Positions 1-64,000 of a DNA stretch of 64,000 nt are shown here, one piece after another. Both the position numbers and the translations under genes were made by a program. This stretch comes from an uncultured Candidatus Saccharibacteria bacterium (GTDB lineage: Bacteria > Patescibacteriota > Minisyncoccia > UBA6257 > 2-01-FULL-56-20). Positions within the stretch are counted from its first letter, which is position 1. Each line of letters opens with the position of its first letter. Location of the stretch: assembly GCA_964646415.1 (NCBI GenBank), contig CAZYEL010000001.1, forward strand, positions 394 to 64,393. Direction: 5' to 3'. The notes below the pieces were generated by a model. The model did no database searches and was not told the DNA's origin. It worked only from the letters and a program-made list of their open reading frames with translations.

Positions 1-870
1 CAACAGGAAGCGGAGGAGAGGCGGCTACAAGAAGAGCAGGCGCGCAGGGGAAACCGGCGACAGGAACGGCAACAGCCTCTGGAAGATGAGAAACTGTTAC
101 CTCGTCCACAGGGAATGCCTCTCTGGGCGAAAATCACAGCGGCTATCGTCGGAGTGCTCGTAATCATCGCGATTTTCTACGCGGTAGTGAGCAACAACCG
201 CGCGCAGAAGAAAGCGATCGAAGCGCTCCAGGCGCAGATTGCCTCCCTCGTAGCGAATCCCCAATCGCAAGTGCAAGCCCAACAGCAAACGCTACCATCG
301 GGAATGGTGCCACCTCCGGGAATCACTGCCACTAACCCTCCGCAACCACAACAACCGTTGCGAGTGCAGGGACCGCCTCCAGGAACTGCGGCGATGTACC
401 AATTCGCGGCAACTGGCACCACTGGCACCGCCCCGCTCGTAAACGTCGTCGTGGACAACCGTTGGAGATTCAATGCCTCCGGCGGCGGAACAATGACGAA
501 CGCGGCGGGTGGGCAAGACACCGCCTCGGGGGACACGAAGCTGTTGGCGCTCGCGGGACAGGGAAGTGATTACCTTACATTCCCTGCCGGAACGAGATGG
601 GCAAGCCTCATCATTCCGCAGAACGCGACGACCAATGCCCCGACGGTGTGGGTGGTAATGCCGGACGGCGCAGACAGGTATGCGCCGGAATCGAAAACAG
701 ATATCTGGGTGCAAACCAAGTTTGCCGATAGGAGCGAGGGAGAGTGGATGAGAATGAGCCCCGTGGCTCAACTTCCATTCACTGCATCTCCAATCCGGGC
801 AATGAGGTTCGCGGTCGCGAATCCCACCACTCCGGTGCCGTTCACCATACGGTTTCGGGGACTCCAGTAA
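1..870 (+). CDS. hypothetical membrane-anchored protein (5' partial; frame is open from window edge)
   Basis: ORF 115..870 has no in-frame stop upstream to position 1, so the true start is probably outside the window. It has a single hydrophobic helix (AAIVGVLVIIAIFYAVV) followed by a Gln/Pro-rich segment. No known catalytic motifs. Confidence 0.4.
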   Translation, partial: QQEAEERRLQEEQARRGNRRQERQQPLEDEKLLPRPQGMPLWAKITAAIVGVLVIIAIFYAVVSNNRAQKKAIEALQAQIASLVANPQSQVQAQQQTLPSGMVPPPGITATNPPQPQQPLRVQGPPPGTAAMYQFAATGTTGTAPLVNVVVDNRWRFNASGGGTMTNAAGGQDTASGDTKLLALAGQGSDYLTFPAGTRWASLIIPQNATTNAPTVWVVMPDGADRYAPESKTDIWVQTKFADRSEGEWMRMSPVAQLPFTASPIRAMRFAVANPTTPVPFTIRFRGLQ

Positions 871-953
871 GAGTGCAGCGCAAAGTCATATCGAACAAAC
901 CTCTATTCAGCGATGAATAGGGGTTTGTACGTTTTAGGCGGCAAAAAACCAAC

Positions 954-990
954 GGCCCCGATGGAATTTCCATCGGGGCCGTGTGCGTTT
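954..990 (+). terminator. rho-independent terminator-like hairpin downstream of ORF 1..870
   Basis: The inverted repeat 'ggccccgatgg aattt ccatcggggcc' forms a GC-rich stem, followed by 'gtgtgcgttt'. Confidence 0.45.
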
Positions 991-1010
991 CGGGGAGCAC
1001 ACAAGGCTCC

Positions 1011-1061
1011 TCAATGTTTAGGAAGTCCGACTTCCTAAGGGAAGTCGGACTTCGGGGAAAC
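1011..1061. repeat. direct repeat copy A flanking the vapBC module (contains palindrome GGAAGTCCGACTTCC twice)
   Basis: 'tcaatgtttaggaagtccgacttcctaagggaagtccgacttcggggaaac' is ~90% identical to copy B at 1712..1760, in the same orientation. Confidence 0.7.
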
Positions 1062-1080
1062 GATGCAATAACTTATCGTT

Positions 1081-1452
1081 TCAAATCCGCCGCACGGAGA
1101 GACCCTTCACTTTCATAAAATCGCGGACGTTCCTCGTGAGCAAGATACTCCCCGTAAAAAGCGCAGTGGCGGCAATCACGCTGTCGGACACGCCCACCCG
1201 GTGCACACGGCGGACGCTCGCTGCCAGTCGGGCGATTTGAGAGTCCACAGGGATAAGGGCGACTGCGGCAAGCAATTCTTCAATGCGTGATGCTTCGGCG
1301 TCGGTGAGCGAGGGAAAGCTTAAAAGCTCGAGCTGGGTGATAACCGACACGTACACAGGGGCGTCTCCATCAAACGCTTCTTGCACTACCGACGTATTCA
1401 CCAACTGCCCTTTAAGGTGGTAAATGACCGCGTTGGTATCAAGCGTGAACAC
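1081..1452 (-). CDS. vapC: PIN-domain toxin VapC (type II toxin-antitoxin system); GTG start
   Basis: 123 aa. The N-terminal 'FTLDTNAVIYHL' and conserved acidic residues fit a PIN fold (MFTLDTN..., D at position 5, later E and D). 'RNVRDF' near the C-terminus is typical of VapC. Confidence 0.8.
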   Translation of the reverse strand: MFTLDTNAVIYHLKGQLVNTSVVQEAFDGDAPVYVSVITQLELLSFPSLTDAEASRIEELLAAVALIPVDSQIARLAASVRRVHRVGVSDSVIAATALFTGSILLTRNVRDFMKVKGLSVRRI

Positions 1453-1461
1453 AGCGGCTTA

Positions 1462-1635
1462 TTTCGCGCGACGCTCCCACTCCTTCCGAATCTGTTTGAG
1501 TTCTCGCAACGGGTCGGGGACGCGATGTTTCCACATCCCCCTTGCCTTTTCCCACACGGCGAGACGCTCGCGCCCGCGCAGAGGAAGGATGCGGGGACCA
1601 ATGGGTAGTTTTGTGCTTGTGCCTGTCTGTGGCAT
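1462..1635 (-). CDS. putative antitoxin (VapB-like), 58 aa, below the ORF-track length cutoff
   Basis: Manual translation of the minus strand gives MPQTGTSTKLPIGPRILPLRGRERLAVWEKARGMWKHRVPDPLRELKQIRKEWERRAK. It ends 7 nt before the vapC start. A small basic protein in the antitoxin position. Confidence 0.45.
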
Positions 1636-1711
1636 ACACTCATAGTACCTTTTCGCACCACCGCGTCAATTTCTGCGACGGGAATAAAAATCGGGAAGCA
1701 CTCAAGGTTTT

Positions 1712-1760
1712 TCAATATGAGGAAGTCCGACTTCCTTAAGGAATCCGGACTTCGGGGAAC
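1712..1760. repeat. direct repeat copy B flanking the vapBC module (promoter/operator side of vapB)
   Basis: 'ttcaatatgaggaagtccgacttccttaaggaatccggacttcggggaac' matches copy A at 1011..1061. Confidence 0.7.
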
Positions 1761-1784
1761 TTATCGCTTAACGCTTACCGCTAT

Positions 1785-4319
1785 TTATATCACCACCACG
1801 CCCGCAATTCTGTCTCCTGAACTCAAGTTCATAATCCGCACGCCTTGCGCGGAGCGGCCGGTCTGGCGGACGCTCTTTAGCTCCGTCCGAATCACCTGCC
1901 CCTTCGCCGAGAGCGCGAGCATTTCCATCTCCTCGCTCACCACCGTTCCCGCAACCACCTTTCCCGTCTTCGCGGTCACGTTCGCGGTCTTGATGCCGGA
2001 ACCGCCGCGGTTCTGGGTTTTATATTCCTTAAGCGGCGTCTGCTTCCCGAATCCGTTCGCCATAACCACCAAAAGTTTCGCGGTGTCCCCCTTCTTCACG
2101 ATGTCGCACCCCGCGACCGCGTCGCCCGTGCGAAGCCGGATGGCACGCACACCCGCCGCGCCGCGCCCCATGGGACGCGCTTGCGACTCCGCAAAACGGA
2201 CGGATTGCCCTTGTTCCGTTACCAGTATCACCTGCTCGTCGCCTTTCGAAATCCGCACCCACTTCAGCAGGTCGCCTTTTTTTCCGCCCGAGGCGGATCC
2301 GCCTTTGGTGGACAACTTAATCCCGATGATGCCCGTGCGGCGGATGTTTTCGAAATCCTTAAGCGCGGTCTTTTTCACTATCCCATGCTTGGTTACCATC
2401 ACAAGATAGATTCCCTTGTCGCTTGTCGCTTGTCGCTTGTCGCTCGATGGCAGGTTCACAATCGCGCTCACGCTTTCTTCGGCAGGAAGTTCGAGGAAGT
2501 TATGAATCGCTTTCCCTTTCGAGGTGCGGCTCGCGGCGGGGATTTCGTACGCACGCGTTTCGAATACTCTCCCGCGGTCGGTGAAGAAAAGAATCCGGTC
2601 GTGCGTGTTCGCGTGGAAGAAATGCGAAAGGAAATCCTCGTCCGCCACGTCCGACCCGATGAGCCCCTTCCCGCCCCGCCGCTGCGCTTTGAAGGAATCC
2701 GGCGGTACGCGTTTGATGTACCCGCTCGAAGAGAACGTCACAATAGCCTCCTCTTCGGGAACAAGGTCCTCGTCCGTCATTTCTTTGAGGGCAGAGTTCA
2801 CCACATGCGTCCGCCGCGCATCGCCGTATTTGGTTTTGAGTTCCGCAAGCTCCTGCTTCACCACCTCGAGCATCCGCGCGGGGCTCTTCAAAATAAGCGT
2901 GAGTTCTTTTATGAGCGCCCGTTTCTCCTTGAGTTCCGCATCGATTTTCTCACGCTCAAGCGCCGCCAAAGTCTGGAGCTTCATTTCCAAAATTGCCACC
3001 GCCTGGAGCTCCGAGAGCTTGAACCCTTTCATGAGGTTCATCCGCGCATCCTCGCGGTCCTTTGATTTCTTGATGGTTGCAATCACCTTGTCGATTACGT
3101 CCAAGGCCTTCGCAAGCCCTTCCAAAATATGCGCCCGCTCTTCCGCTTTCCTTAAATCGAACTGCGCGCGGCGGCGCACGATTTCCTTGCGATGCGCGAT
3201 GTAGGCGAGGAGCATCTCCTTCAGGGAGAAAAGCTCCGGCTGGATGCCGTCCCGCAAGGCAATCATATTGAAATGAAAATCCTTCTGGAGGTCGGAGTGC
3301 TGGTAGAGCTGGTTCAATACTTTCTGCGGCGCGGCGTCGGACTTGAGCTCCACCACAATCCGCAGGCCTTCGCGGTCGGACTCGTCGCGGAGGTCGCGGA
3401 TGCCTTCTACGCGCTTATCCGTAACGAGCATCGCAATGTGCTTCACAAGCTCGGACTTGTTCACCTGGTAGGGAATTTCCGTGATGACAATGTCGAACCC
3501 CCCCTGCCTGCCGGCAGGCAGGCGCGCACCACTCTCTCCCTTCTTGCGCTCCACAATCTCCGCTTTCGCGCGGGCCGTTACCGCGCCGCGCCCCGTCGCA
3601 TACGCCGTCCGAATAGCGGCGCGGTCGTAAATAACGCCGCCCGTCGGGAAATCCGGCCCCTTCACGTGCTCCAACAAATCCTCCCCCGTCGCGCCGGGCT
3701 TCTCCATAAGAAGAAGCGTCGCGTCCACCACCTCCACAAGGTTGTGCGGCGGGATACTCGTCGCCATCCCCACCGCGATTCCCAAAGTGCCGTTAATCAA
3801 AAGGTTGGGGAGCTTCGCGGGGAATACTTTCGGCTCCTCGCGGGTCGCGTCATAGTTCGGCAGCCAGTCCACCGTTTCTTTCTCGATATCAAAAAGCATC
3901 TCCTCCGCGACTTTCGAGAGACGCGCTTCCGTGTACCGCATCGCTGCGGGAGAATCCCCGTCGACGCTGCCGAAGTTTCCCTGCCCCTGCACAAGCGGGT
4001 ACCGGAGCGAGAAGTCCTGCGCCATCCGCGCGAGCGTGTCGTAAATCGCCACGTCGCCGTGCGGGTGGTATTTCGCCATCGTCTCGCCCACCACATTCGC
4101 CGATTTCCTGAACCTGGCGAGATGCGTGAGGCCGATGGACCACATGGTCCAAAGCACGCGCCGATGCACCGGCTTCAGCCCGTCGCGCACGTCCGGCAGG
4201 GCGCGCGCGACAATGACCGACATGGCATAGTCGAGGTAGGATTCGCTAAGCTCGCTCGTGATTGGACGTTTTTCTACGTTGTCTGGCATAGCATCGGATT
4301 TCGTGCTTCGGACTTTCAC
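1785..4319 (-). CDS. gyrA: DNA gyrase subunit A (probable true start at 4289, MPDNVEKRPITSEL...)
   Basis: Matches GyrA throughout: N-terminal 'YLDYAMSVIVARALPDVRDGLKPVHRRVLW', the active-site Tyr region and a C-terminal beta-pinwheel. Contains an in-frame (CGACAAG)4 heptad repeat at 2414..2444. Confidence 0.95.
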   Translation of the reverse strand: MKVRSTKSDAMPDNVEKRPITSELSESYLDYAMSVIVARALPDVRDGLKPVHRRVLWTMWSIGLTHLARFRKSANVVGETMAKYHPHGDVAIYDTLARMAQDFSLRYPLVQGQGNFGSVDGDSPAAMRYTEARLSKVAEEMLFDIEKETVDWLPNYDATREEPKVFPAKLPNLLINGTLGIAVGMATSIPPHNLVEVVDATLLLMEKPGATGEDLLEHVKGPDFPTGGVIYDRAAIRTAYATGRGAVTARAKAEIVERKKGESGARLPAGRQGGFDIVITEIPYQVNKSELVKHIAMLVTDKRVEGIRDLRDESDREGLRIVVELKSDAAPQKVLNQLYQHSDLQKDFHFNMIALRDGIQPELFSLKEMLLAYIAHRKEIVRRRAQFDLRKAEERAHILEGLAKALDVIDKVIATIKKSKDREDARMNLMKGFKLSELQAVAILEMKLQTLAALEREKIDAELKEKRALIKELTLILKSPARMLEVVKQELAELKTKYGDARRTHVVNSALKEMTDEDLVPEEEAIVTFSSSGYIKRVPPDSFKAQRRGGKGLIGSDVADEDFLSHFFHANTHDRILFFTDRGRVFETRAYEIPAASRTSKGKAIHNFLELPAEESVSAIVNLPSSDKRQATSDKGIYLVMVTKHGIVKKTALKDFENIRRTGIIGIKLSTKGGSASGGKKGDLLKWVRISKGDEQVILVTEQGQSVRFAESQARPMGRGAAGVRAIRLRTGDAVAGCDIVKKGDTAKLLVVMANGFGKQTPLKEYKTQNRGGSGIKTANVTAKTGKVVAGTVVSEEMEMLALSAKGQVIRTELKSVRQTGRSAQGVRIMNLSSGDRIAGVVVI
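2414..2444. repeat. heptanucleotide microsatellite (CTTGTCG)4 inside gyrA, encoding SDKRQATSDK
   Basis: Four perfect tandem 7-mers. The sense-strand 31-mer 'agcgacaagcgacaagcgacaagcgacaagg' is identical to 28826..28856 inside uvrD. Confidence 0.9.
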
Positions 4320-4624
4320 TTAAGAGGTTTCACAATATATTCGCGGGAGCCTTTGAACATTTCCCCGAAACGACCAATGGCGCCGGTAACATTTTCATAG
4401 AGTATCGCACTGCCACGCTGCATGGTTTGCCAGAATGACGCTTGCTGCTGCTCCTGCCCACTCGCAAGCCCGGTATTCTCTCCCGCGTCCACAAGAAGAT
4501 TGTTGAAATACGCGAGCCAGATATACAACACCACCACCATTGCGACCGCCGAACTGATAATCAATACGCGCCGCTTCGTAGCCGCATCCGCCCCCTGAAT
4601 TCGATTCAAAAAACCTTCCCTCAT
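4316..4624 (-). CDS. hypothetical small membrane protein
   Basis: 102 aa with one TM helix (VLIISSAVAMVVVLYIWLAYF). 4-nt overlap with the gyrA ORF start and with the upstream MBL gene, so it is co-transcribed. Confidence 0.45.
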   Translation of the reverse strand: MREGFLNRIQGADAATKRRVLIISSAVAMVVVLYIWLAYFNNLLVDAGENTGLASGQEQQQASFWQTMQRGSAILYENVTGAIGRFGEMFKGSREYIVKPLK

Positions 4625-5187
4625 GCGGGCTTCAACGCAATAGTTTTCGTCCCTTGCATAGCCTCCAGGTCTTTTTTGCGGAACACGAACTTTTCTTCAA
4701 CGCCCCCGCTCTCGCCCATTTCTTTGAGGAACGGCGCGGGCGACTTTTCGTACGCGGGAATCACCACCTTCGGCTCGATTTGGCGCACCAGTTTTTCCGC
4801 CGCTTCATCGCTCAAATACTTCCCGCCCAGCCGGAGAAACACCACATCCGGCTCATTCAGCTTTTCCAAGAGGTCGGCTTCGAGAACTTTTTCGAGAGGC
4901 CCCAGGAACGCGAACGTCACATCCTCCCACCGCACGAGATGCGCCGTGTACGCCCGCCCAGGCTTTGCCTCAAGCGCAATACCGCGCACTTCTATCCCTT
5001 TGGACTCGTATTCGCCGGGGAACGCAAACTCCGTTTGCGGGCCCGGCTCCGCGCCAGAGGCGGGAGTTTCCGCATCGGTTTTGAGCACGATATCGCCCTT
5101 CAAACGATTCGAAACGGGGTCCACAAGGACCGAAATTTCGCCACTCTGAATGCGGAATGAACCCTCGCCTTGATAGGTAATAACCAC
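4621..5187 (-). CDS. MBL-fold metallo-hydrolase (UPF0173/YtkL-like)
   Basis: 188 aa. The N-terminus 'MVITYQGEGSFRIQSGEISVLVDP' is typical of the UPF0173 beta-lactamase-fold hydrolase family. Confidence 0.55.
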   Translation of the reverse strand: MVITYQGEGSFRIQSGEISVLVDPVSNRLKGDIVLKTDAETPASGAEPGPQTEFAFPGEYESKGIEVRGIALEAKPGRAYTAHLVRWEDVTFAFLGPLEKVLEADLLEKLNEPDVVFLRLGGKYLSDEAAEKLVRQIEPKVVIPAYEKSPAPFLKEMGESGGVEEKFVFRKKDLEAMQGTKTIALKPA

Positions 5188-5207
5188 GGAGACAGTTTAT
5201 CAAAAAT

Positions 5208-5235
5208 TTGACTGAAACTCCAGTACCCGTATAAT
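5208..5235 (+). promoter_or_regulatory. sigma70-type promoter for rpsA (-35 TTGACT, 16-nt spacer, -10 TATAAT)
   Basis: 'tttgactgaaactccagtacccgtataatcttgg' ends 11 nt upstream of the rpsA ATG at 5247. Confidence 0.6.
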
Positions 5236-5246
5236 CTTGGACACAC

Positions 5247-6347
5247 ATGGCAGAATCGGCAAACAACAAACCGGCGCAGAGCACGCTTCTCGATGCCCTC
5301 AAAAACACCATTCCCCCAAGCGAGTGGCCGAAGGAAGGAAGCGTTGCCGAGGTGAAATTGCTCCGGAAAACAGACCGTAAGGTCTTTTTCGATATGGGGA
5401 AATTCGGCACCGGCATCGTGTGGGGAGCGGAACTCCTGAACGCACGGGAAATGGTGAAAGATTTGAAAGCCGGCGATGCCTGCCTCGCGAAAATAAAAGC
5501 CATCGAATCCGACGAGGGGTTCATTGAACTCTCGCTCGCCGAAGCCGGAAGGGAGCGGCTCTGGCAGCAAGCAAGAGAATTCCTTGAATCGGGTGAGCTT
5601 GTGAAAGTTAAAGTGGTGGGCGCGAACGCGGGAGGGCTCACTGCAACCCTTTTCGACCTCAAGGCGTTCCTTCCCGTTTCGCAACTTTCGCAGGAGCACT
5701 ACCCGCGCGTCGAGGACGGCGACCGCCAGAAAATTTTCGACGAACTCAAGAAATTTATCGGGCAGGAACTCACGGTGAAGGTAATCGACGTGAACCCGCG
5801 GCACAACAAGTTCATTCTTTCCGAGCGCGAGGTGGTGAGCGGGAACGTGAAGGAGCTTCTGAAGAAATACAAAACGGGCGACGAAATTCAGGGACTGGTG
5901 ACTGGCATTGCGGACTTTGGCGCGTTCGTGCGCTTCGTGGACGAGCCGCAGCTCGAGGGACTTATCCATATCTCCGAGCTTGCACATGCGCTCGTGGACA
6001 ATCCGAAAGACGTGCTCAAAGTGGATGAAACAGTAAAGGCAAAAATTATCGACATCCGCGAAGACGGGCGGGTGTTCCTCTCACTCAAGGCGCTCCAGGC
6101 GGACCCGTGGACGACGCTCGGCGACCGCTACAAGAAAGGAGATGAGGTAGAGGGCAAGGGCTACAAGCTCAATCCCTTCGGCGCCATCGTTGACCTCGGC
6201 GGCGGCATCCAGGGCACCGTCCACATTGCGGAATTTGAGTCCGCGGACACAATGAAAAAAATACTCACGCCAGGCGGCACACACAGGTTTGTGGTTGAAA
6301 CGGTGAAACCGGAGGAGAAAAGGATTGTACTCAAACTGAAGAAATAA
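5247..6347 (+). CDS. rpsA: 30S ribosomal protein S1 (short 4x S1-domain form)
   Basis: 366 aa with repeated S1 OB-fold motifs: 'GxVxGxVxxIxDFGAFVxF', 'EGLIHISELA', 'GAIVDLGGGIQGTVHIAEF'. Confidence 0.8.
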   Translation: MAESANNKPAQSTLLDALKNTIPPSEWPKEGSVAEVKLLRKTDRKVFFDMGKFGTGIVWGAELLNAREMVKDLKAGDACLAKIKAIESDEGFIELSLAEAGRERLWQQAREFLESGELVKVKVVGANAGGLTATLFDLKAFLPVSQLSQEHYPRVEDGDRQKIFDELKKFIGQELTVKVIDVNPRHNKFILSEREVVSGNVKELLKKYKTGDEIQGLVTGIADFGAFVRFVDEPQLEGLIHISELAHALVDNPKDVLKVDETVKAKIIDIREDGRVFLSLKALQADPWTTLGDRYKKGDEVEGKGYKLNPFGAIVDLGGGIQGTVHIAEFESADTMKKILTPGGTHRFVVETVKPEEKRIVLKLKK

Positions 6348-6374
6348 GGCGGAGTGTTGCAAAACCGAACCCCA

Positions 6375-6406
6375 GGGCTACACTTAAGAGGTAGCCTGTT
6401 TTATTT
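6375..6406 (+). terminator. rho-independent terminator after rpsA
   Basis: Stem 'ggctac acttaagag gtagcc' followed by 'tgttttatttt'. Confidence 0.6.
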
Positions 6407-6407
6407 T

Positions 6408-7103
6408 ATGAGAAAAGATAAAGAAGTCGCGCTCAAGTTGCGTCTGGGAGGAAAAAGTTATACCGAAATAAGCCAGACTCTTGACGTACCAAAATCCACT
6501 CTTTCCGCATGGCTTTCTAAAGTCGTTCTATCTCCTCGTGCGAACGAGAGAATAGCTGCGCGCACACGAGAAAAATCTCTCATAAGCATCCTCCGCCATA
6601 ATAGGCAACAAACAACCGCTGCCCGGAAACGTGCTTCGGATACTCGGAAATTAGCGGCGAGTTTCATCGGGAGACTGTCGGACCGAGACTTACTCATCCT
6701 TGGCGCTGCGCTGTATTGGGCAGAAGGATACAAAAGATTGAAGTGGAGGAAAGGCAAGGAGCTGACGGCTCACCCTGTGTCGCTTACGAACTCAGACCCG
6801 TTTCTTGTACAAGCATTCCTCAAATTCCTCCGGGGGAACATGGGGGTGCACAATGAGAAAATAAAAGCTGGCGTGCGCATATTTCAACATCATAACGAAC
6901 AAGAGTTATTGGATTTTTGGCAACGCATTACTGATATCCCACGAAAGAACTTTACAAAAACGTACGTGGGAATCAGCCAGTCGAGCAAAGGGAAACGGCC
7001 ATTCAATCGGCTACCGTATGGGACACTTCAAATCAACGTTTCCAGCACTCCTCTCTTTCATCAAATCATGGGCTATATTGAAGGATTGAAAGAAAACAGG
7101 TAA
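6408..7103 (+). CDS. HTH + LAGLIDADG-like homing-endonuclease-family protein (paralog 1)
   Basis: N-terminal helix-turn-helix 'GGKSYTEISQTLDVPKSTLSAWL' and a single LAGLIDADG-type motif 'LLILGAALYWAEGYK'. Paralog of 18156..18824. Ends 20 nt upstream of the intron-containing tRNA-Phe. Confidence 0.6.
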   Translation: MRKDKEVALKLRLGGKSYTEISQTLDVPKSTLSAWLSKVVLSPRANERIAARTREKSLISILRHNRQQTTAARKRASDTRKLAASFIGRLSDRDLLILGAALYWAEGYKRLKWRKGKELTAHPVSLTNSDPFLVQAFLKFLRGNMGVHNEKIKAGVRIFQHHNEQELLDFWQRITDIPRKNFTKTYVGISQSSKGKRPFNRLPYGTLQINVSSTPLFHQIMGYIEGLKENR

Positions 7104-7123
7104 GCTGGGTACTGCTAACGCAT

Positions 7124-7426
7124 GCCGCGGTAGCTCAGTGGTAGAGCATTCGCCTGAACTCTTCGGGCACCGATTCAGTAATGAATCGGCGAAAACTGGG
7201 TGAACTCGGGGAAACTTCTTTTTTAAAGAACAATCCCGAGCCAAGCCCCGACGCAAAATCGGGGAAGGTGTAGAGACTATCCCTTCGGGGAGTACTCTCC
7301 AACATGGGTCGGAGCGGAAGCGCCCAGCTCCCGTAATCGCACGGCGATTTTATGGGATGATGATATAGTCCAAACTTCGTAAGGAAGAGCGATTGGTCGG
7401 GTGTTCGATTCACCCCCGCGGCACCA
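7124..7426 (+). tRNA. tRNA-Phe(GAA) interrupted by a group I intron in the anticodon loop (encoded CCA)
   Basis: 5' exon GCCGCGGTAGCTCAGTGGTAGAGCATTCGCCT (7124-7155). 3' exon GAAGAGCGATTGGTCGGGTGTTCGATTCACCCCCGCGGCACCA (7384-7426). The acceptor stem is a perfect 7 bp, the T-arm is GGGTG/TTCGATT/CACCC, and the anticodon loop is CT-GAA-GA. Confidence 0.85.
7156..7383 (+). mobile_element. group I self-splicing intron (228 nt, no internal ORF) between tRNA-Phe positions 33 and 34
   Basis: Exon U33 precedes the 5' splice site. The internal guide sequence GGGC pairs with exon GCCU. Conserved R-like 'gtagagactat' and S-like 'gatgatatagtcc' elements form P7 (AGACUA/UAGUC). The intron ends with G (cgtaaG). 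Confidence 0.8.
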
Positions 7427-7484
7427 AAAAACTTCAAACTTCTCTGGCATTATTTTGATTTGAGAAAAGTTTCCTTGTTAAAAT

Positions 7485-8045
7485 CTATTGCAACGCGCAA
7501 TTTTTAAGATACATAGTTAAAACAGTGCGCCAAGCGATAACTCCAGAAAACCTAACTTTCTGTCCTATCTTTAGAGACGCAGCAGTTTTCTCCCAGTCTC
7601 CCGAAAAATCACAACTCAAATATGAGAACATATCCTTCTCATTCTTTGTAATCGAAACCGATATTGCATCACTAGAAAACTTATCCACGTCCAATACATA
7701 CCCCTCATCTTTTACAACCAACCCAATATACTTCTCAAAAACTCCTTCTTTCTCAAGGGATGTGCTTGATGATTTCTCTATCTCATTACGCAAAGAGAAA
7801 ACAGAGTACGGCAAGACACCAAGTTTTGAATCCTCTCTGCCGTTCGTCTCTGTAGAAGTGGGGGGAGTAAAGATTTGCTGGTAACTACCTATTGCAACAT
7901 TCTGCGCTGTGATCCCCCCACTCTGTTTTTCAGAAGAAACACCGCTCGAGTTTTCTCTCCCTATACCAAAAATATAGTAAAGCACGAGCGAGGCGAGTAC
8001 TGCTCCAAAGACTGCTACTGTCCAGGGATTTTTCAAGAACCACAT
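7485..8045 (-). CDS. hypothetical membrane-anchored protein in a low-GC (~42%) segment
   Basis: 186 aa with an N-terminal TM helix and no known motifs. Its GC is far below the flanking sequence, and it sits inside a tRNA cluster. Confidence 0.4.
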   Translation of the reverse strand: MWFLKNPWTVAVFGAVLASLVLYYIFGIGRENSSGVSSEKQSGGITAQNVAIGSYQQIFTPPTSTETNGREDSKLGVLPYSVFSLRNEIEKSSSTSLEKEGVFEKYIGLVVKDEGYVLDVDKFSSDAISVSITKNEKDMFSYLSCDFSGDWEKTAASLKIGQKVRFSGVIAWRTVLTMYLKNCALQ

Positions 8046-8087
8046 TGTTTTTATTCAGTATGATTTATCGAACTCGGTATAAACCCG

Positions 8088-8158
8088 TCGGGGAGCCGAG
8101 AATCGAACTCGGACTACGTGCTCCCAAAGCACGCGTACTACCACTATACGACTCCCCG
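8088..8158 (-). tRNA. tRNA-Pro(TGG)
   Basis: The reverse complement folds as CGGGGAG/CTCCCCG acceptor, anticodon stem CGTGC/GCACG, loop TTTGGGA and T-arm CCGAG-TTCGATT-CTCGG. No encoded CCA. Confidence 0.85.
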
Positions 8159-8241
8159 CTTTCGCTAACGCTTCGGTGAGGCAAAGCACCGCCTGCACTT
8201 CAAATTACGCTAATTTTATGCGAGAATCAACCGCGTCAGAA

Positions 8242-8313
8242 GCCCTCGTAGCTTAACGGATAAAGCAGGACTCTTCTAAGGTCTTGATGGGGGTTCAATT
8301 CCCTCCGAGGGCA
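8242..8313 (+). tRNA. tRNA-Arg(TCT)
   Basis: GCCCTCG...CGAGGGC acceptor, D-arm GCTT/AAGC, anticodon loop CTTCTAA, T-loop TTCAATT. Confidence 0.85.
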
Positions 8314-8321
8314 CATAGCGT

Positions 8322-9155
8322 ATGAAACTCATCTCGCTCAACATCTTCGGTGGCAAGCATTTTGAGCCGCTCATGGAGTTTGTCCGCAAGGAAGCGCCGA
8401 CAACGGACATCTTCTGTTTTCAGGAAGTGTTTCGCTCAAAAAGCAGCCGCATAGAGAGCCGTGGCATCCGCACACACCTTTATGAGGAGTTCGGGAAGGT
8501 TCTCGCCGACTTCCAAGGGTTCTTCGCCGCCGAGCAGGACGGATACGACTTTGAAGGCCCGGTGGATTTTGACATCTCAACGGGGCAGGCAACGTTTATA
8601 CGGAAGTCGATTCGCGTCGCATCAACGGAGGAAGTGTTCGTATATCGCGCCCGCAACACCGCGGGAAACAACGAAACCATCCCCGCGAACATGCTCTGCA
8701 CGCGCATCACCCAAGGAGCCAAAGCCTTCTCGGTCATAAACCTGCACGGCCTTGCGCATCCCCCCAAGGAACTCGCGCAGCTGGAGAAAATTCCCCACTT
8801 CCTCGGCCACCGCGACACCCCCGACCGCCTCGCGCAATCCGAGAAAATTTTGGCGTTTCTCAAGAAAGAACGCGGCCTGCCTACCGGACAGGCAAGCGCG
8901 ATAATTCTCTGCGGGGACTTCAACCTCCGTCCGGAAACGCAAAGCTTTGCGATGCTTGAGGCGGGCATGCGGAACCTTATGCGCGAGTTCCACGTGGAAC
9001 GGACGCGCAGCCGCCACTCCCTTCATTTCGGCAAAGAGGACTTCGACCCGCTGGTGGATTACGTCCTCGTATCGCACGACGTGGAAGCGCATAGCTTAAC
9101 TGCGCCAGACATTGATATCTCCGACCACTTGCCGCTCGTACTGGAATTCAGTTAG
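8322..9155 (+). CDS. endonuclease/exonuclease/phosphatase (EEP) family protein
   Basis: 277 aa. 'LISLNIFGG' near the N-terminus, 'ILCGDFNLRPET' and 'DHLPLVLEF' near the C-terminus are hallmark EEP motifs. Confidence 0.7.
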   Translation: MKLISLNIFGGKHFEPLMEFVRKEAPTTDIFCFQEVFRSKSSRIESRGIRTHLYEEFGKVLADFQGFFAAEQDGYDFEGPVDFDISTGQATFIRKSIRVASTEEVFVYRARNTAGNNETIPANMLCTRITQGAKAFSVINLHGLAHPPKELAQLEKIPHFLGHRDTPDRLAQSEKILAFLKKERGLPTGQASAIILCGDFNLRPETQSFAMLEAGMRNLMREFHVERTRSRHSLHFGKEDFDPLVDYVLVSHDVEAHSLTAPDIDISDHLPLVLEFS

Positions 9156-9169
9156 AATCTGGGAACTAC

Positions 9170-9241
9170 GCGCGCTTAGCTCAGTGGCAGAGCGACCCGT
9201 TTACACCGGGTAGGTCGGGGGTTCGATCCCCTCAGCGCGCA
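9170..9241 (+). tRNA. tRNA-Val(TAC)
   Basis: GCGCGCT...AGCGCGC acceptor, D-arm GCTC-AGTGGCA-GAGC, anticodon stem ACCCG/CGGGT with loop TTTACAC, T-arm GGGGG-TTCGATC-CCCTC. Confidence 0.85.
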
Positions 9242-9417
9242 CATGTTACAATAATTCCATGCTTCTCACTCGCCGCATCGCAACTTGGTCAAGTTTTGTA
9301 AAGATGTCCCTCCCCCCAACATCGAGAGGGTAGTTGCCAGCTCAACGCGCCGTCCGTTGAGCACCCGCCCTCTCTTGGAGCGGGTTTTCGTTTATTCACC
9401 ACCAACATGAAGGAAGT

Positions 9418-10032
9418 ATGGAATACAGAGCAGTCCGCAACCGGTGCGCAGCGATTCTTGATTCACTGTCGCTCCCCATATCGCAGAGCGATGCAATGGC
9501 AGTCCTCAACCAAAACGGATTCCGCGTCGTTGAAGAAACAAATCTCGTCGCGCTTGCAAGGAGATGCATCGGCACGTCCCGCTATCGCCGAGGCGCAAAA
9601 CCTTCGGAAGCTCCCGCAGTGGTCGACTGCTCGAGCTTCACAAAATGGCTCTACGGCCAGCGCGGAATTTGGCTACCGCGGAGATCGATACAACAGCGAG
9701 AACTCGGCGAACCTATCCCGCTCGAAAACGTTGCCGCGGAAGACCTCATATTCGTCTCCGGCAAAGTCGACTACTACATCACTGACCCCGCCGACGGAGT
9801 AGGGCATGTAGGAATCGCGAGCGGAGAAAACACCGTCATCCATGCTGCAAACAAAAAAACGGGAGTAATAGAAACTCCACTGCACCAGTTCATTGAAAAA
9901 AATATGTTCCGTGGCGCGCGGCGCTACATTCCGAAAAACAAGGAGGTGCTCACGTTTGAAACGCCGCCAGAACGGGAAATAGAGATTGCGGGCGACCTCC
10001 AATGGGTGATTCTGCAATCGCTGCCGCAGTAA
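9418..10032 (+). CDS. NlpC/P60 (C40) family cell-wall peptidase
   Basis: Catalytic Cys context 'DCSSFTKWLY' and downstream His 'GHVGIASG' are typical of the C40 papain-like fold. Confidence 0.65.
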   Translation: MEYRAVRNRCAAILDSLSLPISQSDAMAVLNQNGFRVVEETNLVALARRCIGTSRYRRGAKPSEAPAVVDCSSFTKWLYGQRGIWLPRRSIQQRELGEPIPLENVAAEDLIFVSGKVDYYITDPADGVGHVGIASGENTVIHAANKKTGVIETPLHQFIEKNMFRGARRYIPKNKEVLTFETPPEREIEIAGDLQWVILQSLPQ

Positions 10033-10095
10033 CGAAATCACGAAGGCGACCCCCTGAAGGTCGCCTTTTCTTTCCTGCGCGAGCGCACCCCCGCG

Positions 10096-11100
10096 TTATC
10101 GCGCCATGCTCTTCAAAACTTCAAGGTAGAGTTCCTCCACAATTCTCTCCTGCGCCCGTCCCGTCGCCGCATAGTGGTCGAGTCCCGGCGCGGCGTTTAC
10201 TTCAAGCACCCAGTACTCGTGCAGCTTCTCCGTGATGCTCCCCTTCACCATGAGGTCAACTCCGCAGAGGCGGAGCCCCATGTCGCGCGTGAGGCGCACC
10301 GCAATCCGGTGGAACGCCGGGTGTACGTTTTTCGTCACGTCCACGGAATCCCCTCCCGTCGAGAGATTCGCGTTGTCGAGCAAATAGATGCGCGCGCCCT
10401 TTGGAGGCACGGAGCGGAACGTGAGCCCCTGCCGCGCAAGCTTCAACGCAATACGCGGGTCATGCATTTTAATGCGTGTGTCGCGGCTCGCGGCGACGAA
10501 CCGACGCTGCTTCACTTGCAAAAGCTGCCGGATGGTGTGCTTCCCATCCCCCACCACATGAAGCGGGATGCGCTCATACGCCGATATCACCCGGCCATCA
10601 AGCACCACCACGCGATAATCCGTGCCACGCACCGGTTTCTGCACAAGCGCCACTCTGTCGCGGACAAACACGGCGCGCACGGCGCGGAAAAACTCAACTC
10701 TGTTGTATGCATACGCGACATTCGTCCCTTGGCTCCCGCTGTTCGGCTTTACCACCACCGGAAACCCGATGGTCTTTGCATAGCGGTATGCCGCATCAAT
10801 ATCCCGCCGCGACCCGATTGCCTTGCACCAGTCATACGAGAAAAATGCCCGTCCGGGAATCACGGGGTAGCCCATCCGCCGCATGAAAAAATTGGCGTAG
10901 TCTTTGTCTTTCGCGATGTCGGATGCGCCAAGCGGATTCAAGTCAAGACTCGAATAGCGGAAATAGCGCTTCCTGCCGTTCTTAAAAATTATCTGCCCGA
11001 CGATGTTCCACTCGGGCTCAAGCACCACGCGCGCCCCGATTTTCGGAGCGATTTTCTGCAACACCTTCCCCAAAAGCGGGGTCTGATAATTTCTTCGCAT
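10096..11100 (-). CDS. ATP-grasp family ligase (RimK/cyanophycin-synthetase-like)
   Basis: 'VVVKPNSGSQGTNV', 'DYRVVVLDGRVISAYER' and 'LCGVDLMV...VLEVNAAPGL' match ATP-grasp motifs. Confidence 0.6.
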   Translation of the reverse strand: MRRNYQTPLLGKVLQKIAPKIGARVVLEPEWNIVGQIIFKNGRKRYFRYSSLDLNPLGASDIAKDKDYANFFMRRMGYPVIPGRAFFSYDWCKAIGSRRDIDAAYRYAKTIGFPVVVKPNSGSQGTNVAYAYNRVEFFRAVRAVFVRDRVALVQKPVRGTDYRVVVLDGRVISAYERIPLHVVGDGKHTIRQLLQVKQRRFVAASRDTRIKMHDPRIALKLARQGLTFRSVPPKGARIYLLDNANLSTGGDSVDVTKNVHPAFHRIAVRLTRDMGLRLCGVDLMVKGSITEKLHEYWVLEVNAAPGLDHYAATGRAQERIVEELYLEVLKSMAR

Positions 11101-11118
11101 TGGAGATAGTTCTCCCGA

Positions 11119-11943
11119 TTACTTCTCGTTCAACGCGTAGAAATTCTCAAAAAGTTTCGCCACAAGGATAGGACCCGTGCCTCCGGGGGTAGGAGTATAT
11201 ACAACAGCTTCGAGCTTTAAGCTTTTAGCTTTAAGGGAATCAGGGTCGAAATCGCCAAGGAGTTTTCCGTCTACGGAGTCGTAGCCGAAATCAATCACGA
11301 GCGCATTTCCTTTAAGCATTGCTGCATTGAAAAGTTTTGCTTTGCCGACACCGGAAATTACCACGTCGCAATTCTTTAGTATGGCGAAATCCGCTCCGCG
11401 CCCCAGAATATAAAGCTCGCTCACCTTACGCATAAGCCAGACCGCAATGGGCTTTCCTATGAGCATCCCCGCGCCGATGACCACTGCCCGATTACCCTTC
11501 AAATCAAAGTTCGCGCACCGCAATACCTCTTCCACGGTGGCGACCGCAGGGTGGAGCACCTTCGCGCGATTGTTATAGTGTGCGCCCAGCGTCCGCTCAC
11601 TCAAGCAATCAGGGTCTTTCTCCGGCGGAATCGCATTCACGATGTATGTGGCGTTCAAGGGCTCAGGGAGCGGCAGCTGCACAATCACGCCGCCGCACGT
11701 TTTCCCCGCGGCGATTTTTCCCACTTCTTCCCGCAGCTTGTCGTTCCCGAGCGCGGGGTCGAGTTTATAGATGCGGTAGTCAATTCCCAACCCTTTCGCG
11801 GTGTCCTGTTTCAGCTTCTGGAAACTCGCGGACGCGGGGTCGTCCCCGATCAAAACCCCGGCGAAGAATTTCTTCGGCTTCGGTTGTTCTTTCAGCCGTG
11901 CGAGGAGTTCGGCGGCGATTTTTTTTCCGTCAATCACAATCAT
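11119..11943 (-). CDS. folD: bifunctional methylenetetrahydrofolate dehydrogenase/cyclohydrolase
   Basis: 274 aa with the conserved 'YTPTPGGTGPILVAKLFEN' C-terminal motif and the Rossmann 'VVIGAGMLIGKP'. Confidence 0.9.
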   Translation of the reverse strand: MIVIDGKKIAAELLARLKEQPKPKKFFAGVLIGDDPASASFQKLKQDTAKGLGIDYRIYKLDPALGNDKLREEVGKIAAGKTCGGVIVQLPLPEPLNATYIVNAIPPEKDPDCLSERTLGAHYNNRAKVLHPAVATVEEVLRCANFDLKGNRAVVIGAGMLIGKPIAVWLMRKVSELYILGRGADFAILKNCDVVISGVGKAKLFNAAMLKGNALVIDFGYDSVDGKLLGDFDPDSLKAKSLKLEAVVYTPTPGGTGPILVAKLFENFYALNEK

Positions 11944-12046
11944 CGAGTAAGTAGTAGGTAGTATGTGGTAGGTAGTAAAAAATGCAACAGTAGCGCTTGT
12001 TTTTGCCCATATTGCCCTACTACCTACTACTTACCACCTACTAGCG
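11944..12046. repeat. MITE-like element with imperfect terminal inverted repeats of (T)AGTAGGTAG units in the glyA-folD spacer
   Basis: Left arm 'agtaggtagtatgtggtaggtagt', right arm 'ctactacctactacttaccacctact'. The internal 'gcaacagtagcgcttgtttttgc' region has a T-tract. An exact 23-nt copy of the left arm recurs inverted at 17453..17475. Confidence 0.6.
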
Positions 12047-13297
12047 CTACGCATCGATCCCGGGCACGGGGAACTTGCGTGCAAACTCGGCAACGCGTGA
12101 TTTAATCTCCACAAGCTTCTCGTCACTCCCCCTATTCTGCAACGCTTCATCGATAAGCCCAGCAACGGTTTCCATGTCGGCTTCCGCAAGCCCCCGCGTC
12201 GTGACCGCCGGGGTGCCAAGGCGAACACCCGAAGGATCAACCGGCTTCCGGGGATCGTAGGGAATCATGTTTTTGTTTATGGAAATGCTCACCCGCTCCA
12301 GCGCACGCTCCGCTTCTTTCCCCGTAATCTGTTTGCTCCCAAACACATCCACAAGAAAGCTGTGATTGTCCGTGCCCCCCGAGATAACGCGATACCCCCG
12401 CTTGGTGAGGGCGACGGCGAATGCCCGTGCGTTCGTAATCACCCGCTTCGCATAATCCGCAAACTCCGGCTGAAGCGCTTCGCCGAACGCGACCGCCTTC
12501 GCCGCGGTAATGTGGTCGTGCGGACCGCCCTGAACGCCCGGGAACACCGCGCGGTCAATGTCTTTCGCAAATTTTTCTTTACACATGATAATGCCGCCCC
12601 GGGGACCCCGCAGCGTCTTGTGAGTCGTCGTTGACACCACATCGAAATACGGCACGGGGTTCTCAAGCTGCTTTCCCGCAATAAGCCCCGCGATGTGCGC
12701 AACGTCGGCAAACGTATACGCGCCAACCTTGTCCGCGATTTCTTTAAAGCGCTTCCAATCCAGGCTCCTGCTGTACGCGGAAAAACCGGCAAGTATCATC
12801 TTCGGCTTCTCGCGGAGCGCGATTGCTTCAACTTCATCCATATCAATCACTTCCGTATCGCGCCGCACCGTGTAGGGAATGATAGTATATAGCTTCCCTG
12901 AAAAATTGAGTGGGTGCCCGTGAGAAAGGTGCCCCCCCTGGTCAAGCGAGAATCCCAATACTTTATCACCCACCTTCAAGAGCGCCATGTACACTGCGAG
13001 GTTTGCCGGACTTCCCGAAAGCGGTTGGACATTCACGTGATCCGCGCCGAAAAGCTCTCTCGCGCGCGTTATGGCGAGCGTCTCCACTTCGTCAATAATT
13101 TCGTTCCCGCCGTAATAGCGTTTACCGGGGTACCCCTCGGAATACTTGTTAGTAAGCACGCTCCCCATCGCAGTCAATACTGCGCTCGAAACATAGTTCT
13201 CTGACGCGATGAGTTCGAGCCCCTCCTTCTGCCGTTTTTTTTCACGCTCGATGATTGCGGCTACCTCCGGGTCCTGTTGTGCAAGTGATGAATTCAT
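12047..13297 (-). CDS. glyA: serine hydroxymethyltransferase
   Basis: 416 aa with a PLP-binding region 'TTHKTLRGPRGG' and full-length SHMT homology. Confidence 0.95.
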   Translation of the reverse strand: MNSSLAQQDPEVAAIIEREKKRQKEGLELIASENYVSSAVLTAMGSVLTNKYSEGYPGKRYYGGNEIIDEVETLAITRARELFGADHVNVQPLSGSPANLAVYMALLKVGDKVLGFSLDQGGHLSHGHPLNFSGKLYTIIPYTVRRDTEVIDMDEVEAIALREKPKMILAGFSAYSRSLDWKRFKEIADKVGAYTFADVAHIAGLIAGKQLENPVPYFDVVSTTTHKTLRGPRGGIIMCKEKFAKDIDRAVFPGVQGGPHDHITAAKAVAFGEALQPEFADYAKRVITNARAFAVALTKRGYRVISGGTDNHSFLVDVFGSKQITGKEAERALERVSISINKNMIPYDPRKPVDPSGVRLGTPAVTTRGLAEADMETVAGLIDEALQNRGSDEKLVEIKSRVAEFARKFPVPGIDA

Positions 13298-13334
13298 ATC
13301 TTCATTATCATACTCATTCTTCTCCTCCCACCCA

Positions 13335-14066
13335 CTACTTCCCTTCTTTAATCTCCCAATCCATGTGCATCCGCGGGAGCATTGTCTCCGGCTTCCAGGT
13401 GAGTTTCAGTTCGTTTAAGTCTGAGCTTGCTTGATACTTCCCGCTGTCGGTCGCATAGTCCTTCGTGTTCGAAGTGAGTGGCGCCACTTCATAAAACACC
13501 ATCTGCCCGATGCGCCGCCCCACCACGAGCGGAATCGAAAAATTCTGGGAGTTGTTCGTCACTTCCATTGTCCACCGGTTGATGTACCCGATATCGCCCC
13601 ACCCCGCGTCTTTGCACACCTCGATGAAATTTCTGCCGAGCGACGAACGCGCGTACATTTTTGCGACGCAAATATCGCGCCCGCCGATGAACTCCTGCGT
13701 GTGCCCCAAAACCGTTTCCCCCGGCGCAAGGAGAACGATGCGCGCGCCGCGCGGGATGTTTTTGAACTTTTGGTTCAGCCGTCGCTCCACGACTTCCACC
13801 GCTTCCGCCTCGAAAGGGCCGTTCCAGACCGCCGCGGTAGACTCGGCATCGTACACATTGTGGATAGTCGCCCGCCCGCCCGGGTGCCGCTCGCGCCAAA
13901 ACCATGCACCAAGCGTCACATCGTAACTCGTCGTCTTCAGGTTCCGGTCCTCAAAGGGCTCGATAACAATCGTTCCCTGCTTCATATGCTTCAAAATCTG
14001 GTCGCGAGAAAGCAGCATGGAATAAGTTGGTTGCCGGTCGGCTAATTGGTTACAAGCGTACGGCAA
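13335..14066 (-). CDS. dcd: dCTP deaminase family protein (probable start MLLSRDQIL at 14021)
   Basis: 'SRDQILKHMKQGTIVIEP...SYDVTLG' and 'VLLAPGETVLGHTQEFIG' fit the dUTPase-like beta-barrel fold of Dcd. Confidence 0.6.
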   Translation of the reverse strand: MPYACNQLADRQPTYSMLLSRDQILKHMKQGTIVIEPFEDRNLKTTSYDVTLGAWFWRERHPGGRATIHNVYDAESTAAVWNGPFEAEAVEVVERRLNQKFKNIPRGARIVLLAPGETVLGHTQEFIGGRDICVAKMYARSSLGRNFIEVCKDAGWGDIGYINRWTMEVTNNSQNFSIPLVVGRRIGQMVFYEVAPLTSNTKDYATDSGKYQASSDLNELKLTWKPETMLPRMHMDWEIKEGK

Positions 14067-14090
14067 AAAAAGCCCCGCCGCAAGCCTGGG

Positions 14091-14729
14091 TCATCGGTTC
14101 TTGCTCGTCCAGAGGTTGTCCCACCATGCGGAAGGCTCCGTTTCGTAAATCGTTTTCCCGAGTTCTTTTGCCGACTTGAGTTTGAGTTTCTTGAGCTGCG
14201 CATTCGCGCGCAATTTACCCTTTCCTTCATAAAGCCACTTTACCGCTTCGCGGTTTCCCTGCCACTCGTACTCGCGGAGAAGGAGGATCTCGTCCAAAAG
14301 ATCCGCGTCTTTCGCAATAACCGCTTCTTTTGTCTTCCTCGCTTCGTATTCCTGCGCGAACACATGTACGTCGCCGAATGGCAGTCCGCTGAGCTGTTCC
14401 TCGATTATTTCGTCGTTGAAAATCTTTACATACCGCTTATGCACCCAGTTATGGTCGTTGCTCCGCGCCTCGCCCAAGTCGTGCGTGAGCGCCATCATCA
14501 CCACTTTGTAGGGATCGACTTTCTCCTTTTTCGCAAGCGCCCATGCAATCAAGGCTACGCGAAAAGAGTGGGAGGCGATGTTGTCCGACATGTCGTCGCT
14601 CAAAAGCGTCTGCCGGTGCACGCGCGAAAGCTTTCGGAGCGTGCCCGCCTCGAAAAGGAAATTCGCGATTTTTTGGTCGTTCGTGAGCCGAAGGTTTCGC
14701 CGCTTGGTCATGGAAGTAGGGTAACGCAT
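14091..14729 (-). CDS. HD-domain 5'-deoxynucleotidase (YfbR-like)
   Basis: HD motif 'HSFRVALIAWAL...THDLGEARSNDHNW'. Confidence 0.65.
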   Translation of the reverse strand: MRYPTSMTKRRNLRLTNDQKIANFLFEAGTLRKLSRVHRQTLLSDDMSDNIASHSFRVALIAWALAKKEKVDPYKVVMMALTHDLGEARSNDHNWVHKRYVKIFNDEIIEEQLSGLPFGDVHVFAQEYEARKTKEAVIAKDADLLDEILLLREYEWQGNREAVKWLYEGKGKLRANAQLKKLKLKSAKELGKTIYETEPSAWWDNLWTSKNR

Positions 14730-14757
14730 TCCGTCAGCTTGTTACACCGCTCTGCTT

Positions 14758-15171
14758 TCATAAAAGTGCCGAGAGGTTTCCGTTCAAAATCATCGGCTGC
14801 ACCGCTTCAAGCTCCGCGCGGTACGAAATATCAGGCAACGGGTTTACGCAACATAGTTTCTTCTTCAGCACATGCGCAAACGCCATCTCGATAAGAGTGT
14901 TGCCGCCGATGTATCCGGGGATACTTTTTTTCTCGGGATTCACCACCAATACCGCATCATACGTTTTCATCGCCTCATAATACCCGCGGATAAGGTCGTC
15001 CTCGATTTTCCGCCGGGCTTTTTCCGAAGAAGACGCGTCCAGCCCCTCCCACTCGCCTAAGTGCTTCACGCCTTCGGGGATCTCTACTTCATGCCCTTGC
15101 TCAACCAACTGATTCTTGGCTTTCAAGATATCGCTGGCCGCACTGATTGACCCACATATGATGACTTTCAC
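14758..15171 (-). CDS. nucleoside 2-deoxyribosyltransferase-like (PF05014-like) protein
   Basis: 137 aa. 'MKVIICGSISAA...' is a Rossmann-like N-terminus typical of the NDT/Rcl family. It starts 1 nt downstream of tRNA-His. Confidence 0.4.
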   Translation of the reverse strand: MKVIICGSISAASDILKAKNQLVEQGHEVEIPEGVKHLGEWEGLDASSSEKARRKIEDDLIRGYYEAMKTYDAVLVVNPEKKSIPGYIGGNTLIEMAFAHVLKKKLCCVNPLPDISYRAELEAVQPMILNGNLSALL

Positions 15172-15172
15172 T

Positions 15173-15247
15173 TGGGGTGCCCAACGGGAATCGAACCCGT
15201 GACGCCGCTGCCACAGAGCGGAGTTTTACCGCTAAACTATGGGCACC
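15173..15247 (-). tRNA. tRNA-His(GTG) with encoded G-1 and CCA
   Basis: Reverse complement is G-GTGCCCA...TGGGCAC-C-CCA. Anticodon loop CTGTGGC. The G-1:C73 pair is diagnostic of tRNA-His. Confidence 0.85.
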
Positions 15248-15365
15248 ATGCGCAAAACAGTGTAGATAATTTTGGCATTATCCGCAACCTCCCTTGTTTT
15301 GAGCCTCGTTTTTTCGTATGCTTAACCCGTCCTAAGTTCTAATGGCTAATTTCTAATCACTCCCC

Positions 15366-17198
15366 ATGTCCAACGTCGCCAAAAATGTTCTCTGGGCTAT
15401 CGTCACCCTGTTTTTTGTGTCCCTCGTGTTTTCTTCCTTTGCAGGGAACGCCCCCTCGCCTGAAAAATTAAGCTTGAGCCAACTCGCGCAGCGCGTGGCC
15501 GCAGGCGAGGTAAAAGAAATCGCCGTGAACGGCGATGACCTTGTCATCAAACTCCAAAATGACAAGACTGCCAATTCGAAAAAAGAAACGGAAGCGGGAC
15601 TCACGGAAACTTTCAAAAACCTGGGCGTGTCCGCCGACGCGATTCAAAAAGTAAGCGTGACCGTGCAGGGCCCTTCGGGGTTCCAATTTTGGGCGGGTAT
15701 TCTTATCCCCACGCTTCTTCCTATTTTCGCCATCGGCTTCTTCTTCTGGCTTATGTTCCGGCAGGCGCGCACGGGAGCAAGCCAGGCGTTCAGCTTCGGC
15801 CGGTCAAACGTCCGCCTTACCGCACCCGACAAGGAGAAAGTGCTTTTCAAGGACGTCGCAGGGCTCAAGGAAGCGAAAGAAGAACTTTTTGAAGTCGTCG
15901 ACTTTCTCAAAAACCCGAAGAAGTTTCTCGACCTCGGCGCGCGCATTCCCCGCGGCGTGCTTTTGATGGGCCCTCCCGGCACGGGGAAGACGCTCGTCGC
16001 GCGGGCAGTCGCAGGCGAGTCAAGCGTTCCTTTCTTCCACCTTTCCGCCTCAGAATTCGTGGAGATGTTCGTAGGCGTGGGCGCCTCGCGCACGCGCGAT
16101 GCGTTCGCCGTGGCGAAAAAAGCCGCACCCGCGATTCTCTTTATCGACGAGATTGACGCCGTCGGCCGCCAGCGCGGCGCGGGTTTGGGCGGCGGGAACG
16201 ACGAGCGAGAGCAAACCTTGAACCAAATCCTTGTCGAGCTCGACGGCTTCGACCGCGACACGCGCGTCATCGTGCTTGCGGCGACAAACCGTCCCGACAT
16301 CCTTGACCCCGCGCTTCTCCGGCCCGGACGATTCGACCGGCGCGTAGTACTCGACCTCCCCGACCTCAATGACCGCGAGGCAATACTTAAAATTCACGCG
16401 CGGGGAAAAGCAATCGCCTCCTCGGTAGATCTCCGAAAAGTTGCCGTACGCACTCCGGGGTTTTCCGGCGCAGACCTTGCCAATCTAATGAACGAAGGGG
16501 CGATTCTTGCCGCGCGGGAAAATAAGAAAGAAATTGGCCAAAACGAATTCTTCAGCGCCGTCGAGAAGGTACTCCTCGGCCCCGAGCGGAAAAGCCGCGC
16601 CATCAGCCCCCGCGAGAAAGAAATCACCGCGTACCACGAAGCAGGGCACGCCCTTGCTGCCGCATCCCTTAAAGACGCCGACCCCGTGCATAAGGTTTCC
16701 ATCATCAGCCGCGGTATGGCGGGCGGCTACACCATGAAACTCCCCATCGAGGAACAGCACCTCCGCACGCGGCGGCAATTCCTCACCGACCTCGCTATGA
16801 TGATGGGCGGCTACGTGTCGGAAAAACTTACATTTGGCGACGTTTCAACCGGCGCCTCAAACGACTTGCGGCAAGCGACGGAACTCGCACGGCGGCTTGT
16901 CACCAAATACGGCATGAGCGAAATGGGACCCCAAACCTTCGGCAAAGCTGAAGAGCTCGTGTTCCTCGGGCGCGAGATTGCCATGGAAAAAGACTACTCG
17001 GAAAAAGTGGCGGCACAGATTGACGAAGAAGTGCGCTCCTTTATCACGGGCGCCTACGCCACCGCCGAGAAGCTTTTGAAGACCCACAAGGCGGCGCTCA
17101 AGGCAATCGCCACAACGCTTGTCGAGAAAGAAACGCTCGAGCAGGAAGAATTCCTCGCAGTTTTGAAACCCTTCAAAATCAAACCGGTGGCGGCATAG
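15366..17198 (+). CDS. ftsH: ATP-dependent zinc metalloprotease FtsH
   Basis: 610 aa. AAA+ Walker A 'GPPGTGKT', second region of homology, Zn-binding 'HEAGHAL' and two N-terminal TM helices. Confidence 0.95.
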
Positions 17199-17256
17199 TG
17201 TGATGCACTAAAGGGAGTGCAGAGTACTTCCTTCCGAAAACTCTCAATGTCTAACT

Positions 17257-17330
17257 TGGTCGGCCTGGAAGGAATCGAACCTTCGTCAGACGTGTATAAG
17301 ACGTCGGCTTTACCATTAAGCTACAGGCCG
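17257..17330 (-). tRNA. tRNA-Ile(TAT) (anticodon UAU, AUA-reading); encoded CCA
   Basis: Reverse complement is CGGCCTG-TA-GCTT-AATGGTA-AAGC-C-GACGT-CTTATAC-ACGTC-TGAC-GAAGG-TTCGATT-CCTTC-CAGGCCG-ACCA. All four stems are Watson-Crick. Confidence 0.75.
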
Positions 17331-17452
17331 GCACTCCTATTTCTACCCGCCCTCGCTGCCAATTTCAAGACAATCGCTCTGCCGTCGAGCTGCGGACCGT
17401 TTGTCTTCTAGTGGTACCCTCGCCAGCGCGAATTTTAAGGCAGCTCTGTGTC

Positions 17453-17475
17453 GCTACCTACCACATACTACCTAC
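17453..17475. repeat. solo inverted copy of the 23-nt TAGTAGGTAG-type repeat arm
   Basis: 'ctacctaccacatactacctact' is the exact reverse complement of 11951..11973. Confidence 0.8.
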
Positions 17476-17478
17476 TCT

Positions 17479-18174
17479 CTATTGCTTTACTATCGCGTCA
17501 AACCGGTCCATTGCCTGACCAGCTTGGCCATTGAAGGTGTTGATTGCCTGCACTTCCGCGTTAATCTGGTTCACCAGCACTGCCACCTGCTTCGCCGAAC
17601 CCGGCACTCCATTGAATCGGTTCTTCAAGGCCTGAAGAAGATCGCTCAAGTAGTTGCTGTAATTAATGAGCTTGTTCAGAAGCGCAAGACGGCTCGCGAT
17701 AGACTCAAGCGCCGCTTGCCGCGCTTCGAACGACTGGATCCCCGAGAGCGCTTTCGTCATCACGCCAATTTCATCCGCGAGCGCCACCGCTTGATTGCGG
17801 ATATCCTCGCTCTTTTTTGCGGCATCAAACGTGATGGCGAGCGCGTCGGAGAATTTCCCCTCCTTATCGAGCGCGCTGATTTTCTCAATATTTTTCCTGG
17901 AATCATTCGAAAGGTTCACAATATTTTGCGCAATCAGCGCACCCCGAAGACGGGCATCCTGAAACTCCGAAGGAATCCCTTGGGAAAAAGAAAAGAGGCG
18001 GCTCGCGCCATATCCCCCCAGCACGATTACAGCAAATACTGCAAATATTGTGGTTCGACGCGACATACGTTTGCTCTCTTTGTACCGCATCCCGGGGAAA
18101 AACGCAACAAGAAGCGGAAGCCGAACTGGCTCATACGGTATGGTATAATGGTGATATGGTAAGAAATCCAACAC
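17479..18174 (-). CDS. hypothetical membrane-anchored protein (probable start MSRRTTIFAV at 18066)
   Basis: An N-terminal TM helix followed by a helical, Ala/Leu/Gln-rich domain. No catalytic motifs. Confidence 0.4.
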   Translation of the reverse strand: MLDFLPYHHYTIPYEPVRLPLLVAFFPGMRYKESKRMSRRTTIFAVFAVIVLGGYGASRLFSFSQGIPSEFQDARLRGALIAQNIVNLSNDSRKNIEKISALDKEGKFSDALAITFDAAKKSEDIRNQAVALADEIGVMTKALSGIQSFEARQAALESIASRLALLNKLINYSNYLSDLLQALKNRFNGVPGSAKQVAVLVNQINAEVQAINTFNGQAGQAMDRFDAIVKQ

Positions 18175-18824
18175 TACGAGAACAAGCGGGAAAGTTGAGG
18201 CAAGACGGATACTCGTACAACATGATCAACGAAAAAATCGGGGTTTCTAAAAGCACGCTGAGCGATTGGTTCAGAGATAAACCCTTTACCCCCAACCAAG
18301 AGGTTCTCCAGCGAATCCAATATGGCCCGATAAAGTCTGGGGCGTTGAAACATAATAAGAAAGTTGAAGAAGTCCGGAAGCTCCGCGAGGAAGGGGTACG
18401 AGAAATCGGAGCACTCACGAGGAGAGATTTGTGGTTACTGGGAATAGGACTCTATATCGGTGAAGGGTCAAAAACTCACGACATAATACGAGTTATCAAC
18501 TCCGACCCAAAGGTCATTAAATTAATGATGCGCTGGTTTCAAGAGGCGTGTAATGTAGAAAAAGGAAATATCACAGTGAGACTCTTCCTCTATCCGGACA
18601 ACGATCTGCGCGAGTGCACAGAATATTGGCGAAAAATTACCGGCCTCCCTTTCGCAAGTTTTAGGAAACCTCAAATCGACCAGCGGGCGAATAAATCCGA
18701 CTTAAATAAGAGAAAGTTGCCTTACGGCACTGCGCACGTTACCATTGTGTGCGGGAATGACCCTTCTAAAGGAGTGAGGCTCCATAGAAAAATAATGGGC
18801 TGGATCGCAGGCGCACTTTCCTAG
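18156..18824 (+). CDS. HTH + LAGLIDADG-like homing-endonuclease-family protein (paralog 2)
   Basis: HTH 'GYSYNMINEKIGVSKSTLSDWF' and LAGLIDADG-type motif 'LWLLGIGLYIGEGSK'. Extended -10 'TGgTATAAT' at 18141-18149. Ends 15 nt upstream of tRNA-Gly. Confidence 0.6.
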   Translation: MVRNPTLREQAGKLRQDGYSYNMINEKIGVSKSTLSDWFRDKPFTPNQEVLQRIQYGPIKSGALKHNKKVEEVRKLREEGVREIGALTRRDLWLLGIGLYIGEGSKTHDIIRVINSDPKVIKLMMRWFQEACNVEKGNITVRLFLYPDNDLRECTEYWRKITGLPFASFRKPQIDQRANKSDLNKRKLPYGTAHVTIVCGNDPSKGVRLHRKIMGWIAGALS

Positions 18825-18839
18825 CTAGAGAAAACAAAC

Positions 18840-18910
18840 GCGGGCGTAGTATAGTGGTAGTACGGAACCCTTCCAAGGTTCAGGTACGGGTTCAATTCCC
18901 GTCGCCCGCT
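18840..18910 (+). tRNA. tRNA-Gly(TCC)
   Basis: GCGGGCG...CGCCCGC acceptor, anticodon stem GAACC/GGTTC with loop CTTCCAA, T-arm ACGGG-TTCAATT-CCCGT. No encoded CCA. Confidence 0.85.
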
Positions 18911-18913
18911 CCC

Positions 18914-20176
18914 TTACAAAACTTTCACGCGAAAGAAGTGCCGTTTACCAATTTTTATAACATCGCCATCTTTCAAAAAAGCGCTCGCAGCCCACGGATT
19001 TCTCACTCTTACAATCTTGGATCCTTGCGTCACTTGGATAGCCCCTTGCTGAATTAGCCTTTGGACACTACTTTTGGTCGCCACTACTCCGGTTTTCAAA
19101 ATAACATCACGGAACTTTTTTTCCTTTGTGAGATTAACCTGTAGCAAAGGCAAGTCCGACAACATAATTGCTTCCTTCCGCGAAAAGAGCGCGTTGAATT
19201 TTTCCGCTGCCGCCACCGCCTCCTTCTCCCCGTGATAACGCCCAACCACCGCATGGGCAAGTTTCTCCTTAATGTCTTTCGGATTCGCGCGCCGGTCCGC
19301 GAGCGCGCGCTCAAACTCTTTTATTTCAGGCTCCGGAACTTCGGTTGCGAGCGTAAAGTAACGCACGATGAGCGAATCTGGAATGGACATCACCTTCCCA
19401 AACATTTCTGCGGGCTTTTCGTCTAAGCTTATGTAGTTGCCGAGACTCTTGCTCATTTTCTTTACTCCATCCAACCCTTCAAGCAAAGAAGTGGTCATAA
19501 CATCCTGTTCCCCCATCCCGAAGTGCCGCTGTACGCGACGCCCCATGAGCAAGTTAAAAAGCTGGTCTGTCCCCCCAAGTTCCACGTCTGCTTCCACTTT
19601 CACCGAATCATATCCCTGGAGCAAAGGGTACATGACCTCTAGAAGAGTGACATCCTGATCCGCGCGAAGACGCTTCCTAAAATCAGCACGCCGTAAAACC
19701 TGCTGTATGCTGCCGGCGCTCGCGAGCTGTATCAGTTTCCCCACTCCTTCAGTCGCGAACCACTCGCTGTTGTGCCGAATTTCCACCTTCTTGATGTCCA
19801 ATATCGTGCCCGCGTGAGCCACATATTTCTTTTGATTTGTGGCAATTTCTTTTTCGCTCAATACCTTCCGCGTCTCGGATCTTCCAGACGGATCTCCCAC
19901 CTGCGCCGTAAAGTCCCCGATGATAAGAACTATGGTGTGGTCAAGCTCCTGAAACTCGCGGAGCTTCCAGAGCACCACCGCGTGCCCAAGATGCAAATCC
20001 GGCGACGTGGGGTCAATTCCCAATTTCACTCGCAACTTCCTTCCGCTTCGGAGCGCCTCGGCAAGATGTCCGCGGTCAATAACTTTCTCCACGTTTCGCG
20101 CGAGGAGATGCTCAATTCTTTTTTCATCCACTTTCGCCATAACCTCTATTCTATACGAAAACCCCCGCCAGTCCAT
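18914..20176 (-). CDS. tyrS: tyrosine--tRNA ligase (probable start MAKVDEK at 20140)
   Basis: HIGH motif 'PTSPDLHLGHAV', KMSKS motif 'KMSKSLGN' and a C-terminal S4 domain. Confidence 0.9.
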   Translation of the reverse strand: MDWRGFSYRIEVMAKVDEKRIEHLLARNVEKVIDRGHLAEALRSGRKLRVKLGIDPTSPDLHLGHAVVLWKLREFQELDHTIVLIIGDFTAQVGDPSGRSETRKVLSEKEIATNQKKYVAHAGTILDIKKVEIRHNSEWFATEGVGKLIQLASAGSIQQVLRRADFRKRLRADQDVTLLEVMYPLLQGYDSVKVEADVELGGTDQLFNLLMGRRVQRHFGMGEQDVMTTSLLEGLDGVKKMSKSLGNYISLDEKPAEMFGKVMSIPDSLIVRYFTLATEVPEPEIKEFERALADRRANPKDIKEKLAHAVVGRYHGEKEAVAAAEKFNALFSRKEAIMLSDLPLLQVNLTKEKKFRDVILKTGVVATKSSVQRLIQQGAIQVTQGSKIVRVRNPWAASAFLKDGDVIKIGKRHFFRVKVL

Positions 20177-20222
20177 GGACTGGCGGGGCGAATCCTCACA
20201 GCTGACAGGCGCGCACGCGCAA

Positions 20223-20846
20223 TTACGACTTCTTCACAATTTGGTCAATCAAGCCGTACTCTTTCGCTTCCGCGGCGGTCATGTAGAAATCGCGGTCGGT
20301 GTCTTTCTCTATTTTCCCGATAGCCTGTCCCGTGTGCTTCGCGAGAATCTGGTTGATGTTGTCTTTAATCTTAATAATGTGCCGCGCGGTGATTTCCACT
20401 TCGGTTGCCTGGCCCTCGGCGCCACCCATGACCTGGTGCAGAAGAATTTCCGAGTTTGGCAACGTGAAGCGCTTCCCCTTCTTTCCCGCAGCGAGCAGCA
20501 CCGCGCCCATTGACGCCGCCATGCCTACGCACATCGTAACCACATCCGGCTTCACATACTGCATCGTGTCGTAAATCGCCATTCCCGCCGTTACCGACCC
20601 GCCGGGAGTATTCAGGTACAACTTAATATCTTTTTTCGAATCCTCATGCTCAAGGAACAGTAACTGGGCAATCACATTATTTGCCACCGCATCATTCACG
20701 GGTCCTCCCAAAAAAATGATGCGCTCTTTGAGAAGGCGGGAATAAATGTCGTACGCCCGTTCGCCATACTGGCTTTTTTCGATAACGGTGGGGATAAGAT
20801 TCATCTTGGCATAAATCCGAAACTCTAATTTCGAAATCCTAAACAA
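20223..20846 (-). CDS. clpP: ATP-dependent Clp protease proteolytic subunit (probable start MNLIPTV at 20804)
   Basis: Catalytic Ser region '[14 protein letters not shown]' and 'RIIFLGGPV'. Confidence 0.9.
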
Positions 20847-20940
20847 ATGACAAATTCTAAACTCGAATGCTCCAAACTTTGGAATTTAGATATTCGTGTT
20901 TGGAATTTGTTTAGAGTTTCGTGTTTCGATATTCGGATTT
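20824..20940. repeat. AT-rich palindromic intergenic element (cargo-less member of the TTGGAATTT/GAAATCCGAATATCGAAA repeat family)
   Basis: Left arm 'tcgaaatcctaaacaaat' and right arm 'atttgtttagagtttcgtgtttcgatattcggattt' are inverted. The right arm reverse complement shares an exact 18-mer 'gaaatccgaatatcgaaa' with 39972..39989. Confidence 0.7.
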
Positions 20941-22958
20941 TACAGGAAGGGTACTAGAAGTAAAGCAATGATGTTTATGATTTTGATCACCGGGTTGATT
21001 GCGGGACCAGCCGTGTCTTTATAAGGGTCGCCCACCGTATCGCCGGTCACCGCCGCTTTATGCGCCTGCGAACCCTTCCCGCCAAAATTCCCTTCTTCGA
21101 TATATTTCTTCGCATTGTCCCATGCAGCACCGCCGGACGTCATCGAGAGCGCGACGAAAAGCCCCGTCACAATCGAACCGAGGAGCAGCCCTCCCAACGC
21201 CTTGGGTCCCATAGTGAATGCGACCACAATCGGGATTGCCACCGGCAAGAGCGCAGGAATCACCATCTCCTTAATCGCCGCGCGCGTCACGATGTCCACG
21301 CATTTCGCATAATCCGGTTTCGCGGTCCCCGCCATGATCCCCGGAATTTCTTTAAACTGCCTCCGTACTTCCTGCACCACGCTCCCCGCAGCTTTCCCCA
21401 CGGCACGCATGGAGATTGAAGCGAATAAATAAGGGATCAGCCCCCCAATCAAAAGCCCGGCAATTACCTTGGGGTCGGTAAGGTCGAAAGACTGTCCCGC
21501 GTGCCGCGCGCCGAGATCGTGTACGTAGGAGGCGAAGAGCACTACCGCCGCAAGCCCTGCCGAACCGATCGCATACCCTTTCGTCACCGCCTTTGTCGTA
21601 TTCCCCACCGAGTCAAGCGCGTCCGTAACTTCCCGCACCGATTCCGGAAGCCCCGCCATTTCCGCAATACCGCCCGCATTGTCCGTAATCGGGCCGAACG
21701 CATCAATCGCAACAACAATGCCCGTCATCGAGAGCATGCTCATTACCGCAAGCGCCACGCCGTAGAGTCCTGCCGCAGCGTACGAACCGAGTATGCCTCC
21801 CACAATCACTAAAATCGGAAGCGCGGTCGCCTCCATCCCCACGGAGAGTCCCGCGATGATATTCGTGCCATGGCCGGTTTCGGATGCCTGCGCAATCGAG
21901 CGCACGGGACGGAACTTCTTTGAAGTGTAGTACTCGGTAATCAGCACAATGAGCGCGGTAACCGCAACTCCTATCGCCATCGGGACGAAAAGCTCCCACC
22001 GCCCCAATTCAAACGCCCCCGAAAAGCGCGCACTCACAAACCAAAATCCGGCGAGTGAGAGCACGCTTGAACTGATAAGCCCTTTGTAGAGCGCCCCCAT
22101 AATATTTGCGCTTTTTGCAGGGCTGCCCGCAACGCCTTGTTTATCGGCGGGCAAGCGCACAAAAAATATCCCCAGCACCGAGGCAATGGCCGCGATACCT
22201 CCCATAACGAGAGGCAATGTGACTGCCACCGCGTTCCCAGGGAACGTAAGCGCCCCCAGGATCATTGCCGCAATAGCGGTGACTGCATATGTTTCAAAAA
22301 GGTCCGCCGCCATCCCCGCACAGTCGCCCACATTGTCGCCCACATTATCCGCAATCACCGCAGGATTCCGCGGGTCGTCCTCCGGAATCCCCGCCTCCAC
22401 TTTCCCCACAAGGTCTGCTCCCACATCCGCTCCTTTTGTGAAAATTCCGCCGCCCAAACGGGCAAACACGGAAATCAAACTGCCGCCGAATCCAAGGCCG
22501 ATGAGCGCATTCACATCTCTCGTCGCCGCATAAAACCCGGTGACCGCGAGAAGTGCCAATCCCACCACAAGGAGCCCGGTGACCGCTCCCCCCTCGAATG
22601 CCACCGCGAGCGCCTCGCGCAACCCGCGCTTCGCGGCCTCGGCGGTTTTCACATTCGCGCGCACCGATACGTTCATTCCCACATACCCGGCCACGCCCGA
22701 AGCAATCGCGCCAATGACAAAACCAATCATCGTTGCTTTATTCACCAGCACACCTATAACCACCGCCACAATCACCGCAACCACCGCAATGGTTGTGTAC
22801 TGACGGTTCAGATATGCTTTTGCGCCGGTCCGTATCGCACTTGCAATTTCCTCCATCCGCTCATCCCCCCGCGCCCGCTTCGCAACACGCCTCCCCAACC
22901 ATGCCGCCGCGACTATAGATACCACACTCGCCCACACCGCAAACGTGACTGCTGACAT
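20940..22958 (-). CDS. hppA: membrane-bound proton-translocating pyrophosphatase (V-PPase)
   Basis: 672-aa polytopic protein with '[19 protein letters not shown]', '[19 protein letters not shown]' and '[12 protein letters not shown]' signature motifs. Confidence 0.9.
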
Positions 22959-22971
22959 AACAATCTTTTAG

Positions 22972-24273
22972 TTATTCCTTCGCTTCCTTGACCGAGGAAG
23001 CCTCATCGTTTTCTTTTTCATCTTTAACTTCGGGAATACCGGCTACTCCCCCCTCCTGCGTTTCTTCGGGACGGGTCTGGGAACGTACATCAAGCTTCCA
23101 TCCGGTAAGCTTCGCCGCGAGGCGGACATTCTGCCCGCCTCTCCCGATTGCAAGACTCAATTGGTCTTCGGGCACGTACACGCGCGCCTCCCGGCGAGGG
23201 AGTACTTCGACGCGCTCGGCTTTCGCGGGCGACAACGCATTGCCCACAAATTTCCCCGGGTCTTCTGACCATTCTATAATGTCCACCTTCTCCGGACCAA
23301 GCTCATTCGTAACCGCCATAACCCGCGTGCCGCGCTGCCCCACAAGCGCACCCACCGGATCCACCCCCTCCGCTTTCGATGCCGCGGCAATCTTCGTGCG
23401 GTTCCCCGCTTCCCGGGCAATCGCTTTTACTTCCACAACTCCTTCCGCAAGCTCGGGAACTTCAAGTTCAAAAAGTTTCGCGACGAACTTAGGATGCGAA
23501 CGTGAAAGCACGATGCCCGGCAGACGCGTGTCTTCTTGCACCGCAAGCACGAGAAAGCGCAGACGCTCTCCCGAGCGGTAATGCTCTCCCGGAATGGACT
23601 CGTTTGCAAACATCACCCCCACCGTGCGTCCAAGGTCGATGTACACATGTCCCCGCTCGAACCGCTGTACGATGCCGCTCACAATTTGCCCTTCTTTATC
23701 GCGCCATTCGGAGAGAATCGAGTCACGTTCCGATTCCCGCAATTTCTGGAGGATGATTTGCTTCGCAGTCTGGGCCGCGATGCGGCTGAAGTCCTCATGC
23801 GTCTCAAGCGGGAACAGCATCTCATCGCCAAGCTTCACGTTTGGTTTTACTTTCTTCGCTTCATCGAGCAATACATGCCGCTCGGCGTTGTAGCGGGGCA
23901 ACGCCGCTTCTCCTTGCTGCTCCGGAGATACTGCTTCGGGCACTGCTGCCTCCTCCGTTCCCTCCTCCACTATCCGCACCGTCGATTCGTCGACAATCGT
24001 CTTCACCTGCCAGAAACGCAACTCGCCCGATTTCGAGTCGAGCTTCGCTCTCACAATATCTCCACGCGTTCCGTATTCTTTTTTATACGCAGCCGCGATA
24101 GATGATTCGATCGCTTCAAGCACCCGTTCAGGCTCAAGCCCCTTTTCTTCGGCGACTTGTTTGAGCGCCCGGGATATATCTTTTATGTTCAGCATCGTAT
24201 TAATTAAAAATCCCGCATACGCGGAATTCATTCCTTGCCTATCCAGGCTACTCCAATGCGACGCAGGGGTCAA
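22972..24273 (-). CDS. nusA: transcription termination/antitermination factor NusA (probable start MLNIKDIS at 24195)
   Basis: NusA N-terminal domain, S1 domain and two KH domains ('AIGRGGQNVRLAAKLTGWKLDV'). Confidence 0.9.
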   Translation of the reverse strand: MTPASHWSSLDRQGMNSAYAGFLINTMLNIKDISRALKQVAEEKGLEPERVLEAIESSIAAAYKKEYGTRGDIVRAKLDSKSGELRFWQVKTIVDESTVRIVEEGTEEAAVPEAVSPEQQGEAALPRYNAERHVLLDEAKKVKPNVKLGDEMLFPLETHEDFSRIAAQTAKQIILQKLRESERDSILSEWRDKEGQIVSGIVQRFERGHVYIDLGRTVGVMFANESIPGEHYRSGERLRFLVLAVQEDTRLPGIVLSRSHPKFVAKLFELEVPELAEGVVEVKAIAREAGNRTKIAAASKAEGVDPVGALVGQRGTRVMAVTNELGPEKVDIIEWSEDPGKFVGNALSPAKAERVEVLPRREARVYVPEDQLSLAIGRGGQNVRLAAKLTGWKLDVRSQTRPEETQEGGVAGIPEVKDEKENDEASSVKEAKE

Positions 24274-24278
24274 CCCCT

Positions 24279-24698
24279 CTATCCGACATTTTCATAGTGC
24301 CGGATGGCAGACTTCTCTTCTTCTTCCATAGTGATTGCGACAAGGTCGATCTGCCACCCGCGCCTCTCACGGAGCAATTCATCATGCTCATTCGCGAAAA
24401 GCATGGAGGTGCGCCGCAGTTTTCGTATTTTAGCACCCGACATTTGATCTTCCGGCTGGAGACTCCCTCTGCGCATTGTCTTCACTTCCACGAAGACCAG
24501 CGTACCGTTTGGATGTTTTGCAATGATATCAATCTCCCCCCACGGCTTGCGGTAATTCCGCTCGATGATACGGTAGCCCTTTCTTGAAAGGAATCCGGAG
24601 GCAATGTCCTCGCCAAGTTTTCCAGTCTCCCCTTTCTTCATGCTATATAATAGTACTGTATGCGCGCCAACAGTTAAACTATGTTTCGTGATAAACAA
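24279..24698 (-). CDS. YraN-family (UPF0102) endonuclease (probable start MKKGETG at 24641)
   Basis: '[22 protein letters not shown]...GEIDIIA' is the YraN PD-(D/E)xK signature. Confidence 0.7.
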
Positions 24699-25477
24699 AT
24701 GCTCACTTACGACTACATAAGGGGATTAATAACGGGTGAGGGATGCTTCACATTTTGCAGCGTTAGACATAAGGAGAAAGGAATTGTAAGTAATATTCCC
24801 ACATTTGCATTGGGGATGAACGAAAGGGATAAGATTCTTGTAGAAATCGTAAAAGAGTCGCTAGGTCTGAGAAATAGGATTTACGCATACGCTCCGAGAA
24901 AAAGGAAGGATGGTTATAAAAGGGCAGGAAGCGTACACCTCATGGTAAGGGATTTCGGACAACTGAAAAATGTGATAGTGCCGCTCTGCTATAAGAAGTT
25001 AAAAGGGCATAAGTCAATACAATTCGAGGAATGGATATTTGCGATAGAAAGCGATCCAACGGTACCAAAAATATACAAACTCATACCAAAAATCTATAAG
25101 TCGGGATTTTATGAGAATATCAAAAAGTTTGATTAAAATTTTCCCATTTGTTTGTTGAATCACAAACCAAAATTTCCTAAATCATAGAAAACATCAAATA
25201 ATCTATATTTACCAATGGTTTGTCAGTGTTTATCAATAAATGCACATTTTCTGACAAACAAAAAAGTTTATCAGAAATATTAGCCTTCAATCTAAATCCT
25301 TTGTATATTCTATTTCCGGCAATAACTCAGCAGTATGTATTGCCGAATACTATTGCCGATTTAATCCATGGAAATGGGTTCCTTTGGGCTCCGAGGGCTT
25401 AAAGCATTCTGCTCTTTCGCCTTCGCCAAAATCAAAGATGTAAAGCGCTGTGAGTAAGCGATGAGGGACTATATGGT
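24642..25477. mobile_element. AT-rich (~32% GC) island: LAGLIDADG HEG plus 340-nt ORF-less structured tail
   Basis: Sharp GC drop relative to flanking yraN and dksA. The tail contains hairpins 'gtttgtcag...ctgacaaac' and 'cggcaata...tattgccg'. Confidence 0.5.
24681..25136 (+). CDS. LAGLIDADG homing endonuclease (single-motif, free-standing)
   Basis: The motif '[12 protein letters not shown]' at residues 13-24, 151 aa and low-GC codon usage mark this as a classic I-CreI-like single-motif enzyme. Confidence 0.75.
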
Positions 25478-25822
25478 ATGCTAGATTCCATGGACCAAAA
25501 AAATCTTTCGGAGTATCAGAGAAAATTAGAGGAGAGGAAGAAAGCGCTTCTTGCCGAGGTGAAGTCACATAACACTCCGGGAAGCTTCGGAAATGATGTC
25601 GACGCTTCAAGCGAAGAAACAGACCAGGCCGAAGAAGAGGGGAATCGGCAGGCAATCGCGGAATCGCTCCGAGACGACATTAACGAAGTGGACTCGGCGC
25701 TCGAGAAAATCCAGCGGGGAACGTACGGCGTATGCGAACAATGCGGCGCATCGATTGAAACCGACGTACTTGCAACCGCGCCTGAATCTGCGTTGTGCCG
25801 CTCATGCAAAAAAAAGAAGTAG
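25478..25822 (+). CDS. DksA/TraR-family C4-type zinc-finger protein
   Basis: An acidic coiled-coil followed by 'CEQCGASIETDVLATAPESALCRSC'. Confidence 0.7.
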   Translation: MLDSMDQKNLSEYQRKLEERKKALLAEVKSHNTPGSFGNDVDASSEETDQAEEEGNRQAIAESLRDDINEVDSALEKIQRGTYGVCEQCGASIETDVLATAPESALCRSCKKKK

Positions 25823-25864
25823 TGTCGTCCCATATGGTGCCCGCGGTGCAACTTTCCTAGTTTC

Positions 25865-27391
25865 ATGCGCGACCACCTTGCCCGCGTACACTCTGCAGAA
25901 CTTGAAGGGATTCACGCGCGCCCCATTGAGGTGGAAGTGGATTTGAATGTCGGGCTCCATTCGTTCACCATTGTCGGCCTTGCCGACAAAGCACTGAACG
26001 AAGCCCGCGAACGGGTGAACTCTTCACTTAAGAATTCGGGAGTAAAACCGCCCAACCGGGAGAACCGGAAAATCACGGTGAATCTCGCTCCTGCGGACGT
26101 AAAAAAAACCGGCTCGCAGTACGACCTTGCAATTGCAATCGGATATCTTCTTGCAACTCACCAGATACAAAAGTTCGAAACGCACGACAAGCTCTTTGTA
26201 GGGGAGCTTGCTTTGGACGGGCGGCTGCGACCGGTACGCGGCGCCTTGAGCATCAGTCATATGGCCGCTCAATCCGGATTCCGCTATGTATTTCTCCCCG
26301 CCTGCAACGCAAACGAAGCCTCGGTGGTTGCCGAAACACATGTGGTCCCGATTGAAACCCTGAACGATGCAATCGAGTTCCTTGAAAGCCGCCGGCCACT
26401 TGCGCGCCATGTATACCGCCCCGCGGAAGCTATCGCTTCGAATGTTCCGGACTTTGCCGACGTGAAAGGACAAGAAAATGCGAAGCGCGCACTCATCATC
26501 GCCGCGGCAGGAGGACACAACCTTCTAATGAGTGGGCCTCCAGGAGTAGGGAAGAGTCTTCTTGCCCAGGCAATGGTGAGCATCTTGCCGCCGATGGACC
26601 CCGAGGAATCCATCGAGGCCACCAAAATATGGAGTGCGGCGGGGCTTACCGTACAAGGACTTCTCACCGCGCGGCCTTTCCGCGCACCTCATCAAACCGC
26701 AACTCTTCCCGCAATCGTGGGAGGCGGCAGCGACCCAAAGCCGGGAGAAATCAGTCTTGCGCATCGCGGCGTACTCTTCCTCGACGAGTTTCCGGAGTTC
26801 CAACGGCATATTCTCGAAGCGCTCCGGGCACCCATGGAAACGGGCACAGTACATGTCGCCCGCGCAAAGGGCGCACTCACATTCCCCGCGCGTTTTACGC
26901 TTGTCGCCGCCATGAACCCCTGCCCATGCGGATACCATGGCGACCCAGAGAAAGACTGCAAATGCTCCCCGTACGAAGTAATTAAATATCAAAAGAAAAT
27001 CTCCGGACCGCTCACGGACCGGATTGACCTGCATGTGACCGTGCCCCGAGTACCGATCGCGCATCTCCGGGAATCACACACTTCCACGCTCACCAGTGCA
27101 GATGCCCGTGCGGCAATCACGGCCGCACGCGCCCGCCAGCGCACACGGCTTAGCCCGCGCCACATCACTACGAATGCCGATATGAACTCCAAACACGTCG
27201 AGTCTCTGCTCAACATGGATCGCACCGGCGAAGAATTCGTCGCCACACTCACGCACAGCGAACTCTCGCCTCGCGCATATTATCGCCTCCTCAAGACCGC
27301 CCGCACCGTTGCCGACCTCGAAGAATCCGAATTTGTTACCGCCTCACACCTTGCGGAAGCGTGGGGATATCGTGTCCGCGAGCAAGCGTAG
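25865..27391 (+). CDS. comM: YifB/ComM-family Mg-chelatase-like AAA+ ATPase
   Basis: An N-terminal Lon-like domain, Walker A 'GPPGVGKS', 'GVLFLDEFPEF' and a C-terminal Mg-chelatase ChlI domain. Confidence 0.85.
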   Translation: MRDHLARVHSAELEGIHARPIEVEVDLNVGLHSFTIVGLADKALNEARERVNSSLKNSGVKPPNRENRKITVNLAPADVKKTGSQYDLAIAIGYLLATHQIQKFETHDKLFVGELALDGRLRPVRGALSISHMAAQSGFRYVFLPACNANEASVVAETHVVPIETLNDAIEFLESRRPLARHVYRPAEAIASNVPDFADVKGQENAKRALIIAAAGGHNLLMSGPPGVGKSLLAQAMVSILPPMDPEESIEATKIWSAAGLTVQGLLTARPFRAPHQTATLPAIVGGGSDPKPGEISLAHRGVLFLDEFPEFQRHILEALRAPMETGTVHVARAKGALTFPARFTLVAAMNPCPCGYHGDPEKDCKCSPYEVIKYQKKISGPLTDRIDLHVTVPRVPIAHLRESHTSTLTSADARAAITAARARQRTRLSPRHITTNADMNSKHVESLLNMDRTGEEFVATLTHSELSPRAYYRLLKTARTVADLEESEFVTASHLAEAWGYRVREQA

Positions 27392-27503
27392 GAGTATCGA
27401 TGCTAATATACAAATTCTACTAATGCTACAAATGGGGTGCGGATGATCTCTACCTGTAATCCATTCGTATAATTAGTACCCATTAGTATATTGGCGTCGT
27501 GTA

Positions 27504-28607
27504 CTATTTAACAAACGGATTTGCCGCCCCCAATACTTCAAAATGCACATGGCACCCGGAAGCGTCTCCCGTATCGCCCATTGTACCGATTTGCTGCCCT
27601 TGTTTTACGTATTCTCCCACTTCCGTCGTTGCCTCTTTCAGGTGGGCATAGCGCGTCCGTATATTCGCTCCCGCCGGGTGCTCGATAAGCACAAATTTTC
27701 CGTAGCCTCCATTCCAGCCATCATTGCCCTCGCCGTATCGCTCATCCGGAATCACCAACCCCTCCGCAGCAGCGAGCACGGGGGTGCCGCACACGCCCGC
27801 GATATCCACCGCGCTCACCGGGTGTAGGCGCCCCCAATTAAACCCCGCCGCAGGAAAAATGAAATACCCTTTGAGGACGGGAAGCGGTTTTCCCTGCTCC
27901 GTTGCGCGCACCCCCGTCGCACCCGGGACGATCAGACGCGTACCCGGACCAATCATCGCGAGATTTACCGACCGGTTCACGCTTGCAATGTCTCCCGAAG
28001 CAACGCTGAAAATATCGGCAATGGATTCGAGAGTGTCGCCGTCTTTCGCGATATACACGACGCCGGACATCGGAGGAATCTGTAACGTTTCTCCTACGGT
28101 GAGCCGACTGGCCTTTACGCTCGGATTCGCCCTAAGCACGGTTTCCAAAGAAACCCCGAATTTCGCGGCAATTTTAGAGAAAGTATCGCCTCGTACCACT
28201 TTATATGAAACGAACTCTGCCCGTGGAGAAAATCCCGGTGCGGTTCCAAAATCATTCAACATTGTCGGTTGCGTCGTCTGCGCCTGCGCGGTGAGCAACT
28301 CTTCTCTGAAATCCGCGGCGTGCGCAGGAAACATCCCGAGCCGAGGCTGGCTTGCGACGAATGCGCCTGCGGCAAAAAAATTTCCCCATCGCGCCTGCGG
28401 CGCCGACCCGCCCACCGACCGCTCAAGGACGGAGCTGTGACGGGCTGGCCCGCCCCACACCCCTTTTTCAGCTCCTTGTACAGGCCCTATAAACACGCTT
28501 AAAAAGCTTGCGGCAACAAGCCCCGCAAGCAAAAAAACGGCCATAGCGAATGGCTTCTCCGCGCGCCAAAGTTCCCGTACAATAGCCTTACTGATAGGAT
28601 ACAGCAT
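27504..28607 (-). CDS. M23 family metallopeptidase with two LysM domains
   Basis: LysM repeats ('YKVVRGDTFSKIAAKFGVSLETVLRANP', 'YIAKDGDTLESIADIF') and the M23 motif 'GNDGWNGGYGKFVLIEH...GDASGCHVHFEV'. Confidence 0.75.
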   Translation of the reverse strand: MLYPISKAIVRELWRAEKPFAMAVFLLAGLVAASFLSVFIGPVQGAEKGVWGGPARHSSVLERSVGGSAPQARWGNFFAAGAFVASQPRLGMFPAHAADFREELLTAQAQTTQPTMLNDFGTAPGFSPRAEFVSYKVVRGDTFSKIAAKFGVSLETVLRANPSVKASRLTVGETLQIPPMSGVVYIAKDGDTLESIADIFSVASGDIASVNRSVNLAMIGPGTRLIVPGATGVRATEQGKPLPVLKGYFIFPAAGFNWGRLHPVSAVDIAGVCGTPVLAAAEGLVIPDERYGEGNDGWNGGYGKFVLIEHPAGANIRTRYAHLKEATTEVGEYVKQGQQIGTMGDTGDASGCHVHFEVLGAANPFVK

Positions 28608-28617
28608 ACCACGCTCT

Positions 28618-30456
28618 ATGGATTTATCTAACCTTGATCCTCAGCAACAACGCGCCGTACAATCTCCCCATGTTCCGCTCCTGATCGTCGCAGGAGCAGG
28701 AACGGGGAAAACACGCACGCTCACAAGCCGACTTCTTCTTTTTATCGAACAAGGGGTGGCGCCTTCCCGCATTTGCGCGCTCACCTTCACCAATAAAGCG
28801 GCGCGGGAGATGGCAGAGCGGGTCCAGCGACAAGCGACAAGCGACAAGCGACAAGGAGAACCGTTCATCGGCACATTCCACTCGCTTGGCGCACGAATCT
28901 TGCGCGCCGACGCGCGCGAGCTTGGCCGCACTCCGCACTTCACGATTTTCGACGACCATGATGCGCTCTCCGCAATAAAAAAAGTGCTGAAGGAATTGGA
29001 TATGAGAAGCACCAAGCCCGCACGCCTTCTTCAACTCATCTCTTTCACAAAAAGCGGCGCGGCGCGCGGAGAAAAATTCCACGCTAAGAACGAACAAGCG
29101 GCGCTGGAGCGTTACGAGACTTTCCTTGCGCGCAACAATGCTTTTGACTTCGACGACCTCATTGCAAAAACCGTATGGCTTTTCGAAAAGAAGCCCGCAA
29201 TTCTCGCAAAATACCGAGAGCGCTACACGCACATCCTCGTTGACGAATACCAAGACGTGAGCCCCGGGCAATACGCCCTCGTACGCCTCCTTGCGGGGCA
29301 ACGCAACCAAGTAAGCGTCGTGGGAGACGACGCGCAGATGATTTACGGATGGCGCTATGCGAACCTCGAAACCTTTCTCGGTTTCGAGCGGGATTGGCCA
29401 AATGCCCGCGTCGTTTTCCTCGAAGAAAACTACCGATCCACCGCAACAATCGTGCACGCAGCTTCCGCGGTCATCGCTCACAACAAAATAGCCCGCGAAA
29501 AGAATCTCTGGACGCAGAACCCCGACGGGGAACCGCTTGCCATTATTGAAACAGCCGATGAGAACGACGAAGCGGAGTGGGTGGCGCAGCGCATAGCTGC
29601 GCAGTATGAGAGTAAAAATAAACATGCCGAACCTCATTCTCATACCCATGCTTATTCTTCCCCTTCGACGGCCGTGCTCTACCGCACGAACGCCCAATCG
29701 CGCGCAATCGAGCAAGCGCTCCTGCGGCGCGGCATTCCATACCGTATCTATGGCGGTCTTAAATTCTACGAGCGCCGGGAAATAAAAGATATTATCGCCG
29801 CGCTTCGCCTCACCCTGAACCCCCAAGATGAGATAAGCCGTGAACGGCTCGAGAAAGCGTTCCGGGTGCGCACATTCCGCGAGCTCCTTCCCATACTCCT
29901 CGCAAACGGCAAAAAAAGTCCCGCCGCGGCAATCCAATCATTCCTCGCCGCAGCAGATTATTTCGATTACCTGGAACGGGAAATGACAAACTCCGAAGAG
30001 CGCCGCGAGAACATAAGCGAACTCATCCGCTTTGCGGAAGGGTTTGCCGAACTTGCACCCTTTCTTGAGCATGTCGCATTAGTGCAATCAACTGACGATA
30101 TGAATGCGAGCAAGCAATCGCTCTCCTCCGCAAACAAACCTGCCGCGCATCTTTCCACCATTCATCTCGCAAAAGGTCTTGAATTTGACCGGGTATTTCT
30201 CGTAGGGTGCGCGGAAGGGCTTCTTCCCCACGCACGCTCAATGGAAAGCGGAGAGGGAATAGAAGAGGAGCGCCGGCTTATGTACGTTGCCATGACGCGC
30301 GCGCGGCAGGAACTTGCAATCTCATTCTTTGGAATTCCTTCCCGGTTTATCGGTGAAATCCCCGCCGGTTTGCCACATTTCATACGAACCGAACACTCTT
30401 CCGATTTTGAAGCGGGAACCGGCGAAACCGAAATCCAGCTTCTGGACGAAGAATAG
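28618..30456 (+). CDS. uvrD: UvrD/PcrA-family ATP-dependent DNA helicase
   Basis: Motif I 'AGAGTGKTRTL', Ia 'TFTNKAAREM', II 'ILVDEYQDV' and motif VI region 'YVAMTRARQEL'. Contains the in-frame (GCGACAA)4 repeat at 28826..28856. Confidence 0.9.
   Translation: MDLSNLDPQQQRAVQSPHVPLLIVAGAGTGKTRTLTSRLLLFIEQGVAPSRICALTFTNKAAREMAERVQRQATSDKRQGEPFIGTFHSLGARILRADARELGRTPHFTIFDDHDALSAIKKVLKELDMRSTKPARLLQLISFTKSGAARGEKFHAKNEQAALERYETFLARNNAFDFDDLIAKTVWLFEKKPAILAKYRERYTHILVDEYQDVSPGQYALVRLLAGQRNQVSVVGDDAQMIYGWRYANLETFLGFERDWPNARVVFLEENYRSTATIVHAASAVIAHNKIAREKNLWTQNPDGEPLAIIETADENDEAEWVAQRIAAQYESKNKHAEPHSHTHAYSSPSTAVLYRTNAQSRAIEQALLRRGIPYRIYGGLKFYERREIKDIIAALRLTLNPQDEISRERLEKAFRVRTFRELLPILLANGKKSPAAAIQSFLAAADYFDYLEREMTNSEERRENISELIRFAEGFAELAPFLEHVALVQSTDDMNASKQSLSSANKPAAHLSTIHLAKGLEFDRVFLVGCAEGLLPHARSMESGEGIEEERRLMYVAMTRARQELAISFFGIPSRFIGEIPAGLPHFIRTEHSSDFEAGTGETEIQLLDEE
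28826..28856. repeat. heptanucleotide microsatellite (GCGACAA)4 inside uvrD, encoding RQATSDKRQ
   Basis: 'agcgacaagcgacaagcgacaagcgacaagg' is a 31-nt exact sense-strand match to the gyrA copy. Confidence 0.9.
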
Positions 30457-30461
30457 GCCTC

Positions 30462-31682
30462 CTAACTTGTCCCCGCCATATACAACTTCCCGTCATAATT
30501 ATCAACCGCACAACACTCACCTTCGCACACCGGCTGTTCGCACTGCCCCGACTCCCGGTTGTAAAGCCCGACAATATTTTGTCCCGCGTTCGGGTTTTTA
30601 TTGATATAGAAAAGTGGAGAGGCGAAAGTTGACCACGAAACAAAAAGAGCAAGGGAGCTGTCATTCACCGCGTTGTTGAGATGGATAACAAAACCGGTAT
30701 TGCATACCGAGCAGTCCATCCTGAAACTGATTTTGCCCCCAAATGGAGGTTTTCCTCCTACCTGCGCGTGCGCCCTTCTGACAAAGAAAGAAGAAAGTTG
30801 CGTGAGTACGTTGAAAATATCCGGAGCGTGGAACGATGTCTGCCACGCGCGTTTTCCAAACTCATTATTGTAATACGTCCCGGCGGCATCATACGCACTT
30901 ATTTTTTGCCGAAGTTGCACAGAGGGATTCCCGTCGCTCGCGAGAAGTTCATTAAGAAGTCCCTCGGTAAGCATATCGAATGCCACCATGGCGCGGGCAA
31001 GCTCCACTGCTCCGCCCGAAACTTTTACCGTTTTCACATACGCAATGCGCGCAGCGACAAAGTCGCGCACCGTAAGAAGCGAGGGCTTCGCCGCCGCCCA
31101 CCCTCCGGGCAAAAGAGCCATATCCATAAGATCGGCGACGGCGTAAGGAACCCCGTCACTTTCCCTTAAAATCGACACAAAGCGGGCACGCTCAAATTGC
31201 AACTTCGCCCCGGAATCCACGATGATGCCCGCAAACTCATCAAAACTTTGTACCCCGCCCAATGCAACCGACAATTCGCTGTCTCGAACCGGAGGAAGAG
31301 GGAGAGGGGACTCTGCGGGCAGTGCACTCTTTTTCACTTTCTTCAAAGTCGCCACACTCTCTTGCGGCGTACTAGTAAGCGAGGGGCTTGAGGGCATCGG
31401 TATTGCTAACTGCGGCAAGGAAGGAATCTCAAAAGACGGGATGCCGGAAATCGGCGCAAGTCTGTTTCGTCCCGAGGGCACAAATGCGTTTGGTGGGCTT
31501 GGCTTCGCCGGTTGCGGTGCCGGAGGTTGTTGCGCCAACGGAAGTTCTCCGTCCCCGCCGCGATGAGGGATAAACAAGGGGATAATCGCCACGGCAACGA
31601 CAAATGCGCCTGCGAGCATGAATGCCGCCCACCAAAGTTTCGAGCCATGCAACATCTCTCTATTATATATCCAACACTTCAC
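30462..31682 (-). CDS. hypothetical secreted/membrane-anchored protein with proline-rich linker (probable start MLHGSKLWW at 31655)
   Basis: An N-terminal TM helix, a Pro-rich spacer and a C-terminal Cys-containing domain. No known motif. Confidence 0.4.
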   Translation of the reverse strand: MKCWIYNREMLHGSKLWWAAFMLAGAFVVAVAIIPLFIPHRGGDGELPLAQQPPAPQPAKPSPPNAFVPSGRNRLAPISGIPSFEIPSLPQLAIPMPSSPSLTSTPQESVATLKKVKKSALPAESPLPLPPVRDSELSVALGGVQSFDEFAGIIVDSGAKLQFERARFVSILRESDGVPYAVADLMDMALLPGGWAAAKPSLLTVRDFVAARIAYVKTVKVSGGAVELARAMVAFDMLTEGLLNELLASDGNPSVQLRQKISAYDAAGTYYNNEFGKRAWQTSFHAPDIFNVLTQLSSFFVRRAHAQVGGKPPFGGKISFRMDCSVCNTGFVIHLNNAVNDSSLALFVSWSTFASPLFYINKNPNAGQNIVGLYNRESGQCEQPVCEGECCAVDNYDGKLYMAGTS

Positions 31683-31712
31683 ACTTCACACTCCACCGTT
31701 CATAATGCTCGC

Positions 31713-32627
31713 ATGTCCGGAGCACGTTTGGGTCAACACTTCCTCCACGACCGCGCAGTCTTACGCGTGGTTGCTGACGCGCTTCAGATTGCGCCGGGCG
31801 ACATAATCATCGAAATCGGCGCGGGGCATGGGGAACTTACAAGCGAGCTTCTAGCTTTAAGCGATAAGCTTCCCACAAAGCCTCCAAAGATTATCGCTCT
31901 CGAAAAAGATTCGAAACTCGCCGAACAACTACGAACAACGTTTTCAGCGAGAGGAGTGGAAATTATAGAAAGTGACGTGCGAGAAATTCTTCCTTCTCTC
32001 GCCTTAGAGCTTAAAGCGCAAAGCTATAAGTTGGTGGGGAACATTCCCTACTATCTCACCGGGTTTCTGCTCCGCATTGTGGGCGACCTCGCGCCGCTTC
32101 CGGCACGCGCGGTCTTCACGATGCAAAAGGAAGTAGCGGAGCGAATTGCTGCGCGCCCCTCCCACATGACCCGTTCGGCGCGCTCAGGGTCATCCCGAGC
32201 CTGCCGAGGAATGAACCAGCTTGCCGCGAGCGTGCAGTTCTGGGCGAAACCAAAAATTCTCGGCATTATTCCCCGCTCCGCATTCGTCCCGCCGCCCGAA
32301 GTCGACTCCGCCATCATTGTGCTCACGCCGCAGACCGACGCAGACATAACGCAGAAACACGCGGAAGGAGAGCGGGCAAATCCGGAGCGGTACTACGCCG
32401 CGGTGCACGCGCTTTTCCGCCAGCCGCGCAAGACGCTGCTCAACAACATCGTTGATGCGACCAACCTTCCGAAAAATAAAGTGGCCGCTGCGCTGGAGAG
32501 AATGGGAATTGGGTCCACGGCACGCCCTCATAATCTTTCTCTCTCGCAAATCTCCGCACTTGCCGCCGATTTTGCTTTCCCAGCCGCAAAAAGTCCCCGC
32601 GAAGAACGAAGAAGCGCCCGTAAGTAA
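31713..32627 (+). CDS. rsmA: 16S rRNA (adenine1518/1519-N6)-dimethyltransferase RsmA/KsgA
   Basis: 'GQHFLHD', SAM-binding 'IIEIGAGHGELT' and 'GNIPYYLT'. The ORF-track start at 31512 is an upstream extension. Confidence 0.85.
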   Translation: MSGARLGQHFLHDRAVLRVVADALQIAPGDIIIEIGAGHGELTSELLALSDKLPTKPPKIIALEKDSKLAEQLRTTFSARGVEIIESDVREILPSLALELKAQSYKLVGNIPYYLTGFLLRIVGDLAPLPARAVFTMQKEVAERIAARPSHMTRSARSGSSRACRGMNQLAASVQFWAKPKILGIIPRSAFVPPPEVDSAIIVLTPQTDADITQKHAEGERANPERYYAAVHALFRQPRKTLLNNIVDATNLPKNKVAAALERMGIGSTARPHNLSLSQISALAADFAFPAAKSPREERRSARK

Positions 32628-32646
32628 GGGGGACTCCCGCCTAAAA

Positions 32647-32663
32647 ACCCCGCCACACGCGGG
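32647..32663 (+). terminator. hairpin after rsmA (weak terminator candidate, no T-tract)
   Basis: 'ccccgc cacac gcgggg'. Confidence 0.25.
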
Positions 32664-32756
32664 GTGTGCATAATCTTGCGTGGTTTGTGCGGCGCACTCC
32701 CTCTATAATAGAGGTGGCGGAGTCTATCCACCGCCGTTCCACACCTTTTCCACATC

Positions 32757-35468
32757 ATGGTTCCCAATATAAAGAAGCTCACTGCGGGGTTTCTCGTCTT
32801 TGCCGCGCTCGCGACGATGCTTTCTTTGGGATTCTCGACGCTTCTTTCATCATCCTCTTCGCAACCCACTCCCTCCGCGACCGCTTCCATAGAATCCCGC
32901 GCAGGGGAGAATGCGTTCATTCCGAAAGACCAGGCCGGAGCAACTTCCCTCGCGGATGGAACGATGCCCGTGCTGGGCGGCGCCCCCGCCGCATCCACAA
33001 ATCTTACGCTGCGCCTGGGAAGTCTTCTTGCGCAGGAGGTCATCCACACCAACGACACACTGGGGACCCTCAACGCTCCGCCCGCAGGACTTGTGGCCCC
33101 GAAAAAGAAAGAGCTCGAAACCGCGATTCAAACGAGTCTCGCAAACCTTTCCGAGGCGAGCACATTCCTCCCGCAATTCGACGAGCCCATAACAAACAAC
33201 GCCCTCACTATTCTCGCCGCGCCGCGCGCGGAGGATTTTTCGCGCTATACCGACGCCACCTCGCGTGCGCTTGAAGAAACCGTCGGGAGCGCAACTTTTG
33301 AAAAATTGCTCGCCGGGAAAGCAAGCCTTGAAACGGCGTACGCCGCAACCGCGATGTACGGCAACCTCACACAAACTCTTGCCCTGATCCCCGTTCCCCA
33401 GCCGCTCATAGGATTCCACAAGAGCGTCATTGCTGCGGTACGAAACCGTAAAACGCTCGTCGATGTGGCCTTGGGGGATTTCTCCGACCCGCTGAAATCA
33501 CTCGCCACAATCCAAAGCCTTGAAAGCCGCGTCGAAGAAATTCTCGACCGCGACGCCGAAAACATAGAACGGGAAGCGGCGCGCGTCCGCAGCATTTCAT
33601 TCGCTGCTCCCGCGGACACGCGGGACATCCTTGCAACCATTTTCGGCATTGAGCGCGCATTCGCACAGGGAGCGGAGGTCCCCGTGAAAGATAAGATGCT
33701 CACCACGACTGCGAAAAGCCTGACCGGGGAGCAAAAGAAGTCCAACGCGCAGAATTGGTTGCGGCGCCTCTGGGATTTCACCCAAAAAGTGCTTCTCCAG
33801 GAACTCAAGAACCAGATCATCGCCATGCTTGAACAGCAAATCGTGAATTGGATAAACGGCGGCGGCAAGCCCCAGTTCGTCACCGACTGGAAAGGGTTTA
33901 TCGGGGACGCCTTCAACAACGCCGCAGGCGCGGCGATTGACAAAATACTCCCCGAACTCTGCATGCCGCTGAACGCCCGGACCTATATCAACTTTACGCT
34001 CCGGCCCCCTCTCATTCCAGTCTACACCGGCTGTACGCTGAATCAGGTAATCAATAACGTGAAGAACTTTGCAAATGATTTCAGGAACGGCGGCTGGCTT
34101 CAATACAGCGTAACCATACAGCCCACCGGCAATTACTTCGGCGGCCTCATCGAAGCGCATGATGCGGGGCTCTTCGCGGGACTTGCGGGGTCCGACGCCG
34201 CAAAGAACAAGGCGCTTGCGGGAGCCGGCTTCCTGGGAAGCGAGATATGTCCCTCAACCGGCAAGCCGCCCGACGAAGAAGGTTCGCTCTACGGCTACCC
34301 CTGCCCGGGAAACGAACAACCAATCACCCGGACTCCGGGGAAAGTGCTGGGAGACACGCTCACCAAAGGACTCTCCTTGCCCTCCGAACTTATTGTGAAC
34401 GCGAACGACATCGCCGGGCTCGTCGCGGTGGTGACCGATGCCGCGCTCACGCGGCTCATGGCGGTGGGCCTTAGCGCCGCGGGGAAAGCAACCGGCAAAG
34501 GTTTGAGCGACGTCCCGCCGAGAACGGCAACAACCGCCACAAACGTAACCGCCGCGGCTGCAGCCCAAAAAGCCGCCGCAGACAACCCAATTGCCCCGCC
34601 CACGGAGAGCGACGTGCAGAACGAAGTTGCAAAGAGCGTGGAAGTTGGCGATGCTGGAAACGAAACGTTCCCTCCCGCAGAAGCATTGGCATCAAGAATT
34701 GACTTGTCGAATATTTGTCTTCTTTGCGCCACGCAAAGCTACACAGAACCCCGTAGTGACGGGAGTGGTCCCGCCAGAGCGGCGATTGACGGCTCCCTAA
34801 GCACATTCTCAAGCACCTTTGGCAGTTCTCCCGCGTCGTGGGAAGTAGCCCTCCCCATCCCTCAATACCTTGATGAAATCCAGGTCCAAACTAACGCGGG
34901 GTATCCCATGTCCAAGTCCGCAGGGAACAACGGGCCTCTGCTTGTGCTCTACGAAGCGGGAACAAGCCCCCTTCGCCGCTACACCATCACACTGCCCAAC
35001 GCGACGTACAGTCGACGGATAAACCTCACCACGGAACGGATGCGGGATGCGAACGGCAATGAAGTTGCGACCCCTCCGAACAAAATTGAGGTGGCAAAAG
35101 TACGATTTGAAGCAAGCCAACTCCTTCTTGCCGAAGTGGAACTTTTCCGCCATATGAGCCCTGAAGTGGATATCTCGAAGGTCCCGTCCACGCTTACCAA
35201 AGCGGCTGCGGCAAACCTTGACCCCTTGCAGTGGGTGAGCGCCATCGCCTACCCGGCGCACAATAGCGCTCCGCAGCCCGCGCCCTTGGCCGTCATCACG
35301 GTTACCATCACCGAGAACAAGGAGCGCGACGCGAGCAGGATGGAACCTCTTAGCCAAAGCCCGCTCCGCTATGGCCTCGCCCCGGGCTCCTATCGCTTCA
35401 TCTACACCGCCACAGTCGGGGGAGAAACAACCGCGCCGCGTACGCGCACCGTCACGGTAACCGAATGA
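32757..35468 (+). CDS. large secreted protein of unknown function; first gene of T4SS-like operon
   Basis: 903 aa with an N-terminal signal/TM helix and Thr/Ala/Pro-rich regions. Its stop overlaps the next gene start (ATGA). Confidence 0.5.
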   Translation: MVPNIKKLTAGFLVFAALATMLSLGFSTLLSSSSSQPTPSATASIESRAGENAFIPKDQAGATSLADGTMPVLGGAPAASTNLTLRLGSLLAQEVIHTNDTLGTLNAPPAGLVAPKKKELETAIQTSLANLSEASTFLPQFDEPITNNALTILAAPRAEDFSRYTDATSRALEETVGSATFEKLLAGKASLETAYAATAMYGNLTQTLALIPVPQPLIGFHKSVIAAVRNRKTLVDVALGDFSDPLKSLATIQSLESRVEEILDRDAENIEREAARVRSISFAAPADTRDILATIFGIERAFAQGAEVPVKDKMLTTTAKSLTGEQKKSNAQNWLRRLWDFTQKVLLQELKNQIIAMLEQQIVNWINGGGKPQFVTDWKGFIGDAFNNAAGAAIDKILPELCMPLNARTYINFTLRPPLIPVYTGCTLNQVINNVKNFANDFRNGGWLQYSVTIQPTGNYFGGLIEAHDAGLFAGLAGSDAAKNKALAGAGFLGSEICPSTGKPPDEEGSLYGYPCPGNEQPITRTPGKVLGDTLTKGLSLPSELIVNANDIAGLVAVVTDAALTRLMAVGLSAAGKATGKGLSDVPPRTATTATNVTAAAAAQKAAADNPIAPPTESDVQNEVAKSVEVGDAGNETFPPAEALASRIDLSNICLLCATQSYTEPRSDGSGPARAAIDGSLSTFSSTFGSSPASWEVALPIPQYLDEIQVQTNAGYPMSKSAGNNGPLLVLYEAGTSPLRRYTITLPNATYSRRINLTTERMRDANGNEVATPPNKIEVAKVRFEASQLLLAEVELFRHMSPEVDISKVPSTLTKAAAANLDPLQWVSAIAYPAHNSAPQPAPLAVITVTITENKERDASRMEPLSQSPLRYGLAPGSYRFIYTATVGGETTAPRTRTVTVTE

Positions 35469-37996
35469 TGAAAGGGATTCTCCATATGTTTCTCGAAAAG
35501 GCGCGCCGCATGCGCCGGTTTCTCTCCGCGCACCGCGTTGCCGCGGTAGCCGTTCTCTCTTTATCCGGTATTGCTCTTGCGCTTCCCCAAACCACGGAAG
35601 CGACGATATTCGGATGGATGGCGGGCGCAGTGGGAAGCGTAGTGGGAGATGTCGCCGGGTCGGCAATCGGCTGGGCCGCATTCACCCTTGGCTACATCAT
35701 TGCCATGCTTGTGGGAGCGCTCATAGGCGTTGCCGCCTATGGCATCAATGTCGTTCTCCAACTCAACACACACGTAGTGGATGCCATTGCGGTCCAGCAG
35801 GGGTTCAGGGTGACGCTCTCCCTCGCAAACCTCGGCTTCGTACTCGCGATTATCGTCATCGCCATTGCAACCATCGTCCGCTACGAATCCTACGGGATGA
35901 AGAAGGTGCTTTGGAAGCTTATTGTCGCCGCACTCCTCGTAAACTTCAGTCTCGTGATTGCCGGAAGCATCATCAATTTTTCGGACCAGCTCTCTGGTTC
36001 ATTTATCACGGCGTTCCCGGGGCAACAAACAGGCGGCACGATGCTTGATGATGCGGGCGCGAAAGTTGCCGGAATTCATAACTTCGCATCCGGCCTTGCA
36101 GGCGCCTTCAACCCTCAACGCAGCTGGACATTTGCCGCCCTGGGGAAAGCCGACTCCGGGGCGCAGGCGGCATCTGCGGGCGGGCAAGGACTCGGCAAGC
36201 TTTTTGTCCCCTTCATCCAACTCATATTTACGGCAGTCACATCGATTTTCATCCTTTTCGCGCTCCTCTCCCTCATCGTGCTCCTGATGATCCGCTACAT
36301 CTACCTCGGCATCCTCCTTATCCTCATGCCGCTCGCCTGGCTCCTCTGGATTTTCCCCCTGACCGAGAAAAACTGGAGTAAATGGTGGGGAAAATTCATA
36401 AAATGGACGTTCTTTGCCCCCATTACCCTCTTCTTCCTCTGGCTCGTCATGCTTACCTCCTCCGCGATGAGCAAGAGTGGGGGCGATGACCCTATTGGAG
36501 GCTTGAGCGGATTGGGATATGTGCCCGCAGGAGGGGAGGGCATCCTTGCGGAGATCGGGGCGCTCTTCGGCGGAGCCATCAATCAGATACTTGGCAGCTT
36601 CCTCCAGGCCACGATTCTCGTGGCGCTCACCATTGCCGGATTCTTTGCCGCGAATGCGCTGGCGCTCGAAACTTCGAAAGCCGCGCAAAAAGTGATGCAC
36701 GCAGCGAATAGCTATGTCGGGCGGCGCATGGGCCATTACGGCGGTCGCGCGATGAACCGACTCGGAGCGCAAAGACTTGCGACAGCCGCACAACGACAGG
36801 GCCTGAGCGGACTCCGTAATTTCAGCAGTAATATTGGCGGAAACAGCCACCCAATACTCCAAAAAATCCTTAAGCCCGTCAATTGGGGGGTTAATACGTT
36901 AGTAAGGGGAACAGGATACGCCGCTTCCATCGTCCCAGGGGGGAACTACCTTACACGAGCGATGGGCCGCGGGGCGCAGGCCGGGCTCACCGCAACAGGC
37001 GCTGGGATAGTGGACGAAGAGGCAAAGCACGTCAAAAAAGAAACCAAAGGGTACACCGGCGCACAGAAAGGCTCGATACTCGCGGGCATGAATCCCGATG
37101 CCCAAAAAGCCCTGCTCGAGGATATGCTGAAAAAGAAAGAGTTAAAGCACGCGCTTTGGCAGGAAAAATTATGGGCGCCCGATACTAAAGAAGAATGGGA
37201 GCGTGTCGGCAAAGGAGAGGTGTACGACAAGCTCAACGAAGCATTCCCGGGAGGGCATGAGCGGACAACGGTGGAAAGGGCGGCAAAGGTGTACGAAGAA
37301 GCCCAGAAAACCGCGAGAGCGAACGCCGAAAAGACTGTTGCGGCGACTTTCACGAAAGAGGAACTTGACAAGACGCCTGCAAAAGATAAGGAAGCGCTCA
37401 TCGCCCAAGAAACTGACGAGGAGATGAGGAAAATGCAGAACAATCCGGAGTCCCCACTCAATAAAGGCGTCGAAATGCTTGCCAAAGCCGCGGGGGACGC
37501 AACAGAGGTGCCACCCATGGAAAAACTCCTGCATATCGCGGAGGAACAGCTTCGCGTGACGAAGAAAAATGCAAAGACCGTCATCGGCTCCTTCTTCGGC
37601 GAGAAGCCCGTGCCTGGATACACTATGGCGGAAACAAAGGTGATGAGCCGCGTCTATGTAACCACGGTCGCCAACGCGAACCCCACAATGGTCCCGAACC
37701 TGATAGCAAACATGAACTTCGCGGAAACAACGCAATTCGGCGCCGAGTACGGGGGTTATCTGACGAGTGAGATAGACCGCCTCAAGAAATCGAACGCCAA
37801 CCCAGAGCGTCTTAAGAAATTCCAAAAGAGCCTCAAGGACCTTGAAAGAATCATCGCCCGGCAAGGTTTCTCCGAAGGACCGCAAGAAAAAGAGGAGGGG
37901 GAAGAAAAAGAGGAGGGGGGCGACGACCACGGCGAAGAGAGCATCCACGTCAGCCCAGCCATAGATACGAGCGGCGGCGAACGTCCTCACTCATAA
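35465..37996 (+). CDS. VirB6/TrbL-like polytopic inner-membrane protein with large hydrophilic C-terminal domain
   Basis: 843 aa. The first ~430 aa hold at least 7 hydrophobic helices with a TrbL/VirB6-like architecture. It is co-operonic with the VirB4 ATPase. Confidence 0.5.
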   Translation: MMKGILHMFLEKARRMRRFLSAHRVAAVAVLSLSGIALALPQTTEATIFGWMAGAVGSVVGDVAGSAIGWAAFTLGYIIAMLVGALIGVAAYGINVVLQLNTHVVDAIAVQQGFRVTLSLANLGFVLAIIVIAIATIVRYESYGMKKVLWKLIVAALLVNFSLVIAGSIINFSDQLSGSFITAFPGQQTGGTMLDDAGAKVAGIHNFASGLAGAFNPQRSWTFAALGKADSGAQAASAGGQGLGKLFVPFIQLIFTAVTSIFILFALLSLIVLLMIRYIYLGILLILMPLAWLLWIFPLTEKNWSKWWGKFIKWTFFAPITLFFLWLVMLTSSAMSKSGGDDPIGGLSGLGYVPAGGEGILAEIGALFGGAINQILGSFLQATILVALTIAGFFAANALALETSKAAQKVMHAANSYVGRRMGHYGGRAMNRLGAQRLATAAQRQGLSGLRNFSSNIGGNSHPILQKILKPVNWGVNTLVRGTGYAASIVPGGNYLTRAMGRGAQAGLTATGAGIVDEEAKHVKKETKGYTGAQKGSILAGMNPDAQKALLEDMLKKKELKHALWQEKLWAPDTKEEWERVGKGEVYDKLNEAFPGGHERTTVERAAKVYEEAQKTARANAEKTVAATFTKEELDKTPAKDKEALIAQETDEEMRKMQNNPESPLNKGVEMLAKAAGDATEVPPMEKLLHIAEEQLRVTKKNAKTVIGSFFGEKPVPGYTMAETKVMSRVYVTTVANANPTMVPNLIANMNFAETTQFGAEYGGYLTSEIDRLKKSNANPERLKKFQKSLKDLERIIARQGFSEGPQEKEEGEEKEEGGDDHGEESIHVSPAIDTSGGERPHS

Positions 37997-38002
37997 TCAT
38001 TC

Positions 38003-39397
38003 ATGAATCTCAAGCCCACCACAATTCAAAGAAAGCAGCTCGCGCAGCGCTGGGACATGCTCCCCATAAACCTCCGTGAGGCAATGACCGACGAGCGCAA
38101 TTCCGAAATCCTCTGGAAAGTATGCACCGACGAGCACCTCTCCGAGGAGAAAACGCGCGAAGTCGCCCGCATCGCCGCATGGGTAATGATGGGCTTCCTC
38201 CACCCTGCGGATGTCGCAAATGAAGTAAAGCTCTCCATCGGCATCCACCCCGAGCTTGCGGCGACGATTGCGAACACGCTGAACGCAAAACTCTTCGCGC
38301 CGATGCGGGAAGAGCTTGAGGGAACCTATGCTCCTCCGGGAACCGAGCCGCATTACCAGGAGCCCGCCGCAGCCGCCACGTTTGAAGACATCAGGCCCCC
38401 AGAAGCATTGGAACAAACGCTCGCGAACATCAGCAAGGGCGCTCCTGCCGAACCGTTCTTTAAAGAAACGCCCGTGTCTCTCGACTCTCTGAACGCCGGA
38501 CCTTCGGGCTCCCAAGACCAGGCCTTGTACACGCCGCCCGCGTCTCCATTTGACCTCTCCTCGTTCTCCCCCGAACCCCCTCCGGCGCCCCCCGCTCCCT
38601 CGCAAAGCTCAAACTTCTCCACTAAAGGTGGATCCGCCTCTGGCGGAGAAGCGCAAAGTTCTCCTTTCATCCTCCACGAGGAGCCCGCCGCGCCTTCGCT
38701 CCCGAACGCCGGGGATTTCTCTCTCGACATCACACCCGAAGAGTTCGGCCCCTCGCAACCGGAATTCGAGAATATCCCTCAAGCGAACATCGAAATCGGC
38801 GGTGGGGCTACCGCCCCCGCCGAAACGCGCGGACGGGACGCGGAACAACGCGGAACCGGAACACAGGAGCCTCGCACCGTCCACTACGGGGATTTGCGCA
38901 CACCGCTTTCCGCATCCACCAAGGTTGAACCTTTAGGGGATTCTCAAGGTTCAACCTTAGAAACTCTGTCCTCACCGCCAAAGGCGAGTTCTCCGGGCGA
39001 CGTATTGCGCTTCTCCGATTTTGGCAAAGAACCAGAGGTCCCGCCCGCGCCTCCCGCAAACGCACCCGAAGCGGATTTGCCTCCGCCGCCACGCAAAACT
39101 CCCTATCTCGCCAAGGAACAGAAAAAGCCGGGGTTCTTCGCGCGCTTTTTTGGGAAAAAGGAGACGAGCGCATCGCCCGCGCCCGAAGAGATATCTCTGC
39201 CGTTGCCTCCACCCCCTCCACCTTCGGCCCGCTTCACCAAAGCTTCAGCGGGGCGAGTCGCCAAAGGGACCTTCCCTACCGCCAAGCCTTTGCCTGTGAT
39301 ACCTCCATTTCCTGACATACCCCCCTCTCCGCCGCCTCAACCCTCCGCAACAAAGCCAAAGGACAATGATGTGATTGATTTAAGCTCTTTGAAGTAA
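38003..39397 (+). CDS. proline-rich acidic protein of unknown function (T4SS-like operon)
   Basis: 464 aa with a structured N-terminal ~120 aa followed by PPAPPAP/PPPPPP low-complexity sequence. Confidence 0.45.
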   Translation: MNLKPTTIQRKQLAQRWDMLPINLREAMTDERNSEILWKVCTDEHLSEEKTREVARIAAWVMMGFLHPADVANEVKLSIGIHPELAATIANTLNAKLFAPMREELEGTYAPPGTEPHYQEPAAAATFEDIRPPEALEQTLANISKGAPAEPFFKETPVSLDSLNAGPSGSQDQALYTPPASPFDLSSFSPEPPPAPPAPSQSSNFSTKGGSASGGEAQSSPFILHEEPAAPSLPNAGDFSLDITPEEFGPSQPEFENIPQANIEIGGGATAPAETRGRDAEQRGTGTQEPRTVHYGDLRTPLSASTKVEPLGDSQGSTLETLSSPPKASSPGDVLRFSDFGKEPEVPPAPPANAPEADLPPPPRKTPYLAKEQKKPGFFARFFGKKETSASPAPEEISLPLPPPPPPSARFTKASAGRVAKGTFPTAKPLPVIPPFPDIPPSPPPQPSATKPKDNDVIDLSSLK

Positions 39398-39446
39398 TTT
39401 CCAACTTCCTACTTACCGCTTAAAGCTAAAAGCTTAACGCTATCCT

Positions 39447-39959
39447 ATGCAATTCCAAATTCCCCAATTCGTGGAAACGGAAGATAAGATTGTGGGCCCC
39501 CTCACGCTCAAGCAATTCATCTACGTTGCCATCGCGGGCGGCATCTCGCTCCTTCTCTATTTCATAGTCCAGATATGGCTGTGGCTTATACTCTCCATTC
39601 CCATCATCGGAATCGGCGTCGGCTTTGCATTTATAAAAGTCGGGGGGAGGGCGCTCCCCGCGATCGCCCGAGCGGCATTCTCCTACGTGTGGAGGCCCCA
39701 AACCTACGTGTGGCAACCAGAGAAGGCTCCTGCGACAAGCGGCAAGGGGCAAGAGGCAAGAGGCGAAGAAAAATCTGCGAGGCTTTCACTCGAAGAAGTC
39801 CTTTCGGGCTTCGCGCTCCGCCGGACATGGCAAAGACTCCAAACCGGCGCCAGCAAGGTTTCCCCGGGAATTTTCCTAGGCAAGTCCCAAGACCGCTACG
39901 CCATCTACCGCAAGCGCAGCGGGGAATTGGGAGCGGCGAGAAGAGTGGATTATAGGTAA
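39447..39959 (+). CDS. small 2-TM membrane protein, VirB3/PrgI-like candidate
   Basis: 170 aa. 'MQFQIPQFVETEDKIVGPLTLKQFIYVAIAGG' is followed by two hydrophobic helices, and the gene sits directly upstream of VirB4. It contains a degenerate heptad repeat at 39732..39768. Confidence 0.35.
   Translation: MQFQIPQFVETEDKIVGPLTLKQFIYVAIAGGISLLLYFIVQIWLWLILSIPIIGIGVGFAFIKVGGRALPAIARAAFSYVWRPQTYVWQPEKAPATSGKGQEARGEEKSARLSLEEVLSGFALRRTWQRLQTGASKVSPGIFLGKSQDRYAIYRKRSGELGAARRVDYR
39732..39768. repeat. degenerate heptanucleotide repeat (GNGRCRA)5 related to the gyrA/uvrD GCGACAA repeat
   Basis: 'gcgacaa gcggcaa ggggcaa gaggcaa gaggcga ag'. Confidence 0.6.
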
Positions 39960-39967
39960 TAGGAGAA

Positions 39968-40030
39968 GCACGAAATCCGAATATCGAAATCCTAAACAAA
40001 TCCGAATGAGCCAAATTCCAAATTCCAAAG
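39968..40030. repeat. upstream inverted-repeat arm of four-helix-bundle gene cassette (TTGGAATTT family)
   Basis: 'gcacgaaatccgaatatcgaaatcctaaacaaatccgaatgagccaaattccaaattccaaagg'. Shares the 'aatatcgaa ...(23-24 nt)... aaattccaa' layout with the reverse complement of 40381..40452 and an 18-mer with 20824..20940. Confidence 0.65.
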
Positions 40031-40380
40031 GGAAAACGTACGACCTCGAAGAGCGGGCGCTTCTGTTCACCAAACGAACAGCCCGATATGTAAATAAACT
40101 TCCGAAGACCATACCGAACGTAGAAAGCGGCAAGCAGCCTATGAGAGCTAGCGGTTCCGTCGGGGCAAACTACATTGAAGCGAATGAGTGTTTGGGCAAG
40201 AAAGACTTTGCAATGAAGATCAAAACATCAAAAAAGGAGGCGAAGGAAGCTAGATACTGGCTCGCAATCACCGAACCTGCGCCCGAGGAAGAAAAAGAGA
40301 AAGAGGCGCTTTCTCAAGAAGCTACAGAACTCATGAAGATCTTCGGGTCAATTCTCGAAAAGACGAAATGGGCGGTATAA
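40006..40380 (+). CDS. four-helix-bundle protein (23S rRNA intervening-sequence protein / TIGR02436 / Avd-like family)
   Basis: 124 aa. 'YDLEERALLFTKRTARYVNKLP...ASGSVGANYIEANE...SKKEAKEARYWL' matches the family signature. Confidence 0.6.
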   Translation: MSQIPNSKGKTYDLEERALLFTKRTARYVNKLPKTIPNVESGKQPMRASGSVGANYIEANECLGKKDFAMKIKTSKKEAKEARYWLAITEPAPEEEKEKEALSQEATELMKIFGSILEKTKWAV

Positions 40381-40452
40381 TGGGCTTGAAACTTCGTGCT
40401 TGGAATTTAGTAATTGTTTCGTGTTTTGATATTCGATATTAGAAATTTTCAC
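40381..40452. repeat. downstream inverted-repeat arm of the four-helix-bundle gene cassette
   Basis: 'tgggcttgaaacttcgtgcttggaatttagtaattgtttcgtgttttgatattcgatattagaaattttcacg'. Confidence 0.6.
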
Positions 40453-40455
40453 GCT

Positions 40456-41127
40456 ATGCCCAAAGAATTCGCCAACGCACAAGACCTCGTCGCGGTAAAA
40501 GAAATCCGGGAGGGGACGCTGCTCCTCAAAGACGGCAGTTTCCGGCAGGTACTTATGGTAAACGGCGTCAATTTCGCGCTGCGCTCGGAAGTGGAACAGA
40601 ACACCATCACCGCTTCCTACCAGAATTTTTTGAACACGCTCGATTTCCCGCTCCAGATTATCATCCATTCCCGCAAAATAAACATTGATAAATACCTTGA
40701 AAAACTCGCCGCGTGCGAGCAAGCGGAATCCACGCCAATCCTCCGCAGCCAGAATGCGGAATACCGGGAGTTTATCAGGGGGTTCGTGGAAAAAAACGCC
40801 ATTATGGAAAAAATATTTTTTGCGGTTGTCCCTTGGGTAACCGTATCTCTTCCCACCACGAAAAGCCTTATGCGGTTCATTCCGTTCCTGGGGCGGAGCA
40901 AAACCGCCGATGATGCCGAGGCAAAAGAGAAAGAAGAGTCATTTGAGGAATCCCTGGAGCAGCTCAAGCAGCGCGTTTCCCAAGTCGTTGAAGGGCTCGC
41001 CTCCGTCGGCCTTGAAGCAGTTCCCCTCGGCAACCGGGAGCTCGCCGAGATGCTCTATAACTTTTACAATCCCGAGTCCGTCGAGCGGGAAAATATCAAT
41101 TTGCCCGCCGAAGGCGCAAAGAACTAG
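40456..41127 (+). CDS. VirB4/TrbE-family N-terminal domain (separate ORF ending at in-frame TAG)
   Basis: 'LLKDGSFRQVLMVNGVNFALRSEVEQNTITASYQNFLNTLDFPLQIIIHSRK' aligns with the VirB4 N-terminus 'LLEDGSIMSIARIDGVAFELEE...RAFNTLFRNI...'. It is in the same frame as the 41140 ORF. Confidence 0.55.
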   Translation: MPKEFANAQDLVAVKEIREGTLLLKDGSFRQVLMVNGVNFALRSEVEQNTITASYQNFLNTLDFPLQIIIHSRKINIDKYLEKLAACEQAESTPILRSQNAEYREFIRGFVEKNAIMEKIFFAVVPWVTVSLPTTKSLMRFIPFLGRSKTADDAEAKEKEESFEESLEQLKQRVSQVVEGLASVGLEAVPLGNRELAEMLYNFYNPESVERENINLPAEGAKN

Positions 41128-41139
41128 AAATATATTTCT

Positions 41140-42873
41140 ATGTCAGACCCCGGAATTCCCGACATCTCAAAAATCATAGCCCCCGCAGGCGCGGAAGTGA
41201 CTCCAAACTATCTGAAGTTGGGCAACAAGCTCGCGAAAACATTCTTTGTGCTTTCCTACCCGCGCTATCTCACAACCGGATGGTTTGAGCCAATCGTAAA
41301 CTTGCCCAGCCTTCTCGATGTTTCCATTTTCATCAACCCCATGGACACGGGGGATGCCCTGAAAAATCTCCGGAAAAAGGCGGCGCAGCTTGAATCGCAA
41401 ATCTCGGACACGGAGGAAAAGGGGCTCGTCCGCGACCCGCTCCTTGAAACCGCCCTGCGCGATGTGGAATCCCTACGCGACACGCTCCAACAATCGGAAG
41501 AGAAACTCTTCAACGTCGCGCTCTATATCGCAATTTACGCCGATACCCCCGATGAACTCGCCCGGCTCGAGGGGCAAATCATTTCGCTCATGGAAGCAAA
41601 GCTGGTTTATATCAAGCCTGCGCTCTTTGAACAACTTGAAGCGTTGCTCTCCGTGTTCCCCTTCGGGAACGACCGCATCCGCATCGGCACCTCGATGAAC
41701 TCGAGTCCCATTTCCTCATTCTTCCCGTTTGTGTCCGAAGACCTCACCTCAAACGAAGGAATTATGTACGGCATCAACCGCCACAACAACAGTCTTGTCG
41801 TCTTCGACAGGTTTTCGCTTGAGAACGCAAATCAGGTAGTATTCGCCAAATCGGGTTCCGGAAAATCATACTCCACGAAACTCGAAATCATCAGGTCGCT
41901 CATGGTGGGCACCGAAATCATCGTGATTGACCCGGAGAATGAATACCAGCGGCTCGCCGAAGCTTTGGGCGGAAGCTTCTTCAATATTTCGCTTTCATCC
42001 GAGGAGCACATCAACCCCTTCGACATCCCCATCATCCCGGATGGAGAATCGCCTTCGGACATTCTCCGGTCGCACATCGTGAACCTCGCAAGTCTGGTGA
42101 AACTCATGCTCGGGAAAATCACGCCCGAGGAAGATTCGCTCCTCGACCGCGCGATTACCGAAACCTACGCCTCGCGCGAGATTGTGGCGGGAGAAGATTT
42201 CTCCGGCAAAGAAGCCCCGCTTCTTGAGGACCTTGAAACCGTGCTCCGGAACCTTGAGGGCGGCCGCGCGATGGCGGAGCGCCTTTATAAATACACGAAG
42301 GGTTCCTTCGCGGGATTCGTGGACCAACACACCAACATCGACATCAACAACCGCTTCATTGTCTTTTCCATCCGCGACCTCGAAGAAGAGCTTCGCCCCA
42401 TCGCGATGTTCGTCATTCTAAACTTCATCTGGAATCTTATCCGCGCACGCCTCAAGCGCCGCGTTCTCATCATTGATGAGGCGTGGATTATGATGAAAAA
42501 CGAGGATTCCGCCACCTTCCTCTTCGGACTTGTGAAACGCGCCAGAAAATATTATCTCGGCGTCTCCACCATCACGCAGGACGTCGAGGACTTCCTCCGC
42601 TCCCCGTACGGCAGGCCCATTATTACCAACTCTTCGCTTCAGTTGCTCCTTAAACAAGCACCCGCTACGATTGACGTCGTTGCAAAAGCGTTTGACCTCA
42701 CTGAAGCGGAGAAAGGGCTCCTCCTCGGCGCCGAAGTGGGCATGGGGCTTTTCTTCGCCGGGAAAAAGCATGTGGCAATCCAGATTGTCGCATCCTATTT
42801 CGAAGACCAGATCGTTACCACCAATCCTCAAGCGCTTCTCAACGAGAAAAGCGAGAAAGAAGGAGCGAAATAA
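41140..42873 (+). CDS. virB4: VirB4/TrbE/CagE-family T4SS ATPase (C-terminal ATPase portion)
   Basis: Walker A 'VFAKSGSGKSYSTKLEI', Walker B 'RRVLIIDEAWIMM' and the motif 'GVSTITQD'. Confidence 0.85.
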   Translation: MSDPGIPDISKIIAPAGAEVTPNYLKLGNKLAKTFFVLSYPRYLTTGWFEPIVNLPSLLDVSIFINPMDTGDALKNLRKKAAQLESQISDTEEKGLVRDPLLETALRDVESLRDTLQQSEEKLFNVALYIAIYADTPDELARLEGQIISLMEAKLVYIKPALFEQLEALLSVFPFGNDRIRIGTSMNSSPISSFFPFVSEDLTSNEGIMYGINRHNNSLVVFDRFSLENANQVVFAKSGSGKSYSTKLEIIRSLMVGTEIIVIDPENEYQRLAEALGGSFFNISLSSEEHINPFDIPIIPDGESPSDILRSHIVNLASLVKLMLGKITPEEDSLLDRAITETYASREIVAGEDFSGKEAPLLEDLETVLRNLEGGRAMAERLYKYTKGSFAGFVDQHTNIDINNRFIVFSIRDLEEELRPIAMFVILNFIWNLIRARLKRRVLIIDEAWIMMKNEDSATFLFGLVKRARKYYLGVSTITQDVEDFLRSPYGRPIITNSSLQLLLKQAPATIDVVAKAFDLTEAEKGLLLGAEVGMGLFFAGKKHVAIQIVASYFEDQIVTTNPQALLNEKSEKEGAK

Positions 42874-43650
42874 ATGGATGAAGAAGAGGGAAAACACAGC
42901 AAGATAGATTATTTCGGTCCGGGGATTGTTATGGCGTTTATCGCTGCGTTCGCGGGAGACCTTTTCTGGCTTCTGGTAATCGGGGCGTTCATCCCCCCGC
43001 CGCCTATAGGGCTCACGTTTCTTGCAGCAGGACTCCTCGCCCACTACCTCGCAGGGATGATGGTGGGCGGGTTCATTTTCTTTGAGTTGAAGCATTTCGT
43101 GCCTAAGGCTATTTTAGGAGCCGCGATACTTTTACCATTGCCGTTGCTTATGGTGGGTATGGGCATTGCGCTTATTGCCCAAAACCGGATTATAGAGATC
43201 CTGCTCATCCAAGCAGGGACGAAGCTGCTTGAGGCGGGTCTTGCCGCAACGGGTGTGGGGGCACTCGCGGCGGGAGCGGTTGAAGTGGCGGCGGACGCGA
43301 AAACCGTGCAGACTGTCGCCAGAGGCGCCAAAGCAGCCACCACAGTAGGGAAGGGTGGTCGTGCTGCAGAAACAACGGCGCAACGGGCAAAGCGCATCGC
43401 AAACCGCCTACAGCGGTACGCACCACAAGGTGGAGGAGGGGAGGAGGGATATGAAGACGAAGAGGAGGATGAGGGAGATGTGCCGGAAGAAGCATTTGGG
43501 GTGCAGAGAGGGCCCGTCGAAGAGCTCCAACAATCAACCATGGAAGAACTCCCACAAGTCGAAGAGGAACCAAAAGAAAGCGACGAGTCGGGAGAGGAAG
43601 AAAAAAAGCCCCCGCGGCTTGAGGACATACGCAAACCGGATAGTTTATAA
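42874..43650 (+). CDS. polytopic membrane protein with acidic C-terminal tail (T4SS-like operon)
   Basis: 258 aa with 4 predicted TM helices followed by an E/D-rich tail. Its start overlaps the virB4 stop (TAAATG). Confidence 0.45.
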   Translation: MDEEEGKHSKIDYFGPGIVMAFIAAFAGDLFWLLVIGAFIPPPPIGLTFLAAGLLAHYLAGMMVGGFIFFELKHFVPKAILGAAILLPLPLLMVGMGIALIAQNRIIEILLIQAGTKLLEAGLAATGVGALAAGAVEVAADAKTVQTVARGAKAATTVGKGGRAAETTAQRAKRIANRLQRYAPQGGGGEEGYEDEEEDEGDVPEEAFGVQRGPVEELQQSTMEELPQVEEEPKESDESGEEEKKPPRLEDIRKPDSL

Positions 43651-43657
43651 TTACTTT

Positions 43658-44377
43658 ATGGCGCGAATTTCTAAAAAAGCAGTGCGTGGGGCACTCGCCG
43701 TCGTAATACTCGGGGTGGGATACGGGTGGGCACTGTTGCTCGCACATGCCGCCACGCCGCCGCAGATAGTCATAAGCTGGCGCGCAGATACCTACACTCC
43801 TCCGGGCTATGCGGGTAAGGCGCTCCCCACCTCAAACTCCGTAATCGCGGCGTCTTTGGATATCCTTGCAAACAACAAGGGCACCGACCTTTCGGGGCAG
43901 CTTATCTATTGGTACGTAAACAACCGCCTTGCGGGAAGCGGGAAGGGGAGAACTTCAATAACATTCCGCGCACCTTCTGCCGCGCCGGACACTCTTGCGC
44001 TCCGCGTAGAAGTGCCTGGATACCCTGGTGGCGCCATAATCAAATCAATCAATATCCCCGTGGTGGTCCCCGAATCGGTGATTGTCGCTCCGCTCCCGCT
44101 CTTGCGCTTCACCCCGCCCTCCACAACGCTCACGGGGGCTCCTTACTTTTTTAATGTGCGCGACCCCCTCCTCCTCAAATTCGAGTGGGGAGCGAACTAC
44201 ACAGCCCTGCCTGCCGGACAAACCGATAACGCGCCGAAAGGCGACCCGCGCGTGCTCACACTCAACCTCAATCCCGACGCGCCCAAAGGCGCGCCGGTGC
44301 GCGTAACGCTCGGCATTACCAACCCATTAAGAGAGGCCGAGGGGGCACAATCATTTATTACGCTCACAACCCAATGA
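43658..44377 (+). CDS. secreted protein of unknown function (T4SS-like operon)
   Basis: 239 aa with a signal peptide 'AVRGALAVVILGVGYGWALLLAHAA'. Its stop overlaps the next start (ATGA). Confidence 0.45.
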   Translation: MARISKKAVRGALAVVILGVGYGWALLLAHAATPPQIVISWRADTYTPPGYAGKALPTSNSVIAASLDILANNKGTDLSGQLIYWYVNNRLAGSGKGRTSITFRAPSAAPDTLALRVEVPGYPGGAIIKSINIPVVVPESVIVAPLPLLRFTPPSTTLTGAPYFFNVRDPLLLKFEWGANYTALPAGQTDNAPKGDPRVLTLNLNPDAPKGAPVRVTLGITNPLREAEGAQSFITLTTQ

Positions 44378-45441
44378 TGCGGCGCATGCTCAATGCCATC
44401 TCGGCCATTCTGGGCTTCTGCCTCACGAGCGGAGTTGTCTTCGCAGTCACCATAAACACCAATCTCCCCGGCACCAATCCCACCGTAAACAACCCGGGCG
44501 GCTGGGTTGCCAACTTCTACCAATTCGCCCTTCTCCTCGGAGGACTCCTCGCCTTCGGCGCGATTGTCTACGGAGGAATGACGTATACGCTCTCGGCGGG
44601 GAATCCCGAAAAGCAGAGTGATGCGAAAAGCAGGATTACGCAGGCGCTCCTCGGGCTCACGCTCCTCCTCGGCGCCTACATCGTATTGAATTTCTTGAAT
44701 CCCAAACTCACCAATCTCCAGATTGACACGTACGGGCTCACGGCGGCCTGCCAGGGGACTTCGTGTGAAAACCCAGTTCCCCTCGACAAAGACGCTATGC
44801 AAAAAGCGCTGGATGCGGGCCTTGATACATACCTTGCGGAACGCGCCGAACAAGTCCGGGGAAAGGCCGCGGATCTCGACGCAGATGCAGATGAGTTAGA
44901 GGCAGAGGCGGACTTCGCCGCGACCTCGGTAGAAAGCGATGTCCTCATTGAAATGGCGAACGAACGGCGAGCACGGGCGGAACTCATGCGCCGGGAAGAA
45001 AGCGTCAGCGAATATTTTTACAAGACCACGGCAGCGGAGCAGACCAACAATGTAGAGGAAATAAAAAGACTCACAGGAGTGATGAACGCCTCTCTCGACT
45101 CAGGCATACAAGAGTTGAAAAGACTAGGGGACAATGCGGGAGCAGAGACGCTCGCGATCAAAAAATTCACCCACAACGTTTACTTTGACGCCCAGAAAGC
45201 TGCTGCCACAGTGCAGGCAGCCTTCCCAAATAAAGCCGGCCCTTTTGATACTATTGATACTGCAAAAGCTCGGGAGGCAGCGACTAATGCCGTAAAAGAC
45301 ATCGGGAAAAGAGTGCGAGAAGAGGCCAAAAGACTTGGGAATAACGTCCAAGACCCGAGTGTCAGCGAAGTATTTCGGTGGGGCGCGGCGGCAACTGAAA
45401 AGATACGGGACGCATGCGCCGCTAAAAATATTAAGTGCTGA
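44374..45441 (+). CDS. pilin-like (VirB2/TrbC-like N-terminus) protein with long coiled-coil C-terminal domain
   Basis: A signal peptide followed by two hydrophobic helices ('FYQFALLLGGLLAFGAIVYGG', 'ALLGLTLLLGAYIVLNFL'), as in T4SS pilins. The C-terminal 240 aa are a charged coiled-coil. Confidence 0.35.
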   Translation: MMRRMLNAISAILGFCLTSGVVFAVTINTNLPGTNPTVNNPGGWVANFYQFALLLGGLLAFGAIVYGGMTYTLSAGNPEKQSDAKSRITQALLGLTLLLGAYIVLNFLNPKLTNLQIDTYGLTAACQGTSCENPVPLDKDAMQKALDAGLDTYLAERAEQVRGKAADLDADADELEAEADFAATSVESDVLIEMANERRARAELMRREESVSEYFYKTTAAEQTNNVEEIKRLTGVMNASLDSGIQELKRLGDNAGAETLAIKKFTHNVYFDAQKAAATVQAAFPNKAGPFDTIDTAKAREAATNAVKDIGKRVREEAKRLGNNVQDPSVSEVFRWGAAATEKIRDACAAKNIKC

Positions 45442-45454
45442 AGCTGCTACTACG

Positions 45455-46684
45455 ATGAAACGTTTTCTCTACCTCTTCATTATCCTCGCGGCCATCGGCC
45501 TCGTGGTCGCCGCCGGGTTTTTTCTGCAGTACCGCAGCGAGCCCGCCCCGCAGCAACCGGAGGCGCAGCCCGCGGGGGATACTCTCCCCATAGCGCCCTC
45601 CCCATCATTTGAAGCTCCGCCCGCCGCACAAGACGAGCCCGCCGCCACAAACCTTCCCGAACCCGTCTTTCTTGGCAATGGCCTGCGCGTCCTCTCGCCG
45701 CGCCCAACATACGCCTTCGCAGTCCGCACGGACGGCAGCTTGCTCCTCGCGAGCCCCGACGGCACCATTTCCGAGTTGCGGGGCGCCACGCTCAATACGC
45801 TGAGCCCCACCGTCATCGCGGATATCCAAACAATCTCCTTCTCATTCGATGCATCCAAAATCCTCGCCGTCTTCGGCGACCGGAGCGAGCCCCAAGTCGC
45901 TCTCTTTGATGTGAAGTCAAAAACATGGCAACCGTTTCCCGCCGCCGCAACAAGCGCCGCGTGGTCCCCGAACGACCTCCGCGTGGCATATCTTTCGCAA
46001 AAAAGCGGGGCGGTGTCGCTCAACACTTTGAACATCGCCGACGCCAAAGCGAAGCCCCAGGAGCTCACTCGCGTTCGCTTCGCCGACGTGACCCTCGCGT
46101 GGAACAACCCTGACCAGATTCTCCTTCAGGAACGCGCAAGCGGCTTGGTGCCGACCTCGGCGTGGAACTGGGATACTAAGAAGAAAGCTCTCGTTTTGTT
46201 TGCCGAGGACCAGCGCGGTTTCGAAACCCGATGGGCTCCGGGCGCGGCGAATGGCCTTGCGTTCGTCGCGGGGGAGAGAGGCTATGGAGGCTCCTTCCTC
46301 CTCGTTTCACCCCAAGGGGACGTGCGCGAAACTTTCTCTTTCCTCACTTTCCCAGAAAAATGCGCGTTTGGCAGTATGCCGATACCCGCAGAATTGCGCT
46401 CCTCAAGCACCCCTTCGGGCGCAACGATTATAAATTCATTACGCTGCGCAGTCCCCCGAGACAGCACCGCGCTTGCGTCGGTAATTCTTCCTGATACCTA
46501 CCGCAAACGCGCCATATTTACCGTCGACGACTTCTATGAAATCGACCTTGCGACCGGCGCCACCCGCACCATACTTGCGGACCCCGGGCAAACCCTCGAC
46601 GCAATGAAGGTTGCCGCATCCGGCGACATGCTCTACTTCGTAAACCGCTACGACCAAAAGCTTTACTCGCTCCAAATAAAATAA
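45455..46684 (+). CDS. secreted beta-rich protein of unknown function (last gene of T4SS-like operon)
   Basis: 410 aa with a signal peptide/TM 'FLYLFIILAAIGLVVAAGFF', a Pro-rich linker and a repetitive beta-strand-like C-terminus. Confidence 0.4.
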   Translation: MKRFLYLFIILAAIGLVVAAGFFLQYRSEPAPQQPEAQPAGDTLPIAPSPSFEAPPAAQDEPAATNLPEPVFLGNGLRVLSPRPTYAFAVRTDGSLLLASPDGTISELRGATLNTLSPTVIADIQTISFSFDASKILAVFGDRSEPQVALFDVKSKTWQPFPAAATSAAWSPNDLRVAYLSQKSGAVSLNTLNIADAKAKPQELTRVRFADVTLAWNNPDQILLQERASGLVPTSAWNWDTKKKALVLFAEDQRGFETRWAPGAANGLAFVAGERGYGGSFLLVSPQGDVRETFSFLTFPEKCAFGSMPIPAELRSSSTPSGATIINSLRCAVPRDSTALASVILPDTYRKRAIFTVDDFYEIDLATGATRTILADPGQTLDAMKVAASGDMLYFVNRYDQKLYSLQIK

Positions 46685-46748
46685 GGAGCGGCGCGAATAT
46701 GGGTTTATAGCGCGAACCCACTCGCATTATTTGCGGCTATTCGCGATA

Positions 46749-47186
46749 TTAGCGATTACTCCCCATGGGTTTTACTATCACATACCGATCTTTCCCTTCT
46801 CCCACGCTCTCGGTGGTTACCTCCGGATGCACGGCAAGCGCCATGTGCACAATCCGCCGCTCGTATGAATTCATCGCGGGAAGAGACACTTCGGCTTTCG
46901 TGGTGTGTACTTTCTTCGCGGCCGCTTTGGCGAGCTCCGCAATCAAGTTCTCCCGCTCCTGCCGGTAGTTGTTAATATCAAAGACCACCGCCGGCGCATC
47001 GTGCTTTTTCCCCACAAGCTGCACGACGTGATTCACGCTCGCCACAAGTATTGGAAGGATTTCCTTGATAAGCGCCTCATCCTCATAAATAAAAACGGTG
47101 CCTCGGTTTTCTTCCTTCACTTCAACATGGAAGTCGCGGAAGCCCATCCGCTCAAAAAGTTGTTGTACAAAAGTTTGGAAATTCAT
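46749..47186 (-). CDS. jag: Jag/KhpB-family RNA-binding protein (KH + R3H)
   Basis: R3H motif 'MNSYERRIVHMALA'. Conserved position downstream of yidC. Confidence 0.8.
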   Translation of the reverse strand: MNFQTFVQQLFERMGFRDFHVEVKEENRGTVFIYEDEALIKEILPILVASVNHVVQLVGKKHDAPAVVFDINNYRQERENLIAELAKAAAKKVHTTKAEVSLPAMNSYERRIVHMALAVHPEVTTESVGEGKDRYVIVKPMGSNR

Positions 47187-47304
47187 CCCGTTAGAAGCAG
47201 GCCGCGGTTTTCCCGCTTTGCTGATAATTGTGACTAATAATCATAATTTGGTAACTTTTTGAACTAATCGCATCTCGTCAAGCGACTGCGGCTTCTAACG
47301 GGGT

Positions 47305-48015
47305 TCATGTCTGTTGGTGTGCGAGCTGCCGATTCACAATGAGCTGCTGCACGATTGAGAATATCGAGCTCACCGCCCAGTACAAGCTCACTGCGGCGGG
47401 GAACTGCCAGAAAACAAAGAGCGTGATAAGCGGTGCGATAAACATCATGTTCCGCCCCATCCGCTCGGCGTCACTCAACGCCTCTCCTTCCCTGCGCTTG
47501 GGGAGCGCCAGGCGCCCTTGTATATATTGGGCGAATGCCGCCAAACCCACCATGAAGATACTCTGCTCGCTTAGATTAATCAAGCCGAGGAAGCTCGGGT
47601 TGAGTGCTTCCGGCGCATGCACAAAAGCGTATATCGCCTTGGCAACTTCCTGGGGATTTAAGATGCCGGAGAACACCTGGTAGAGCGCGATCAAGACCGG
47701 CAGCTGTACGAGGAGTAAAAGGAATCCGGAAAAAGGATTGATGCGGTGCGAGCGGTAGAGTTCCATCATCGCTTTCGCCTGCCGTTCGCGATCTTTCGGA
47801 TGCTGCTCCTGGATTTTTTTCATCTCCGGCTGCAACCGCTGCATCACCGCCTGGTGCCGTACGCTTTTATGAAACAACGGGAAAAGAATGACCCGGATGA
47901 CAATGGTGAGAAATATGATCGCAAGCCCTAGGTCTTGGAAGGCGAGGGTGTTGTACAACGCCACAAGCGCATTCAGGAGCGGCTGATAGAAAAAAGTGTC
48001 GTAAAGATATCCCAT
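47305..48015 (-). CDS. yidC: membrane protein insertase YidC (short form)
   Basis: 236 aa with 5 TM helices and 'IIFLTIVIRVILFPL'. Position rnpA-yidC-jag. Confidence 0.85.
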   Translation of the reverse strand: MGYLYDTFFYQPLLNALVALYNTLAFQDLGLAIIFLTIVIRVILFPLFHKSVRHQAVMQRLQPEMKKIQEQHPKDRERQAKAMMELYRSHRINPFSGFLLLLVQLPVLIALYQVFSGILNPQEVAKAIYAFVHAPEALNPSFLGLINLSEQSIFMVGLAAFAQYIQGRLALPKRREGEALSDAERMGRNMMFIAPLITLFVFWQFPAAVSLYWAVSSIFSIVQQLIVNRQLAHQQT

Positions 48016-48035
48016 GTATAGCTAGCTTTTCAGCT

Positions 48036-48371
48036 TTAAGGTTTGGGGGTTAGTGCGAAAACTTTCTCCCGGACATGATCGAGTTCCGCGCGGAATTCCT
48101 GGCGCGAAAGCCGGGCGGCGGGGCGGGAAAGAATAAACACGAAGTCCGAAGGCAAACCTTTCCATTGCCGCACGTGCGCGAGCAGCACTCTCTTCAATAC
48201 GTGTCGGCGGACGGCGCGGGAGTCCACGCTCGTGCTTATCACCGCCCCAAACCGATTATGCGAGAGAAAATTACTCCTTGCTTTCACCGCCATAATGGAA
48301 GAGGCGTAGACGATCGGCATGCGCGAGCGCATAAGCGATGGGAGGGGAGCTCGTAGCCGCCTCGGGAGCAT
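48036..48371 (-). CDS. rnpA: ribonuclease P protein component
   Basis: 'FGAVISTSVDSRAVRRHVLKRVL' is the RnpA RNR-like motif. It lies between rpmH and yidC. Confidence 0.75.
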   Translation of the reverse strand: MLPRRLRAPLPSLMRSRMPIVYASSIMAVKARSNFLSHNRFGAVISTSVDSRAVRRHVLKRVLLAHVRQWKGLPSDFVFILSRPAARLSRQEFRAELDHVREKVFALTPKP

Positions 48372-48389
48372 CAGCGGAGCGCCTGCCTT

Positions 48390-48524
48390 CTACACGGCGA
48401 GGCGCCGCCGCTTCTTAAGGCGCCGACGACGCAACACTGCCCTTCCTCCCGGCCTCCGCTGTCGCGCAAGGAAACCGTGCGTACGGGCCCGCTTCTTCTT
48501 TTTCGGCTGGTAGGTCCGAGACAT
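48390..48524 (-). CDS. rpmH: 50S ribosomal protein L34 (44 aa; below ORF-track cutoff)
   Basis: Manual translation gives [44 protein letters not shown], the L34 consensus (TxQP...RxHGFxxR...GRxVLxxRRxKGRKxL). Confidence 0.8.
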
Positions 48525-48789
48525 TGCCCTATACTATCATGAGCCGCGCTTTCTGCCAACCCCTCGCCGGTCAGAAAACGCGATATGCACAGAAAGTCCC
48601 CAAACCTCCCCCCGGTCCCTTTTGACGACTCTCTGTTTCTCCATACAATTAACCACATCAGCCGCTTCTCCTCCCTCCTACGCTCATGCGGCTCTTCCAA
48701 AATATTCCGCGCATTGTCTGCCGCATCCATTTTGCCTTTCTTTCACCAATGAAAAAACAAAAAGTCGCGATTGCGCATCTTCTCGTACG

Positions 48790-50151
48790 ATGAGCCTCGA
48801 AGAACTGTGGCAATCAACTCTTGCCGAGATGGAAGTGCAGCTTTCGCGGGCGAATTTTTCGACCTGGCTCAAAAGCAGTAAGCTTGTGGATAAGCAGGAT
48901 GGGACTTTCTATATCGCCCTTCCCAACAATTTCGCTAAAGAATGGGTGGAAAACAAATACCATAAAAATTTATTGGGGATTATCCGCAACTTTGATACCA
49001 CTGCCCGCAAATTGGAGTTCGTGGTTGCCCCCCACCACCTTGAAGCCGGTCCGAAAGCAGAATCCATGGCGCACCATCCGCAACGAATAGAGGCGAACGT
49101 AGGAGGGCTTGACCTCAAAATCGACCCGGAGTCGAATCTTAATCCCCGGTACACGCTCTCTTCATTTGTCGTAGGCCCTTCGAACGAGCTTGCGTTCGCG
49201 GCTGCTTCCGCGATTGTGAACGACGTCGGAAGAAAATATAATCCGTTTTTCGTGTATGGAGGCGTGGGGCTTGGAAAAACCCACCTTATCCAGGCGATAG
49301 GGAACGAGATAAAACTAAAGTACCAAAACGCGGTGCGCCCAAAATATGTTTCTTCCGAGCGTTTCACGAGCGATGTGGTGTGGGCAATCCGCAATAAACG
49401 GATGGAGGATATTAAGAAAAGATATCGCGATGTAGATATCCTCATTATCGACGACATCCAATTCATCGGAGGGAAGGAAAAAACCGAGGAGGAGTTCTTC
49501 CATACGTTTAACGCGCTTTACGAAAGCAATAAGCAGATTATTATTTCTTCAGACCGGCCGCCACAGTCCATCCCCACGCTTGAAGAGCGGCTCCGTTCCC
49601 GGTTTGAAGGCGGGCTTATCGCGGACATCAGCTACCCGGAATATGAGATGCGAGTGGCCATCATCAAAGGCAAGCTCCAGGAAATGAACCAAACATTGCC
49701 CGATGGGGTGGTGGAAATCGTCGCGAAACGGGTGAAGAAAAACATCCGTGAACTTGAAGGAATTCTCAACAAAATCCTCTTTTATCAGGAGAAAAAACAA
49801 GTACAAATCTCCGAGGCGGCTGCGGAAGAAATTATAGAAAAATCAGCGCAAAGCCTCGCCCGGCGCGTGACGGACACCCAGATTCTCAAGGCGGTTGCGG
49901 AGTTTTTCAACATCAACATAACCGACCTCCTTAGCCACAACCGGAGAAAGGAGGTTGTCGAGCCGCGGCAGATTGCGATGTATCTTCTTCGGGATATGTT
50001 GGAGTTATCCTACCCATCCATTGGGGAAAGGCTGGGGAGAGACCACACCACTGCAATACACGCGTACGAAAAAATCAACAGAGATGTGAACAAGTTTGCA
50101 CTCCTTAACCAGAAGATCCTCATGATAAAAGATGTGGTTCGTAAGGGTTAA
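48790..50151 (+). CDS. dnaA: chromosomal replication initiator DnaA (start MSLEELWQ)
   Basis: The N-terminus 'LWQSTLAEMEVQLSRANFSTWL', AAA+ 'GGVGLGKTHL', 'IIDDIQF' and the C-terminal DnaA-box-binding domain. Confidence 0.95.
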   Translation: MSLEELWQSTLAEMEVQLSRANFSTWLKSSKLVDKQDGTFYIALPNNFAKEWVENKYHKNLLGIIRNFDTTARKLEFVVAPHHLEAGPKAESMAHHPQRIEANVGGLDLKIDPESNLNPRYTLSSFVVGPSNELAFAAASAIVNDVGRKYNPFFVYGGVGLGKTHLIQAIGNEIKLKYQNAVRPKYVSSERFTSDVVWAIRNKRMEDIKKRYRDVDILIIDDIQFIGGKEKTEEEFFHTFNALYESNKQIIISSDRPPQSIPTLEERLRSRFEGGLIADISYPEYEMRVAIIKGKLQEMNQTLPDGVVEIVAKRVKKNIRELEGILNKILFYQEKKQVQISEAAAEEIIEKSAQSLARRVTDTQILKAVAEFFNINITDLLSHNRRKEVVEPRQIAMYLLRDMLELSYPSIGERLGRDHTTAIHAYEKINRDVNKFALLNQKILMIKDVVRKG

Positions 50152-50295
50152 TACACACCTCATCCACACAAACCTTTTCTTTCATCCTTTATCTTCTATA
50201 CATTATCAGCACTTATCCCCATATCCACAGGACTAACAGTATCAACAGTAACAATAATCTTATTCAATTAATCTAATACTACTCTACTTACTACT
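50152..50295. other. oriC candidate (DnaA-box cluster plus AT-rich unwinding element) in dnaA-dnaN spacer
   Basis: TCATCCACA (50160-50168), TTATCCCCA (50213-50221) and ATATCCACA (50221-50229) are each 8/9 matches to TTATCCACA. TTATCAGCA and GTATCAACA are 7/9. An AT-rich 'aataatcttattcaattaatctaatact' follows. Confidence 0.55.
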
Positions 50296-51405
50296 ATGAA
50301 GACTGTTGTGTTGCGTGCGGGGATTATGGAAGCGATTTCGACGGTGGGGCGCGCTGCGGGAGGCGACAGCCTTCCCGCGCTCAAACACATACTCATCGAA
50401 GCCCAAAATAATAAGTTAGTATTTAAAGGGACTAATCTTGAGATAGCCATTCAACACAGCGTTTCCGCGAAGGTGCTCGAGGGGGGGAAGGTGACTGTGC
50501 CTGCGCGCGCTTTCGCCGAGGTACTCGCCGCATTGCGGAGTGAGCGGATTAATCTTGAGCAAAAAGGCGATAACCTTTCGCTTACTTCCGATAATTACCG
50601 CGCGACTTTCCAGGGCCTTCCCGCCGAGGACTTCCCCCTCATTCCCAAAATAAAAAACAACAGCACATGCATCGAGTGCAAGGCGGGTTCCTTGCGCGAT
50701 GCGCTTGGCGCTGTGCTTATTGCAACGGAGTTTTCCGATCTCCGGCCCGAATTAAACAGTGTCCTATTTCACTTTTCCCAAGAGCGCATAGTGCTCGCGG
50801 CAACCGACAGTTTCCGTCTTGCGGAGCAACAAATCCCGCCGTCACAGTTCTCTGCGAGCGGAGTCGGGGAATTTCGCGCATTAATTCCTCTCAAAACCAG
50901 CCAAGAACTCCTTCGTTTGCTGGGAGAGCAGGAAACGGTGAAAGTGTGCGCGGACGAAAACCAGATTCTCGTAGCCGCAGGCGCGGCGGAGTGCATTTCT
51001 CGCCTTATTGACGGAATATTCCCCGAGTATTCCGCCATTGTCCCCACATCGTTTAAGAGCGAGCTTGTGGTGGGGCGCGAAGACCTTGTTGAAGCAATAA
51101 AATTAGCGGGCGTATTCAACGACCGGAACAGCGAAGTCAGATTCGCATATATGCGGGAAAGAAAGGCGCTTGAGGTAAGCGCCGCCGCTCAGGGAGTGGG
51201 GGAGAATGTGTATGTTCTTCCTGCGGCCATCAAAGGAGAAGACGGGGATATTTTATTCAACGGGCGGTATGTGAGCGATATGTTGCGGGTAGGACGCGGC
51301 AGCGAAATCTTTTTGGGGTTAAACGATGAAGCCGCGCCCGCTCTTCTCCGGTCCCAAGGGGACGCGTCGTATTACTACATAGTAAAGCCGATACTCAAAA
51401 CCTAG
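50296..51405 (+). CDS. dnaN: DNA polymerase III beta sliding clamp
   Basis: 369 aa with a three-domain clamp architecture, immediately downstream of dnaA. Confidence 0.9.
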   Translation: MKTVVLRAGIMEAISTVGRAAGGDSLPALKHILIEAQNNKLVFKGTNLEIAIQHSVSAKVLEGGKVTVPARAFAEVLAALRSERINLEQKGDNLSLTSDNYRATFQGLPAEDFPLIPKIKNNSTCIECKAGSLRDALGAVLIATEFSDLRPELNSVLFHFSQERIVLAATDSFRLAEQQIPPSQFSASGVGEFRALIPLKTSQELLRLLGEQETVKVCADENQILVAAGAAECISRLIDGIFPEYSAIVPTSFKSELVVGREDLVEAIKLAGVFNDRNSEVRFAYMRERKALEVSAAAQGVGENVYVLPAAIKGEDGDILFNGRYVSDMLRVGRGSEIFLGLNDEAAPALLRSQGDASYYYIVKPILKT

Positions 51406-51407
51406 TC

Positions 51408-53888
51408 TTAGCGGTAGAAGATAACCTGCGTTCTTGCAATCATCCCATTTTCATCAGTCGCTTCCATTTCCAGAAGATTTTGCTGTTTTGCATTTGCGAG
51501 GGGGACAGTGAAGATAATTGGATTCTCCGCGGAGAACGGGCCGCGAAGATTTTCAAGAAGTTGTCCGTTTAAGCGGATGCCTATTCCCTGTGCGCTCCGT
51601 GAACCCGAAAGGCGCGCGCGGAGCGGGGAAGAAGCGCCTTGCAGCACGTCGCCGTTCCGGGGGGTTTCGATGGTGAGTTGCGCGAACCCCAGCGAAGAAG
51701 AAGCGGCGAGTAAGGTTCCTGTCGTGTTGCCCTGCCGGTTATATTCCGCGAAATCGGGCATGTTGCTTGCTGCCCAGCGCAGCACGCCCGTTTCCCAATT
51801 CTCAAACTGGGGGTCTTCCGCGGGGGCCTGTGGCGGCGGGCCGGTTGGGTCGCTCCGGTCTACGTAATAGAGAATGGAATGGATTTCGCGGTTTGCGCGG
51901 TAATCTCCTGCGAGAATCGGTTTTACCGGAGCAACGGGCTCCGGACGGGGAAAAGTTTCCACTGGGAAGTTCCGCGACGCATGCGCCGCCTGGAAGAATG
52001 CGCTCCATATGGGGACTGCCGCAAAAATACTCGTGCCGCTCTTGTGCATGGGCGCGTTGTCGTTGCTTCCCGCCCACACTCCCACCGCAAGCGAGGGCGT
52101 GTATCCGATCGACCACGCGTCGCGGTAGTCGTTTGAAGTTCCTGTTTTCATGGCAACGTCCCGATCGGAGAGTATGGTGTATGACGTGCTGTTGCCGAAA
52201 AGTTTCCGCCGCGCCTCAACGTCGCTTAAAATATCGTTCACGAGGCGGACATACTGCGGGTCAACGACTTGCTCGGAGGCATCTTGGTACGATTCAATAG
52301 TCACTCCTTTACTGTCTTTTACTTCAAGTACGTATGTTTGCGCATGCTTTATCCCGTCGTTCGCAAGTGTCGCGTAGGCACCGACAAGGTCGCTTAAGTG
52401 CACCGCCCCGCCGCCCAGCACGAGGGAAAGGCCGTATTCGCCAGGGTCGGTAAGCGTGGTGATGCCGAAGCGGCGGGTGTTTTCGAGGACGTCGCGTATG
52501 CCCGCAAGGTAGAGGAGCTTCACCGCAGGGAGATTCCGCGACATCGCCAAAGCTTCGCGGAGCGGCATCGGCCCGCGAAAAGAGCCGTCAAAGTTATGGG
52601 GATGAAAACAGGTTGTCACGGTGCTCGAAGCAGCCTCGTTTTCTTCGGCGGGGACTGCTGGACAATCGGGGTCGCGCGCCGCAAATTCGGTCGACACATC
52701 GAAAAGCACCGTGTCGGGCGTGTATCCTTTTTCGAACGCGGTGAGATACACAAACGGCTTCAGAGCCGATCCCGGTTGGCGCAACCCTTGGGTGGCGGCG
52801 TTGAAGTTCCCGTTGTGTTCGGTGTCGAAATAATCACGGGAACCGGCGAGCGCAAGGACGTGACCAGTTTTCGGGTCTTGCGCGACAAGCGCCGCGTTGT
52901 CGCCCCCGTACAATTCTTGGTTCCGTTGCGCTCCTTCGCGCACCGCGGCTTGTGCAAGTTGTTGTAAGTCCCAATCCAGCGTGGTGAGGACCTGAAGTCC
53001 TCCCCTTTGGACAAGGTCCTCGCCATACTTTTGCGTGAGGTAGTCTTGCGCAAGCATAACAAAATGAGGCGCCTTAATAGTCTGCCCTTGCGGCGCGAAC
53101 ACCACCCGCTCCTTTTGGGCAGTTAGGTATTCCTCTTCGCTAATTTTCCAAAGACTCCGCATCTTTTTCAGGATGAACTGGCCGCGCGCAAAGAGTTCTT
53201 CGCGGTGGGTCCCCCACGGCGAGTAGTAGGTGGGGGCTTTAGGGAGGGCGGCGAGCACCGCCGCTTCCCCGAGCGTGAGGTCCTTTGCAGTTTTCCCGAA
53301 GAAGGTTTGACTCGCCGCTTCTACGCCGTATGCGGTGGGCCCGTAGGGGATCTCATTCAGATACAGCTCCAAAATTTGGTCTTTTGTATACTGGCGGGCG
53401 AGATTGGTTGCAAGGATAAGCTCTTTAAGTTTCCTCGTGATGGTTTTTTCCGGAGTGAGGAACGCATTCTTGGCGAGCTGTTGAGTGATGGTGGACCCTC
53501 CCTGGACAATCTCGCCGCTTTTCAAATTCGCAAGGAGCGAGCGGACTATCGCTTTCCAGTCGAATGCGGGCTCGTTGTAAAAGTTGTCGTCTTCCACCGC
53601 CACGGCTGCATCTTTGAGATATTGAGGGACGTCCGCAATTGGGATTATGGTCCTTCGCTCGCCGGCGCTGATTTCATAGAGAAGCACTTTGCCGCTGCGG
53701 TCGTAAATTTTTGTGGATTGAGCCACCTGCCGGTGGAGCATTTCTTCGACTGAGGGAAGGTTCCTTTGAAGTGCGGAGTATGCGAAGAACCCGGCGATTA
53801 TTGCGAGCGCAACTCCGCTGAGGGTGGCGATAAGAGCGCGGAGCGCCCACGTGCGAGCTGAAGATGCGCGGCGATGGCGGGGAGACAT
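51408..53888 (-). CDS. class A penicillin-binding protein (PBP1A-type transglycosylase/transpeptidase)
   Basis: GT51 motifs 'EDDNFYNEP...GGSTITQQLAKN'. Transpeptidase 'SALKPF' (SxxK), 'SRN' and 'KTGT'. Extra C-terminal domain. Confidence 0.9.
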   Translation of the reverse strand: MSPRHRRASSARTWALRALIATLSGVALAIIAGFFAYSALQRNLPSVEEMLHRQVAQSTKIYDRSGKVLLYEISAGERRTIIPIADVPQYLKDAAVAVEDDNFYNEPAFDWKAIVRSLLANLKSGEIVQGGSTITQQLAKNAFLTPEKTITRKLKELILATNLARQYTKDQILELYLNEIPYGPTAYGVEAASQTFFGKTAKDLTLGEAAVLAALPKAPTYYSPWGTHREELFARGQFILKKMRSLWKISEEEYLTAQKERVVFAPQGQTIKAPHFVMLAQDYLTQKYGEDLVQRGGLQVLTTLDWDLQQLAQAAVREGAQRNQELYGGDNAALVAQDPKTGHVLALAGSRDYFDTEHNGNFNAATQGLRQPGSALKPFVYLTAFEKGYTPDTVLFDVSTEFAARDPDCPAVPAEENEAASSTVTTCFHPHNFDGSFRGPMPLREALAMSRNLPAVKLLYLAGIRDVLENTRRFGITTLTDPGEYGLSLVLGGGAVHLSDLVGAYATLANDGIKHAQTYVLEVKDSKGVTIESYQDASEQVVDPQYVRLVNDILSDVEARRKLFGNSTSYTILSDRDVAMKTGTSNDYRDAWSIGYTPSLAVGVWAGSNDNAPMHKSGTSIFAAVPIWSAFFQAAHASRNFPVETFPRPEPVAPVKPILAGDYRANREIHSILYYVDRSDPTGPPPQAPAEDPQFENWETGVLRWAASNMPDFAEYNRQGNTTGTLLAASSSLGFAQLTIETPRNGDVLQGASSPLRARLSGSRSAQGIGIRLNGQLLENLRGPFSAENPIIFTVPLANAKQQNLLEMEATDENGMIARTQVIFYR

Positions 53889-53933
53889 TGTTATCGTATT
53901 GTAGCGTGACAGGGTCGGGCTTTCAAAACGAAA

Positions 53934-53960
53934 CCCCGTCCCGCAGTATGCGGGACGGGG
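53934..53960. terminator. strong GC hairpin (11-bp stem) between small acidic ORF and PBP1A start
   Basis: 'ccccgtcccgc agtat gcgggacgggg'. Confidence 0.4.
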
Positions 53961-53981
53961 TAAGAACCGCCGAGGGAACCC

Positions 53982-54164
53982 TTACTCGTTCAGTCCGAAG
54001 CGGTCCTCTTGTCGCTGCCCTCCTCCTTCTTCCTCGCGTTCCAAGCCTTCTTCCGAGGGGAGCGTTGTTTCTTCCAATTCGTCGTCGAATGACGCGAGGC
54101 CGTCGTTCTCGTCTTCTTCGTCGCTCAAGCCCCGCGACAACTTAAATTGATGAACCCGTTCCAT
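53982..54164 (-). CDS. small acidic hypothetical protein (60 aa)
   Basis: The only long frame in the ruvC-PBP spacer. It is followed on the same strand by the hairpin at 53934-53960. Highly acidic low-complexity sequence, so it could be non-coding. Confidence 0.25.
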   Translation of the reverse strand: MERVHQFKLSRGLSDEEDENDGLASFDDELEETTLPSEEGLEREEEGGGQRQEDRFGLNE

Positions 54165-54261
54165 GAGTAGTACGTTTTTTCCGACCTTTCAGCGTACCAG
54201 ACCCAGTCTTATCACTTTGTTATAGAGGAGTCTATTCTGTTGTCAATCCCCAGACATCCCA

Positions 54262-54804
54262 TTATGCCACGAATGCTTTTGTAAGGTGTGCAACAAGCGC
54301 GATGGCGAGCGCATCGCTCGCGTCATCAATCACGGCGAGCGCGGGGCAATTAAGCACAAGGCGCACCATCTTTGCGACGGCTACCTTGTCCGCAAGGCCA
54401 TACCCGGTGAGGTGCGATTTTATTTCTCCCGGGCCGAACTCGGCGATGGGAAGGTTGTGTTCTGCGGCGGCAAGGAGAATAACGCCCCTCGCTTGCGCCA
54501 CCGCAACCCCCGTTTTCTGGTTCTTCGTGATGTAGAGCTTCTCAACAGCAACCCCCGAGGGATGGAACTTCCTAATCATCGCATCCATCCCTTTCTTGAT
54601 ATCCAGGAGACGCAGGTACGCGTTCTCGCGGCGCACCGGGAGAAGCCCCGCGGAAAGGAAGCGGCATTCGTTGCGAGTGCTCTCTATGACGCCGTAGCCT
54701 GCGCGGTGCGTGCCGGGGTCGATGCCGAGGATAACCATAAGAGAATTTCTAATTATTCTAATTGACCTAATTTCTAAAGAAATCCCAATGAATGAAAATC
54801 TCAC
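54262..54804 (-). CDS. ruvC: crossover junction endodeoxyribonuclease RuvC (probable start MVILGIDPGT at 54738)
   Basis: 'ILGIDPGTHRAGYGV' and the catalytic Asp/Glu pattern. Conserved yebC-ruvC adjacency. Confidence 0.85.
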   Translation of the reverse strand: MRFSFIGISLEIRSIRIIRNSLMVILGIDPGTHRAGYGVIESTRNECRFLSAGLLPVRRENAYLRLLDIKKGMDAMIRKFHPSGVAVEKLYITKNQKTGVAVAQARGVILLAAAEHNLPIAEFGPGEIKSHLTGYGLADKVAVAKMVRLVLNCPALAVIDDASDALAIALVAHLTKAFVA

Positions 54805-54840
54805 GTTGAGACATTCGTGCTTGGGATTTACTTAGGTTAA

Positions 54841-55371
54841 TTAGGATTTTGCATTGGTGTACACTTCCTGCACGTCCAGATGCTCTTCAAGCGTGGCGAT
54901 GAGCACGGCGAGTTTCGCTGCATCTTCCGGCGCGAGGGAGAGGGGGAACGTTGCGTGCCGCCCCCCCTCTTTTTCTTCAAATGCCCATGTGACGCTTCCT
55001 GGTTCCGCCCATTTTCCCTCATGCGCGGTAAGTACATGCTTCACTTCGGAAACGGTTCTGTTGCGGTTGTCCGTCGTCGCTTCGATGAGGAGGGCGGTGC
55101 CGCCGGGACCGTATGCCTCAAAGAGGAGTTCTTCGATTGCGTCGCCGGCTTCGCGAGCTCGCCCAATGGCCCGTGCGATGTTCTCCGCAGGCACATTTTC
55201 CGCGCGCGCTTTTTCAACCGCAGTCCGCAGGCGCGGGTTGAAGTCCGGGTTTGGGTCCTTTTTCGCCGCCGCGGTTATGAGCGCGAGAAGCTTTGAGAAT
55301 ACGACCCCTCGCTTTTTGTCCGTAATCTCTTTTTTGTGCTTGATACCCGCCCAGTGGGAATGGCCTGACAT
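54841..55371 (-). CDS. yebC: YebC/PmpR-family transcriptional regulator (short form)
   Basis: 'MSGHSHWAGIKHKK' is the YebC N-terminal signature. Confidence 0.8.
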   Translation of the reverse strand: MSGHSHWAGIKHKKEITDKKRGVVFSKLLALITAAAKKDPNPDFNPRLRTAVEKARAENVPAENIARAIGRAREAGDAIEELLFEAYGPGGTALLIEATTDNRNRTVSEVKHVLTAHEGKWAEPGSVTWAFEEKEGGRHATFPLSLAPEDAAKLAVLIATLEEHLDVQEVYTNAKS

Positions 55372-55528
55372 ACTGCCAGCATAGCCGGAAAGTTCTAAAT
55401 TTCAAATCCCAAATTCCAAAAATCTCAAAACCAAAACCTCCAATTACTTCAAACTGTGCGCCGATCATTCGGTTGGAATTTGGAGCTTGGGGATTGGAAT
55501 TTGTAAGGTGTGGGGTATAGTGGGAAGA

Positions 55529-57208
55529 ATGAATCAAGCTGTCCCCACGCCCCTAAACGAAGAACTTGAAAAACTGCGCCGCGAAGGCGAAGAGCGTGCG
55601 GCAAAACGCCTCGCAGAAGAGTTGGGGTATCCGTATGTGGACATCAGCAAAACCCCCGCGTCTTTCGAGGCGATTACCGCCGTTCCGGAGTTTCAAGCCC
55701 GGGGGGCTTTTTTGGCGGGACTTGAGCGTGGCGATCGGACGCTTGCAGTGGCGGTAGCCGATCCGCGTCTTCCCCCGACCATGAGACTTCTTGTCGAACT
55801 CAAGAAGGAATTTTCCGGGCTTAAAATAGTGATGGCATCGCGCTCGGGGATCTCCCAGCTATGGCACATGTACGCCTTTGCCGCAAAGGAGGCAAAGGGC
55901 ATCACGGGAAGGGTCGAGTTTGAGGAGCGGCTTGCGGAGCTTACGCAGAAGCTCATAAGTTTCCATGCGGCGAAGGAAACGTTTGACGGTCTCGATTTCA
56001 CAAAGACGAGCACGACGGAGCTCCTTGAAATGCTTCTTGCGGGGGCTTTTGCAAACGACGCCTCCGACGTGCATTGCGAAGCAGAAGAGAAATATGCGAA
56101 GTTCCGTCTACGCATCGACGGTCGTCTCCACGACGTGGCGACTACGGTCCCCATAAAAAATTACGAGTCCCTCCTCGCGCGCTTCAAGCTTCTTGCGGGG
56201 ATGAAGATGAACGTTCGCGACGAAGCGCAAGATGGGAGGTTCGCCGTGCGCACGGCGAAGGATAGGGAAATAGAAATTCGCGTTTCGATTGTCCCCTCCG
56301 AATTCGGCGAGACGGTGGTGATGCGGCTTCTTGATCCCAAAGCCATCAATCTGAAGTTCGCGGACCTTGGGCTTCGAGACGATGACCTCGCTATTGTAAG
56401 CGCCGAACTTGCGAGGCCGAACGGCCTTATTCTGAATACCGGCCCCACCGGTTCCGGGAAAACCACCACGCTGTACACGTTTCTGCGGAAGCTGAACGAC
56501 CCCGAGGTGAAGGTTATTACCGTCGAGGACCCGATCGAGTATCAGGTGGAGGGCATTGAACAGACGCAGGTGGATGTCGAGGCGGGGTACACCTTCGCGA
56601 GTGGACTGCGCGCGATTGTGCGGCAGGACCCCGATGTGATTCTTGTGGGAGAAATCCGCGACATGGAAACTGCGGACATCGCGCTTCAGGCTGCGCTTAC
56701 CGGCCACCTCGTACTCTCGACTTTGCACACGAACGACGCGGTGGGCGCGGTGCCGAGGCTCACCAATCTCGGCATAAAACCCGCAACGATAGGGGCGGCA
56801 ATGTCGCTCGTAATTGCGCAGCGCCTTGTACGGAAGCTTTGCGCGGCGTGCAGGAAGGAAGTCCCTATTGCGCCGGAGATGGAGCGGCAGATTCAGTCAT
56901 TTCTCAAAAAAATTCCCGCGCGGGTGGATCGTAAGGGATACGAGTACCCCACGATTTTTGAGCCCGTCGGGTGCGACGCGTGCAATCACTTCGGTTACAA
57001 AGGGCGCGTCGGGATTTTCGAGTTTTTCCGCGGAGGACCGGAACTTGAAGAAGCGATTCTTCGGGAAGTTGCGGAAACGGTGCTCACGCAGCTTGCGGCG
57101 AAGCAGGGAATGGTGACTATGCAGGAGGATGGCGTCTTGAAGGCTTTCTGTGGTATCACTAGTTTGAAGGAGGTGGAGGAAGTGACGGGCCCTTTGAAAT
57201 GGGGATAG
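55529..57208 (+). CDS. pilB: GspE/PilB-family type IV pilus/type II secretion assembly ATPase
   Basis: Walker A 'GPTGSGKTTTLY', Asp box, Walker B 'ILVGEIRD', His box 'GHLVLSTLHTN' and a tetracysteine 'CAAC...CDAC'. Confidence 0.85.
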   Translation: MNQAVPTPLNEELEKLRREGEERAAKRLAEELGYPYVDISKTPASFEAITAVPEFQARGAFLAGLERGDRTLAVAVADPRLPPTMRLLVELKKEFSGLKIVMASRSGISQLWHMYAFAAKEAKGITGRVEFEERLAELTQKLISFHAAKETFDGLDFTKTSTTELLEMLLAGAFANDASDVHCEAEEKYAKFRLRIDGRLHDVATTVPIKNYESLLARFKLLAGMKMNVRDEAQDGRFAVRTAKDREIEIRVSIVPSEFGETVVMRLLDPKAINLKFADLGLRDDDLAIVSAELARPNGLILNTGPTGSGKTTTLYTFLRKLNDPEVKVITVEDPIEYQVEGIEQTQVDVEAGYTFASGLRAIVRQDPDVILVGEIRDMETADIALQAALTGHLVLSTLHTNDAVGAVPRLTNLGIKPATIGAAMSLVIAQRLVRKLCAACRKEVPIAPEMERQIQSFLKKIPARVDRKGYEYPTIFEPVGCDACNHFGYKGRVGIFEFFRGGPELEEAILREVAETVLTQLAAKQGMVTMQEDGVLKAFCGITSLKEVEEVTGPLKWG

Positions 57209-57242
57209 CCCCGGATGCGGGGTTACTTGAGGGAACAGTCGA

Positions 57243-57390
57243 CTGAGATCTGAGGGCATAATCCGACTTGCGTCGGACGATGGGTCTGTCCGGTTTACAC
57301 CGGGCAGGATAGAATTACTTCGAGGAGAAGCTTCGCCGAAGCCAAGCTGTCCTGAAAAATTTAGAAATAATTCCAGCCCTCAGATCTCAG
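57243..57390 (+). ncRNA. candidate structured RNA closed by 15-bp long-range stem (function unknown)
   Basis: 'gactgagatctgagggc' (57241-57257) pairs with 'gccctcagatctcag' (57376-57390). Internal hairpins 'ccgacttgcgtcgg' and 'gtccggtttacaccgggc'. No ORF. Lies in the pilB-ruvB spacer. Confidence 0.3.
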
Positions 57391-57435
57391 GCGAGTGTCA
57401 TTACGGTGCGGAGATGGTAGCATAAAAAATATTTA

Positions 57436-58449
57436 TTGTCAAGTATGTCAAGCATACCTCCCCGGAAGCTCAAAAACGACGATGGAGCGGCTGACCAGGC
57501 GCTCCGCCCCACCACGTGGGATACGTACGTAGGGCAGAAACGGGTGAAAGACAATTTAAAGATTCTTATTGAGGCCGCAAAGCGACGGGGAGAGGCGGCG
57601 GACCACCTTCTTTTCTCCGGACCCGCTGGTTTGGGGAAAACGACGCTTGCCCACCTTGTTGCGCGTGAGCTTGGGAGCCCCGTCAAAATAACTTCGGGCC
57701 CCGCGATTGAGAAAATGGGCGACCTTGCAGCGATTTTGACCAATCTCGAGTCCGGCGAGGTACTCTTCATCGACGAAGCGCATCGCATCAACCGGATGAT
57801 CGAAGAAGTGCTCTATCCCGCGATGGAGATGCGCAAGCTTCATGTAGTGGTGGGGAAAGGTCCCTCTGCGCGCACGCTCACGCTTGATCTTCCCGCCTTC
57901 ACTCTCATAGCTGCGACTACGCGCGAGAACTTGCTTTCGCAGCCCTTGCGGTCGCGCTTTGGCGCCACGTTCCGGTTGGAGTATTACCGGGCTTCCGATA
58001 TCGCCCGGATTCTCGAGCGTTCTGCGGGAATACTTAATATGGCGATTGATGCGGAAGGAATCAATGTGCTTGCGCGTGCATCGCGCGGCACGCCGCGGGT
58101 CGCGAACCGGCTTCTCCGCCGCGCCAGGGATTATGCGGAGGTGCACGGAAAAACGGTGATTGATAAGGAGGTGAGTCAGGGCACTCTCGGGCTTCTCGAA
58201 GTGGATGAACTGGGACTCGAGCCGCAGGACAGGAAGCTGCTTCAGATTATCATCACGAAGTTCGGCGGCGGACCGGTGGGAGTAGGGACGCTTGCGGCGG
58301 CGTTAAACGAAGAGCGTGGCGTGATTGAGGACATTTATGAGCCGTATCTTATGGCATTGGGATTCTTGCAGCGCTCGGCGGCGGGGCGCATTGTGTTGCC
58401 CCCCGCGTATGACCACCTCGGAGTCGCGCGGCGCGGCGATTTGTTGTAA
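57436..58449 (+). CDS. ruvB: Holliday junction branch migration helicase RuvB
   Basis: Walker A 'GPAGLGKTTLA', 'LFIDEAHR', sensor 2 'RGTPRVANRLL' and a winged-helix C-terminus. Confidence 0.95.
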   Translation: MSSMSSIPPRKLKNDDGAADQALRPTTWDTYVGQKRVKDNLKILIEAAKRRGEAADHLLFSGPAGLGKTTLAHLVARELGSPVKITSGPAIEKMGDLAAILTNLESGEVLFIDEAHRINRMIEEVLYPAMEMRKLHVVVGKGPSARTLTLDLPAFTLIAATTRENLLSQPLRSRFGATFRLEYYRASDIARILERSAGILNMAIDAEGINVLARASRGTPRVANRLLRRARDYAEVHGKTVIDKEVSQGTLGLLEVDELGLEPQDRKLLQIIITKFGGGPVGVGTLAAALNEERGVIEDIYEPYLMALGFLQRSAAGRIVLPPAYDHLGVARRGDLL

Positions 58450-58452
58450 CGT

Positions 58453-58896
58453 ATGCGCTCCATCAGCACTTCCCCTCGGGAGACGGAGCGCCTCGGGTTT
58501 GAACTTGCGCGGCGCCTGAAGAGAAGGCGGCGCGGCGCGGCGATTATTGCTCTTGAGGGCTCTTTGGGTGCGGGGAAAACGACTTTTGTGCGCGGCGCGC
58601 TTCGTGCGCTCGGCGTGCGGCGCCGCGTGACAAGCCCCACTTTTATACTCGTGAAGCGTGTCGCGATTTCTTCTCCGCGTCGCAGGGAGTTTTCTTTTGC
58701 GTATCATGCCGACCTCTACCGAATTCGCAGTATGCATGCCGCGCGGGCGCTGGAACTTCGGGATATTCTGGACAATCCCCAAAACGCGGTATTTATTGAA
58801 TGGGCGGGGAACGCGCCCCGGCTTCTCCCGCGGCATACGGTGCGTGTGTTGTTCGAGCATGGGGCGAGCGAGAAGGAGCGATGGATCACTATCTAG
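58453..58896 (+). CDS. tsaE: tRNA threonylcarbamoyladenosine biosynthesis protein TsaE (YjeE)
   Basis: P-loop 'LEGSLGAGKTTFVRG' and 'SPTFILV'. Confidence 0.75.
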   Translation: MRSISTSPRETERLGFELARRLKRRRRGAAIIALEGSLGAGKTTFVRGALRALGVRRRVTSPTFILVKRVAISSPRRREFSFAYHADLYRIRSMHAARALELRDILDNPQNAVFIEWAGNAPRLLPRHTVRVLFEHGASEKERWITI

Positions 58897-58897
58897 C

Positions 58898-61411
58898 ATG
58901 AACAACGCAAAAAAAGACGACATATTTCTGATTGACGCGAATTCGCTCATCCACCGGGCGTTTCATGCGTTGCCGCCTTTAACCTCACCCGACGGCGCGC
59001 CGGTGCAAGCGCTCTACGGCGTGGCAAGCATTCTTTTAAAGTTATGGAAGGAAGAGAAGCTGCGGTACGCGGCGGCGCTCTTCGATCGTCCGGAGCCCAC
59101 GTTCCGGAAGGAATGGTACGAGGCGTATAAAGCGCAGCGCGCGAAAGCGCCCGATGAACTGGTTTCGCAGCTCATCGAAGCCCACCGGCTCTTTGAAGTG
59201 TTTGGCATACCGGTTTTCGAAGCTCCCGGGTGGGAAGCGGACGACCTGATTGCCACGCTCGCACGCCGATTCGGAAACGCTTCGGATGCGCGAGTGGTGA
59301 TTCTGACAGGCGACCTCGATACGCTCCAGCTTGTCGAGGACGACCACGTCGTGGTGAGGGCTTTGAAAACCGGGATCAGCGACACCGTGCTCTATGACGA
59401 AGCGGCGGTCAAGGCCCGGTATGGGTTGGCGCCGCGCCAGTTGATTGATTACAAGGCGCTTGTGGGCGACGCGTCGGACAACGTAAAAGGAGTGCCAGGG
59501 GTGGGGCCGAAGACCGCCGCCCAGCTTCTCCAAAAGTTCGGGACGCTTGAGAAGTTTTATGCTGCCGCATCAAGCGATGAAAGACTCGCGAAGAAGGTTT
59601 TGCCGCACCGCGACGCGGCAGCGCTTGCGAAGATTCTCGTTACTCTCCGGGACGATGCGCCTCTTATTCCCACGCCGCGGGAAGCGCTTGCGGTGCCGCC
59701 CACGGCGGATGGCGCCCGCGCGTATTTCGAAAAATTCGGTTTCCGCGCGCTCATAAAAAGGATGGGAGGGGAAATCTCCGCGGCTCTTCCTGCGGTGGAA
59801 ACAATTGCGACTAATAAAAAGGACGTGCCCGCCGTAGCCTTGCCCGCCCATCGTAGCTTTGGCGAAGCGAAGGCGCTTCCCGCGCACGCAGTGGTACGGG
59901 ACGATGCGGCGCGCCCGTTCCCTTCGGGAGATGTGGTTAAAGTGGGATTTGGCATAAAAAATATTCTGAAGCGCGCGTGGCGAGCGGAGAAAGATTTGCC
60001 GCCTCCCTATTGGGATCTGGGTGTGGCGGCGTGGCTCCTTGACCCCGATTCTCACGCGCAAGAACCCGCACAGATATTCCAAAGGCTTGCACATGCTGCA
60101 TGGGGCGGCTCCGACGCACACCATGAAGCGCTCTTTGCGCATGAGCATCGGGCACTTGCCGAGGCGGGGCTCCTCGACGTCTTCCGCGAGCTCGAGATGC
60201 CGCTCCTTCGGGTGCTCGGAGAAATGGAGCAAACGGGAATTATTCTCTCCCGTGAGCAGCTTGCCACGCTTCTCGCGAAGACCGACGATCACTTGGCGCT
60301 CCTTGAGCGGGGGATATTCCGGCTCGCCGGGGAGGAATTCAATCTGAACTCGCCTCGGGAGGTAGGGAAGATTCTTTTTGAAAAGCTCGGTATCCACGGC
60401 GCGCAAATGAAAACCCCCGGCGGGAAACGCTCCACGCGGGAAGAAGCGCTTCTCTCTCTTGCGGACGGGCACCCGATTGTGAAATCGATTCTCGAGCATC
60501 GCGAGTTTTTCAAAATCCGCTCAACCTACCTCGCGCCACTTCTCGCGCGCATCGAGAAAGACGGCCGCGTGCGGACGGAATTTCTCCAGACTGGAGCCGC
60601 GACGGGGCGGTTGAGTTCGCAGGCGCCAAACCTTCAAAACATTCCGCAGAACTTCATCTGGGCAAAAGAATTGCGCGCGGCATTCGTGGCGCCCGCGGAC
60701 TGGTCGTTCCTCACCCTCGATTACACGCAGCTCGAGCTTCGCATCCTAGCCGCGGTTTCGGGGGACCCCGAGCTCATCGGTGCCTGCGCGCGTGGTGAAG
60801 ACCTCCACCGCCTTACCGCCTCGCGCGCGCTCGGCATTCCCCTGGAGAATGTGGGGGATAAAGAGCGCCGGCTTGCGAAGACGCTGAACTTCGGATTGGC
60901 GTACGGGATGGGCGCGCGCGCATTCGCGCAGGCTGCGGGAATCAGCGGGGAAGAAGCGAAGCGTTTCATCGCCCGGTATTTTAAGACGTTCACGCATGTG
61001 AAGGAGTGGCAGGAATCCGTGAAGGCGGAGGCGCGGGCCACGGGGTTTGTGCAGACGTTTTCTGGCAGGCGCCGCTACCTTCCCGCGATTCTTTCTCCTG
61101 CGCCGCAGTTCCGCGCGGAGGCGGAACGGGCGGCAATCAATCACCCCATTCAGGGGCTTGGCGCCGACATTATGAAACGGGCGATGATTGGTATGCGGGA
61201 GGAATTCCGCGCGCGCGGGTGGGATGAAACGGCGCACCTCCTGCTCTCCATTCATGATGAATTGTTGCTCGAAGTGCGCGATGATATGATGGAGGCAATC
61301 GCGCCCCGCGCGCGGGCAATTATGGAGCAGGCATATCCGCTTAAAGTGCCGCTCACCGTGAAGGTGGCGGCGGGGAAGGACTGGGGGCATTTAACGCCAG
61401 TCAATGGTTGA
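58898..61411 (+). CDS. polA: DNA polymerase I (5'-3' exonuclease + polymerase domains; start MNNAKKDD)
   Basis: 5' nuclease 'LIDANSLIHRAFHAL'. Pol A motifs 'DYTQLELRILA', 'RRLAKTLNFGLAYGM' and 'IHDELLLEV'. Confidence 0.9.
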   Translation: MNNAKKDDIFLIDANSLIHRAFHALPPLTSPDGAPVQALYGVASILLKLWKEEKLRYAAALFDRPEPTFRKEWYEAYKAQRAKAPDELVSQLIEAHRLFEVFGIPVFEAPGWEADDLIATLARRFGNASDARVVILTGDLDTLQLVEDDHVVVRALKTGISDTVLYDEAAVKARYGLAPRQLIDYKALVGDASDNVKGVPGVGPKTAAQLLQKFGTLEKFYAAASSDERLAKKVLPHRDAAALAKILVTLRDDAPLIPTPREALAVPPTADGARAYFEKFGFRALIKRMGGEISAALPAVETIATNKKDVPAVALPAHRSFGEAKALPAHAVVRDDAARPFPSGDVVKVGFGIKNILKRAWRAEKDLPPPYWDLGVAAWLLDPDSHAQEPAQIFQRLAHAAWGGSDAHHEALFAHEHRALAEAGLLDVFRELEMPLLRVLGEMEQTGIILSREQLATLLAKTDDHLALLERGIFRLAGEEFNLNSPREVGKILFEKLGIHGAQMKTPGGKRSTREEALLSLADGHPIVKSILEHREFFKIRSTYLAPLLARIEKDGRVRTEFLQTGAATGRLSSQAPNLQNIPQNFIWAKELRAAFVAPADWSFLTLDYTQLELRILAAVSGDPELIGACARGEDLHRLTASRALGIPLENVGDKERRLAKTLNFGLAYGMGARAFAQAAGISGEEAKRFIARYFKTFTHVKEWQESVKAEARATGFVQTFSGRRRYLPAILSPAPQFRAEAERAAINHPIQGLGADIMKRAMIGMREEFRARGWDETAHLLLSIHDELLLEVRDDMMEAIAPRARAIMEQAYPLKVPLTVKVAAGKDWGHLTPVNG

Positions 61412-61514
61412 AGGTCATAGAGGCGGGTATAGTCATCGGTAAAATGTCTTTGGCACGCAGGCTCTACGACCACCAACTCATTTCCAAACCCGCTTCCAAG
61501 ACGTATAACCAATT

Positions 61515-62855
61515 ATGGATATTCAACAACGAAAAACTGAACAGGCAGCTCCTCCGGCAGAGAGCCGTCTCAAACTTGTGTGGCTCGGGTGTGTGCCGCT
61601 TGCTGTGGCGATTGTGATTGGTGGTTTTTTTCTCCCCATATTCCTTCTCCTTGCGCAGGCGGTCTTGCTTGTGGGAGCCGCGCTTATCATGGCGCGGGGA
61701 GTGGGCGAGGGAGGGGCATCAGCAGCGCCCGCGGCGCAGGAATTCTCGCCAAACGCATTCCGCATGGTGCTTGAGCGGCTAGGCGACGCGCTCTTCGTCT
61801 ACGACAAGGATTTCAAGGTGACCTTCTGGAATCCGGCGGCGGAGCGCGTGTTCAGCCTTCCCTCCGCGGAAGTGCTGGGGCGGGCGCTTACGCCGCAGGA
61901 CGCGGAAAATCCGCGGCGGCGGCTCTTGGCGCAGGTGGCGTTTCCTTCGCTTGCCCCGGGAATGGTTGCGCGCTCGGAGGCGGGCGCGTACCCCCAAGTG
62001 ACCGACCTCTCTTTCACCGACCCCTTCCTTGAACTCCGCGTCACCTCACTTTCTTTGGGAGCCGATGTGGCGGGCATGCCCCTAGGATTTGCGAAAGTCA
62101 TCCGCGACCGCACGCGCGAGATGAGTTTGATGAAATCCAAAAACGAGTTTGTGACCATCGCTTCGCACCAGCTGCGGACGCCCGTGACCGGACTCCATTG
62201 GGCGCTCGAATCGCTCCGCAAGACGGAAGGGCTCGACGCAACCACAAAGATGCTTGTGGACGGCTCATTCACGCAGTCCGAAATTCTTTTGAGAATCATC
62301 GACGACCTTCTGGGCATTGCGAAAATCGAGGAGGGGCGGTTTGGATATGCCTTCGCGAGTACGGACCTCGTGGAATTTCTGAATAAAATTCTGGGGCAGA
62401 TTTTTCCCATCGCGCAGCATGCGAGTGTTTCGCTCTATTTCGACAAGCCTGCCGAGAAGCTCCCGCCCGTCATCGCCGACCCGCAGAAGCTCGCGATGGT
62501 GGTCTCGAACCTCGTCGAGAATGCTATTCGCTACAACGTGAAGAACGGGAGTGTGACGGTGGGACTGAAGCACGCCGCCGAGGGACCGTTTGTGGAAGTG
62601 ACGGTGAAAGACACCGGCATCGGGATTTCTCCGGAGGATGTGAAACGGCTTTTCACGAAGTTCTTCCGTGCGGAAAACGCGGTGAAGCTCCAGACGGAGG
62701 GGAGCGGCCTCGGTCTCTACATCGTGCGGAACATTATTCAGGCGCACGGGGGAACGATTTGGGCGGAGTCCGAGCGCGAACGGGGGACGACATTCCACTT
62801 TACGCTTGCGACCGACCCGAACAGGGTGCCGCGGCACGAGGTGCCGTTGGGGTAG
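61515..62855 (+). CDS. PAS-domain sensor histidine kinase
   Basis: Two N-terminal TM helices, a PAS domain, H-box 'FVTIASHQLRTPVTG' and HATPase 'GSGLGLYIVRNIIQAHGG'. Confidence 0.8.
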   Translation: MDIQQRKTEQAAPPAESRLKLVWLGCVPLAVAIVIGGFFLPIFLLLAQAVLLVGAALIMARGVGEGGASAAPAAQEFSPNAFRMVLERLGDALFVYDKDFKVTFWNPAAERVFSLPSAEVLGRALTPQDAENPRRRLLAQVAFPSLAPGMVARSEAGAYPQVTDLSFTDPFLELRVTSLSLGADVAGMPLGFAKVIRDRTREMSLMKSKNEFVTIASHQLRTPVTGLHWALESLRKTEGLDATTKMLVDGSFTQSEILLRIIDDLLGIAKIEEGRFGYAFASTDLVEFLNKILGQIFPIAQHASVSLYFDKPAEKLPPVIADPQKLAMVVSNLVENAIRYNVKNGSVTVGLKHAAEGPFVEVTVKDTGIGISPEDVKRLFTKFFRAENAVKLQTEGSGLGLYIVRNIIQAHGGTIWAESERERGTTFHFTLATDPNRVPRHEVPLG

Positions 62856-63098
62856 AAAATAGAACCTAGTAAAGTGGTAGGAGATACACTCGTGCCATTC
62901 ATTTAGGCATGAGTGTGAAGTAGCTCCAATCGTAATTAAAATTAAGCGTCAAGGCTTCCTTTAGAAATGGCTTCTCAAGTGCGCAATCGTATAAAGATTC
63001 GTAGACCACTCTGTTTTTCATAAGCCCGTTTAAAACTAATACTGGCTGCCCTTCACCTAATAAATTGCACCTCCCTTTTTCTTGTGGAGAAATGGTAG

Positions 63099-63611
63099 TT
63101 ATTTTGGAGAGTCAGTGCCTATAGCGATGCCGATCCTTACAGCAACTTTTGTGTGGTAGCCATCGTCCAACTTCTGATTCACTGGCGTAAAAGCTACAAA
63201 CTCAAGCTTGGGATCCGGAGTTCTGTCATCTACTAATTCTGACCGCAAATACTCTACCTCAAGGCTTGAGCTTGGGTTAGTATTTTTTTGGGGCGAAGTT
63301 GTGTCTGCTCCATTCACCGTCACATTCACAGCGAGTTGGGAATTTTCAAGCGAAACTTTTCCTACCACCATACCCACTACGCCCTCATTTAGCGTGCTCT
63401 CGCTTGTGCCTGCGCTCTTAGCTTCTTGCGTTTGTGGTGCCTTCCCTAATTCTGGGGCCAGACCACTTCCTAAGTTGTAGAAAAAACCCGCAAAAAAGAT
63501 TCCTGAAGCAATAAATAACCCGATAAAGATTGTTTTACGAGGGCTCCGGCGTATCGCCGCGATTGCTTTATCATAGGACCTCTCAGTGGAACTGAATTTG
63601 TCCTCACTCAT
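63099..63611 (-). CDS. hypothetical membrane-anchored protein in low-GC segment
   Basis: 170 aa with one TM helix and a Ser/Thr/Asn-rich ectodomain. GC is markedly lower than the neighbouring sequence. Confidence 0.35.
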   Translation of the reverse strand: MSEDKFSSTERSYDKAIAAIRRSPRKTIFIGLFIASGIFFAGFFYNLGSGLAPELGKAPQTQEAKSAGTSESTLNEGVVGMVVGKVSLENSQLAVNVTVNGADTTSPQKNTNPSSSLEVEYLRSELVDDRTPDPKLEFVAFTPVNQKLDDGYHTKVAVRIGIAIGTDSPK

Positions 63612-63706
63612 ATATTTTATTGTATCACCTCCTTACTTAGCTCTATAGCATACAGGGAAAAATAAAAACTTGCGTTCTTTTTCTAAATGACGACAATATA
63701 TGCATT

Positions 63707-64000
63707 ATGGCAGCGGGGAAGAAACAAAATAAGAAATACATTTTTGTAGTCGGGGGCGTTATGTCCTCTGTGGGAAAAGGAGTCGCCGCAGCTTCCATCG
63801 GAAAAATCTTGCAGTCTCGAGGATATCGCGTGGCGAATTTGAAGGCCGACATGTATGTGAATGTGGATGCGGGCACCATCCGCCCCGCCGAGCACGGGGA
63901 AGTGTTTGTGGGCGAAGATGGTGTGGAAGCTGACCAGGACTTGGGTAACTACGAGCGGTTTACTGACCAGGTTTCCACCCGGGAGGATTACATCACGACC
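63707..64000 (+). CDS. pyrG: CTP synthase, N-terminal fragment (3' partial at window edge)
   Basis: Manual translation gives [85 protein letters not shown], the PyrG N-terminal consensus. Confidence 0.8.

Follow-up and report, generated by a model that had tools for sequence, protein, structure and literature searches.

The tRNA-Phe(GAA) gene of this CPR bacterium, a member of Candidatus Liptonbacteria, is interrupted in its anticodon loop, and a protein-coding gene ends 20 nt upstream of it. This raises the questions of what the insert is, whether the interrupted tRNA gene is still in use and what the neighbouring protein does there. We addressed these questions in the whole 64-kb stretch of DNA carrying the locus (hereafter, the window) and in homologous loci from other genomes. 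It is highly probable that positions 7124-7426 represent a tRNA-Phe(GAA) gene split at U33/G34 by a group I intron of 228 nt, which contains no ORF and would be removed at the RNA level, the adjoining 231-aa helix-turn-helix (HTH) protein most likely being a free-standing endonuclease.

To read as a tRNA, the gene has to be assembled from two exons flanking the insert:

7124..7155, + strand: tRNA-Phe exon 1, comprising the 5' strand of the acceptor, the D arm, the 5' strand of the anticodon stem and loop bases C32-U33, and ending at U33; ARAGORN, spliced and unspliced
7156..7383, + strand: group I intron, 228 nt, ORF-less; Rfam RF00028 and covariation
7384..7426, + strand: tRNA-Phe exon 2, running from the anticodon GAA through the 3' strand of the anticodon stem, the variable loop and the T arm to the 3' strand of the acceptor and CCA; ARAGORN

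Joined without the 228-nt insert, 7124-7155 and 7384-7426 formed a canonical 75-nt tRNA-Phe(GAA) with CCA, either in the intron mode of ARAGORN or when the sequence was spliced in silico. The exon coordinates and insert length proposed in an earlier note on this DNA were thus exact. ARAGORN itself sets the insert one base further 3', which is equivalent, as GAA repeats at both junctions. The spliced junction would read GCCU/GAAGAGCG, with GCAUUCGCCU and GAAGAGCGAUU on its two sides, and exon 1 ended in CCU in 57/57 homologues. Without intron mode, ARAGORN detected zero tRNA-Phe genes across the 64-kb window, and no second tRNA-Phe besides 7124-7426 was found within it in either mode.

The cloverleaf built from the split exons was 99.7% paired across 57 species, with a covariation score of 0.461 versus 0.096. 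Because the split exons covary as a working tRNA would, the gene appears to be under selection and not a pseudogene, a possibility that the earlier note had itself named. For the same reason, it is very improbable that the tRNA-Phe copy at this locus is dead and its intron decaying, with the functional copy elsewhere in the genome. Such a copy could lie beyond the visible part of the genome, which is 64 kb only, and one scaffold (L006) carries an uninterrupted tRNA-Phe ~410 nt from the upstream ORF in addition to an interrupted one. However, the exons form a perfect cloverleaf with compensatory changes in 57 species, and the core of the intron shows both conservation and covariation. We rejected L006 as proof of two tRNA-Phe genes per genome, since it resembles a chimeric join: its tRNA-Arg has mismatches in the acceptor stem, Ns are present in the scaffold and its identity to L005 begins only from the tRNA-Arg onward. 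Furthermore, the tRNA sets of closed CPR genomes are complete only when intron-containing tRNAs are counted (Lui et al. 2021, PMC8172020).

The insert was identified as a group I intron by the Rfam model RF00028 (Intron_gpI), which matched 7146-7389 at 61.1 bits across model positions 1-253 of 253 (gathering cut-off 50 bits; E 4.7e-13 for the window, 3.3e-15 locally). The covariance-model check suggested beforehand thus returned a full-length fold above the gathering score. Among relatives, scores ranged from 94.3 bits (L003) and 62.6 bits (L001) to below the cut-off (L005). Homologous introns occupied the identical site, U33/G34, in 57 aligned species, and in 57/57 the intron ended in a terminal G followed by GAAGAG; in the window this is G7383, the terminal G that the earlier note had pointed out. 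Across these 57 sequences, the P1-P8 model was paired in 91.9% of cells compared with 79.5% after shuffling, and its covariation score was 0.389 versus 0.155 for shuffled alignments (0/500 shuffles reached it) and at most 0.115 for slid controls. Twenty-six pairs of the model had changed on both sides, with compensatory changes supporting P1, P2, P3, P6a and P8. Judged by its sequence, the intron is one of a family occupying one site across many CPR lineages, and its core is common to tRNA-Asn introns carrying HNH genes and to elements on phage contigs. A blastn search of the intron against 50,697 phage records returned nothing beyond core matches of 33-65 nt.

The individual elements of the intron were as follows:

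7152..7168, + strand: P1 hairpin, exon/intron sequence GCCU/GAA (7152-7158) with the guide UUCGGGC (7162-7168)
7159..7164, + strand: 5' part of the guide, CUCUUC, forming P10 with GAAGAG at the start of exon 2 (7384-7389); direct reading
7170..7189, + strand: P2 hairpin, with a GUAA tetraloop in the window and a GNRA-type loop in most homologues
7196..7202, + strand: P3 5' strand, pairing with the P3 3' strand at 7321..7327 (+ strand)
7206..7269, + strand: P4-P5-P6/P6a domain (P4, 7206-7211 with 7234-7239; P5, 7215-7231; P6/P6a, 7240-7269)
7273..7279, + strand: P7 5' strand, G-A-GACUA with the A bulged, pairing with 7366-7371
7280..7318, + strand: extra segment between P7 and P3', with a P7.1-like hairpin UCCC-UUCG-GGGA (7280-7291) and a second hairpin at ~7297-7314
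7329..7357, + strand: P8 hairpin
7366..7371, + strand: P7 3' strand, UAGUCC
7376..7383, + strand: intron 3' tail, in which UUCG (7376-7379) copies the 5' strand of the anticodon stem and is able to pair with CGAU of exon 2 (7390-7393)

The pairing of a GGGC guide with exon GCCU through a terminal U·G, as first noticed by eye, is present as P1. Its U7155·G7165 pair marks the 5' splice site and was U·G in 57/57 homologues. Around it, P1 pair 29-45 was C-G in 33 and G-C in 24 of the 57, whilst pair 33-41 was G-C in 26, A-U in 24 and G-U in 7, so that the covariation near the splice site includes an exon base against a guide base. P10 was paired in 95.6% of cells among the 57 sequences, and its invariant exon side leaves no covariation. 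All eight pairs of P2 (8/8) had changed on both sides. P3 was 99.2% paired with three compensatory pairs (e.g. C-G in 28 versus U-A in 25), P4 was 99.4% paired, and P6a was 97.8% paired with 4/4 pairs compensatory; the G7240·U7269 wobble was replaced by an isosteric A·C in 3 sequences. In P8, the basal four pairs were 78.9% paired, three of them compensatory.

R-like and S-like elements forming P7 had also been proposed, and in the Rfam alignment GUAGAGACUA (R) and GAUAUAGUCC (S) do form this helix, which was 98.8% paired and nearly invariant. Within P7, G7275-C7370 is presumed to be the guanosine-binding pair. The segment 7280-7318 is a 39-nt insertion relative to the Rfam model. One or two hairpins lay between P7 and P3' in all 57 relatives: the P7.1-like hairpin occurred in 20/57 sequences (91% paired in those 20), and the remaining 37/57 had only one hairpin, in which the loop GUGAGUCCCAACAAUAAUC is conserved. 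The second hairpin in the window (~7297-7314) is a prediction. Pairing between the 3' tail and exon 2 covaried with the anticodon stem. It reached at least 4 contiguous pairs in 39/57 homologues, with a mean of 3.70 pairs compared with 2.22 ± 0.10 when tails were combined with foreign stems (maximum 2.53, 1000 trials).

These elements are consistent with splicing by the standard group I pathway. The guide UUCGGGC would form P1 on GCCU/GAA, placing U33·G at the cleavage site, and free guanosine bound at the P7 G-C pair would attack after U33. CUCUUC would next form P10 with the GAAGAG of exon 2 as the terminal G7383 moves into the same site, and the 3'-OH of U33 would attack after G7383, leaving the continuous anticodon loop CU-GAA-GA. 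The 3' tail, as a surrogate for the 5' strand of the anticodon stem, probably keeps the stem strand of exon 2 in place whilst P1 occupies its real partner.

Bacterial tRNA group I introns are textbook examples of ancient or mobile ribozymes, with four host tRNAs (Leu, fMet, Ile and Arg), and their known sites lie within the anticodon or 3' of it. The classical IC3 members, in tRNA-Leu(UAA) of cyanobacteria and plastids, tRNA-Ile(CAU) of Azoarcus and tRNA-Arg(CCU) of Agrobacterium, are likewise small, ORF-less and inserted in the anticodon loop after a U, and they too make P1 and P10 from anticodon-arm sequence. The P4/P6/P7 core of the present intron is very similar to what we take to be typical IC3 sequences (AAUCCYGAGCCAAGC, GGUGYAGAGACU). 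It differs from them in its host tRNA, in its site at 33/34, 5' of the anticodon, in its CPR hosts and in a 3' tail that mimics an anticodon-stem strand. In addition, the tRNA-Phe introns carry 25-55 nt of P7.1/P7.2-like hairpins between P7 and P3', an insert that IC3 introns lack. IC3 introns are recognised by a P7 joined almost directly to P3', whereas here 39 nt (7280-7318) intervene; the P7.1-like hairpin presumably resembles P7.1 of T4 td. The helices P7.1 and P7.2 that mark an IA-like architecture occupy this position, and the present family may approach that architecture, although 37 relatives have one hairpin there. A new insertion site 5' of the anticodon, a periphery unlike that of IC3 and the covarying tail/exon 2 pairing characterise this family, which adds tRNA-Phe, and in passing tRNA-Asn, to the hosts, in the very large CPR radiation. 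The earlier note had called an insertion between 33 and 34 of tRNA-Phe(GAA) uncommon, and the searchable literature yielded no account of a group I intron in tRNA-Phe. Nor was anything on CPR tRNA introns found there beyond one passing published remark.

The gene upstream of the tRNA, and the hairpin preceding it, are positioned as follows:

6375..6407, + strand: hairpin GGCUAC-N9-GUAGCC followed by UGUUUUAUUUU, abutting the ATG of the ORF; direct reading
6408..7103, + strand: 231-aa ORF ending 20 nt before the tRNA, with an HTH at the N-terminus, a long helix and, at the C-terminus, a conserved alpha/beta domain

The hairpin resembles a terminator for the S1-domain gene upstream; a terminator scan had omitted it, its 9-nt loop being above the limit of the scan. 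Searches with the ORF returned 679 homologues, the best 120 of which were all about 220-300 aa long, and the sources named among the matches listed were all CPR/Patescibacteria or uncultured bacterium. The C-terminal domain is marked by the motifs LYWAEGYK, SLTNSDP and KSSxGKRPFNRLPYG. In the stretch G-A-A-L-Y-W-A-E-G-Y-K, residues G99, L102, Y103, W104, E106, G107 and K109 were invariant. A LAGLIDADG helix has an acidic residue and then Gly at its end, to which E106-G107 may correspond.

This ORF had been described beforehand as an HTH-LAGLIDADG gene, of which the HTH part was borne out. Pfam HTH_23 scored 20.2 bits for the window protein (cut-off 24.6 bits), whilst two divergent relatives reached 26.9 and 29.0 bits. 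The LAGLIDADG part was not recovered: Pfam, NCBIfam and PHROGs gave HTH matches and no LAGLIDADG for 38 members plus 5 divergent relatives (those in PHROGs and NCBIfam being N-terminal and HTH or transposase-like), and neither sequence nor profile searches against the PDB returned a relevant match. Foldseek matched the ORF model to no LAGLIDADG structure. Its weak hits in the PDB with full-length and C-domain models, to OmpA-like/YfiB proteins (TM about 0.37), were treated as non-informative, and against BFVD nothing was significant (one LAGLIDADG protein, E 0.79, probability 0.11, was not counted). Compared with the canonical LAGLIDADG fold (alpha-beta-beta-alpha-beta-beta-alpha), the AlphaFold2 model of the ORF had an extra helix and a long loop between strands 3 and 4. 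The one positive sign was a weak local match in hhalign of the LYWAEG motif and the next strand and helix to motif 2 of I-DmoI (P 0.0024, probability 12%), with reversed controls at P 0.19-0.27 and no match to I-CreI (P 0.65). A tblastn search of the 50,697 phage records with the ORF returned nothing.

The occurrence of the ORF was strongly tied to this tRNA gene. In 75/75 informative genome loci, i.e. those with enough flank, it lay within 6-217 nt of tRNA-Phe, in four orientations or sides, the commonest layout placing it 6-57 nt upstream of the tRNA. Fifty-nine of these loci combined ORF and intron, and 16 had the ORF beside an intronless tRNA-Phe. The ORF was absent from 9 metagenome intron loci whose flanks extended for about 1 kb or more in both directions. 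Since the intron alone, the ORF alone and the two together were each observed, their occurrence is patchy and independent. Three ORF-less intron loci shared a homologous ~125-aa zinc-ribbon ORF (Pfam HNH below the cut-off in two, absent in the third) and a fourth had an unrelated ORF with HNH_3 above the cut-off. The ORF of L146 was 41% identical (E 6e-21) to a putative HNH ORF inside tRNA-Asn introns.

The 231-aa ORF was intact in 103/104 loci, with a dN/dS of 0.06-0.20 in the three pairs with estimable dS, which points to strong purifying selection. When ORF identity was compared with flank identity for all pairs of the 104 loci, no near-identical ORFs in different contexts, as expected of recent transfer, were found; high ORF identity was confined to identical or sister genomes, and L010 and L012 were 97% identical in the ORF and 86% in the flanks. 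Given this intactness and dN/dS, long-term retention by selection fits at least as well as a selfish cycle of gain and loss.

Read from its sequence and surroundings, the 231-aa HTH protein is most likely encoded by a free-standing endonuclease gene tied to tRNA-Phe, which would home in trans with the intron or without it. LAGLIDADG maturases in organelles bind intron RNA and help it fold, and the protein might instead be such a splicing cofactor, domesticated, binding the intron RNA and aiding its folding, and no mobility endonuclease. We consider this quite unlikely. It would suit an ORF that is intact in all but one of the 104 loci, has a low dN/dS despite saturated synonymous divergence, shows no recent transfers and is tightly linked to the tRNA (probably co-transcribed with it in the commonest layout). 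Yet an intact ORF stands beside an intronless tRNA-Phe in 16/75 genomes, and the 9 intron loci without the ORF imply that the intron needs no nearby copy of it. Moreover, the putative catalytic Glu of LYWAEG is invariant and the N-terminal HTH suggests binding to DNA.

It is also unlikely, though not to that degree, that the ORF is unrelated to the intron, encoding a tRNA-Phe-linked DNA-binding protein (a regulator, a transposase-like remnant or a site-specific factor) whose adjacency reflects ancient synteny of a tRNA cluster. Passive synteny hardly explains a link to one tRNA gene that persists through four arrangements, even if layouts look lineage-specific (e.g. tRNA-Val, tRNA-Phe, ORF, tRNA-Gly). 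The detected domains, all HTH of transposase or sigma type, the fold search that returned no nuclease and the presence of the ORF both with and without the intron agree with an unrelated protein. On the other hand, HNH-type ORFs replace the ORF at the same locus in other genomes, and its conserved polar residues and LAGLIDADG-like motif order match domain 2 of I-DmoI locally.

If the protein is a free-standing endonuclease, as we prefer, there are parallels in phages. Collaborative or trans homing of ORF-less introns with free-standing endonucleases has been reviewed for two phage systems (PMC3984707) and described for T4 mobE with the nrdB intron (PMC2790892). The CPR tRNA-Phe locus resembles these in its intron-only, ORF-only and both-together states, and in an HNH-like family found free-standing beside tRNA-Phe and inside tRNA-Asn introns. 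It differs from them in being chromosomal, at a tRNA gene rather than a phage protein gene, and widespread across a bacterial phylum; its ORF, a candidate endonuclease gene, has been under long-term purifying selection, and recent transfer was not detected. We tentatively suggest that the locus may be a long-lived arena of collaborative homing with two families, a new HTH plus LAGLIDADG-like one devoted to the palindromic DNA of the tRNA-Phe anticodon arm, and an HNH-like one that elsewhere resides inside tRNA-Asn introns. If so, the three states would preserve intermediates in the birth of mobile introns, and the 231-aa protein would represent either a family of endonucleases so far overlooked or a domesticated derivative on which the host has come to depend. 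One protein family strictly linked to tRNA-Phe, with or without an intron, offers a testable system for cooperation between endonucleases and ORF-less introns and for domestication.

Other intron-associated endonucleases show different arrangements. I-Ssp6803I has a PD-(D/E)XK fold. It is encoded within the tRNA-fMet intron of Synechocystis (cited in PMC3984707), whereas the CPR candidate is HTH plus LAGLIDADG-like and its gene lies outside the tRNA, 20 nt upstream. The rRNA group I introns of CPR encode LAGLIDADG endonucleases with a single domain, I-ShaI among them (Tsurumaki et al. 2024, PMC11270868). These share with the present locus the phylum, the class of element and, if the 231-aa protein is of that type, a single-domain LAGLIDADG design to which Pfam responds poorly, but they are intron-encoded and located in 16S and 23S rRNA genes; the term tRNA has 0 occurrences in that paper.

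Standard tRNA finders miss genes of this kind (ARAGORN by default found none here, and the Rfam cut-off misses some relatives), so CPR genomes can falsely appear to be without tRNA-Phe. ARAGORN also labelled the hosts of some introns as tRNA-Thr, tRNA-Asp, tRNA-Tyr, tRNA-Val and others, labels that we rejected as intron misplacement. Hosts labelled Thr, Asn or Asp were tRNA-Asn(GUU) in 35/36 cases that could be spliced in silico, and in L028, L034, L161 and L191 the exon sequences were those of tRNA-Phe despite the ARAGORN labels.

The tRNA-Phe(GAA) gene of the window is interrupted by a group I intron and lies directly downstream of an ORF of 231 aa:

6408–7103 (+): upstream ORF, ending 20 nt before tRNA-Phe
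7124–7155 (+): tRNA-Phe exon 1
7156–7383 (+): group I intron, 228 nt
7384–7426 (+): tRNA-Phe exon 2

Reading of the sequence had revealed two tRNA halves within 7124–7426. ARAGORN in its default mode predicted six tRNAs in the window, tRNA-Phe not among them; in its intron mode, or after deletion of 7156–7383 in silico, a 75-nt tRNA-Phe(GAA) with an encoded CCA was obtained, the 228-nt insert being placed in the anticodon loop. With GAA present at each junction, the product is identical for several cut positions; a cut after U33 (7155) with G7383 as the intron end is the sole option compatible with group I chemistry. The full Rfam Intron_gpI model matched 7146–7389 with 61.1 bits, above its gathering score of 50 (E = 4.7e-13 for the window, 3.3e-15 locally). 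Neither a second tRNA-Phe nor another group I intron was found in the 64-kb window. The earlier note had proposed a group I intron at this site; the finding was correct, and its interpretation is supported by the model score, the canonical tRNA left after removal and covariation in 57 homologues.

These homologues were reached through the upstream ORF, which is identical to HYY10_02660, a protein of a Candidatus Liptonbacteria MAG, an identity that places the window in the CPR/Patescibacteria. Three homologous proteins were set in the same module, ORF followed by interrupted tRNA-Phe. When one genome per species was scanned, 296 proved to encode an ORF relative; 80 loci were kept, and the 57 interrupted tRNA-Phe genes from these were aligned. 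All named records were Patescibacteria lineages or unclassified MAGs, except three labelled 'uncultured Gammaproteobacteria'. Exon 1 ended in CCU, the intron ended in G and exon 2 began with GAAGAG in 57/57 sequences. Pairs were counted after helices P1–P8 had been drawn on this alignment, P3 and P7 being treated as pseudoknots.

Pairing and covariation in helices P1–P8 across 57 interrupted tRNA-Phe genes
Cells with a standard pair: 91.9% observed, 79.5% in shuffles
Covariation score: 0.389 observed, 0.155 in shuffles (0/500 reach the observed value)
Covariation score, partner slid 1–3 columns: 0.389 observed, ≤0.115 slid

The U·G pair at the P1 splice site was invariant, and the pair two positions 5' of it was C-G in 33 sequences and G-C in 24, which makes an exon base covary with the guide sequence. 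Covariation extended to the first intron base and its partner (G-C 26, A-U 24, G-U 7). Double changes were numerous in P2, P3, P6a and P8, and a G·U pair in P6 was exchanged for isosteric A·C three times. P7 was nearly invariant, with the usual bulged base ahead of a G-C pair. For P10, the guide-sequence bases CUCUUC (7159–7164), just 5' of P1, are the exact complement of the GAAGAG of exon 2, and this pairing was retained in 95.6% of cells. At the level of sequence comparison, these patterns show selection on a group I ribozyme core, and the intron is predicted to be catalytic.

The earlier note had raised the alternative that this copy is a pseudogene, exposed by a second intact tRNA-Phe elsewhere. 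The four cloverleaf stems (acceptor, D, anticodon and T) formed by the split exons were 99.7% paired over the 57 species, and eleven of their pairs had changed on both sides (covariation score 0.461 versus 0.096 in shuffles). Judged by this pairing, its compensatory changes and its standing as the only tRNA-Phe found in the window, the interrupted gene is not a pseudogene. Further tRNA features were observed at individual loci (L-numbers denote loci from other genomes, metagenome or viral contigs):

L006 2514–2588 and 2837–2909: uninterrupted tRNA-Phe ~410 nt upstream of the ORF, besides the interrupted copy
L005 4015–4050 and 4243–4275 (also L018 and L006), Wolfebacteria: last ~33 nt of tRNA-Phe plus downstream AACTCCCTCCCGCGGCACCAATATGGGATTTGA, repeated ~230 nt downstream
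Window 17257–17330 (−): tRNA-Ile with anticodon UAU (Rfam tRNA, 70.4 bits)

In L006, the acceptor stem of tRNA-Arg is mismatched and identity to L005 starts only at that tRNA; this locus probably joins two related strains in a chimeric assembly, one of them with an intronless tRNA-Phe. The L005 repeats bracket a G+C-rich structured segment and resemble either an att-like duplication or the insertion of a small element at the 3' end of the tRNA. Most bacteria use a tRNA-Ile whose CAU anticodon is modified to lysidine rather than UAU.

More novel than the intron is how strictly, and independently of the intron, a conserved but unassigned protein family is linked to tRNA-Phe, with HNH-type genes in its place at some loci. 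A tRNA-Phe was located within 6–217 nt of the ORF in 75/80 genome loci, and in the remaining five the contig ended <125 nt from the ORF on one side. The two genes were arranged in four ways: codirectional with the ORF first (the layout of the window), codirectional with the tRNA first, divergent, and convergent. Among genome loci with the ORF, the intron was present in 59 and absent in 16, the latter being those with ORFs furthest from the query. All 57 intron alleles had C31-G39 as the closing pair of the stem; in the intronless genes beside the ORF this pair was C-G, U-A or G-C, a difference that might come from a weaker constraint on P1 or from immunity of the target site. When loci were found by the intron alone, 21/42 contained the ORF, some with only 27–40% identity, and 9 of the 42, each flanked by at least ~1 kb to either side, lacked it. 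Four of these nine carried another ORF:

L146 2104–2475, L203 1694–2068 and L202 5455–5841 (−): homologous zinc-ribbon ORF of ~125 aa, beside the tRNA and divergent from it
L109 3382–3849 (−): ORF matching HNH_3 above cut-off

The zinc-ribbon ORF had a sub-threshold Pfam HNH match in two loci and none in the third, and the L146 copy was 41% identical (E = 6e-21) to an ORF encoded inside tRNA-Asn introns. As HNH-like genes substitute for the ORF at some loci, at least two different families of endonuclease-type gene collect at tRNA-Phe. Intron-only, ORF-only and joint loci were all seen, and intron and ORF thus occur in all observable combinations.

The 231-aa ORF was free of internal stops in 103/104 loci, and dN/dS was 0.06–0.20 in the three pairs with estimable dS, one of which came from the intronless group. 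Near-identical ORF copies in different contexts were not found; in the closest non-identical pair, L010/L012, the ORFs were 97% identical and the flanking sequences 86%. Such a record points to retention for a function over the long term. The function itself we infer: the retained protein could be an endonuclease that frequent homing keeps active, could have been domesticated or could be a maturase. The maturase reading is weakened by the intronless loci that possess the ORF and by the intron loci that lack it.

Alignment with homologues fixed the ORF start at 6408. The earlier description of this gene as HTH-LAGLIDADG held for its N-terminal part: HTH_23 was below cut-off for the window protein and reached 26.9 and 29.0 bits (cut-off 24.6) in two divergent relatives. 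The LAGLIDADG part was not recovered. The C-terminal 145 residues matched none of the families of Pfam, NCBIfam and PHROGs, and a profile search of the PDB gave no relevant hit; AlphaFold2 models were confident (pLDDT 85.7 and 84.1), and Foldseek found no LAGLIDADG structure. With hhalign, LYWAEGYK...VSLTNSDPFLVQAFLKFL aligned weakly to the second LAGLIDADG motif, strand and helix of I-DmoI, the sequence of which was verified (P = 0.0024, probability 12%; reversed controls, P = 0.19–0.27). A LAGLIDADG-like nature is plausible but unproven. Single-motif LAGLIDADG enzymes act as homodimers on near-palindromic sites; the anticodon-arm DNA, a near-palindrome with the insertion site near its centre, would by this reasoning suit such a homodimer. 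A terminator-like hairpin (6375–6407; GGCUAC-N9-GUAGCC, then a U-rich run) ends right at the ATG of the ORF, and no Shine-Dalgarno or promoter-like site (+ strand) is visible between the S1-domain gene and the ORF, which may accordingly be expressed at a low level or rely on read-through.

An exon-independent core pattern (GGTGTAGAGACTA...AGCGCC...ATAGTCC) matched >120 metagenome contigs and 102 viral contigs. On the metagenome contigs, at least 42 hosts were tRNA-Phe, and ARAGORN called the members of a second large group Thr, Asn or Asp. In silico splicing between U35 and U36 was possible for 36 loci of the second group and gave tRNA-Asn(GUU) in 35, and the Thr and Asp labels were rejected. 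The introns of this group are group I introns of a second, related family (L088, L096, L097, L102, L111 and ~40 more metagenome loci; e.g. L097 184–291). Its long members (540–650 nt) carry an internal ORF of ~125 aa with a Pfam HNH match just below cut-off (20.8 and 17.7 bits versus 21.4). All but one of the viral matches (L207–L308, 102 IMG/VR contigs) were outside any ARAGORN-detected tRNA, and may represent group I introns of phages whose P7/P3/P8 core is nearly identical.

The tRNA-Phe intron is a bacterial tRNA group I intron with a new host tRNA, a new position and a non-IC3 periphery, and is widespread in CPR. Whereas IC3 introns generally join P7 to P3' almost directly, in the window Rfam opened a 39-nt insertion between them, comprising a UCCC-UUCG-GGGA hairpin and a second, predicted hairpin. 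This form was shared by 20/57 relatives, with a single hairpin and conserved loop in 37/57; extra helices at this point are a mark of subgroup IA. The 3' tail covaries with the anticodon stem: in 39/57 sequences, 4–5 tail bases copy the stem's 5' strand and are able to pair with nucleotides 39–43 of exon 2. Contiguous pairs averaged 3.70, versus 2.22 ± 0.10 when tails were matched to foreign-species stems (maximum 2.53, 1000 trials). Since P1 occupies part of the true 5' strand, the tail might serve as a temporary partner for the 3' strand of exon 2 beside P10.

Among the tRNA hosts treated in a review of group I introns in bacteria (PMC3984707), which describes collaborative homing for phage systems only, tRNA-Phe is never mentioned, and a survey of CPR insertion sequences (PMC11270868) covers rRNA genes only. 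Searches on group I introns with tRNA-Phe, CPR, Patescibacteria or Parcubacteria, in which coverage of subscription journals was small and an earlier report is possible, returned no description of a tRNA-Phe intron. The sole mention found was a passing remark on tRNA group I introns by Lui et al. 2021 (PMC8172020), that closed CPR genomes hold tRNAs for all amino acids, some hard to detect owing to such introns. The L005 intron (3733–4041), a clear family member, falls below the Rfam gathering threshold, while L001 and L003 are above it. Threshold-based annotation thus under-counts these introns, and CPR tRNA-Phe genes containing them are liable to be under-counted with them. The introns of L048, L063, L064 and L138 (404–440 nt) were ~200 nt longer than the rest, with no convincing internal ORF in L138, the one checked; other tRNA-Phe introns have a conserved P6 extension of ~70 nt (CCUUCGC...GGAUUGCAAGCAAGCC...).

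What the first reader, a model, noticed from the sequence alone, without database searches (positions are those of the whole stretch)
32757..46684. 14-kb translationally coupled VirB4/VirB6-type (minimal T4SS-like) operon dominated by unknown secreted proteins
Ten co-directional ORFs show start/stop overlaps (ATGA at 35465 and 44374, TAAATG at 42874), which implies one tightly coupled transcription unit. Recognisable type IV secretion parts are present: VirB4/TrbE ATPase (Walker A AKSGSGKSYS, Walker B LIIDEAW, plus its N-terminal domain), an 843-aa VirB6/TrbL-like polytopic protein, a VirB3/PrgI-like 2-TM protein and a VirB2-like pilin-like N-terminus on a 355-aa coiled-coil protein. No VirD4 coupling protein, VirB11, relaxase or oriT is present, and there is no VirB7/9/10 outer-membrane core. 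The partners are instead a 903-aa secreted protein, a 464-aa polyproline protein, a 258-aa acidic-tail membrane protein and two further secreted proteins. None of these shows detectable similarity to characterised families. This does not look like a conjugation system. It looks like a stripped-down VirB4-powered envelope machine with lineage-specific secreted components, for example for host or episymbiont contact or DNA uptake in an ultra-small bacterium. The function and most components are uncharacterised.
Basis: partly seen in the sequence, partly recalled or inferred. Interest (0 to 1): 0.75.

Follow-up and report, generated by a model that had tools for sequence, protein, structure and literature searches.

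The report
Patescibacteria type IV secretion gene cluster

Summary
Eleven co-directional ORFs lie at 32757-46684, with ATGA overlaps at 35465 and 44374 and a TAAATG junction at 42871-42876. They include a VirB4 ATPase, a separate VirB4-N-domain (TrsD-like) protein, PrgI/VirB3, a VirB6 orthologue and a VirB2-like pilin-domain protein. No relaxase, coupling protein, integrase or border repeats were found across about 71 kb of the contig.

The window is from a Candidatus Liptonbacteria MAG (Paceibacteria). The full gene order, ksgA-[cluster]-jag-yidC-rnpA-dnaA, recurs in dozens of Paceibacteria species. VirB4 is better conserved than DnaA in 41 of 42 loci. This is the Patescibacteria-clade T4SS already described (PMC12102498, PMC10633639, PMC12857230).

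Its claim that the partners resemble nothing known is partly wrong:
- The 409-aa protein is a TolB-like beta-propeller.
- The 239-aa protein is a membrane-anchored tandem Ig-like protein.
- The 903-aa protein ends in a discoidin-type lectin domain plus an Ig-like domain.
- The 124-aa ORF is a sporadic 23S-rRNA-IVP insertion.

One addition: the 903-aa protein carries an unnamed core domain found in 2,582 clusters, always just upstream of VirB6. A VirB5/TrbJ-like motif precedes that domain, but homology was tested and not established.

Most likely role: a host-contact pilus and translocon machine. The function is inferred, not shown.

The parts
32757..35468 (+). g1, 903 aa. Candidate surface adhesin, in this order: an N-terminal TM anchor (aa 12-30); a helical insert of about 270 aa specific to this subclade; an 'AxA + VPVxD' motif (aa ~301-312); a universal unnamed core domain (aa ~340-585: WIxGGGxPxFVTxW ... 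CTL ... FYxDFxxGGW ... NNxYG ... TPG ... NRL); a discoidin/F5-8-C lectin-like domain (aa ~650-800); and a terminal Ig-like domain.
   Evidence: ORF; TM segment. The AF2 model is poor overall (pLDDT 56), but the C-terminal region 690-903 scores 75-92. Foldseek matches F5/8-C and CBM32 lectin domains with probability 1.0. Orthologues replace the C-terminus with PKD or Big_7 domains. The core domain is conserved in 29 of 29 orthologues and has no Pfam or PDB hit. It matches 2,582 clusters in 1.84 billion representatives. Orthologues were found just upstream of VirB6 in 35 of the 80 loci by tblastn; many loci are cut short upstream.
35465..37996 (+). g2, 843 aa. 'Extended' VirB6/TrbL-type polytopic membrane protein, with about 7 hydrophobic helices in aa 20-390 and a charged hydrophilic C-terminal half of about 450 aa.
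   Evidence: TM segments. The window protein has no direct Pfam hit, but 9 of its 48 positional orthologues hit Pfam TrbL/VirB6, best E 6.8e-10. The C-terminal half gives only coiled-coil-type PDB matches.
38003..39397 (+). g3, 464 aa. Conserved cluster protein with no TM segment or signal peptide. It has a conserved N-terminal domain of about 110 aa, then a proline-rich, probably disordered region. Role unknown; a cytoplasmic partner or a substrate are both possible.
   Evidence: tblastn orthologues in 27 of 80 loci at the same position. No Pfam or PDB match for the profile.
39447..39959 (+). g4, 170 aa. PrgI/VirB3-type protein with two TM segments.
   Evidence: Pfam PrgI, E 2.8e-8, above the curated cut-off. 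Two TM segments. Present in 73 of 80 loci.
40006..40380 (+). g5, 124 aa. 23S rRNA-intervening-sequence-protein family (four-helix bundle). A sporadic insertion and probably not part of the machine.
   Evidence: Pfam PF05635, E 3.1e-11. Found in only 6 of 80 loci, in differing slots.
40456..41127 (+). g6, 223 aa (ORF open from 40414). TrsD-like free-standing VirB4 N-terminal domain.
   Evidence: Pfam TraC_F_IV positions 15-174, E 2e-4, and a weak CagE_TrbE_VirB hit. Precomputed PF26593 TraC-like and PF27097 VirB4_TrbE_N. Adjacent to VirB4 in 78 of 80 loci, and fused to VirB4 in 4 loci. Relative reading frames are 28/28/20, so the in-frame TAG in this window is a coincidence.
41140..42873 (+). 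g7, 577 aa. VirB4 ATPase (C-terminal motor domain with Walker A and B).
   Evidence: Pfam P-loop_TraG, E 1.7e-27, and AAA_10. The best solved relative is the Thermoanaerobacter VirB4 4AG5, E 3e-44, against E 1e-4 for R388 TrwK. At least 591 relatives in Patescibacteria genomes at 55-88% identity.
42874..43650 (+). g8, 258 aa. Small membrane protein with a core of about 110 aa and 3 TM segments. The alanine-rich then acidic C-terminal tail occurs only in this subclade.
   Evidence: TM segments. A gene of this kind sits between VirB4 and g9 in 41 of 44 loci. Iterated local jackhmmer links nearly all of them. Alignment A8 shows a K-G ... LP ... NHPK motif. No Pfam family.
43658..44377 (+). g9, 239 aa. 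Bitopic membrane protein: an N-terminal TM helix followed by two Ig/FN3-like beta-sandwich domains outside the cell.
44374..45441 (+). g10, 355 aa. VirB2-like T4SS pilin domain (signal peptide plus two TM helices, aa ~9-108) with a helical C-terminal extension of about 245 aa.
   Evidence: Pfam T4SS_pilin, E 2.1e-8. TM segments. Orthologues range from 99 to 523 aa. All ten long ones tested keep the pilin domain, and one (L043) carries Peptidase_M23 instead of the helical tail.
45455..46684 (+). g11, 409 aa. N-terminal TM anchor followed by a TolB-like (PD40) beta-propeller.
   Evidence: A profile of 36 orthologues hits TolB structures at E 4.9e-12 and WD40/DPP4 propellers more weakly. TM segment. 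Syntenic in 40 of 80 loci.
27504..28544 (-). LysM + Peptidase_M23 cell-wall hydrolase, 4 kb upstream. It is a conserved neighbour and a possible VirB1-type wall-opening partner. Its membership of the system is uncertain.
   Evidence: Precomputed Pfam LysM and Peptidase_M23. A homologue lies on the opposite strand upstream of ksgA/uvrD in at least 12 related loci. PMC12102498 reports VirB1-like proteins with M23 and LysM domains in Patescibacteria.

Best explanation
This is the vertically inherited, chromosomal 'Patescibacteria-clade' type IV secretion system, which derives from the monoderm MPF-FATA lineage. The copy here is from a Candidatus Liptonbacteria (class Paceibacteria) genome.

Shown:
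- A membrane translocon set is present: a VirB6-type channel protein (g2), PrgI/VirB3 (g4), and a VirB4 motor split into a TrsD-like N-domain protein (g6) and the ATPase (g7).
- It is encoded together with a VirB2-like pilin-domain protein (g10).
- Five class-specific proteins accompany it. Four are envelope proteins: g1 (lectin-tipped adhesin candidate), g8 (small 3-TM protein), g9 (TM + 2 Ig-like domains) and g11 (TM + TolB-like propeller). The fifth, g3, has no TM segment or signal peptide and may be cytoplasmic.
- The cluster has a fixed position next to oriC.
- No relaxase, coupling protein or mobile-element borders are present.

Inferred:
- VirB4 powers assembly of a short pilus or stalk built from g10 through the g2/g4 platform and the cell wall.
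- g9 and g11 scaffold this structure.
- g1, whose C-terminal binding domains are swapped between species, sits at the surface or tip and binds the host cell.
- The machine then passes proteins or other molecules between the epibiont and its host rather than conjugating DNA.

By analogy with the Southlakia Tn-seq result, it is probably required for growth on the host.
For: - Family assignments.
- The window is 100% identical to GCA_016190325.1, a Ca. Liptonbacteria MAG.
- The gene order uvrD-ksgA-g1-g2-g3-g4-g6-g7-g8-g9-g10-g11-jag-yidC-rnpA-dnaA-dnaN recurs across Liptonbacteria, Harrisonbacteria, Wolfebacteria, Jorgensenbacteria, Azambacteria and other Paceibacteria.
- Median VirB4 identity is 64%, against 57% for DnaA and 38% for DnaN. 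VirB4 exceeds DnaA in 41 of 42 loci. This indicates housekeeping-level constraint and vertical descent.
- The predicted surface parts diverge fast: g1 27%, g11 28%, g9 32%, and g8 is undetectable by BLAST. That pattern is typical of host-interaction surfaces.
- Genes called across window 2-64 kb plus 9 kb beyond are housekeeping. None is a relaxase, T4CP or integrase.
- There is no flanking tRNA and there are no long direct repeats.
- Published description of the same system and context: PMC12102498.
- The T4SS and its pilin genes are essential for epibiotic growth of Southlakia (PMC10633639). A comEC deletion is viable, which separates this role from ComEC-dependent DNA uptake (PMC12857230).
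Against: - No experiment exists for any Paceibacteria T4SS. Function is extrapolated from a different class (Saccharimonadia), whose accessory genes differ.
- The pilin-domain protein carries a 245-aa extension, and in one relative a peptidase. It may therefore be a membrane anchor rather than a polymerising pilin.
- No substrate or effector is identified.
- Only about 71 kb of the 84.6-kb contig was inspected, not the whole genome. A distant VirD4-like gene cannot be excluded, and the paper reports such genes are common in Patescibacteria genomes.
- The single-transcript claim is untested.
Confidence: 0.72

Rival explanations
1. Pilus-only adhesion organelle. The VirB4 machine merely assembles a VirB2-like filament carrying the g1 lectin adhesin for attachment to the host, and translocates no cargo.
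For: A pilin domain and a lectin/PKD-tipped protein are both present. No coupling protein or recognisable substrate was found. In diderm systems VirB4 is the pilus-biogenesis ATPase (PMC4027160).
Against: These genomes already encode type IV pili for adhesion: a PilB-like ATPase lies at 55529-57208, and T4P mediates adhesion in Saccharibacteria (PMC12857230). An extended VirB6 channel protein and very strong conservation of VirB4 suggest more than an adhesin. The pilin-domain proteins have bulky, variable C-termini.
Confidence: 0.13
2. DNA or nucleotide import machine, analogous to Helicobacter ComB or the archaeal Ced system. It would take up host DNA for an organism that cannot make nucleotides.
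For: A T4SS without T4CP or relaxase is the ComB-like pattern. Patescibacteria lack nucleotide synthesis. In class ABY1, T4SS loci co-localise with comF, recG and radA (PMC12102498).
Against: In Southlakia, comEC deletion abolishes competence yet is viable, while the T4SS is essential (PMC12857230). No competence or recombination genes adjoin this Paceibacteria cluster. No ComB- or Ced-specific components were detected.
Confidence: 0.1
3. Part of a conventional conjugative or integrative element, with its relaxase, coupling protein and integrase lying elsewhere.
For: VirB4, VirB6, VirB3 and VirB2 are the mating-pair-formation core. The closest solved VirB4 is from a Firmicute. The literature notes a few Patescibacteria relaxases.
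Against: The chromosomal slot between ksgA and jag-yidC-rnpA-dnaA is identical in dozens of species. VirB4 is more conserved than DnaA. No integrase, tRNA target or border repeats were found. GC content is no different from the flanks. Relaxases occur in only 103 of 3,035 genomes.
Confidence: 0.03
4. A decaying remnant: the split VirB4 with an in-frame stop, together with the inserted IVP gene, indicates a pseudogenised cluster.
For: g6 and g7 are in the same frame, separated by TAG plus 12 nt. A foreign 124-aa gene sits inside the cluster.
Against: The TrsD/VirB4 split is ancestral: the genes are separate in 72 of 76 loci, with reading frames distributed 28/28/20. All 11 ORFs are intact. Purifying selection on VirB4 is strong.
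Confidence: 0.02

Closest known systems
Patescibacteria-clade T4SS (Quinonero-Coronel et al. 2025, Microb Genom, PMC12102498; Paceibacteria layout)
   Same: A VirB4 whose listed relatives are all Patescibacteria or unclassified MAGs, an adjacent TrsD-like protein, PrgI/VirB3, VirB6 and a VirB2-like pilin. No relaxase or T4CP nearby. Located beside dnaA, dnaN, rnpA, rpmH and ksgA.
   Different: Nothing essential differs. That paper left the grey 'no homology' genes undescribed. Here they are resolved as a lectin-tipped protein with an unnamed core domain, a 3-TM protein, a tandem Ig-like protein and a TolB-like propeller. A conserved proline-rich protein with no TM segment (g3) stays without a fold or family. 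That paper also reported no adhesins.
Southlakia epibionticum T4SS (SEML1_0006-0019; Wang et al. 2023, Cell, PMC10633639)
   Same: A monoderm-type T4SS with pilin genes, lacking coupling protein and relaxase. It is essential for epibiotic growth.
   Different: It belongs to a different class (Saccharimonadia). It has an array of 6 divergent pilins and peptidase/lysozyme genes downstream of virB4. The Liptonbacteria cluster has one pilin-domain gene with a long tail and different accessory proteins. No genetics exist for this lineage.
Gram-positive conjugative T4SS (MPF-FATA: pCF10 Prg/Pcf, pGO1 Trs, ICEBs1 Con)
   Same: VirB4, PrgI/VirB3, PrgH/VirB6 and TrsD-type components. No VirB7/9/10 outer-membrane core. 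The nearest solved VirB4 is a Firmicute protein (4AG5).
   Different: This cluster has no relaxase, no VirD4/T4CP, no VirB8-like (NTF2) protein and no in-cluster VirB1 hydrolase. It does have a VirB2-like pilin domain, which Gram-positive systems lack. It is a fixed chromosomal core locus, not a mobile element.
VirB5/TrbJ minor pilin / tip adhesin of diderm T4SS (compared with g1 only)
   Same: The gene lies immediately upstream of VirB6, as with virB5-virB6 and trbJ-(trbK)-trbL. An 'AxA + (I/V)PVxD + helix' motif resembles the mature TrbJ N-terminus (AQA|GIPVIDG). A few orthologues give weak hits to TrbJ and DUF4141 models.
   Different: Profile-profile and HMM tests do not support homology beyond about 35-50 residues (hhalign probability 3%). 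g1 is 2-4 times larger, is membrane-anchored in this subclade, and carries lectin, PKD or Ig domains.

Membership tests
Patescibacteria-clade T4SS (MPF-FATA-derived) | VirB4 ATPase with Walker A/B and a VirB4-type P-loop domain | tested here: met
   Pfam P-loop_TraG E 1.7e-27 and AAA_10 E 2.1e-11. PDB VirB4 4AG5, E 3e-44. The motifs are visible in the translation.
Patescibacteria-clade T4SS (MPF-FATA-derived) | VirB4 falls in the monophyletic Patescibacteria clade nested in MPF-FATA | tested here: inconclusive
   No tree was built. As a proxy, the 80 best of at least 591 relatives are all Patescibacteria or unclassified MAGs at 55-88% identity. The Firmicute VirB4 is far closer than proteobacterial TrwK.
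Patescibacteria-clade T4SS (MPF-FATA-derived) | TrsD-like (VirB4 N-domain) protein encoded next to virB4 | tested here: met
   Pfam TraC_F_IV N-terminal part; PF26593 and PF27097. Adjacent in 78 of 80 loci and fused in 4.
Patescibacteria-clade T4SS (MPF-FATA-derived) | VirB3/PrgI and VirB6 membrane components near virB4 | tested here: met
   PrgI, E 2.8e-8. VirB6 is assigned only through orthologues: 9 of 48 hit TrbL, best E 6.8e-10. The window protein itself gives no hit.
Patescibacteria-clade T4SS (MPF-FATA-derived) | VirB2-like pilin gene near virB4 | tested here: met
   PF18895 T4SS_pilin, E 2.1e-8. Whether it polymerises is unknown, because the C-terminal extensions are long and variable.
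Patescibacteria-clade T4SS (MPF-FATA-derived) | No relaxase or T4CP in the neighbourhood; chromosomal position near dnaA, dnaN, rnpA and ksgA | tested here: met
   Gene content across window 2-64 kb plus 9 kb beyond. Synteny. The GC-skew minimum lies at dnaA.
Patescibacteria-clade T4SS (MPF-FATA-derived) | Required for epibiotic growth | not testable with these tools
   Known only for Southlakia (PMC10633639).
Conjugative T4SS / ICE | Relaxase plus type IV coupling protein (VirD4/TcpA) | tested here: not met
   None among the genes called over about 71 kb of the contig. The rest of the genome was not searched.
Conjugative T4SS / ICE | Mobile-element borders (integrase, att repeats, tRNA target) and patchy distribution | tested here: not met
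   No integrase. No flanking direct repeats. The nearest tRNA is 14 kb away. The locus sits in the same slot in dozens of species.
Conjugative T4SS / ICE | VirB8-like (NTF2-fold) bitopic protein | tested here: not met
   The only bitopic candidates are g9, which is all-beta tandem Ig-like (AF2 pLDDT 93), and g11, which is a propeller.
VirB5/TrbJ minor pilin (g1) | Sequence-profile similarity over the helical VirB5 domain | tested here: not met
   hhalign of 186 family members against 9 TrbJ sequences aligns 34 columns at probability 3.3%. A TrbJ HMM gives best E 0.0018 among the 186. TraC and TrbJ as single sequences give probability below 1%. The PDB profile search finds no VirB5. The only positives are weak, short hits: TrbJ at 3.2e-5 in 2 members, DUF4141 at 1.9e-7, and L003 aa 297-350 matching TrbJ positions 19-69.
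VirB5/TrbJ minor pilin (g1) | Gene immediately upstream of virB6, and a secreted protein with an (I/V)PVxD N-terminal motif | tested here: met
   g1 overlaps g2 by ATGA, and this order is conserved. The motif is seen in the orthologues and in R751 TrbJ.
TolB/PD40 beta-propeller (g11) | Profile match to the TolB propeller repeats | tested here: met
   E 4.9e-12 to TolB structures, with two stretches covering profile positions 119-286. The TolB N-terminal domain and Pal/Tol partners were not examined, so this is a fold-level assignment and not a Tol-Pal membership.
ComB / Ced DNA-import systems | ComB VirB7-10-like or CedA/CedA1/CedB components, and linkage to competence genes | tested here: not met
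   No such Pfam hits in the cluster. The neighbours are replication and housekeeping genes.

The most novel reading that the evidence does not exclude
The Paceibacteria version of the Patescibacteria T4SS may be a distinct, fixed 10-gene architecture. Its class-specific proteins (g1, g3, g8, g9, g11) would form a new wall-spanning stalk or tip. Its first gene would encode the functional counterpart of VirB5: a tip adhesin built on an unnamed core domain of about 250 aa, found in 2,582 protein clusters. The interchangeable lectin, PKD or Ig C-termini of that adhesin would set host specificity. This would be the first adhesin or host-range determinant identified for a Patescibacteria T4SS. PMC12102498 reported that none was detected.
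Probability: 0.3. Interest if true: 0.55.

Novelty: already known. Interest (0 to 1): 0.3.

Why it matters
Patescibacteria make up a large share of bacterial diversity, and how they exploit their hosts is largely unknown. Their T4SS is one of the few machines shown to be essential for epibiotic growth, in Saccharibacteria. [quoted passage not shown]

This locus does not change that picture. It is a textbook example of the Paceibacteria layout.

What this work adds is at the level of components:
- Every 'hypothetical' partner is a conserved member of the cluster across the class.
- Three of them have recognisable folds: a TolB-like propeller, a tandem Ig-like protein and a lectin-tipped protein.
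- The motor is more conserved than DnaA, while the surface parts evolve fast.
- The gene upstream of VirB6 defines a very large unnamed domain family. It is the best adhesin or host-specificity candidate, and a concrete target for structure prediction and for genetics once a Paceibacterium is tractable.

Tried and rejected
1. **In-frame TAG between g6 and g7 as a pseudogene or recoding site.** Rejected. The two genes are separate in 72 of 76 relatives, in all three relative reading frames.

2. **g9 as the missing VirB8.** Rejected. A confident AF2 model shows two Ig-like beta-sandwiches and no NTF2 fold.

3. **g1 as a VirB5/TrbJ homologue.** Weak TrbJ and DUF4141 hits in a few orthologues prompted tests with real TraC (R46) and nine TrbJ sequences fetched from plasmids. 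Only a motif of about 34 residues aligns, at hhalign probability 3%. Homology is not established, and this is kept only as a lead.

4. **Structure of g1.** Both homologue searches returned only 11-13 sequences, and the AF2 model was poor (pLDDT 56). Only the C-terminal lectin and Ig domains can be interpreted.

5. **Profile searches against PDB and Pfam that returned nothing useful.** These covered the g2 membrane half, the g3 profile, the g1 core domain and g8.

6. **ICE borders.** Repeat, tRNA and Rfam scans found none.

7. **Technical failures.** Fold search against afdb50 was unavailable. RK2 (BN000925) and R388 (BR000038) were not in the plasmid collection.

8. **Promoter and terminator scans.** They were no better than shuffled sequence, so they neither prove nor disprove a single operon.

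Full report
**1. Observation.**
The region 32757-46684 holds eleven co-directional ORFs on the + strand.
ATGA overlaps occur at 35465-35468 and 44374-44377. A stop/start abutment (TAAATG) lies at 42871-42876. The other gaps are 6-75 nt.
- Small corrections follow. A 124-aa gene at 40006-40380 was not counted. The 239-aa gene starts at 43658. The last gene starts at ATG 45455 and is 409 aa. The 237-aa ORF most likely starts at ATG 40456 (223 aa), as in the public gene call.
- No terminator-like site on the + strand falls in an intergenic gap. The consensus scans are no better than shuffled sequence. One transcription unit is therefore plausible but unproven.

**2. What the recognisable parts are.**
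- Pfam confirms PrgI/VirB3 on the 170-aa protein (E 2.8e-8).
- It confirms a VirB4-type P-loop on the 577-aa protein (P-loop_TraG 1.7e-27, AAA_10 2.1e-11).
- It confirms a T4SS_pilin domain at residues 42-108 of the 355-aa protein (2.1e-8).
- It matches the N-terminal part of the TraC/VirB4 N-domain on the 223/237-aa protein (precomputed PF26593 and PF27097).
- The nearest solved VirB4 is the Firmicute protein 4AG5 (E 3e-44). This is far closer than R388 TrwK (1e-4).
- The 843-aa polytopic protein has no direct Pfam hit. However, 9 of its 48 positional orthologues hit TrbL/VirB6, best E 6.8e-10. It has about 7 hydrophobic helices and a hydrophilic C-terminal half of about 450 aa. This is the 'extended VirB6' type described in PMC12857230.

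**3. Source and context.**
- The window is 100% identical to contig JACPQV010000019.1 of GCA_016190325.1, a Candidatus Liptonbacteria MAG.
- Upstream lie a LysM-M23 peptidase, uvrD, an unknown gene and ksgA. Downstream lie jag, yidC, rnpA and rpmH on the opposite strand, then dnaA, dnaN and a class A PBP.
- The cumulative GC skew reaches its minimum at 48-50 kb, which places oriC at dnaA.
- Genes called across window 2-64 kb, and for 9 kb beyond its right end, are housekeeping. None is a relaxase, VirD4-type coupling protein, VirB11 or integrase.
- No tRNA is adjacent. No direct repeats bracket the cluster. GC content does not differ from the flanks.

**4. Related loci.**
- A scan of one genome per species found at least 591 VirB4 relatives. 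The best 80 share 55-88% identity and all come from Patescibacteria or unclassified MAGs. These include Liptonbacteria, Harrisonbacteria, Wolfebacteria, Jorgensenbacteria, Kaiserbacteria, Azambacteria and Nomurabacteria.
- tblastn of all window proteins against these loci shows the same order wherever the contig is long enough: uvrD-ksgA-g1-g2-g3-PrgI-TrsD-VirB4-(g8)-g9-pilin-g11-jag-yidC-rnpA-dnaA-dnaN.
- All the 'unknown' proteins are therefore conserved members of the cluster and not strain-specific cargo.
- VirB4 is the best-conserved gene of the neighbourhood. Its median identity is 64%, against 57% for DnaA, 45% for YidC and 38% for DnaN. It exceeds DnaA in 41 of 42 loci.
- The predicted surface proteins are the least conserved: g1 27%, g11 28% and g9 32%, while g8 is not detectable by BLAST.
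- This pattern fits a vertically inherited, strongly constrained motor with fast-evolving exposed parts.

**5. The split VirB4.**
g6 and g7 lie in the same frame, separated by TAG and 12 nt. That could suggest a pseudogene or read-through. In 76 related loci the two genes lie in all three relative reading frames (28/28/20), and they are fused in only four. The split is therefore ancestral, and the shared frame here is a coincidence. This is the TrsD + VirB4 arrangement reported for Patescibacteria.

**6. The partners.**
- *g11.* A profile of 36 orthologues matches TolB beta-propellers at E 4.9e-12. It is a membrane-anchored PD40-type propeller.
- *g8.* A gene sits at this position in 41 of 44 loci, and iterated local jackhmmer links nearly all of them to g8. 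The family has a membrane core of about 110 aa and 2-3 TM segments. Only the window's subclade has the alanine-rich, acidic tail. No Pfam family matches.
- *g3.* It has no TM segment. It has a conserved N-terminal domain of about 110 aa and a proline-rich tail. Nothing matches in Pfam or PDB.
- *g5.* This is a 23S-rRNA-IVP family gene present in only 6 of 80 loci, in varying slots. It is an insertion.

**7. g1 in detail.**
- Only 13 homologues were retrievable for modelling, and the AF2 model is poor (pLDDT 56). Its C-terminal third is still confident.
- That third matches F5/8-C, discoidin and CBM32 lectin domains with probability 1.0, followed by an Ig-like domain. Orthologues carry PKD or Big_7 domains there instead.
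- The part shared by all 29 orthologues is a central domain of about 250 aa with conserved cysteines and the motifs WIxGGGxPxFVTxW, CTL, FYxDFxxGGW, NNxYG, TPG and NRL. It has no Pfam or PDB match.
- A full-library phmmer search finds 2,582 clusters at E <= 1e-3 and 1,152 at E <= 1e-10. This is a very large unnamed family.
- Just before the core lies an 'AxA + VPVxD + helix' motif. It resembles the mature N-terminus of TrbJ (AQA|GIPVIDG).
- A few orthologues give weak hits to TrbJ (3.2e-5) and to DUF4141 (1.9e-7). In L003, residues 297-350 align to TrbJ positions 19-69. From my own recollection, which I did not check, DUF4141 corresponds to CTnDOT TraI. PMC4027160 reports TraI of CTnDOT as VirB5-like.
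- The gene sits directly upstream of VirB6, as virB5 and trbJ do.
- I tested the VirB5 idea with real TraC (R46) and nine TrbJ sequences. The hhalign probability is 3.3% over 34 columns. A TrbJ HMM scores at best E 0.0018 among 186 family members. Single-sequence comparisons give below 1%. A PDB profile search finds no VirB5.
- Homology is therefore not established. The adhesin or VirB5-analogue role rests on position, motif and domain architecture only.

**8. The pilin-domain protein.**
Orthologues range from 99 to 523 aa. All ten long ones tested keep the T4SS_pilin domain. One (L043) carries a Peptidase_M23 domain in place of the helical tail (E 2e-33). The domain could therefore be a true pilin that is processed, as IncP TrbC is (established knowledge). 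It could equally be a membrane anchor for variable modules. A separate LysM-M23 gene is a conserved upstream neighbour in at least 12 loci. PMC12102498 lists M23/LysM-containing VirB1-like proteins.

**9. Comparison with what is known.**
- PMC12102498 surveyed 3,035 Patescibacteria genomes. It found VirB4 in 2,417 of them, mostly in one clade nested in MPF-FATA. Accompanying genes were TrsD, VirB3/PrgI, VirB6 and VirB2-like pilins, with almost no relaxases. In Paceibacteria the cluster lies next to dnaA, dnaN, rnpA, rpmH and ksgA.
- PMC10633639 showed that the Southlakia T4SS and its pilins are essential for epibiotic growth, and that the system lacks coupling protein and relaxase.
- PMC12857230 notes that comEC deletion is viable, which separates the essential role from ComEC-dependent DNA uptake. 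It also speculates that the T4SS and pilus form a conduit between epibiont and host.
- The present locus meets every tested feature of this system. Only the formal phylogeny and the essentiality test were not done. It fails the defining features of a conjugative element.

**10. Mechanism.**
- *Shown.* The component set, its conservation, its fixed position beside oriC, and the absence of DNA-processing genes nearby.
- *Inferred.* The VirB4/TrsD motor, docked on PrgI and VirB6, drives assembly of a g10-based stalk or pilus through the wall. g9 and g11 scaffold this structure. g1 binds the host surface through exchangeable lectin, PKD or Ig domains. The machine then moves proteins or other molecules between epibiont and host.
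- *Rivals.* A pilus-only adhesin organelle (0.13), DNA import (0.10), a conjugative element (0.03) and a decaying remnant (0.02).

**11. Verdict.**
The system is already known, so interest is low to moderate (0.3). The part worth following up is the g1 core-domain family as a candidate adhesin or host-range determinant. The probability of that reading is about 0.3, and its interest if true about 0.55.

Noticed in passing
window 40006-40380 (+): A 124-aa 23S-rRNA-intervening-sequence-protein (PF05635, four-helix bundle) gene sits between PrgI and TrsD. Relatives have it in only 6 of 80 loci and in different slots, so it behaves like a small mobile insertion inside an otherwise fixed cluster.
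   Followed up: partly
window 27504-28544 (-); L043:12131-12940: A LysM + Peptidase_M23 hydrolase lies 4 kb upstream and is a conserved neighbour in at least 12 related loci. In locus L043 the T4SS_pilin-domain protein is itself fused to a Peptidase_M23 domain (E 2e-33). This hints at a VirB1-like wall-opening function tied to the pilin module.
   Followed up: partly
L022, L042, L043, L046 (VirB4 loci): In four species TrsD and VirB4 are a single 768-800-aa ORF, whereas they are separate genes in 72 others. This is direct evidence that TrsD is the detached VirB4 N-domain. L042, L043 and L046 also lack detectable g1, g9 and g11 (L022 is too short to judge).
   Followed up: partly
window 32757-50151: The cumulative GC skew is lowest at 48-50 kb, which places oriC at dnaA. 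The 14-kb T4SS operon lies on the lagging strand, head-on to replication, and converges on jag-yidC-rnpA. This orientation is kept in the related loci. The published gene-dosage idea does not mention it.
   Followed up: no
window 31846-31868 and 39412-39434: A 23-nt inverted match (21 of 23) links the ksgA coding sequence to the g3-g4 intergenic spacer. None of 100 shuffles gives two matches. Its meaning is unknown.
   Followed up: partly
window 7146-7389 (+): An Rfam group I intron match (61 bits, E 4.7e-13) lies in the GC-poor 6-8 kb stretch. ARAGORN found no tRNA at this position. Its host gene was not identified.
   Followed up: no
window ~24681-25136 (+), within the 24-26 kb low-GC stretch: A 151-aa ORF with a weak LAGLIDADG homing-endonuclease hit sits in the lowest-GC part of the window (45% against about 55%). 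This may be another small mobile element.
   Followed up: no
window 55529-57208 (+): A PilB-like type IV pilus/T2SS assembly ATPase (MshEN + T2SSE) lies 9 kb from the T4SS. The genome therefore also encodes the T4P machinery implicated in adhesion and competence in Saccharibacteria.
   Followed up: no
window 33642-34511 (g1 aa 296-585): This domain of about 250 aa has no Pfam model yet matches 2,582 protein clusters (1,152 at E <= 1e-10) in a 1.84-billion-protein library. It occurs either right after a signal peptide or behind an N-terminal insert of about 300 aa.
   Followed up: yes
L085:20367-21207 (contig beyond the right end of the window): A Polbeta (MNT-like) / HepT-like nucleotidyltransferase toxin-antitoxin pair lies about 8 kb past the window end. 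It is unrelated to the T4SS.
   Followed up: no

Follow-up and report, generated by a model that had tools for sequence, protein, structure and literature searches.

A heptamer-armed four-helix-bundle gene cassette resembling 23S rRNA intervening sequences at the PrgI/VirB4 junction of a groundwater Patescibacterium

In a groundwater Patescibacterium, an ORF for a four-helix-bundle (FHB) protein is located between the PrgI-like gene and VirB4 of a secretion-system operon. This raises the question whether the ORF is a member of the operon or was brought there by an element of its own. The locus was investigated in the window, i.e. the complete analysed stretch of 64,000 nucleotides, and in 75 further metagenome loci. 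We consider the unit 39966-40447 to be a selfish FHB cassette of the intervening sequence (IVS) type, with a probability of roughly 55%. Of the known systems, the S23p-encoding IVS of 23S rRNA comes closest to it, rather than a MITE.

Anatomy of the cassette and its protein

The features of the locus are compiled in Table 1. As originally predicted, the 124-aa ORF belongs to the four-helix-bundle family; its scores for TIGR02436 (62.1 bits, cut-off 24) and PF05635 (43.9 bits, cut-off 33.8) are above the curated cut-offs. Its predicted position between a VirB3-like gene and the VirB4 N-terminus was also found, with the PF12666 gene on the 5' side and a split VirB4 on the 3' side. The split into two ORFs is shared by the loci L119-L124, and orthologues of PrgI are present in L008 and L011-L036. 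The borders of the element were refined to 39966-40447 by register with the family consensus.

Table 1 Features of the cassette, its neighbours and the gene-less hairpins in the window
Feature	Position	Strand	Description
PrgI-family (VirB3-like) gene	39447..39959	+	PF12666, 34.6 bits; stop codon 6 nt 5' of the left end of the element
SD-like AGGAGA box	39961..39966	+	Read from the sequence; ~40 nt 5' of the FHB start codon, at the base of the left arm; putative function
Left arm	39966..40005	+	Heptamers AAGCACG AAATCCG AATATCG AAATCCT AAACAAA, then TCCGA, up to the ATG
FHB gene	40006..40380	+	124 aa; PF05635/TIGR02436
TATAAT, -10-like hexamer	40376..40381	+	Overlaps the FHB stop codon; candidate outward promoter element for VirB4
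Right arm	40382..40447	+	Segment GGGCTTGAAACTTCGTGCTTGGAATTT after the stop codon, paired with the N-terminal codons; array TTGTTTCGTGTTTTGATATTCGATATTAGAAATT, paired with the left heptamers
VirB4 N-terminal (TraC-like) ORF	40456..41127	+	Start 8 nt 3' of the right end of the element
VirB4 ATPase C-terminal ORF	41140..42873	+	NF045971, 385 bits
ORF-less hairpin	20813..20940	- (sense)	Fills the H+-PPase/ClpP spacer; z about -6 on either strand
Shorter ORF-less hairpin	54766..54846	+	AAATCCCAATG...GTTGAGACATT...TTGGGATTT; z = -5.8
Degenerate hairpin, same heptamer flavour	55390..55503		Between the divergent YebC and PilB-like genes; z = -2.0 on +

Imperfect inverted repeats had been expected on both sides of the FHB gene. 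The pattern AATATCGAA-N-AAATTCCAA occurs at three sites of the window (39980 on the plus strand, 40440 and 20933 on the minus strand) with spacings of 24, 23 and 16 nt, and it was absent from 100 shuffles. In the minimum-free-energy RNA fold of the whole cassette the arms pair with each other. Their duplex energy is -30 kcal/mol, compared with -18.5 ± 4.1 kcal/mol for shuffles (z = -2.8; 1/200 shuffles equally good). Within the right arm, the array TTGTTTCGTGTTTTGATATTCGATATTAGAAATT comprises 34 nt (40414-40447). FHB codons 1-8 (40006-40029), made up of AAATTCC heptamers, double as stem, and the N-terminus encoded by them is disordered. An origin of the arms by chance or low complexity was ruled out with shuffle controls on pattern, hairpins and duplex energies.

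A scan of 39300-40700 for sigma-70 promoters and terminators gave no full promoter, and the terminator-like matches were at chance level. Rfam matches in the window were limited to tRNAs and a single group I intron, with no rRNA. Neither FHB type was matched by PADLOC.

The AlphaFold model of the FHB protein is a four-helix bundle of the up-and-down type with an overall pLDDT of 91; residues 1-8 are below 50. Its best Foldseek matches were, in this order, BT_0352 (2RLD, TM-score 0.71-0.81), Xcc0516 (2GSC, 0.73-0.80) and the Avd protein of diversity-generating retroelements (DGRs; 0.63-0.73). In the context of homopentamers, the relatives 2RLD and 2GSC comprise five chains each in the PDB, and the model obtained here is a monomer. 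The FHB protein is under strong purifying selection. For the pair with the L008 orthologue a dN/dS of ~0.04 was calculated, dS being saturated, and dN between the window and L008 was lower for FHB (0.08) than for the VirB4 N-terminal ORF (0.14) and PrgI (0.23).

Avd (4DWL, 8UB7) has the same fold and superfamily and is a pentameric nucleic-acid-binding scaffold which holds structured RNA. By analogy to the binding of DGR RNA by Avd, the FHB protein would most likely bind the heptamer-repeat nucleic acid of its own element. Proteins of a second type from the same junction (type 2) match PF22296 (bAvd-like) and the PHROG 'Avd protein of DGR'. Thus, the gene could be the remnant or orphan accessory gene of a DGR. 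For the FHB protein of the window type (type 1) no match was found in PHROGs, only the type-2 protein matching Avd there, and no relative was detected among the viral contigs of IMG/VR. The structural similarity to Avd is below that to the S23p proteins. The original prediction that this is not a canonical DGR was borne out: no reverse transcriptase domain was present among the genes called within ±10 kb, and no TR/VR-like direct repeat of at least 40 nt was detected in 30000-50400. Furthermore, the self-contained hairpin unit was found in dozens of contexts without a reverse transcriptase. A DGR remnant is therefore regarded as highly improbable.

Gene-less hairpins and the element family

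The window of 64 kb contains one full cassette and three ORF-less copies. One of these, predicted as a cargo-less repeat at 20824..20940, corresponds to a strong hairpin from 20813 to 20940. Read on the minus strand, it has the left heptamers first, then a start region that is degenerate, the post-stop motif GTTTGGAGCATT and finally the right heptamers. The two other hairpins had been overlooked; that at 54766-54846 fills the YebC/RuvC spacer and is antisense to both genes. With the ORF-less hairpins of other genomes, the assumed occurrence of both ORF-bearing and empty copies could be demonstrated. The gene-less hairpins retain both arms, the ATG with the first codons and the post-stop motif, the start region being degenerate in 20813-20940. 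Because the ATG region and the post-stop motif are retained, they look like internal-deletion derivatives of the full element that lost the ORF.

The family analysis comprised the window and the 75 further loci. The element family is large and uniform, with a length of ~450-480 nt. For the type-1 family the left end is located exactly 40 nt (five heptamers and 5 nt) 5' of the ATG; at 74 type-1 loci the information content climbs from ~0 to 0.5-1.4 bits exactly at position -40. The right arm of the family has 34 nt, and conservation stops exactly 34 nt past TTGTTT. Outside both ends of the element the information content is zero. A 7-nt periodicity was measured by lag-7 autocorrelation in the arms, and none in the ORF.

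Over 34 nt, 76% of the in-register pairs of the arms are canonical; exactly at nt 35 the share drops to ~35%. At four variable heptamer positions covariation was observed, T-A pairs (17-24 loci) alternating with G-C pairs (8-10 loci). These values are from an ungapped in-register count, which was used instead of RNAalifold. In the MAFFT alignment of the arms the heptamers were misaligned, so that RNAalifold returned no more than the 8-bp AAACAAA/TTTGTTT core. Left and right arms were concordant in flavour at 63/76 loci. The mean duplex energy was -44 kcal/mol for cognate arms, -39 kcal/mol for non-cognate arms and -28 kcal/mol after shuffling. Arms and ORF are inherited together, as at 51/58 loci the arm flavour was shared with the nearest FHB relative.

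The type-1 element was identified in ~70 unrelated contexts, for example DsbD/cupredoxin, leuC and positions beside tRNA genes. This occurrence of the same element in many unrelated surroundings confirms the discrete repeat-bounded unit that had been predicted. At some loci the copies lie in clusters. Within 6 kb, L118 contains two copies, one intact and the other interrupted by an in-frame stop, together with a solo arm; the two copies are 70% identical. In the loci analysed, neither presence/absence polymorphism nor near-identical copies pointing to recent insertion were detected. The 5' neighbour is encoded on the same strand in 65/69 loci (94%) and typically stops at the left end, as determined by crude ORF calling. 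Its occurrence in many unrelated spacers as a unit with sharp borders, its decay to pseudogenes and solo arms and the ORF-less hairpins it leaves behind correspond to selfish behaviour, and the family is probably selfish.

The original prediction had described a MITE-like element with the FHB gene as cargo. In this case, the arms would be terminal inverted repeats for a transposase encoded elsewhere and the empty hairpins the basic element. Such a transposon at the DNA level is compatible with the sharp ends and the inverted termini of ~34 nt, with the copies both with and without ORF, and with their distribution in many contexts and in clusters. The bounded unit and its ORF-less copies were confirmed, but the FHB gene is the core and not an optional cargo, since the ATG and the first ~8 codons are contained in the arms and arms and ORF are inherited together. 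In 23 copies with precise borders no target-site duplication of at least 4 nt was detected, and duplications of 2-3 nt were as frequent as in permuted controls. No transposase was found within ±10 kb. A transposase would need conserved ends, yet even orthologous cassettes from different lineages have no common arm sequence, and the 94% sense orientation is unexpected under cut-and-paste insertion. The target-site duplications to be sought for a MITE are thus not detectable, which together with the lineage-divergent, complementary arms argues against an element recognized by a transposase. Among MITE features the cassette shows terminal inverted repeats with defined ends, but neither a target-site duplication nor conserved repeats with a cognate transposase within ±10 kb. 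We consider a DNA transposon unlikely.

Correia elements of Neisseria and the enterobacterial ERIC and IRU elements are MITEs whose transcripts fold into RNase-processed hairpins. They are comparable with the present element as small intergenic inverted-repeat elements, co-transcribed with their flanks and present in multiple copies, some with outward promoter elements. In contrast, target-site duplications are missing here and the ends differ across lineages. Moreover, the full-length form encodes a protein other than a transposase, with its start codon within the arm.

An excess of G-U wobbles on the sense strand of the stems was not observed; alternative repeat registers leave this test little power. 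Mean duplex energies were -45.7 for the sense and -44.4 for the antisense strand (p = 0.19). As the stems are without strand asymmetry, which is also compatible with a MITE as a DNA-level feature, they do not distinguish an RNA-level role from a DNA hairpin. In the 80 related loci no rRNA motifs were detected except for spurious short-motif matches. A signature of RNase III (rnc) was not found in the window and 650 kb of related loci, which as small genome pieces are uninformative in this regard.

The PrgI/VirB4 junction in related operons

In five relatives from the VirB4 clade of the window an FHB cassette is present at the PrgI/VirB4 junction, and a sixth has a remnant of ~100 nt. Cassettes were found at this junction in L008, L012, L013 and L014 (the remnant in L011), in four lineages reached via type-2 homologues and in the distant L072. 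L013 is the closest relative according to VirB4, yet it carries a different FHB subfamily at the junction. Sister lineages have the distant FHB subfamily with arms that are unrelated in sequence but consist of complementary heptamers. In outgroups the junction is empty. The two FHB subfamilies could not be aligned by BLASTP. All nine junction cassettes have complementary arms with z = -2.8 to -6.7, those of the window being the weakest. From one lineage to another, the arms show no relationship in sequence (AAATCCN, AGCTTTT, GTGAGTG, TTAGATT).

Since a cassette or its remnant is common to the relatives of the clade and synonymous divergence of the window from L008 has reached saturation, the occupation of the junction is old. 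The cassette is an old resident which was exchanged between two FHB subfamilies. The gene had originally been taken for an insert and not for an ancestral operon member. This holds in part: five occupied relatives and the remnant in the sixth indicate a shared position, but L013 has the other subfamily and the outgroups are empty.

An old, intact cassette across the clade fits domestication as much as selfish persistence. FHB gene and stem may be a functional module of the T4SS-like operon; they could, for example, be a processing or insulation site uncoupling PrgI and VirB4, with an outward -10 element for VirB4. The recurrence of cassettes at the junction in the lineages listed above, and the strong purifying selection on the protein, agree with such a role. 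Additional cassettes are located 5' of PrgI in L046, L091 and L119 and inside the VirB4 split in L091. Furthermore, TAYAAT was found between the end of the FHB ORF and the VirB4 ATG in 9/9 distinct junction cassettes and in the L011 remnant, but in only 10/75 other type-1 loci. On the other hand, the full sigma-70 promoter scan was negative and the same uniform element occurs in ~70 unrelated contexts. Cyanobacterial FHB genes with heptamer arms are found in cas and nrd operons. The FHB cassette is missing from at least 18 related T4SS operons, which work without it, and two subfamilies which BLASTP cannot align interchange at the junction. A domesticated operon module thus deserves consideration, but we hold it for less probable than a selfish cassette.

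Comparison with known systems

S23p-encoding IVSs in 23S rRNA were reported for Coxiella burnetii, Leptospira, Brucella and Xanthomonas (PMC4990558). They have been known since about 1990, while their origin, their spread and the role of the conserved ORF are unexplained (PMC4990558). In the C. burnetii IVS an AGAAGA box is followed by tandem GACAGAT heptamers and the S23p ATG, and the first heptamer is the site of RNase III cleavage (PMC4990558). The same order of purine-rich SD-like box, tandem heptamers and ATG is present in the window, with AGGAGA at 39961 and five heptamers. Further similarities are a unit of ~430-760 nt with a PF05635 ORF in the loop of a long terminal-inverted-repeat stem, a GC content below that of the host, and a sporadic distribution, which suggests horizontal spread. 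By analogy, the cassette would also be transcribed only as part of a host RNA.

The stem-enclosed S23p ORF and the box with heptamers are shared with the IVSs, the location within a helix of a 23S or 16S rRNA gene is not. Here the host transcript is a protein-coding operon, with tRNA flanks at other loci, instead of helix 25 or 45 of rRNA. In contrast to the ORF of the window with its strong purifying selection, that of the Coxiella IVS is in decay and does not seem to be translated. ORF-less derivatives and the exchange of cassettes at one site are seen here as a further difference. Excision by RNase III, with no religation of the host RNA, is known for the IVSs; for the cassette such cleavage is suggested by analogy. 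The kind of element is already known, and it is the IVS-like architecture that is found here outside rRNA. No description of heptamer-armed FHB cassettes outside rRNA was found in a literature search.

For the IVS-type cassette the following course is proposed. The FHB gene would lack a promoter of its own and would code for a four-helix-bundle protein of the Avd/S23p type that forms pentamers. An imperfect stem of ~60 bp from tandem heptamers encloses the gene, its start codon lying in an internal loop. Located in the spacer directly after a same-strand stop codon, the cassette would be transcribed by read-through with the host operon. The stem is probably a substrate of RNase III, in analogy to the S23p-encoding IVS, and cleavage would release the FHB mRNA from the polycistronic transcript.

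DGRs are common in CPR bacteria. A more far-reaching variant concerns the protein as the element's own mobility or maintenance factor: the FHB pentamer would bind the arm heptamers, as RNA or ssDNA, and promote copying of the hairpin into post-stop spacers. About five heptamers per arm would face five subunits per ring. New copies could arise by a transposase-independent template switch or recombination, or with a DGR-type reverse transcriptase acting in trans, Avd being a cofactor of the reverse transcriptase in DGRs. We regard this variant as speculative and distinctly unlikely. If true, 23S rRNA IVSs, FHB genes of cas operons, cyanobacterial STRR-like arrays and CPR hairpins would be one ancient class of mobile elements with a previously unrecognised kind of element-encoded protein.

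Through this locus, thousands of copies become accessible that are intact, under selection and exactly delimited, along with ORF-less derivatives and a junction that was used repeatedly for insertion. With this family, the binding of heptamer arrays by the protein, the processing of operon mRNAs by RNase III and occupied versus empty sites can be tested. The annotation of Patescibacteria is affected as well, as hairpins occupy whole intergenic spacers. FHB genes in cas, T4SS and other operons may be intruders instead of operon functions. Genes for 23S_rRNA_IVP inside CRISPR-cas loci were treated as candidate cas-associated functions (Zhang & Ye 2013, PMC3936711); the part of that paper considered here makes no mention of flanking heptamer arms or of a cassette nature. 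Inverted heptamer arrays were found around two FHB genes of this kind, one between cas10 and cmr3 (L127), the other between cas6 and cas4 (L128).

Cyanobacterial heptanucleotide repeats (STRR) were reportedly described by Mazel and co-workers in 1990. They are likewise tandem intergenic heptamers. The literature search yielded no report connecting STRR with FHB genes. By appearance, the arms of cyanobacterial FHB genes (GGGAGTA, GGTGACA, GGAGATA) resemble inverted arrays of the STRR type, which hints at a link between the two.

The cassette in the window and its gene

The original prediction placed a 124-aa ORF of the four-helix-bundle (FHB; PF05635/TIGR02436) family between a VirB3-like gene and VirB4, bracketed by inverted repeats, with a gene-less copy of the repeats elsewhere in the window. 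Profile searches confirmed the family, the neighbours were found as predicted, and the repeats agreed with three results: their motif pair occurred three times in the window versus 0 times in 100 shuffles, both arms pair in the minimum-free-energy fold of the whole cassette, and the arm duplex beats 199/200 shuffles. The gene-less copy could be identified as a strong hairpin. Furthermore, two ORF-less hairpins of the same flavour (both arms without the FHB gene) were newly detected.

Features of the window and of locus L118 (own coordinates)
Feature	Position	Strand	Remarks
PrgI-family (VirB3-like) gene	39447-39959		directly upstream of the cassette
FHB cassette	39966-40447		borders set by register with the family consensus
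FHB ORF, 124 aa	40006-40380	+	TIGR02436 62 bits, PF05635 44 bits, both above cut-off
-10-like hexamer TAYAAT	40376-40381		also in L008, L011-L014, L072, L119-L124
VirB4, split in two ORFs	40456-41127 and 41140-42873		downstream of the cassette
ORF-less hairpin	20813-20940	- (sense)	z about -6; occupies whole H+-PPase/ClpP spacer
ORF-less hairpin, new	54766-54846		occupies YebC/RuvC spacer
ORF-less hairpin, new	55390-55503		same flavour as window arms
tRNA gene, apparently split in anticodon loop by group I intron	7125-7427	+	Rfam Intron_gpI 7146-7389, 61 bits
L118: solo left arm, intact cassette, copy with in-frame stop	1615-1700, 2961-3433, 5520-5985

AlphaFold, supplied with 36 homologues, models the window protein as a four-helix bundle (pLDDT 91) and predicts the arm-encoded residues 1-8 to be disordered. 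The top structural matches were BT_0352 (2RLD) and Xcc0516 (2GSC) of the S23p family, which includes proteins encoded by intervening sequences (IVS) of 23S rRNA genes, followed by Avd of diversity-generating retroelements (DGR). A DGR remnant is regarded as extremely improbable; as predicted, neither an RT domain among the called genes nor a TR/VR-like direct repeat was found within +/-10 kb of the cassette. Compared with its orthologue in the related locus L008, the FHB gene has a dN of 0.08, a saturated dS of ~2 and a dN/dS of 0.04, with dN being lower than for VirB4N (0.14) and the flanking PrgI gene (0.23). Judged from these rates, the protein is clearly under purifying selection and functional. 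More than 6,500 FHB relatives were obtained in a protein search, mostly from Patescibacteria and many with 60-75% identity.

Ends, arms and decay of the element family

A metagenome scan yielded 80 family loci, 74 of which were anchored on the FHB ATG and revealed a highly regular unit. Conservation begins exactly 40 nt 5' of the ATG with the left-arm consensus AAATCCN AAANNCN AAATNCN AAATTCT AAACAAA TTCAA ATG, an array of 34 nt (TTGTTTAGAATTTAGATATTAGAATTTAGGATTT) forms the right arm, and directly beyond both ends the information content is ~0. Codons 1 to ~8 (ACNGAAATTCAAAATTCAAAAC) have their complement in a post-stop motif (GTTTTGAACATTTGAA). Periodicity at lag 7 and lag 14 was detected in both arms and not in the ORF body. 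Counting ungapped, in-register pairs between the arms, 76% were canonical over 34 nt and ~35% from nt 35 outward; per heptamer ~5 positions are paired and 2-3 unpaired. The variable heptamer position is T-A in 17-24 loci and G-C in 8-10 loci, thus showing compensatory covariation. Duplexes of cognate arms average -44 kcal/mol, compared with -39 when non-cognate arms are combined and -28 after shuffling. The flavour (CGAA/TTCG or CTAA/TTAG) of left and right arms matches in 63/76 loci, and it tracks the FHB phylogeny, with the nearest FHB relative sharing it in 51/58. Thus, arms and ORF are inherited as one unit.

Stems of type 1, the FHB subfamily of the window, contain conserved mismatches (left AAATTCT against right AGATATT, giving A.A and T.T; consensus heptamer 3, e.g. 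window 39980-39986 / 40432-40438) and are interrupted at 7-nt intervals by an internal loop of 2-3 nt. Hence, they never form a perfect duplex. Because no excess of wobble pairs was seen on the sense strand of the stems, a role as DNA hairpin is possible.

Empty hairpins in the window, L008, L041, L049, L056, L059, L086 and L090 retain four parts: the heptamers of the left arm, the surroundings of the ATG including a few codons, the post-stop motif, and the heptamers of the right arm. Judged from these parts, they look as if they arose from full cassettes by internal deletion. L118 shows the element in three stages within 6 kb. A solo left arm precedes a leuC-like gene, one cassette is intact, and another copy has an in-frame stop in its GANYIEAN motif; the latter two, which bear the ORF, share 70% DNA identity.

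In 65/69 loci the element shares its strand with the upstream neighbour, which mostly ends right at the left end of the element, and in 54/67 with the downstream neighbour (both by crude ORF calling). Some loci adjoin tRNA genes; rRNA signatures were found in 0/80. The original prediction of a MITE carrying a cargo gene holds for the repeat-bounded unit and its ORF-less copies. However, three results speak against mobilization by a transposase, which is considered improbable: the target-site duplications that it proposed to look for were not detectable at the family element ends, these ends are not conserved between lineages, and there is the sense-orientation bias.

Likeness to 23S intervening sequences

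We interpret the window unit as an IVS-type selfish cassette, with a probability of roughly 0.55. The IVS of Coxiella burnetii, described as a selfish element of 428 nt, is arranged as stem, AGAAGA box, tandem GACAGAT heptamers and S23p ATG, and is cut by RNase III at the first heptamer (PMC4990558). The window cassette has the same order, AGGAGA (39961), five heptamers and ATG, but resides in an mRNA operon. It would be transcribed by read-through from the host operon, and by analogy with the Coxiella IVS its heptamer stem would probably be cut by RNase III. The target of the FHB protein, which like the insertion mechanism we infer, would most likely be the element's own nucleic acid. The element would persist and diversify in spacers right after stop codons. 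The locus represents an S23p-type intervening-sequence architecture in mRNA operons of Patescibacteria, with ORF-less derivatives.

ORFs termed 23S_rRNA_IVP were reported within CPR rRNA insertions (PMC11270868), and FHB genes within cas loci were described as well (PMC3936711). Plasmid-borne cyanobacterial FHB genes were found between the ribonucleotide reductase alpha and beta subunit genes (antisense; Nostoc, L125), between cas10 and cmr3 (Picosynechococcus, L127) and between cas6 and cas4 (Anabaena 90, L128). They carry inverted tandem heptamer arrays on both sides (GGGAGTA, GGAGATA and GGTGACA, in this order); the GGGAGTA duplex (x8 / CCCTACT) reaches -90 kcal/mol. These heptamers presumably resemble STRR-type repeats. 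Heptamer arms thus seem to go with PF05635 genes in general, across phyla; a literature search found no paper stating them for non-rRNA copies.

The PrgI/VirB4 junction in related operons

Scanning genomes with VirB4N turned up 28 related operons, most with ~25-60 nt between PrgI and VirB4 and no insert. In the window clade of the VirB4 NJ tree (not bootstrapped; L012, L014, L011, L008, L013 and the window) the junction is occupied in every member. In L008 the cassette is orthologous to that of the window, with 86% FHB identity and an identical type of right flank, and an extra hairpin is present. L012, L013 and L014 carry type-2 FHB, a subfamily which resembles 2GSC and Avd and fails to align with the window protein in BLASTP; its arm heptamers (AGCTTTT, GTGAGTG, TTAGATT) differ wholly in sequence, with pairing kept in each lineage. 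L011 holds a remnant of ~100 nt alone. Four further type-2 homologues, chosen solely for long contigs, all (4/4) sit at this junction, as does a type-1 cassette in the distant L072. Thus, occupation of the junction is long-standing in the window clade; both subfamilies have hit it, and it seems to be a preferred site. Elsewhere, cassettes lie upstream of PrgI (L046, L091, L119) or between VirB4 halves (L091); by a rough count ~5 of ~34 well-flanked type-1 loci adjoin PrgI. In L119, two type-2 cassettes (1426-1821 and 2501-2860) stand one on each side of PrgI in one operon and differ in their arm heptamers (AGGTGTT/AGGTTTT versus AGCTTTT).

An ancestral operon member, expected at the same position in relatives, had been named as the alternative to a mobile element. 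This was found in part: L008 and L012-L014 have a cassette there, but of the other subfamily in L012-L014, L011 has the remnant alone, and most of the 28 operons are empty. A domesticated T4SS operon module, for which this site conservation speaks, is not very probable. Consistent with it is also TAYAAT (often GGTACAAT) between FHB ORF end and VirB4 ATG, present in 9/9 junction cassettes independent of subfamily and in the L011 remnant, versus 10/75 other type-1 loci. From its sequence the hexamer could be an outward promoter; a full sigma-70 promoter scan was negative. The T4SS-like operon offers a recurrently used junction.

The gene upstream of PrgI (window 38003-39397) matches L008 at 57% versus L013 at 44%, whereas VirB4N matches L013 at 85% versus L008 at 80%. 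These opposite affinities suggest a recombination breakpoint near the cassette, so the switch of FHB type may be allelic recombination rather than new insertion.

The VirB4 split, a 12-nt gap between a TraC-like N-terminal ORF and the ATPase ORF in the window, is common to the window and L119-L124; L008 has a single 812-aa gene. In L091, a second FHB cassette (4684-5163) flanked by inverted arms of its own lies precisely at the split, and the split may be linked to cassette insertion.

Concerning the apparently split tRNA gene of the window, ARAGORN made no call, and the adjacent ORF 7485-8045 (-) had no match in a Pfam search. With the 5' half GCCGCGGTAGCTCAGTGGTAGAGCATTCGCCTGAA and the 3' half ...CGATTGGTCGGGTGTTCGATTCACCCCCGCGGCACCA, its anticodon may be GAA (Phe).
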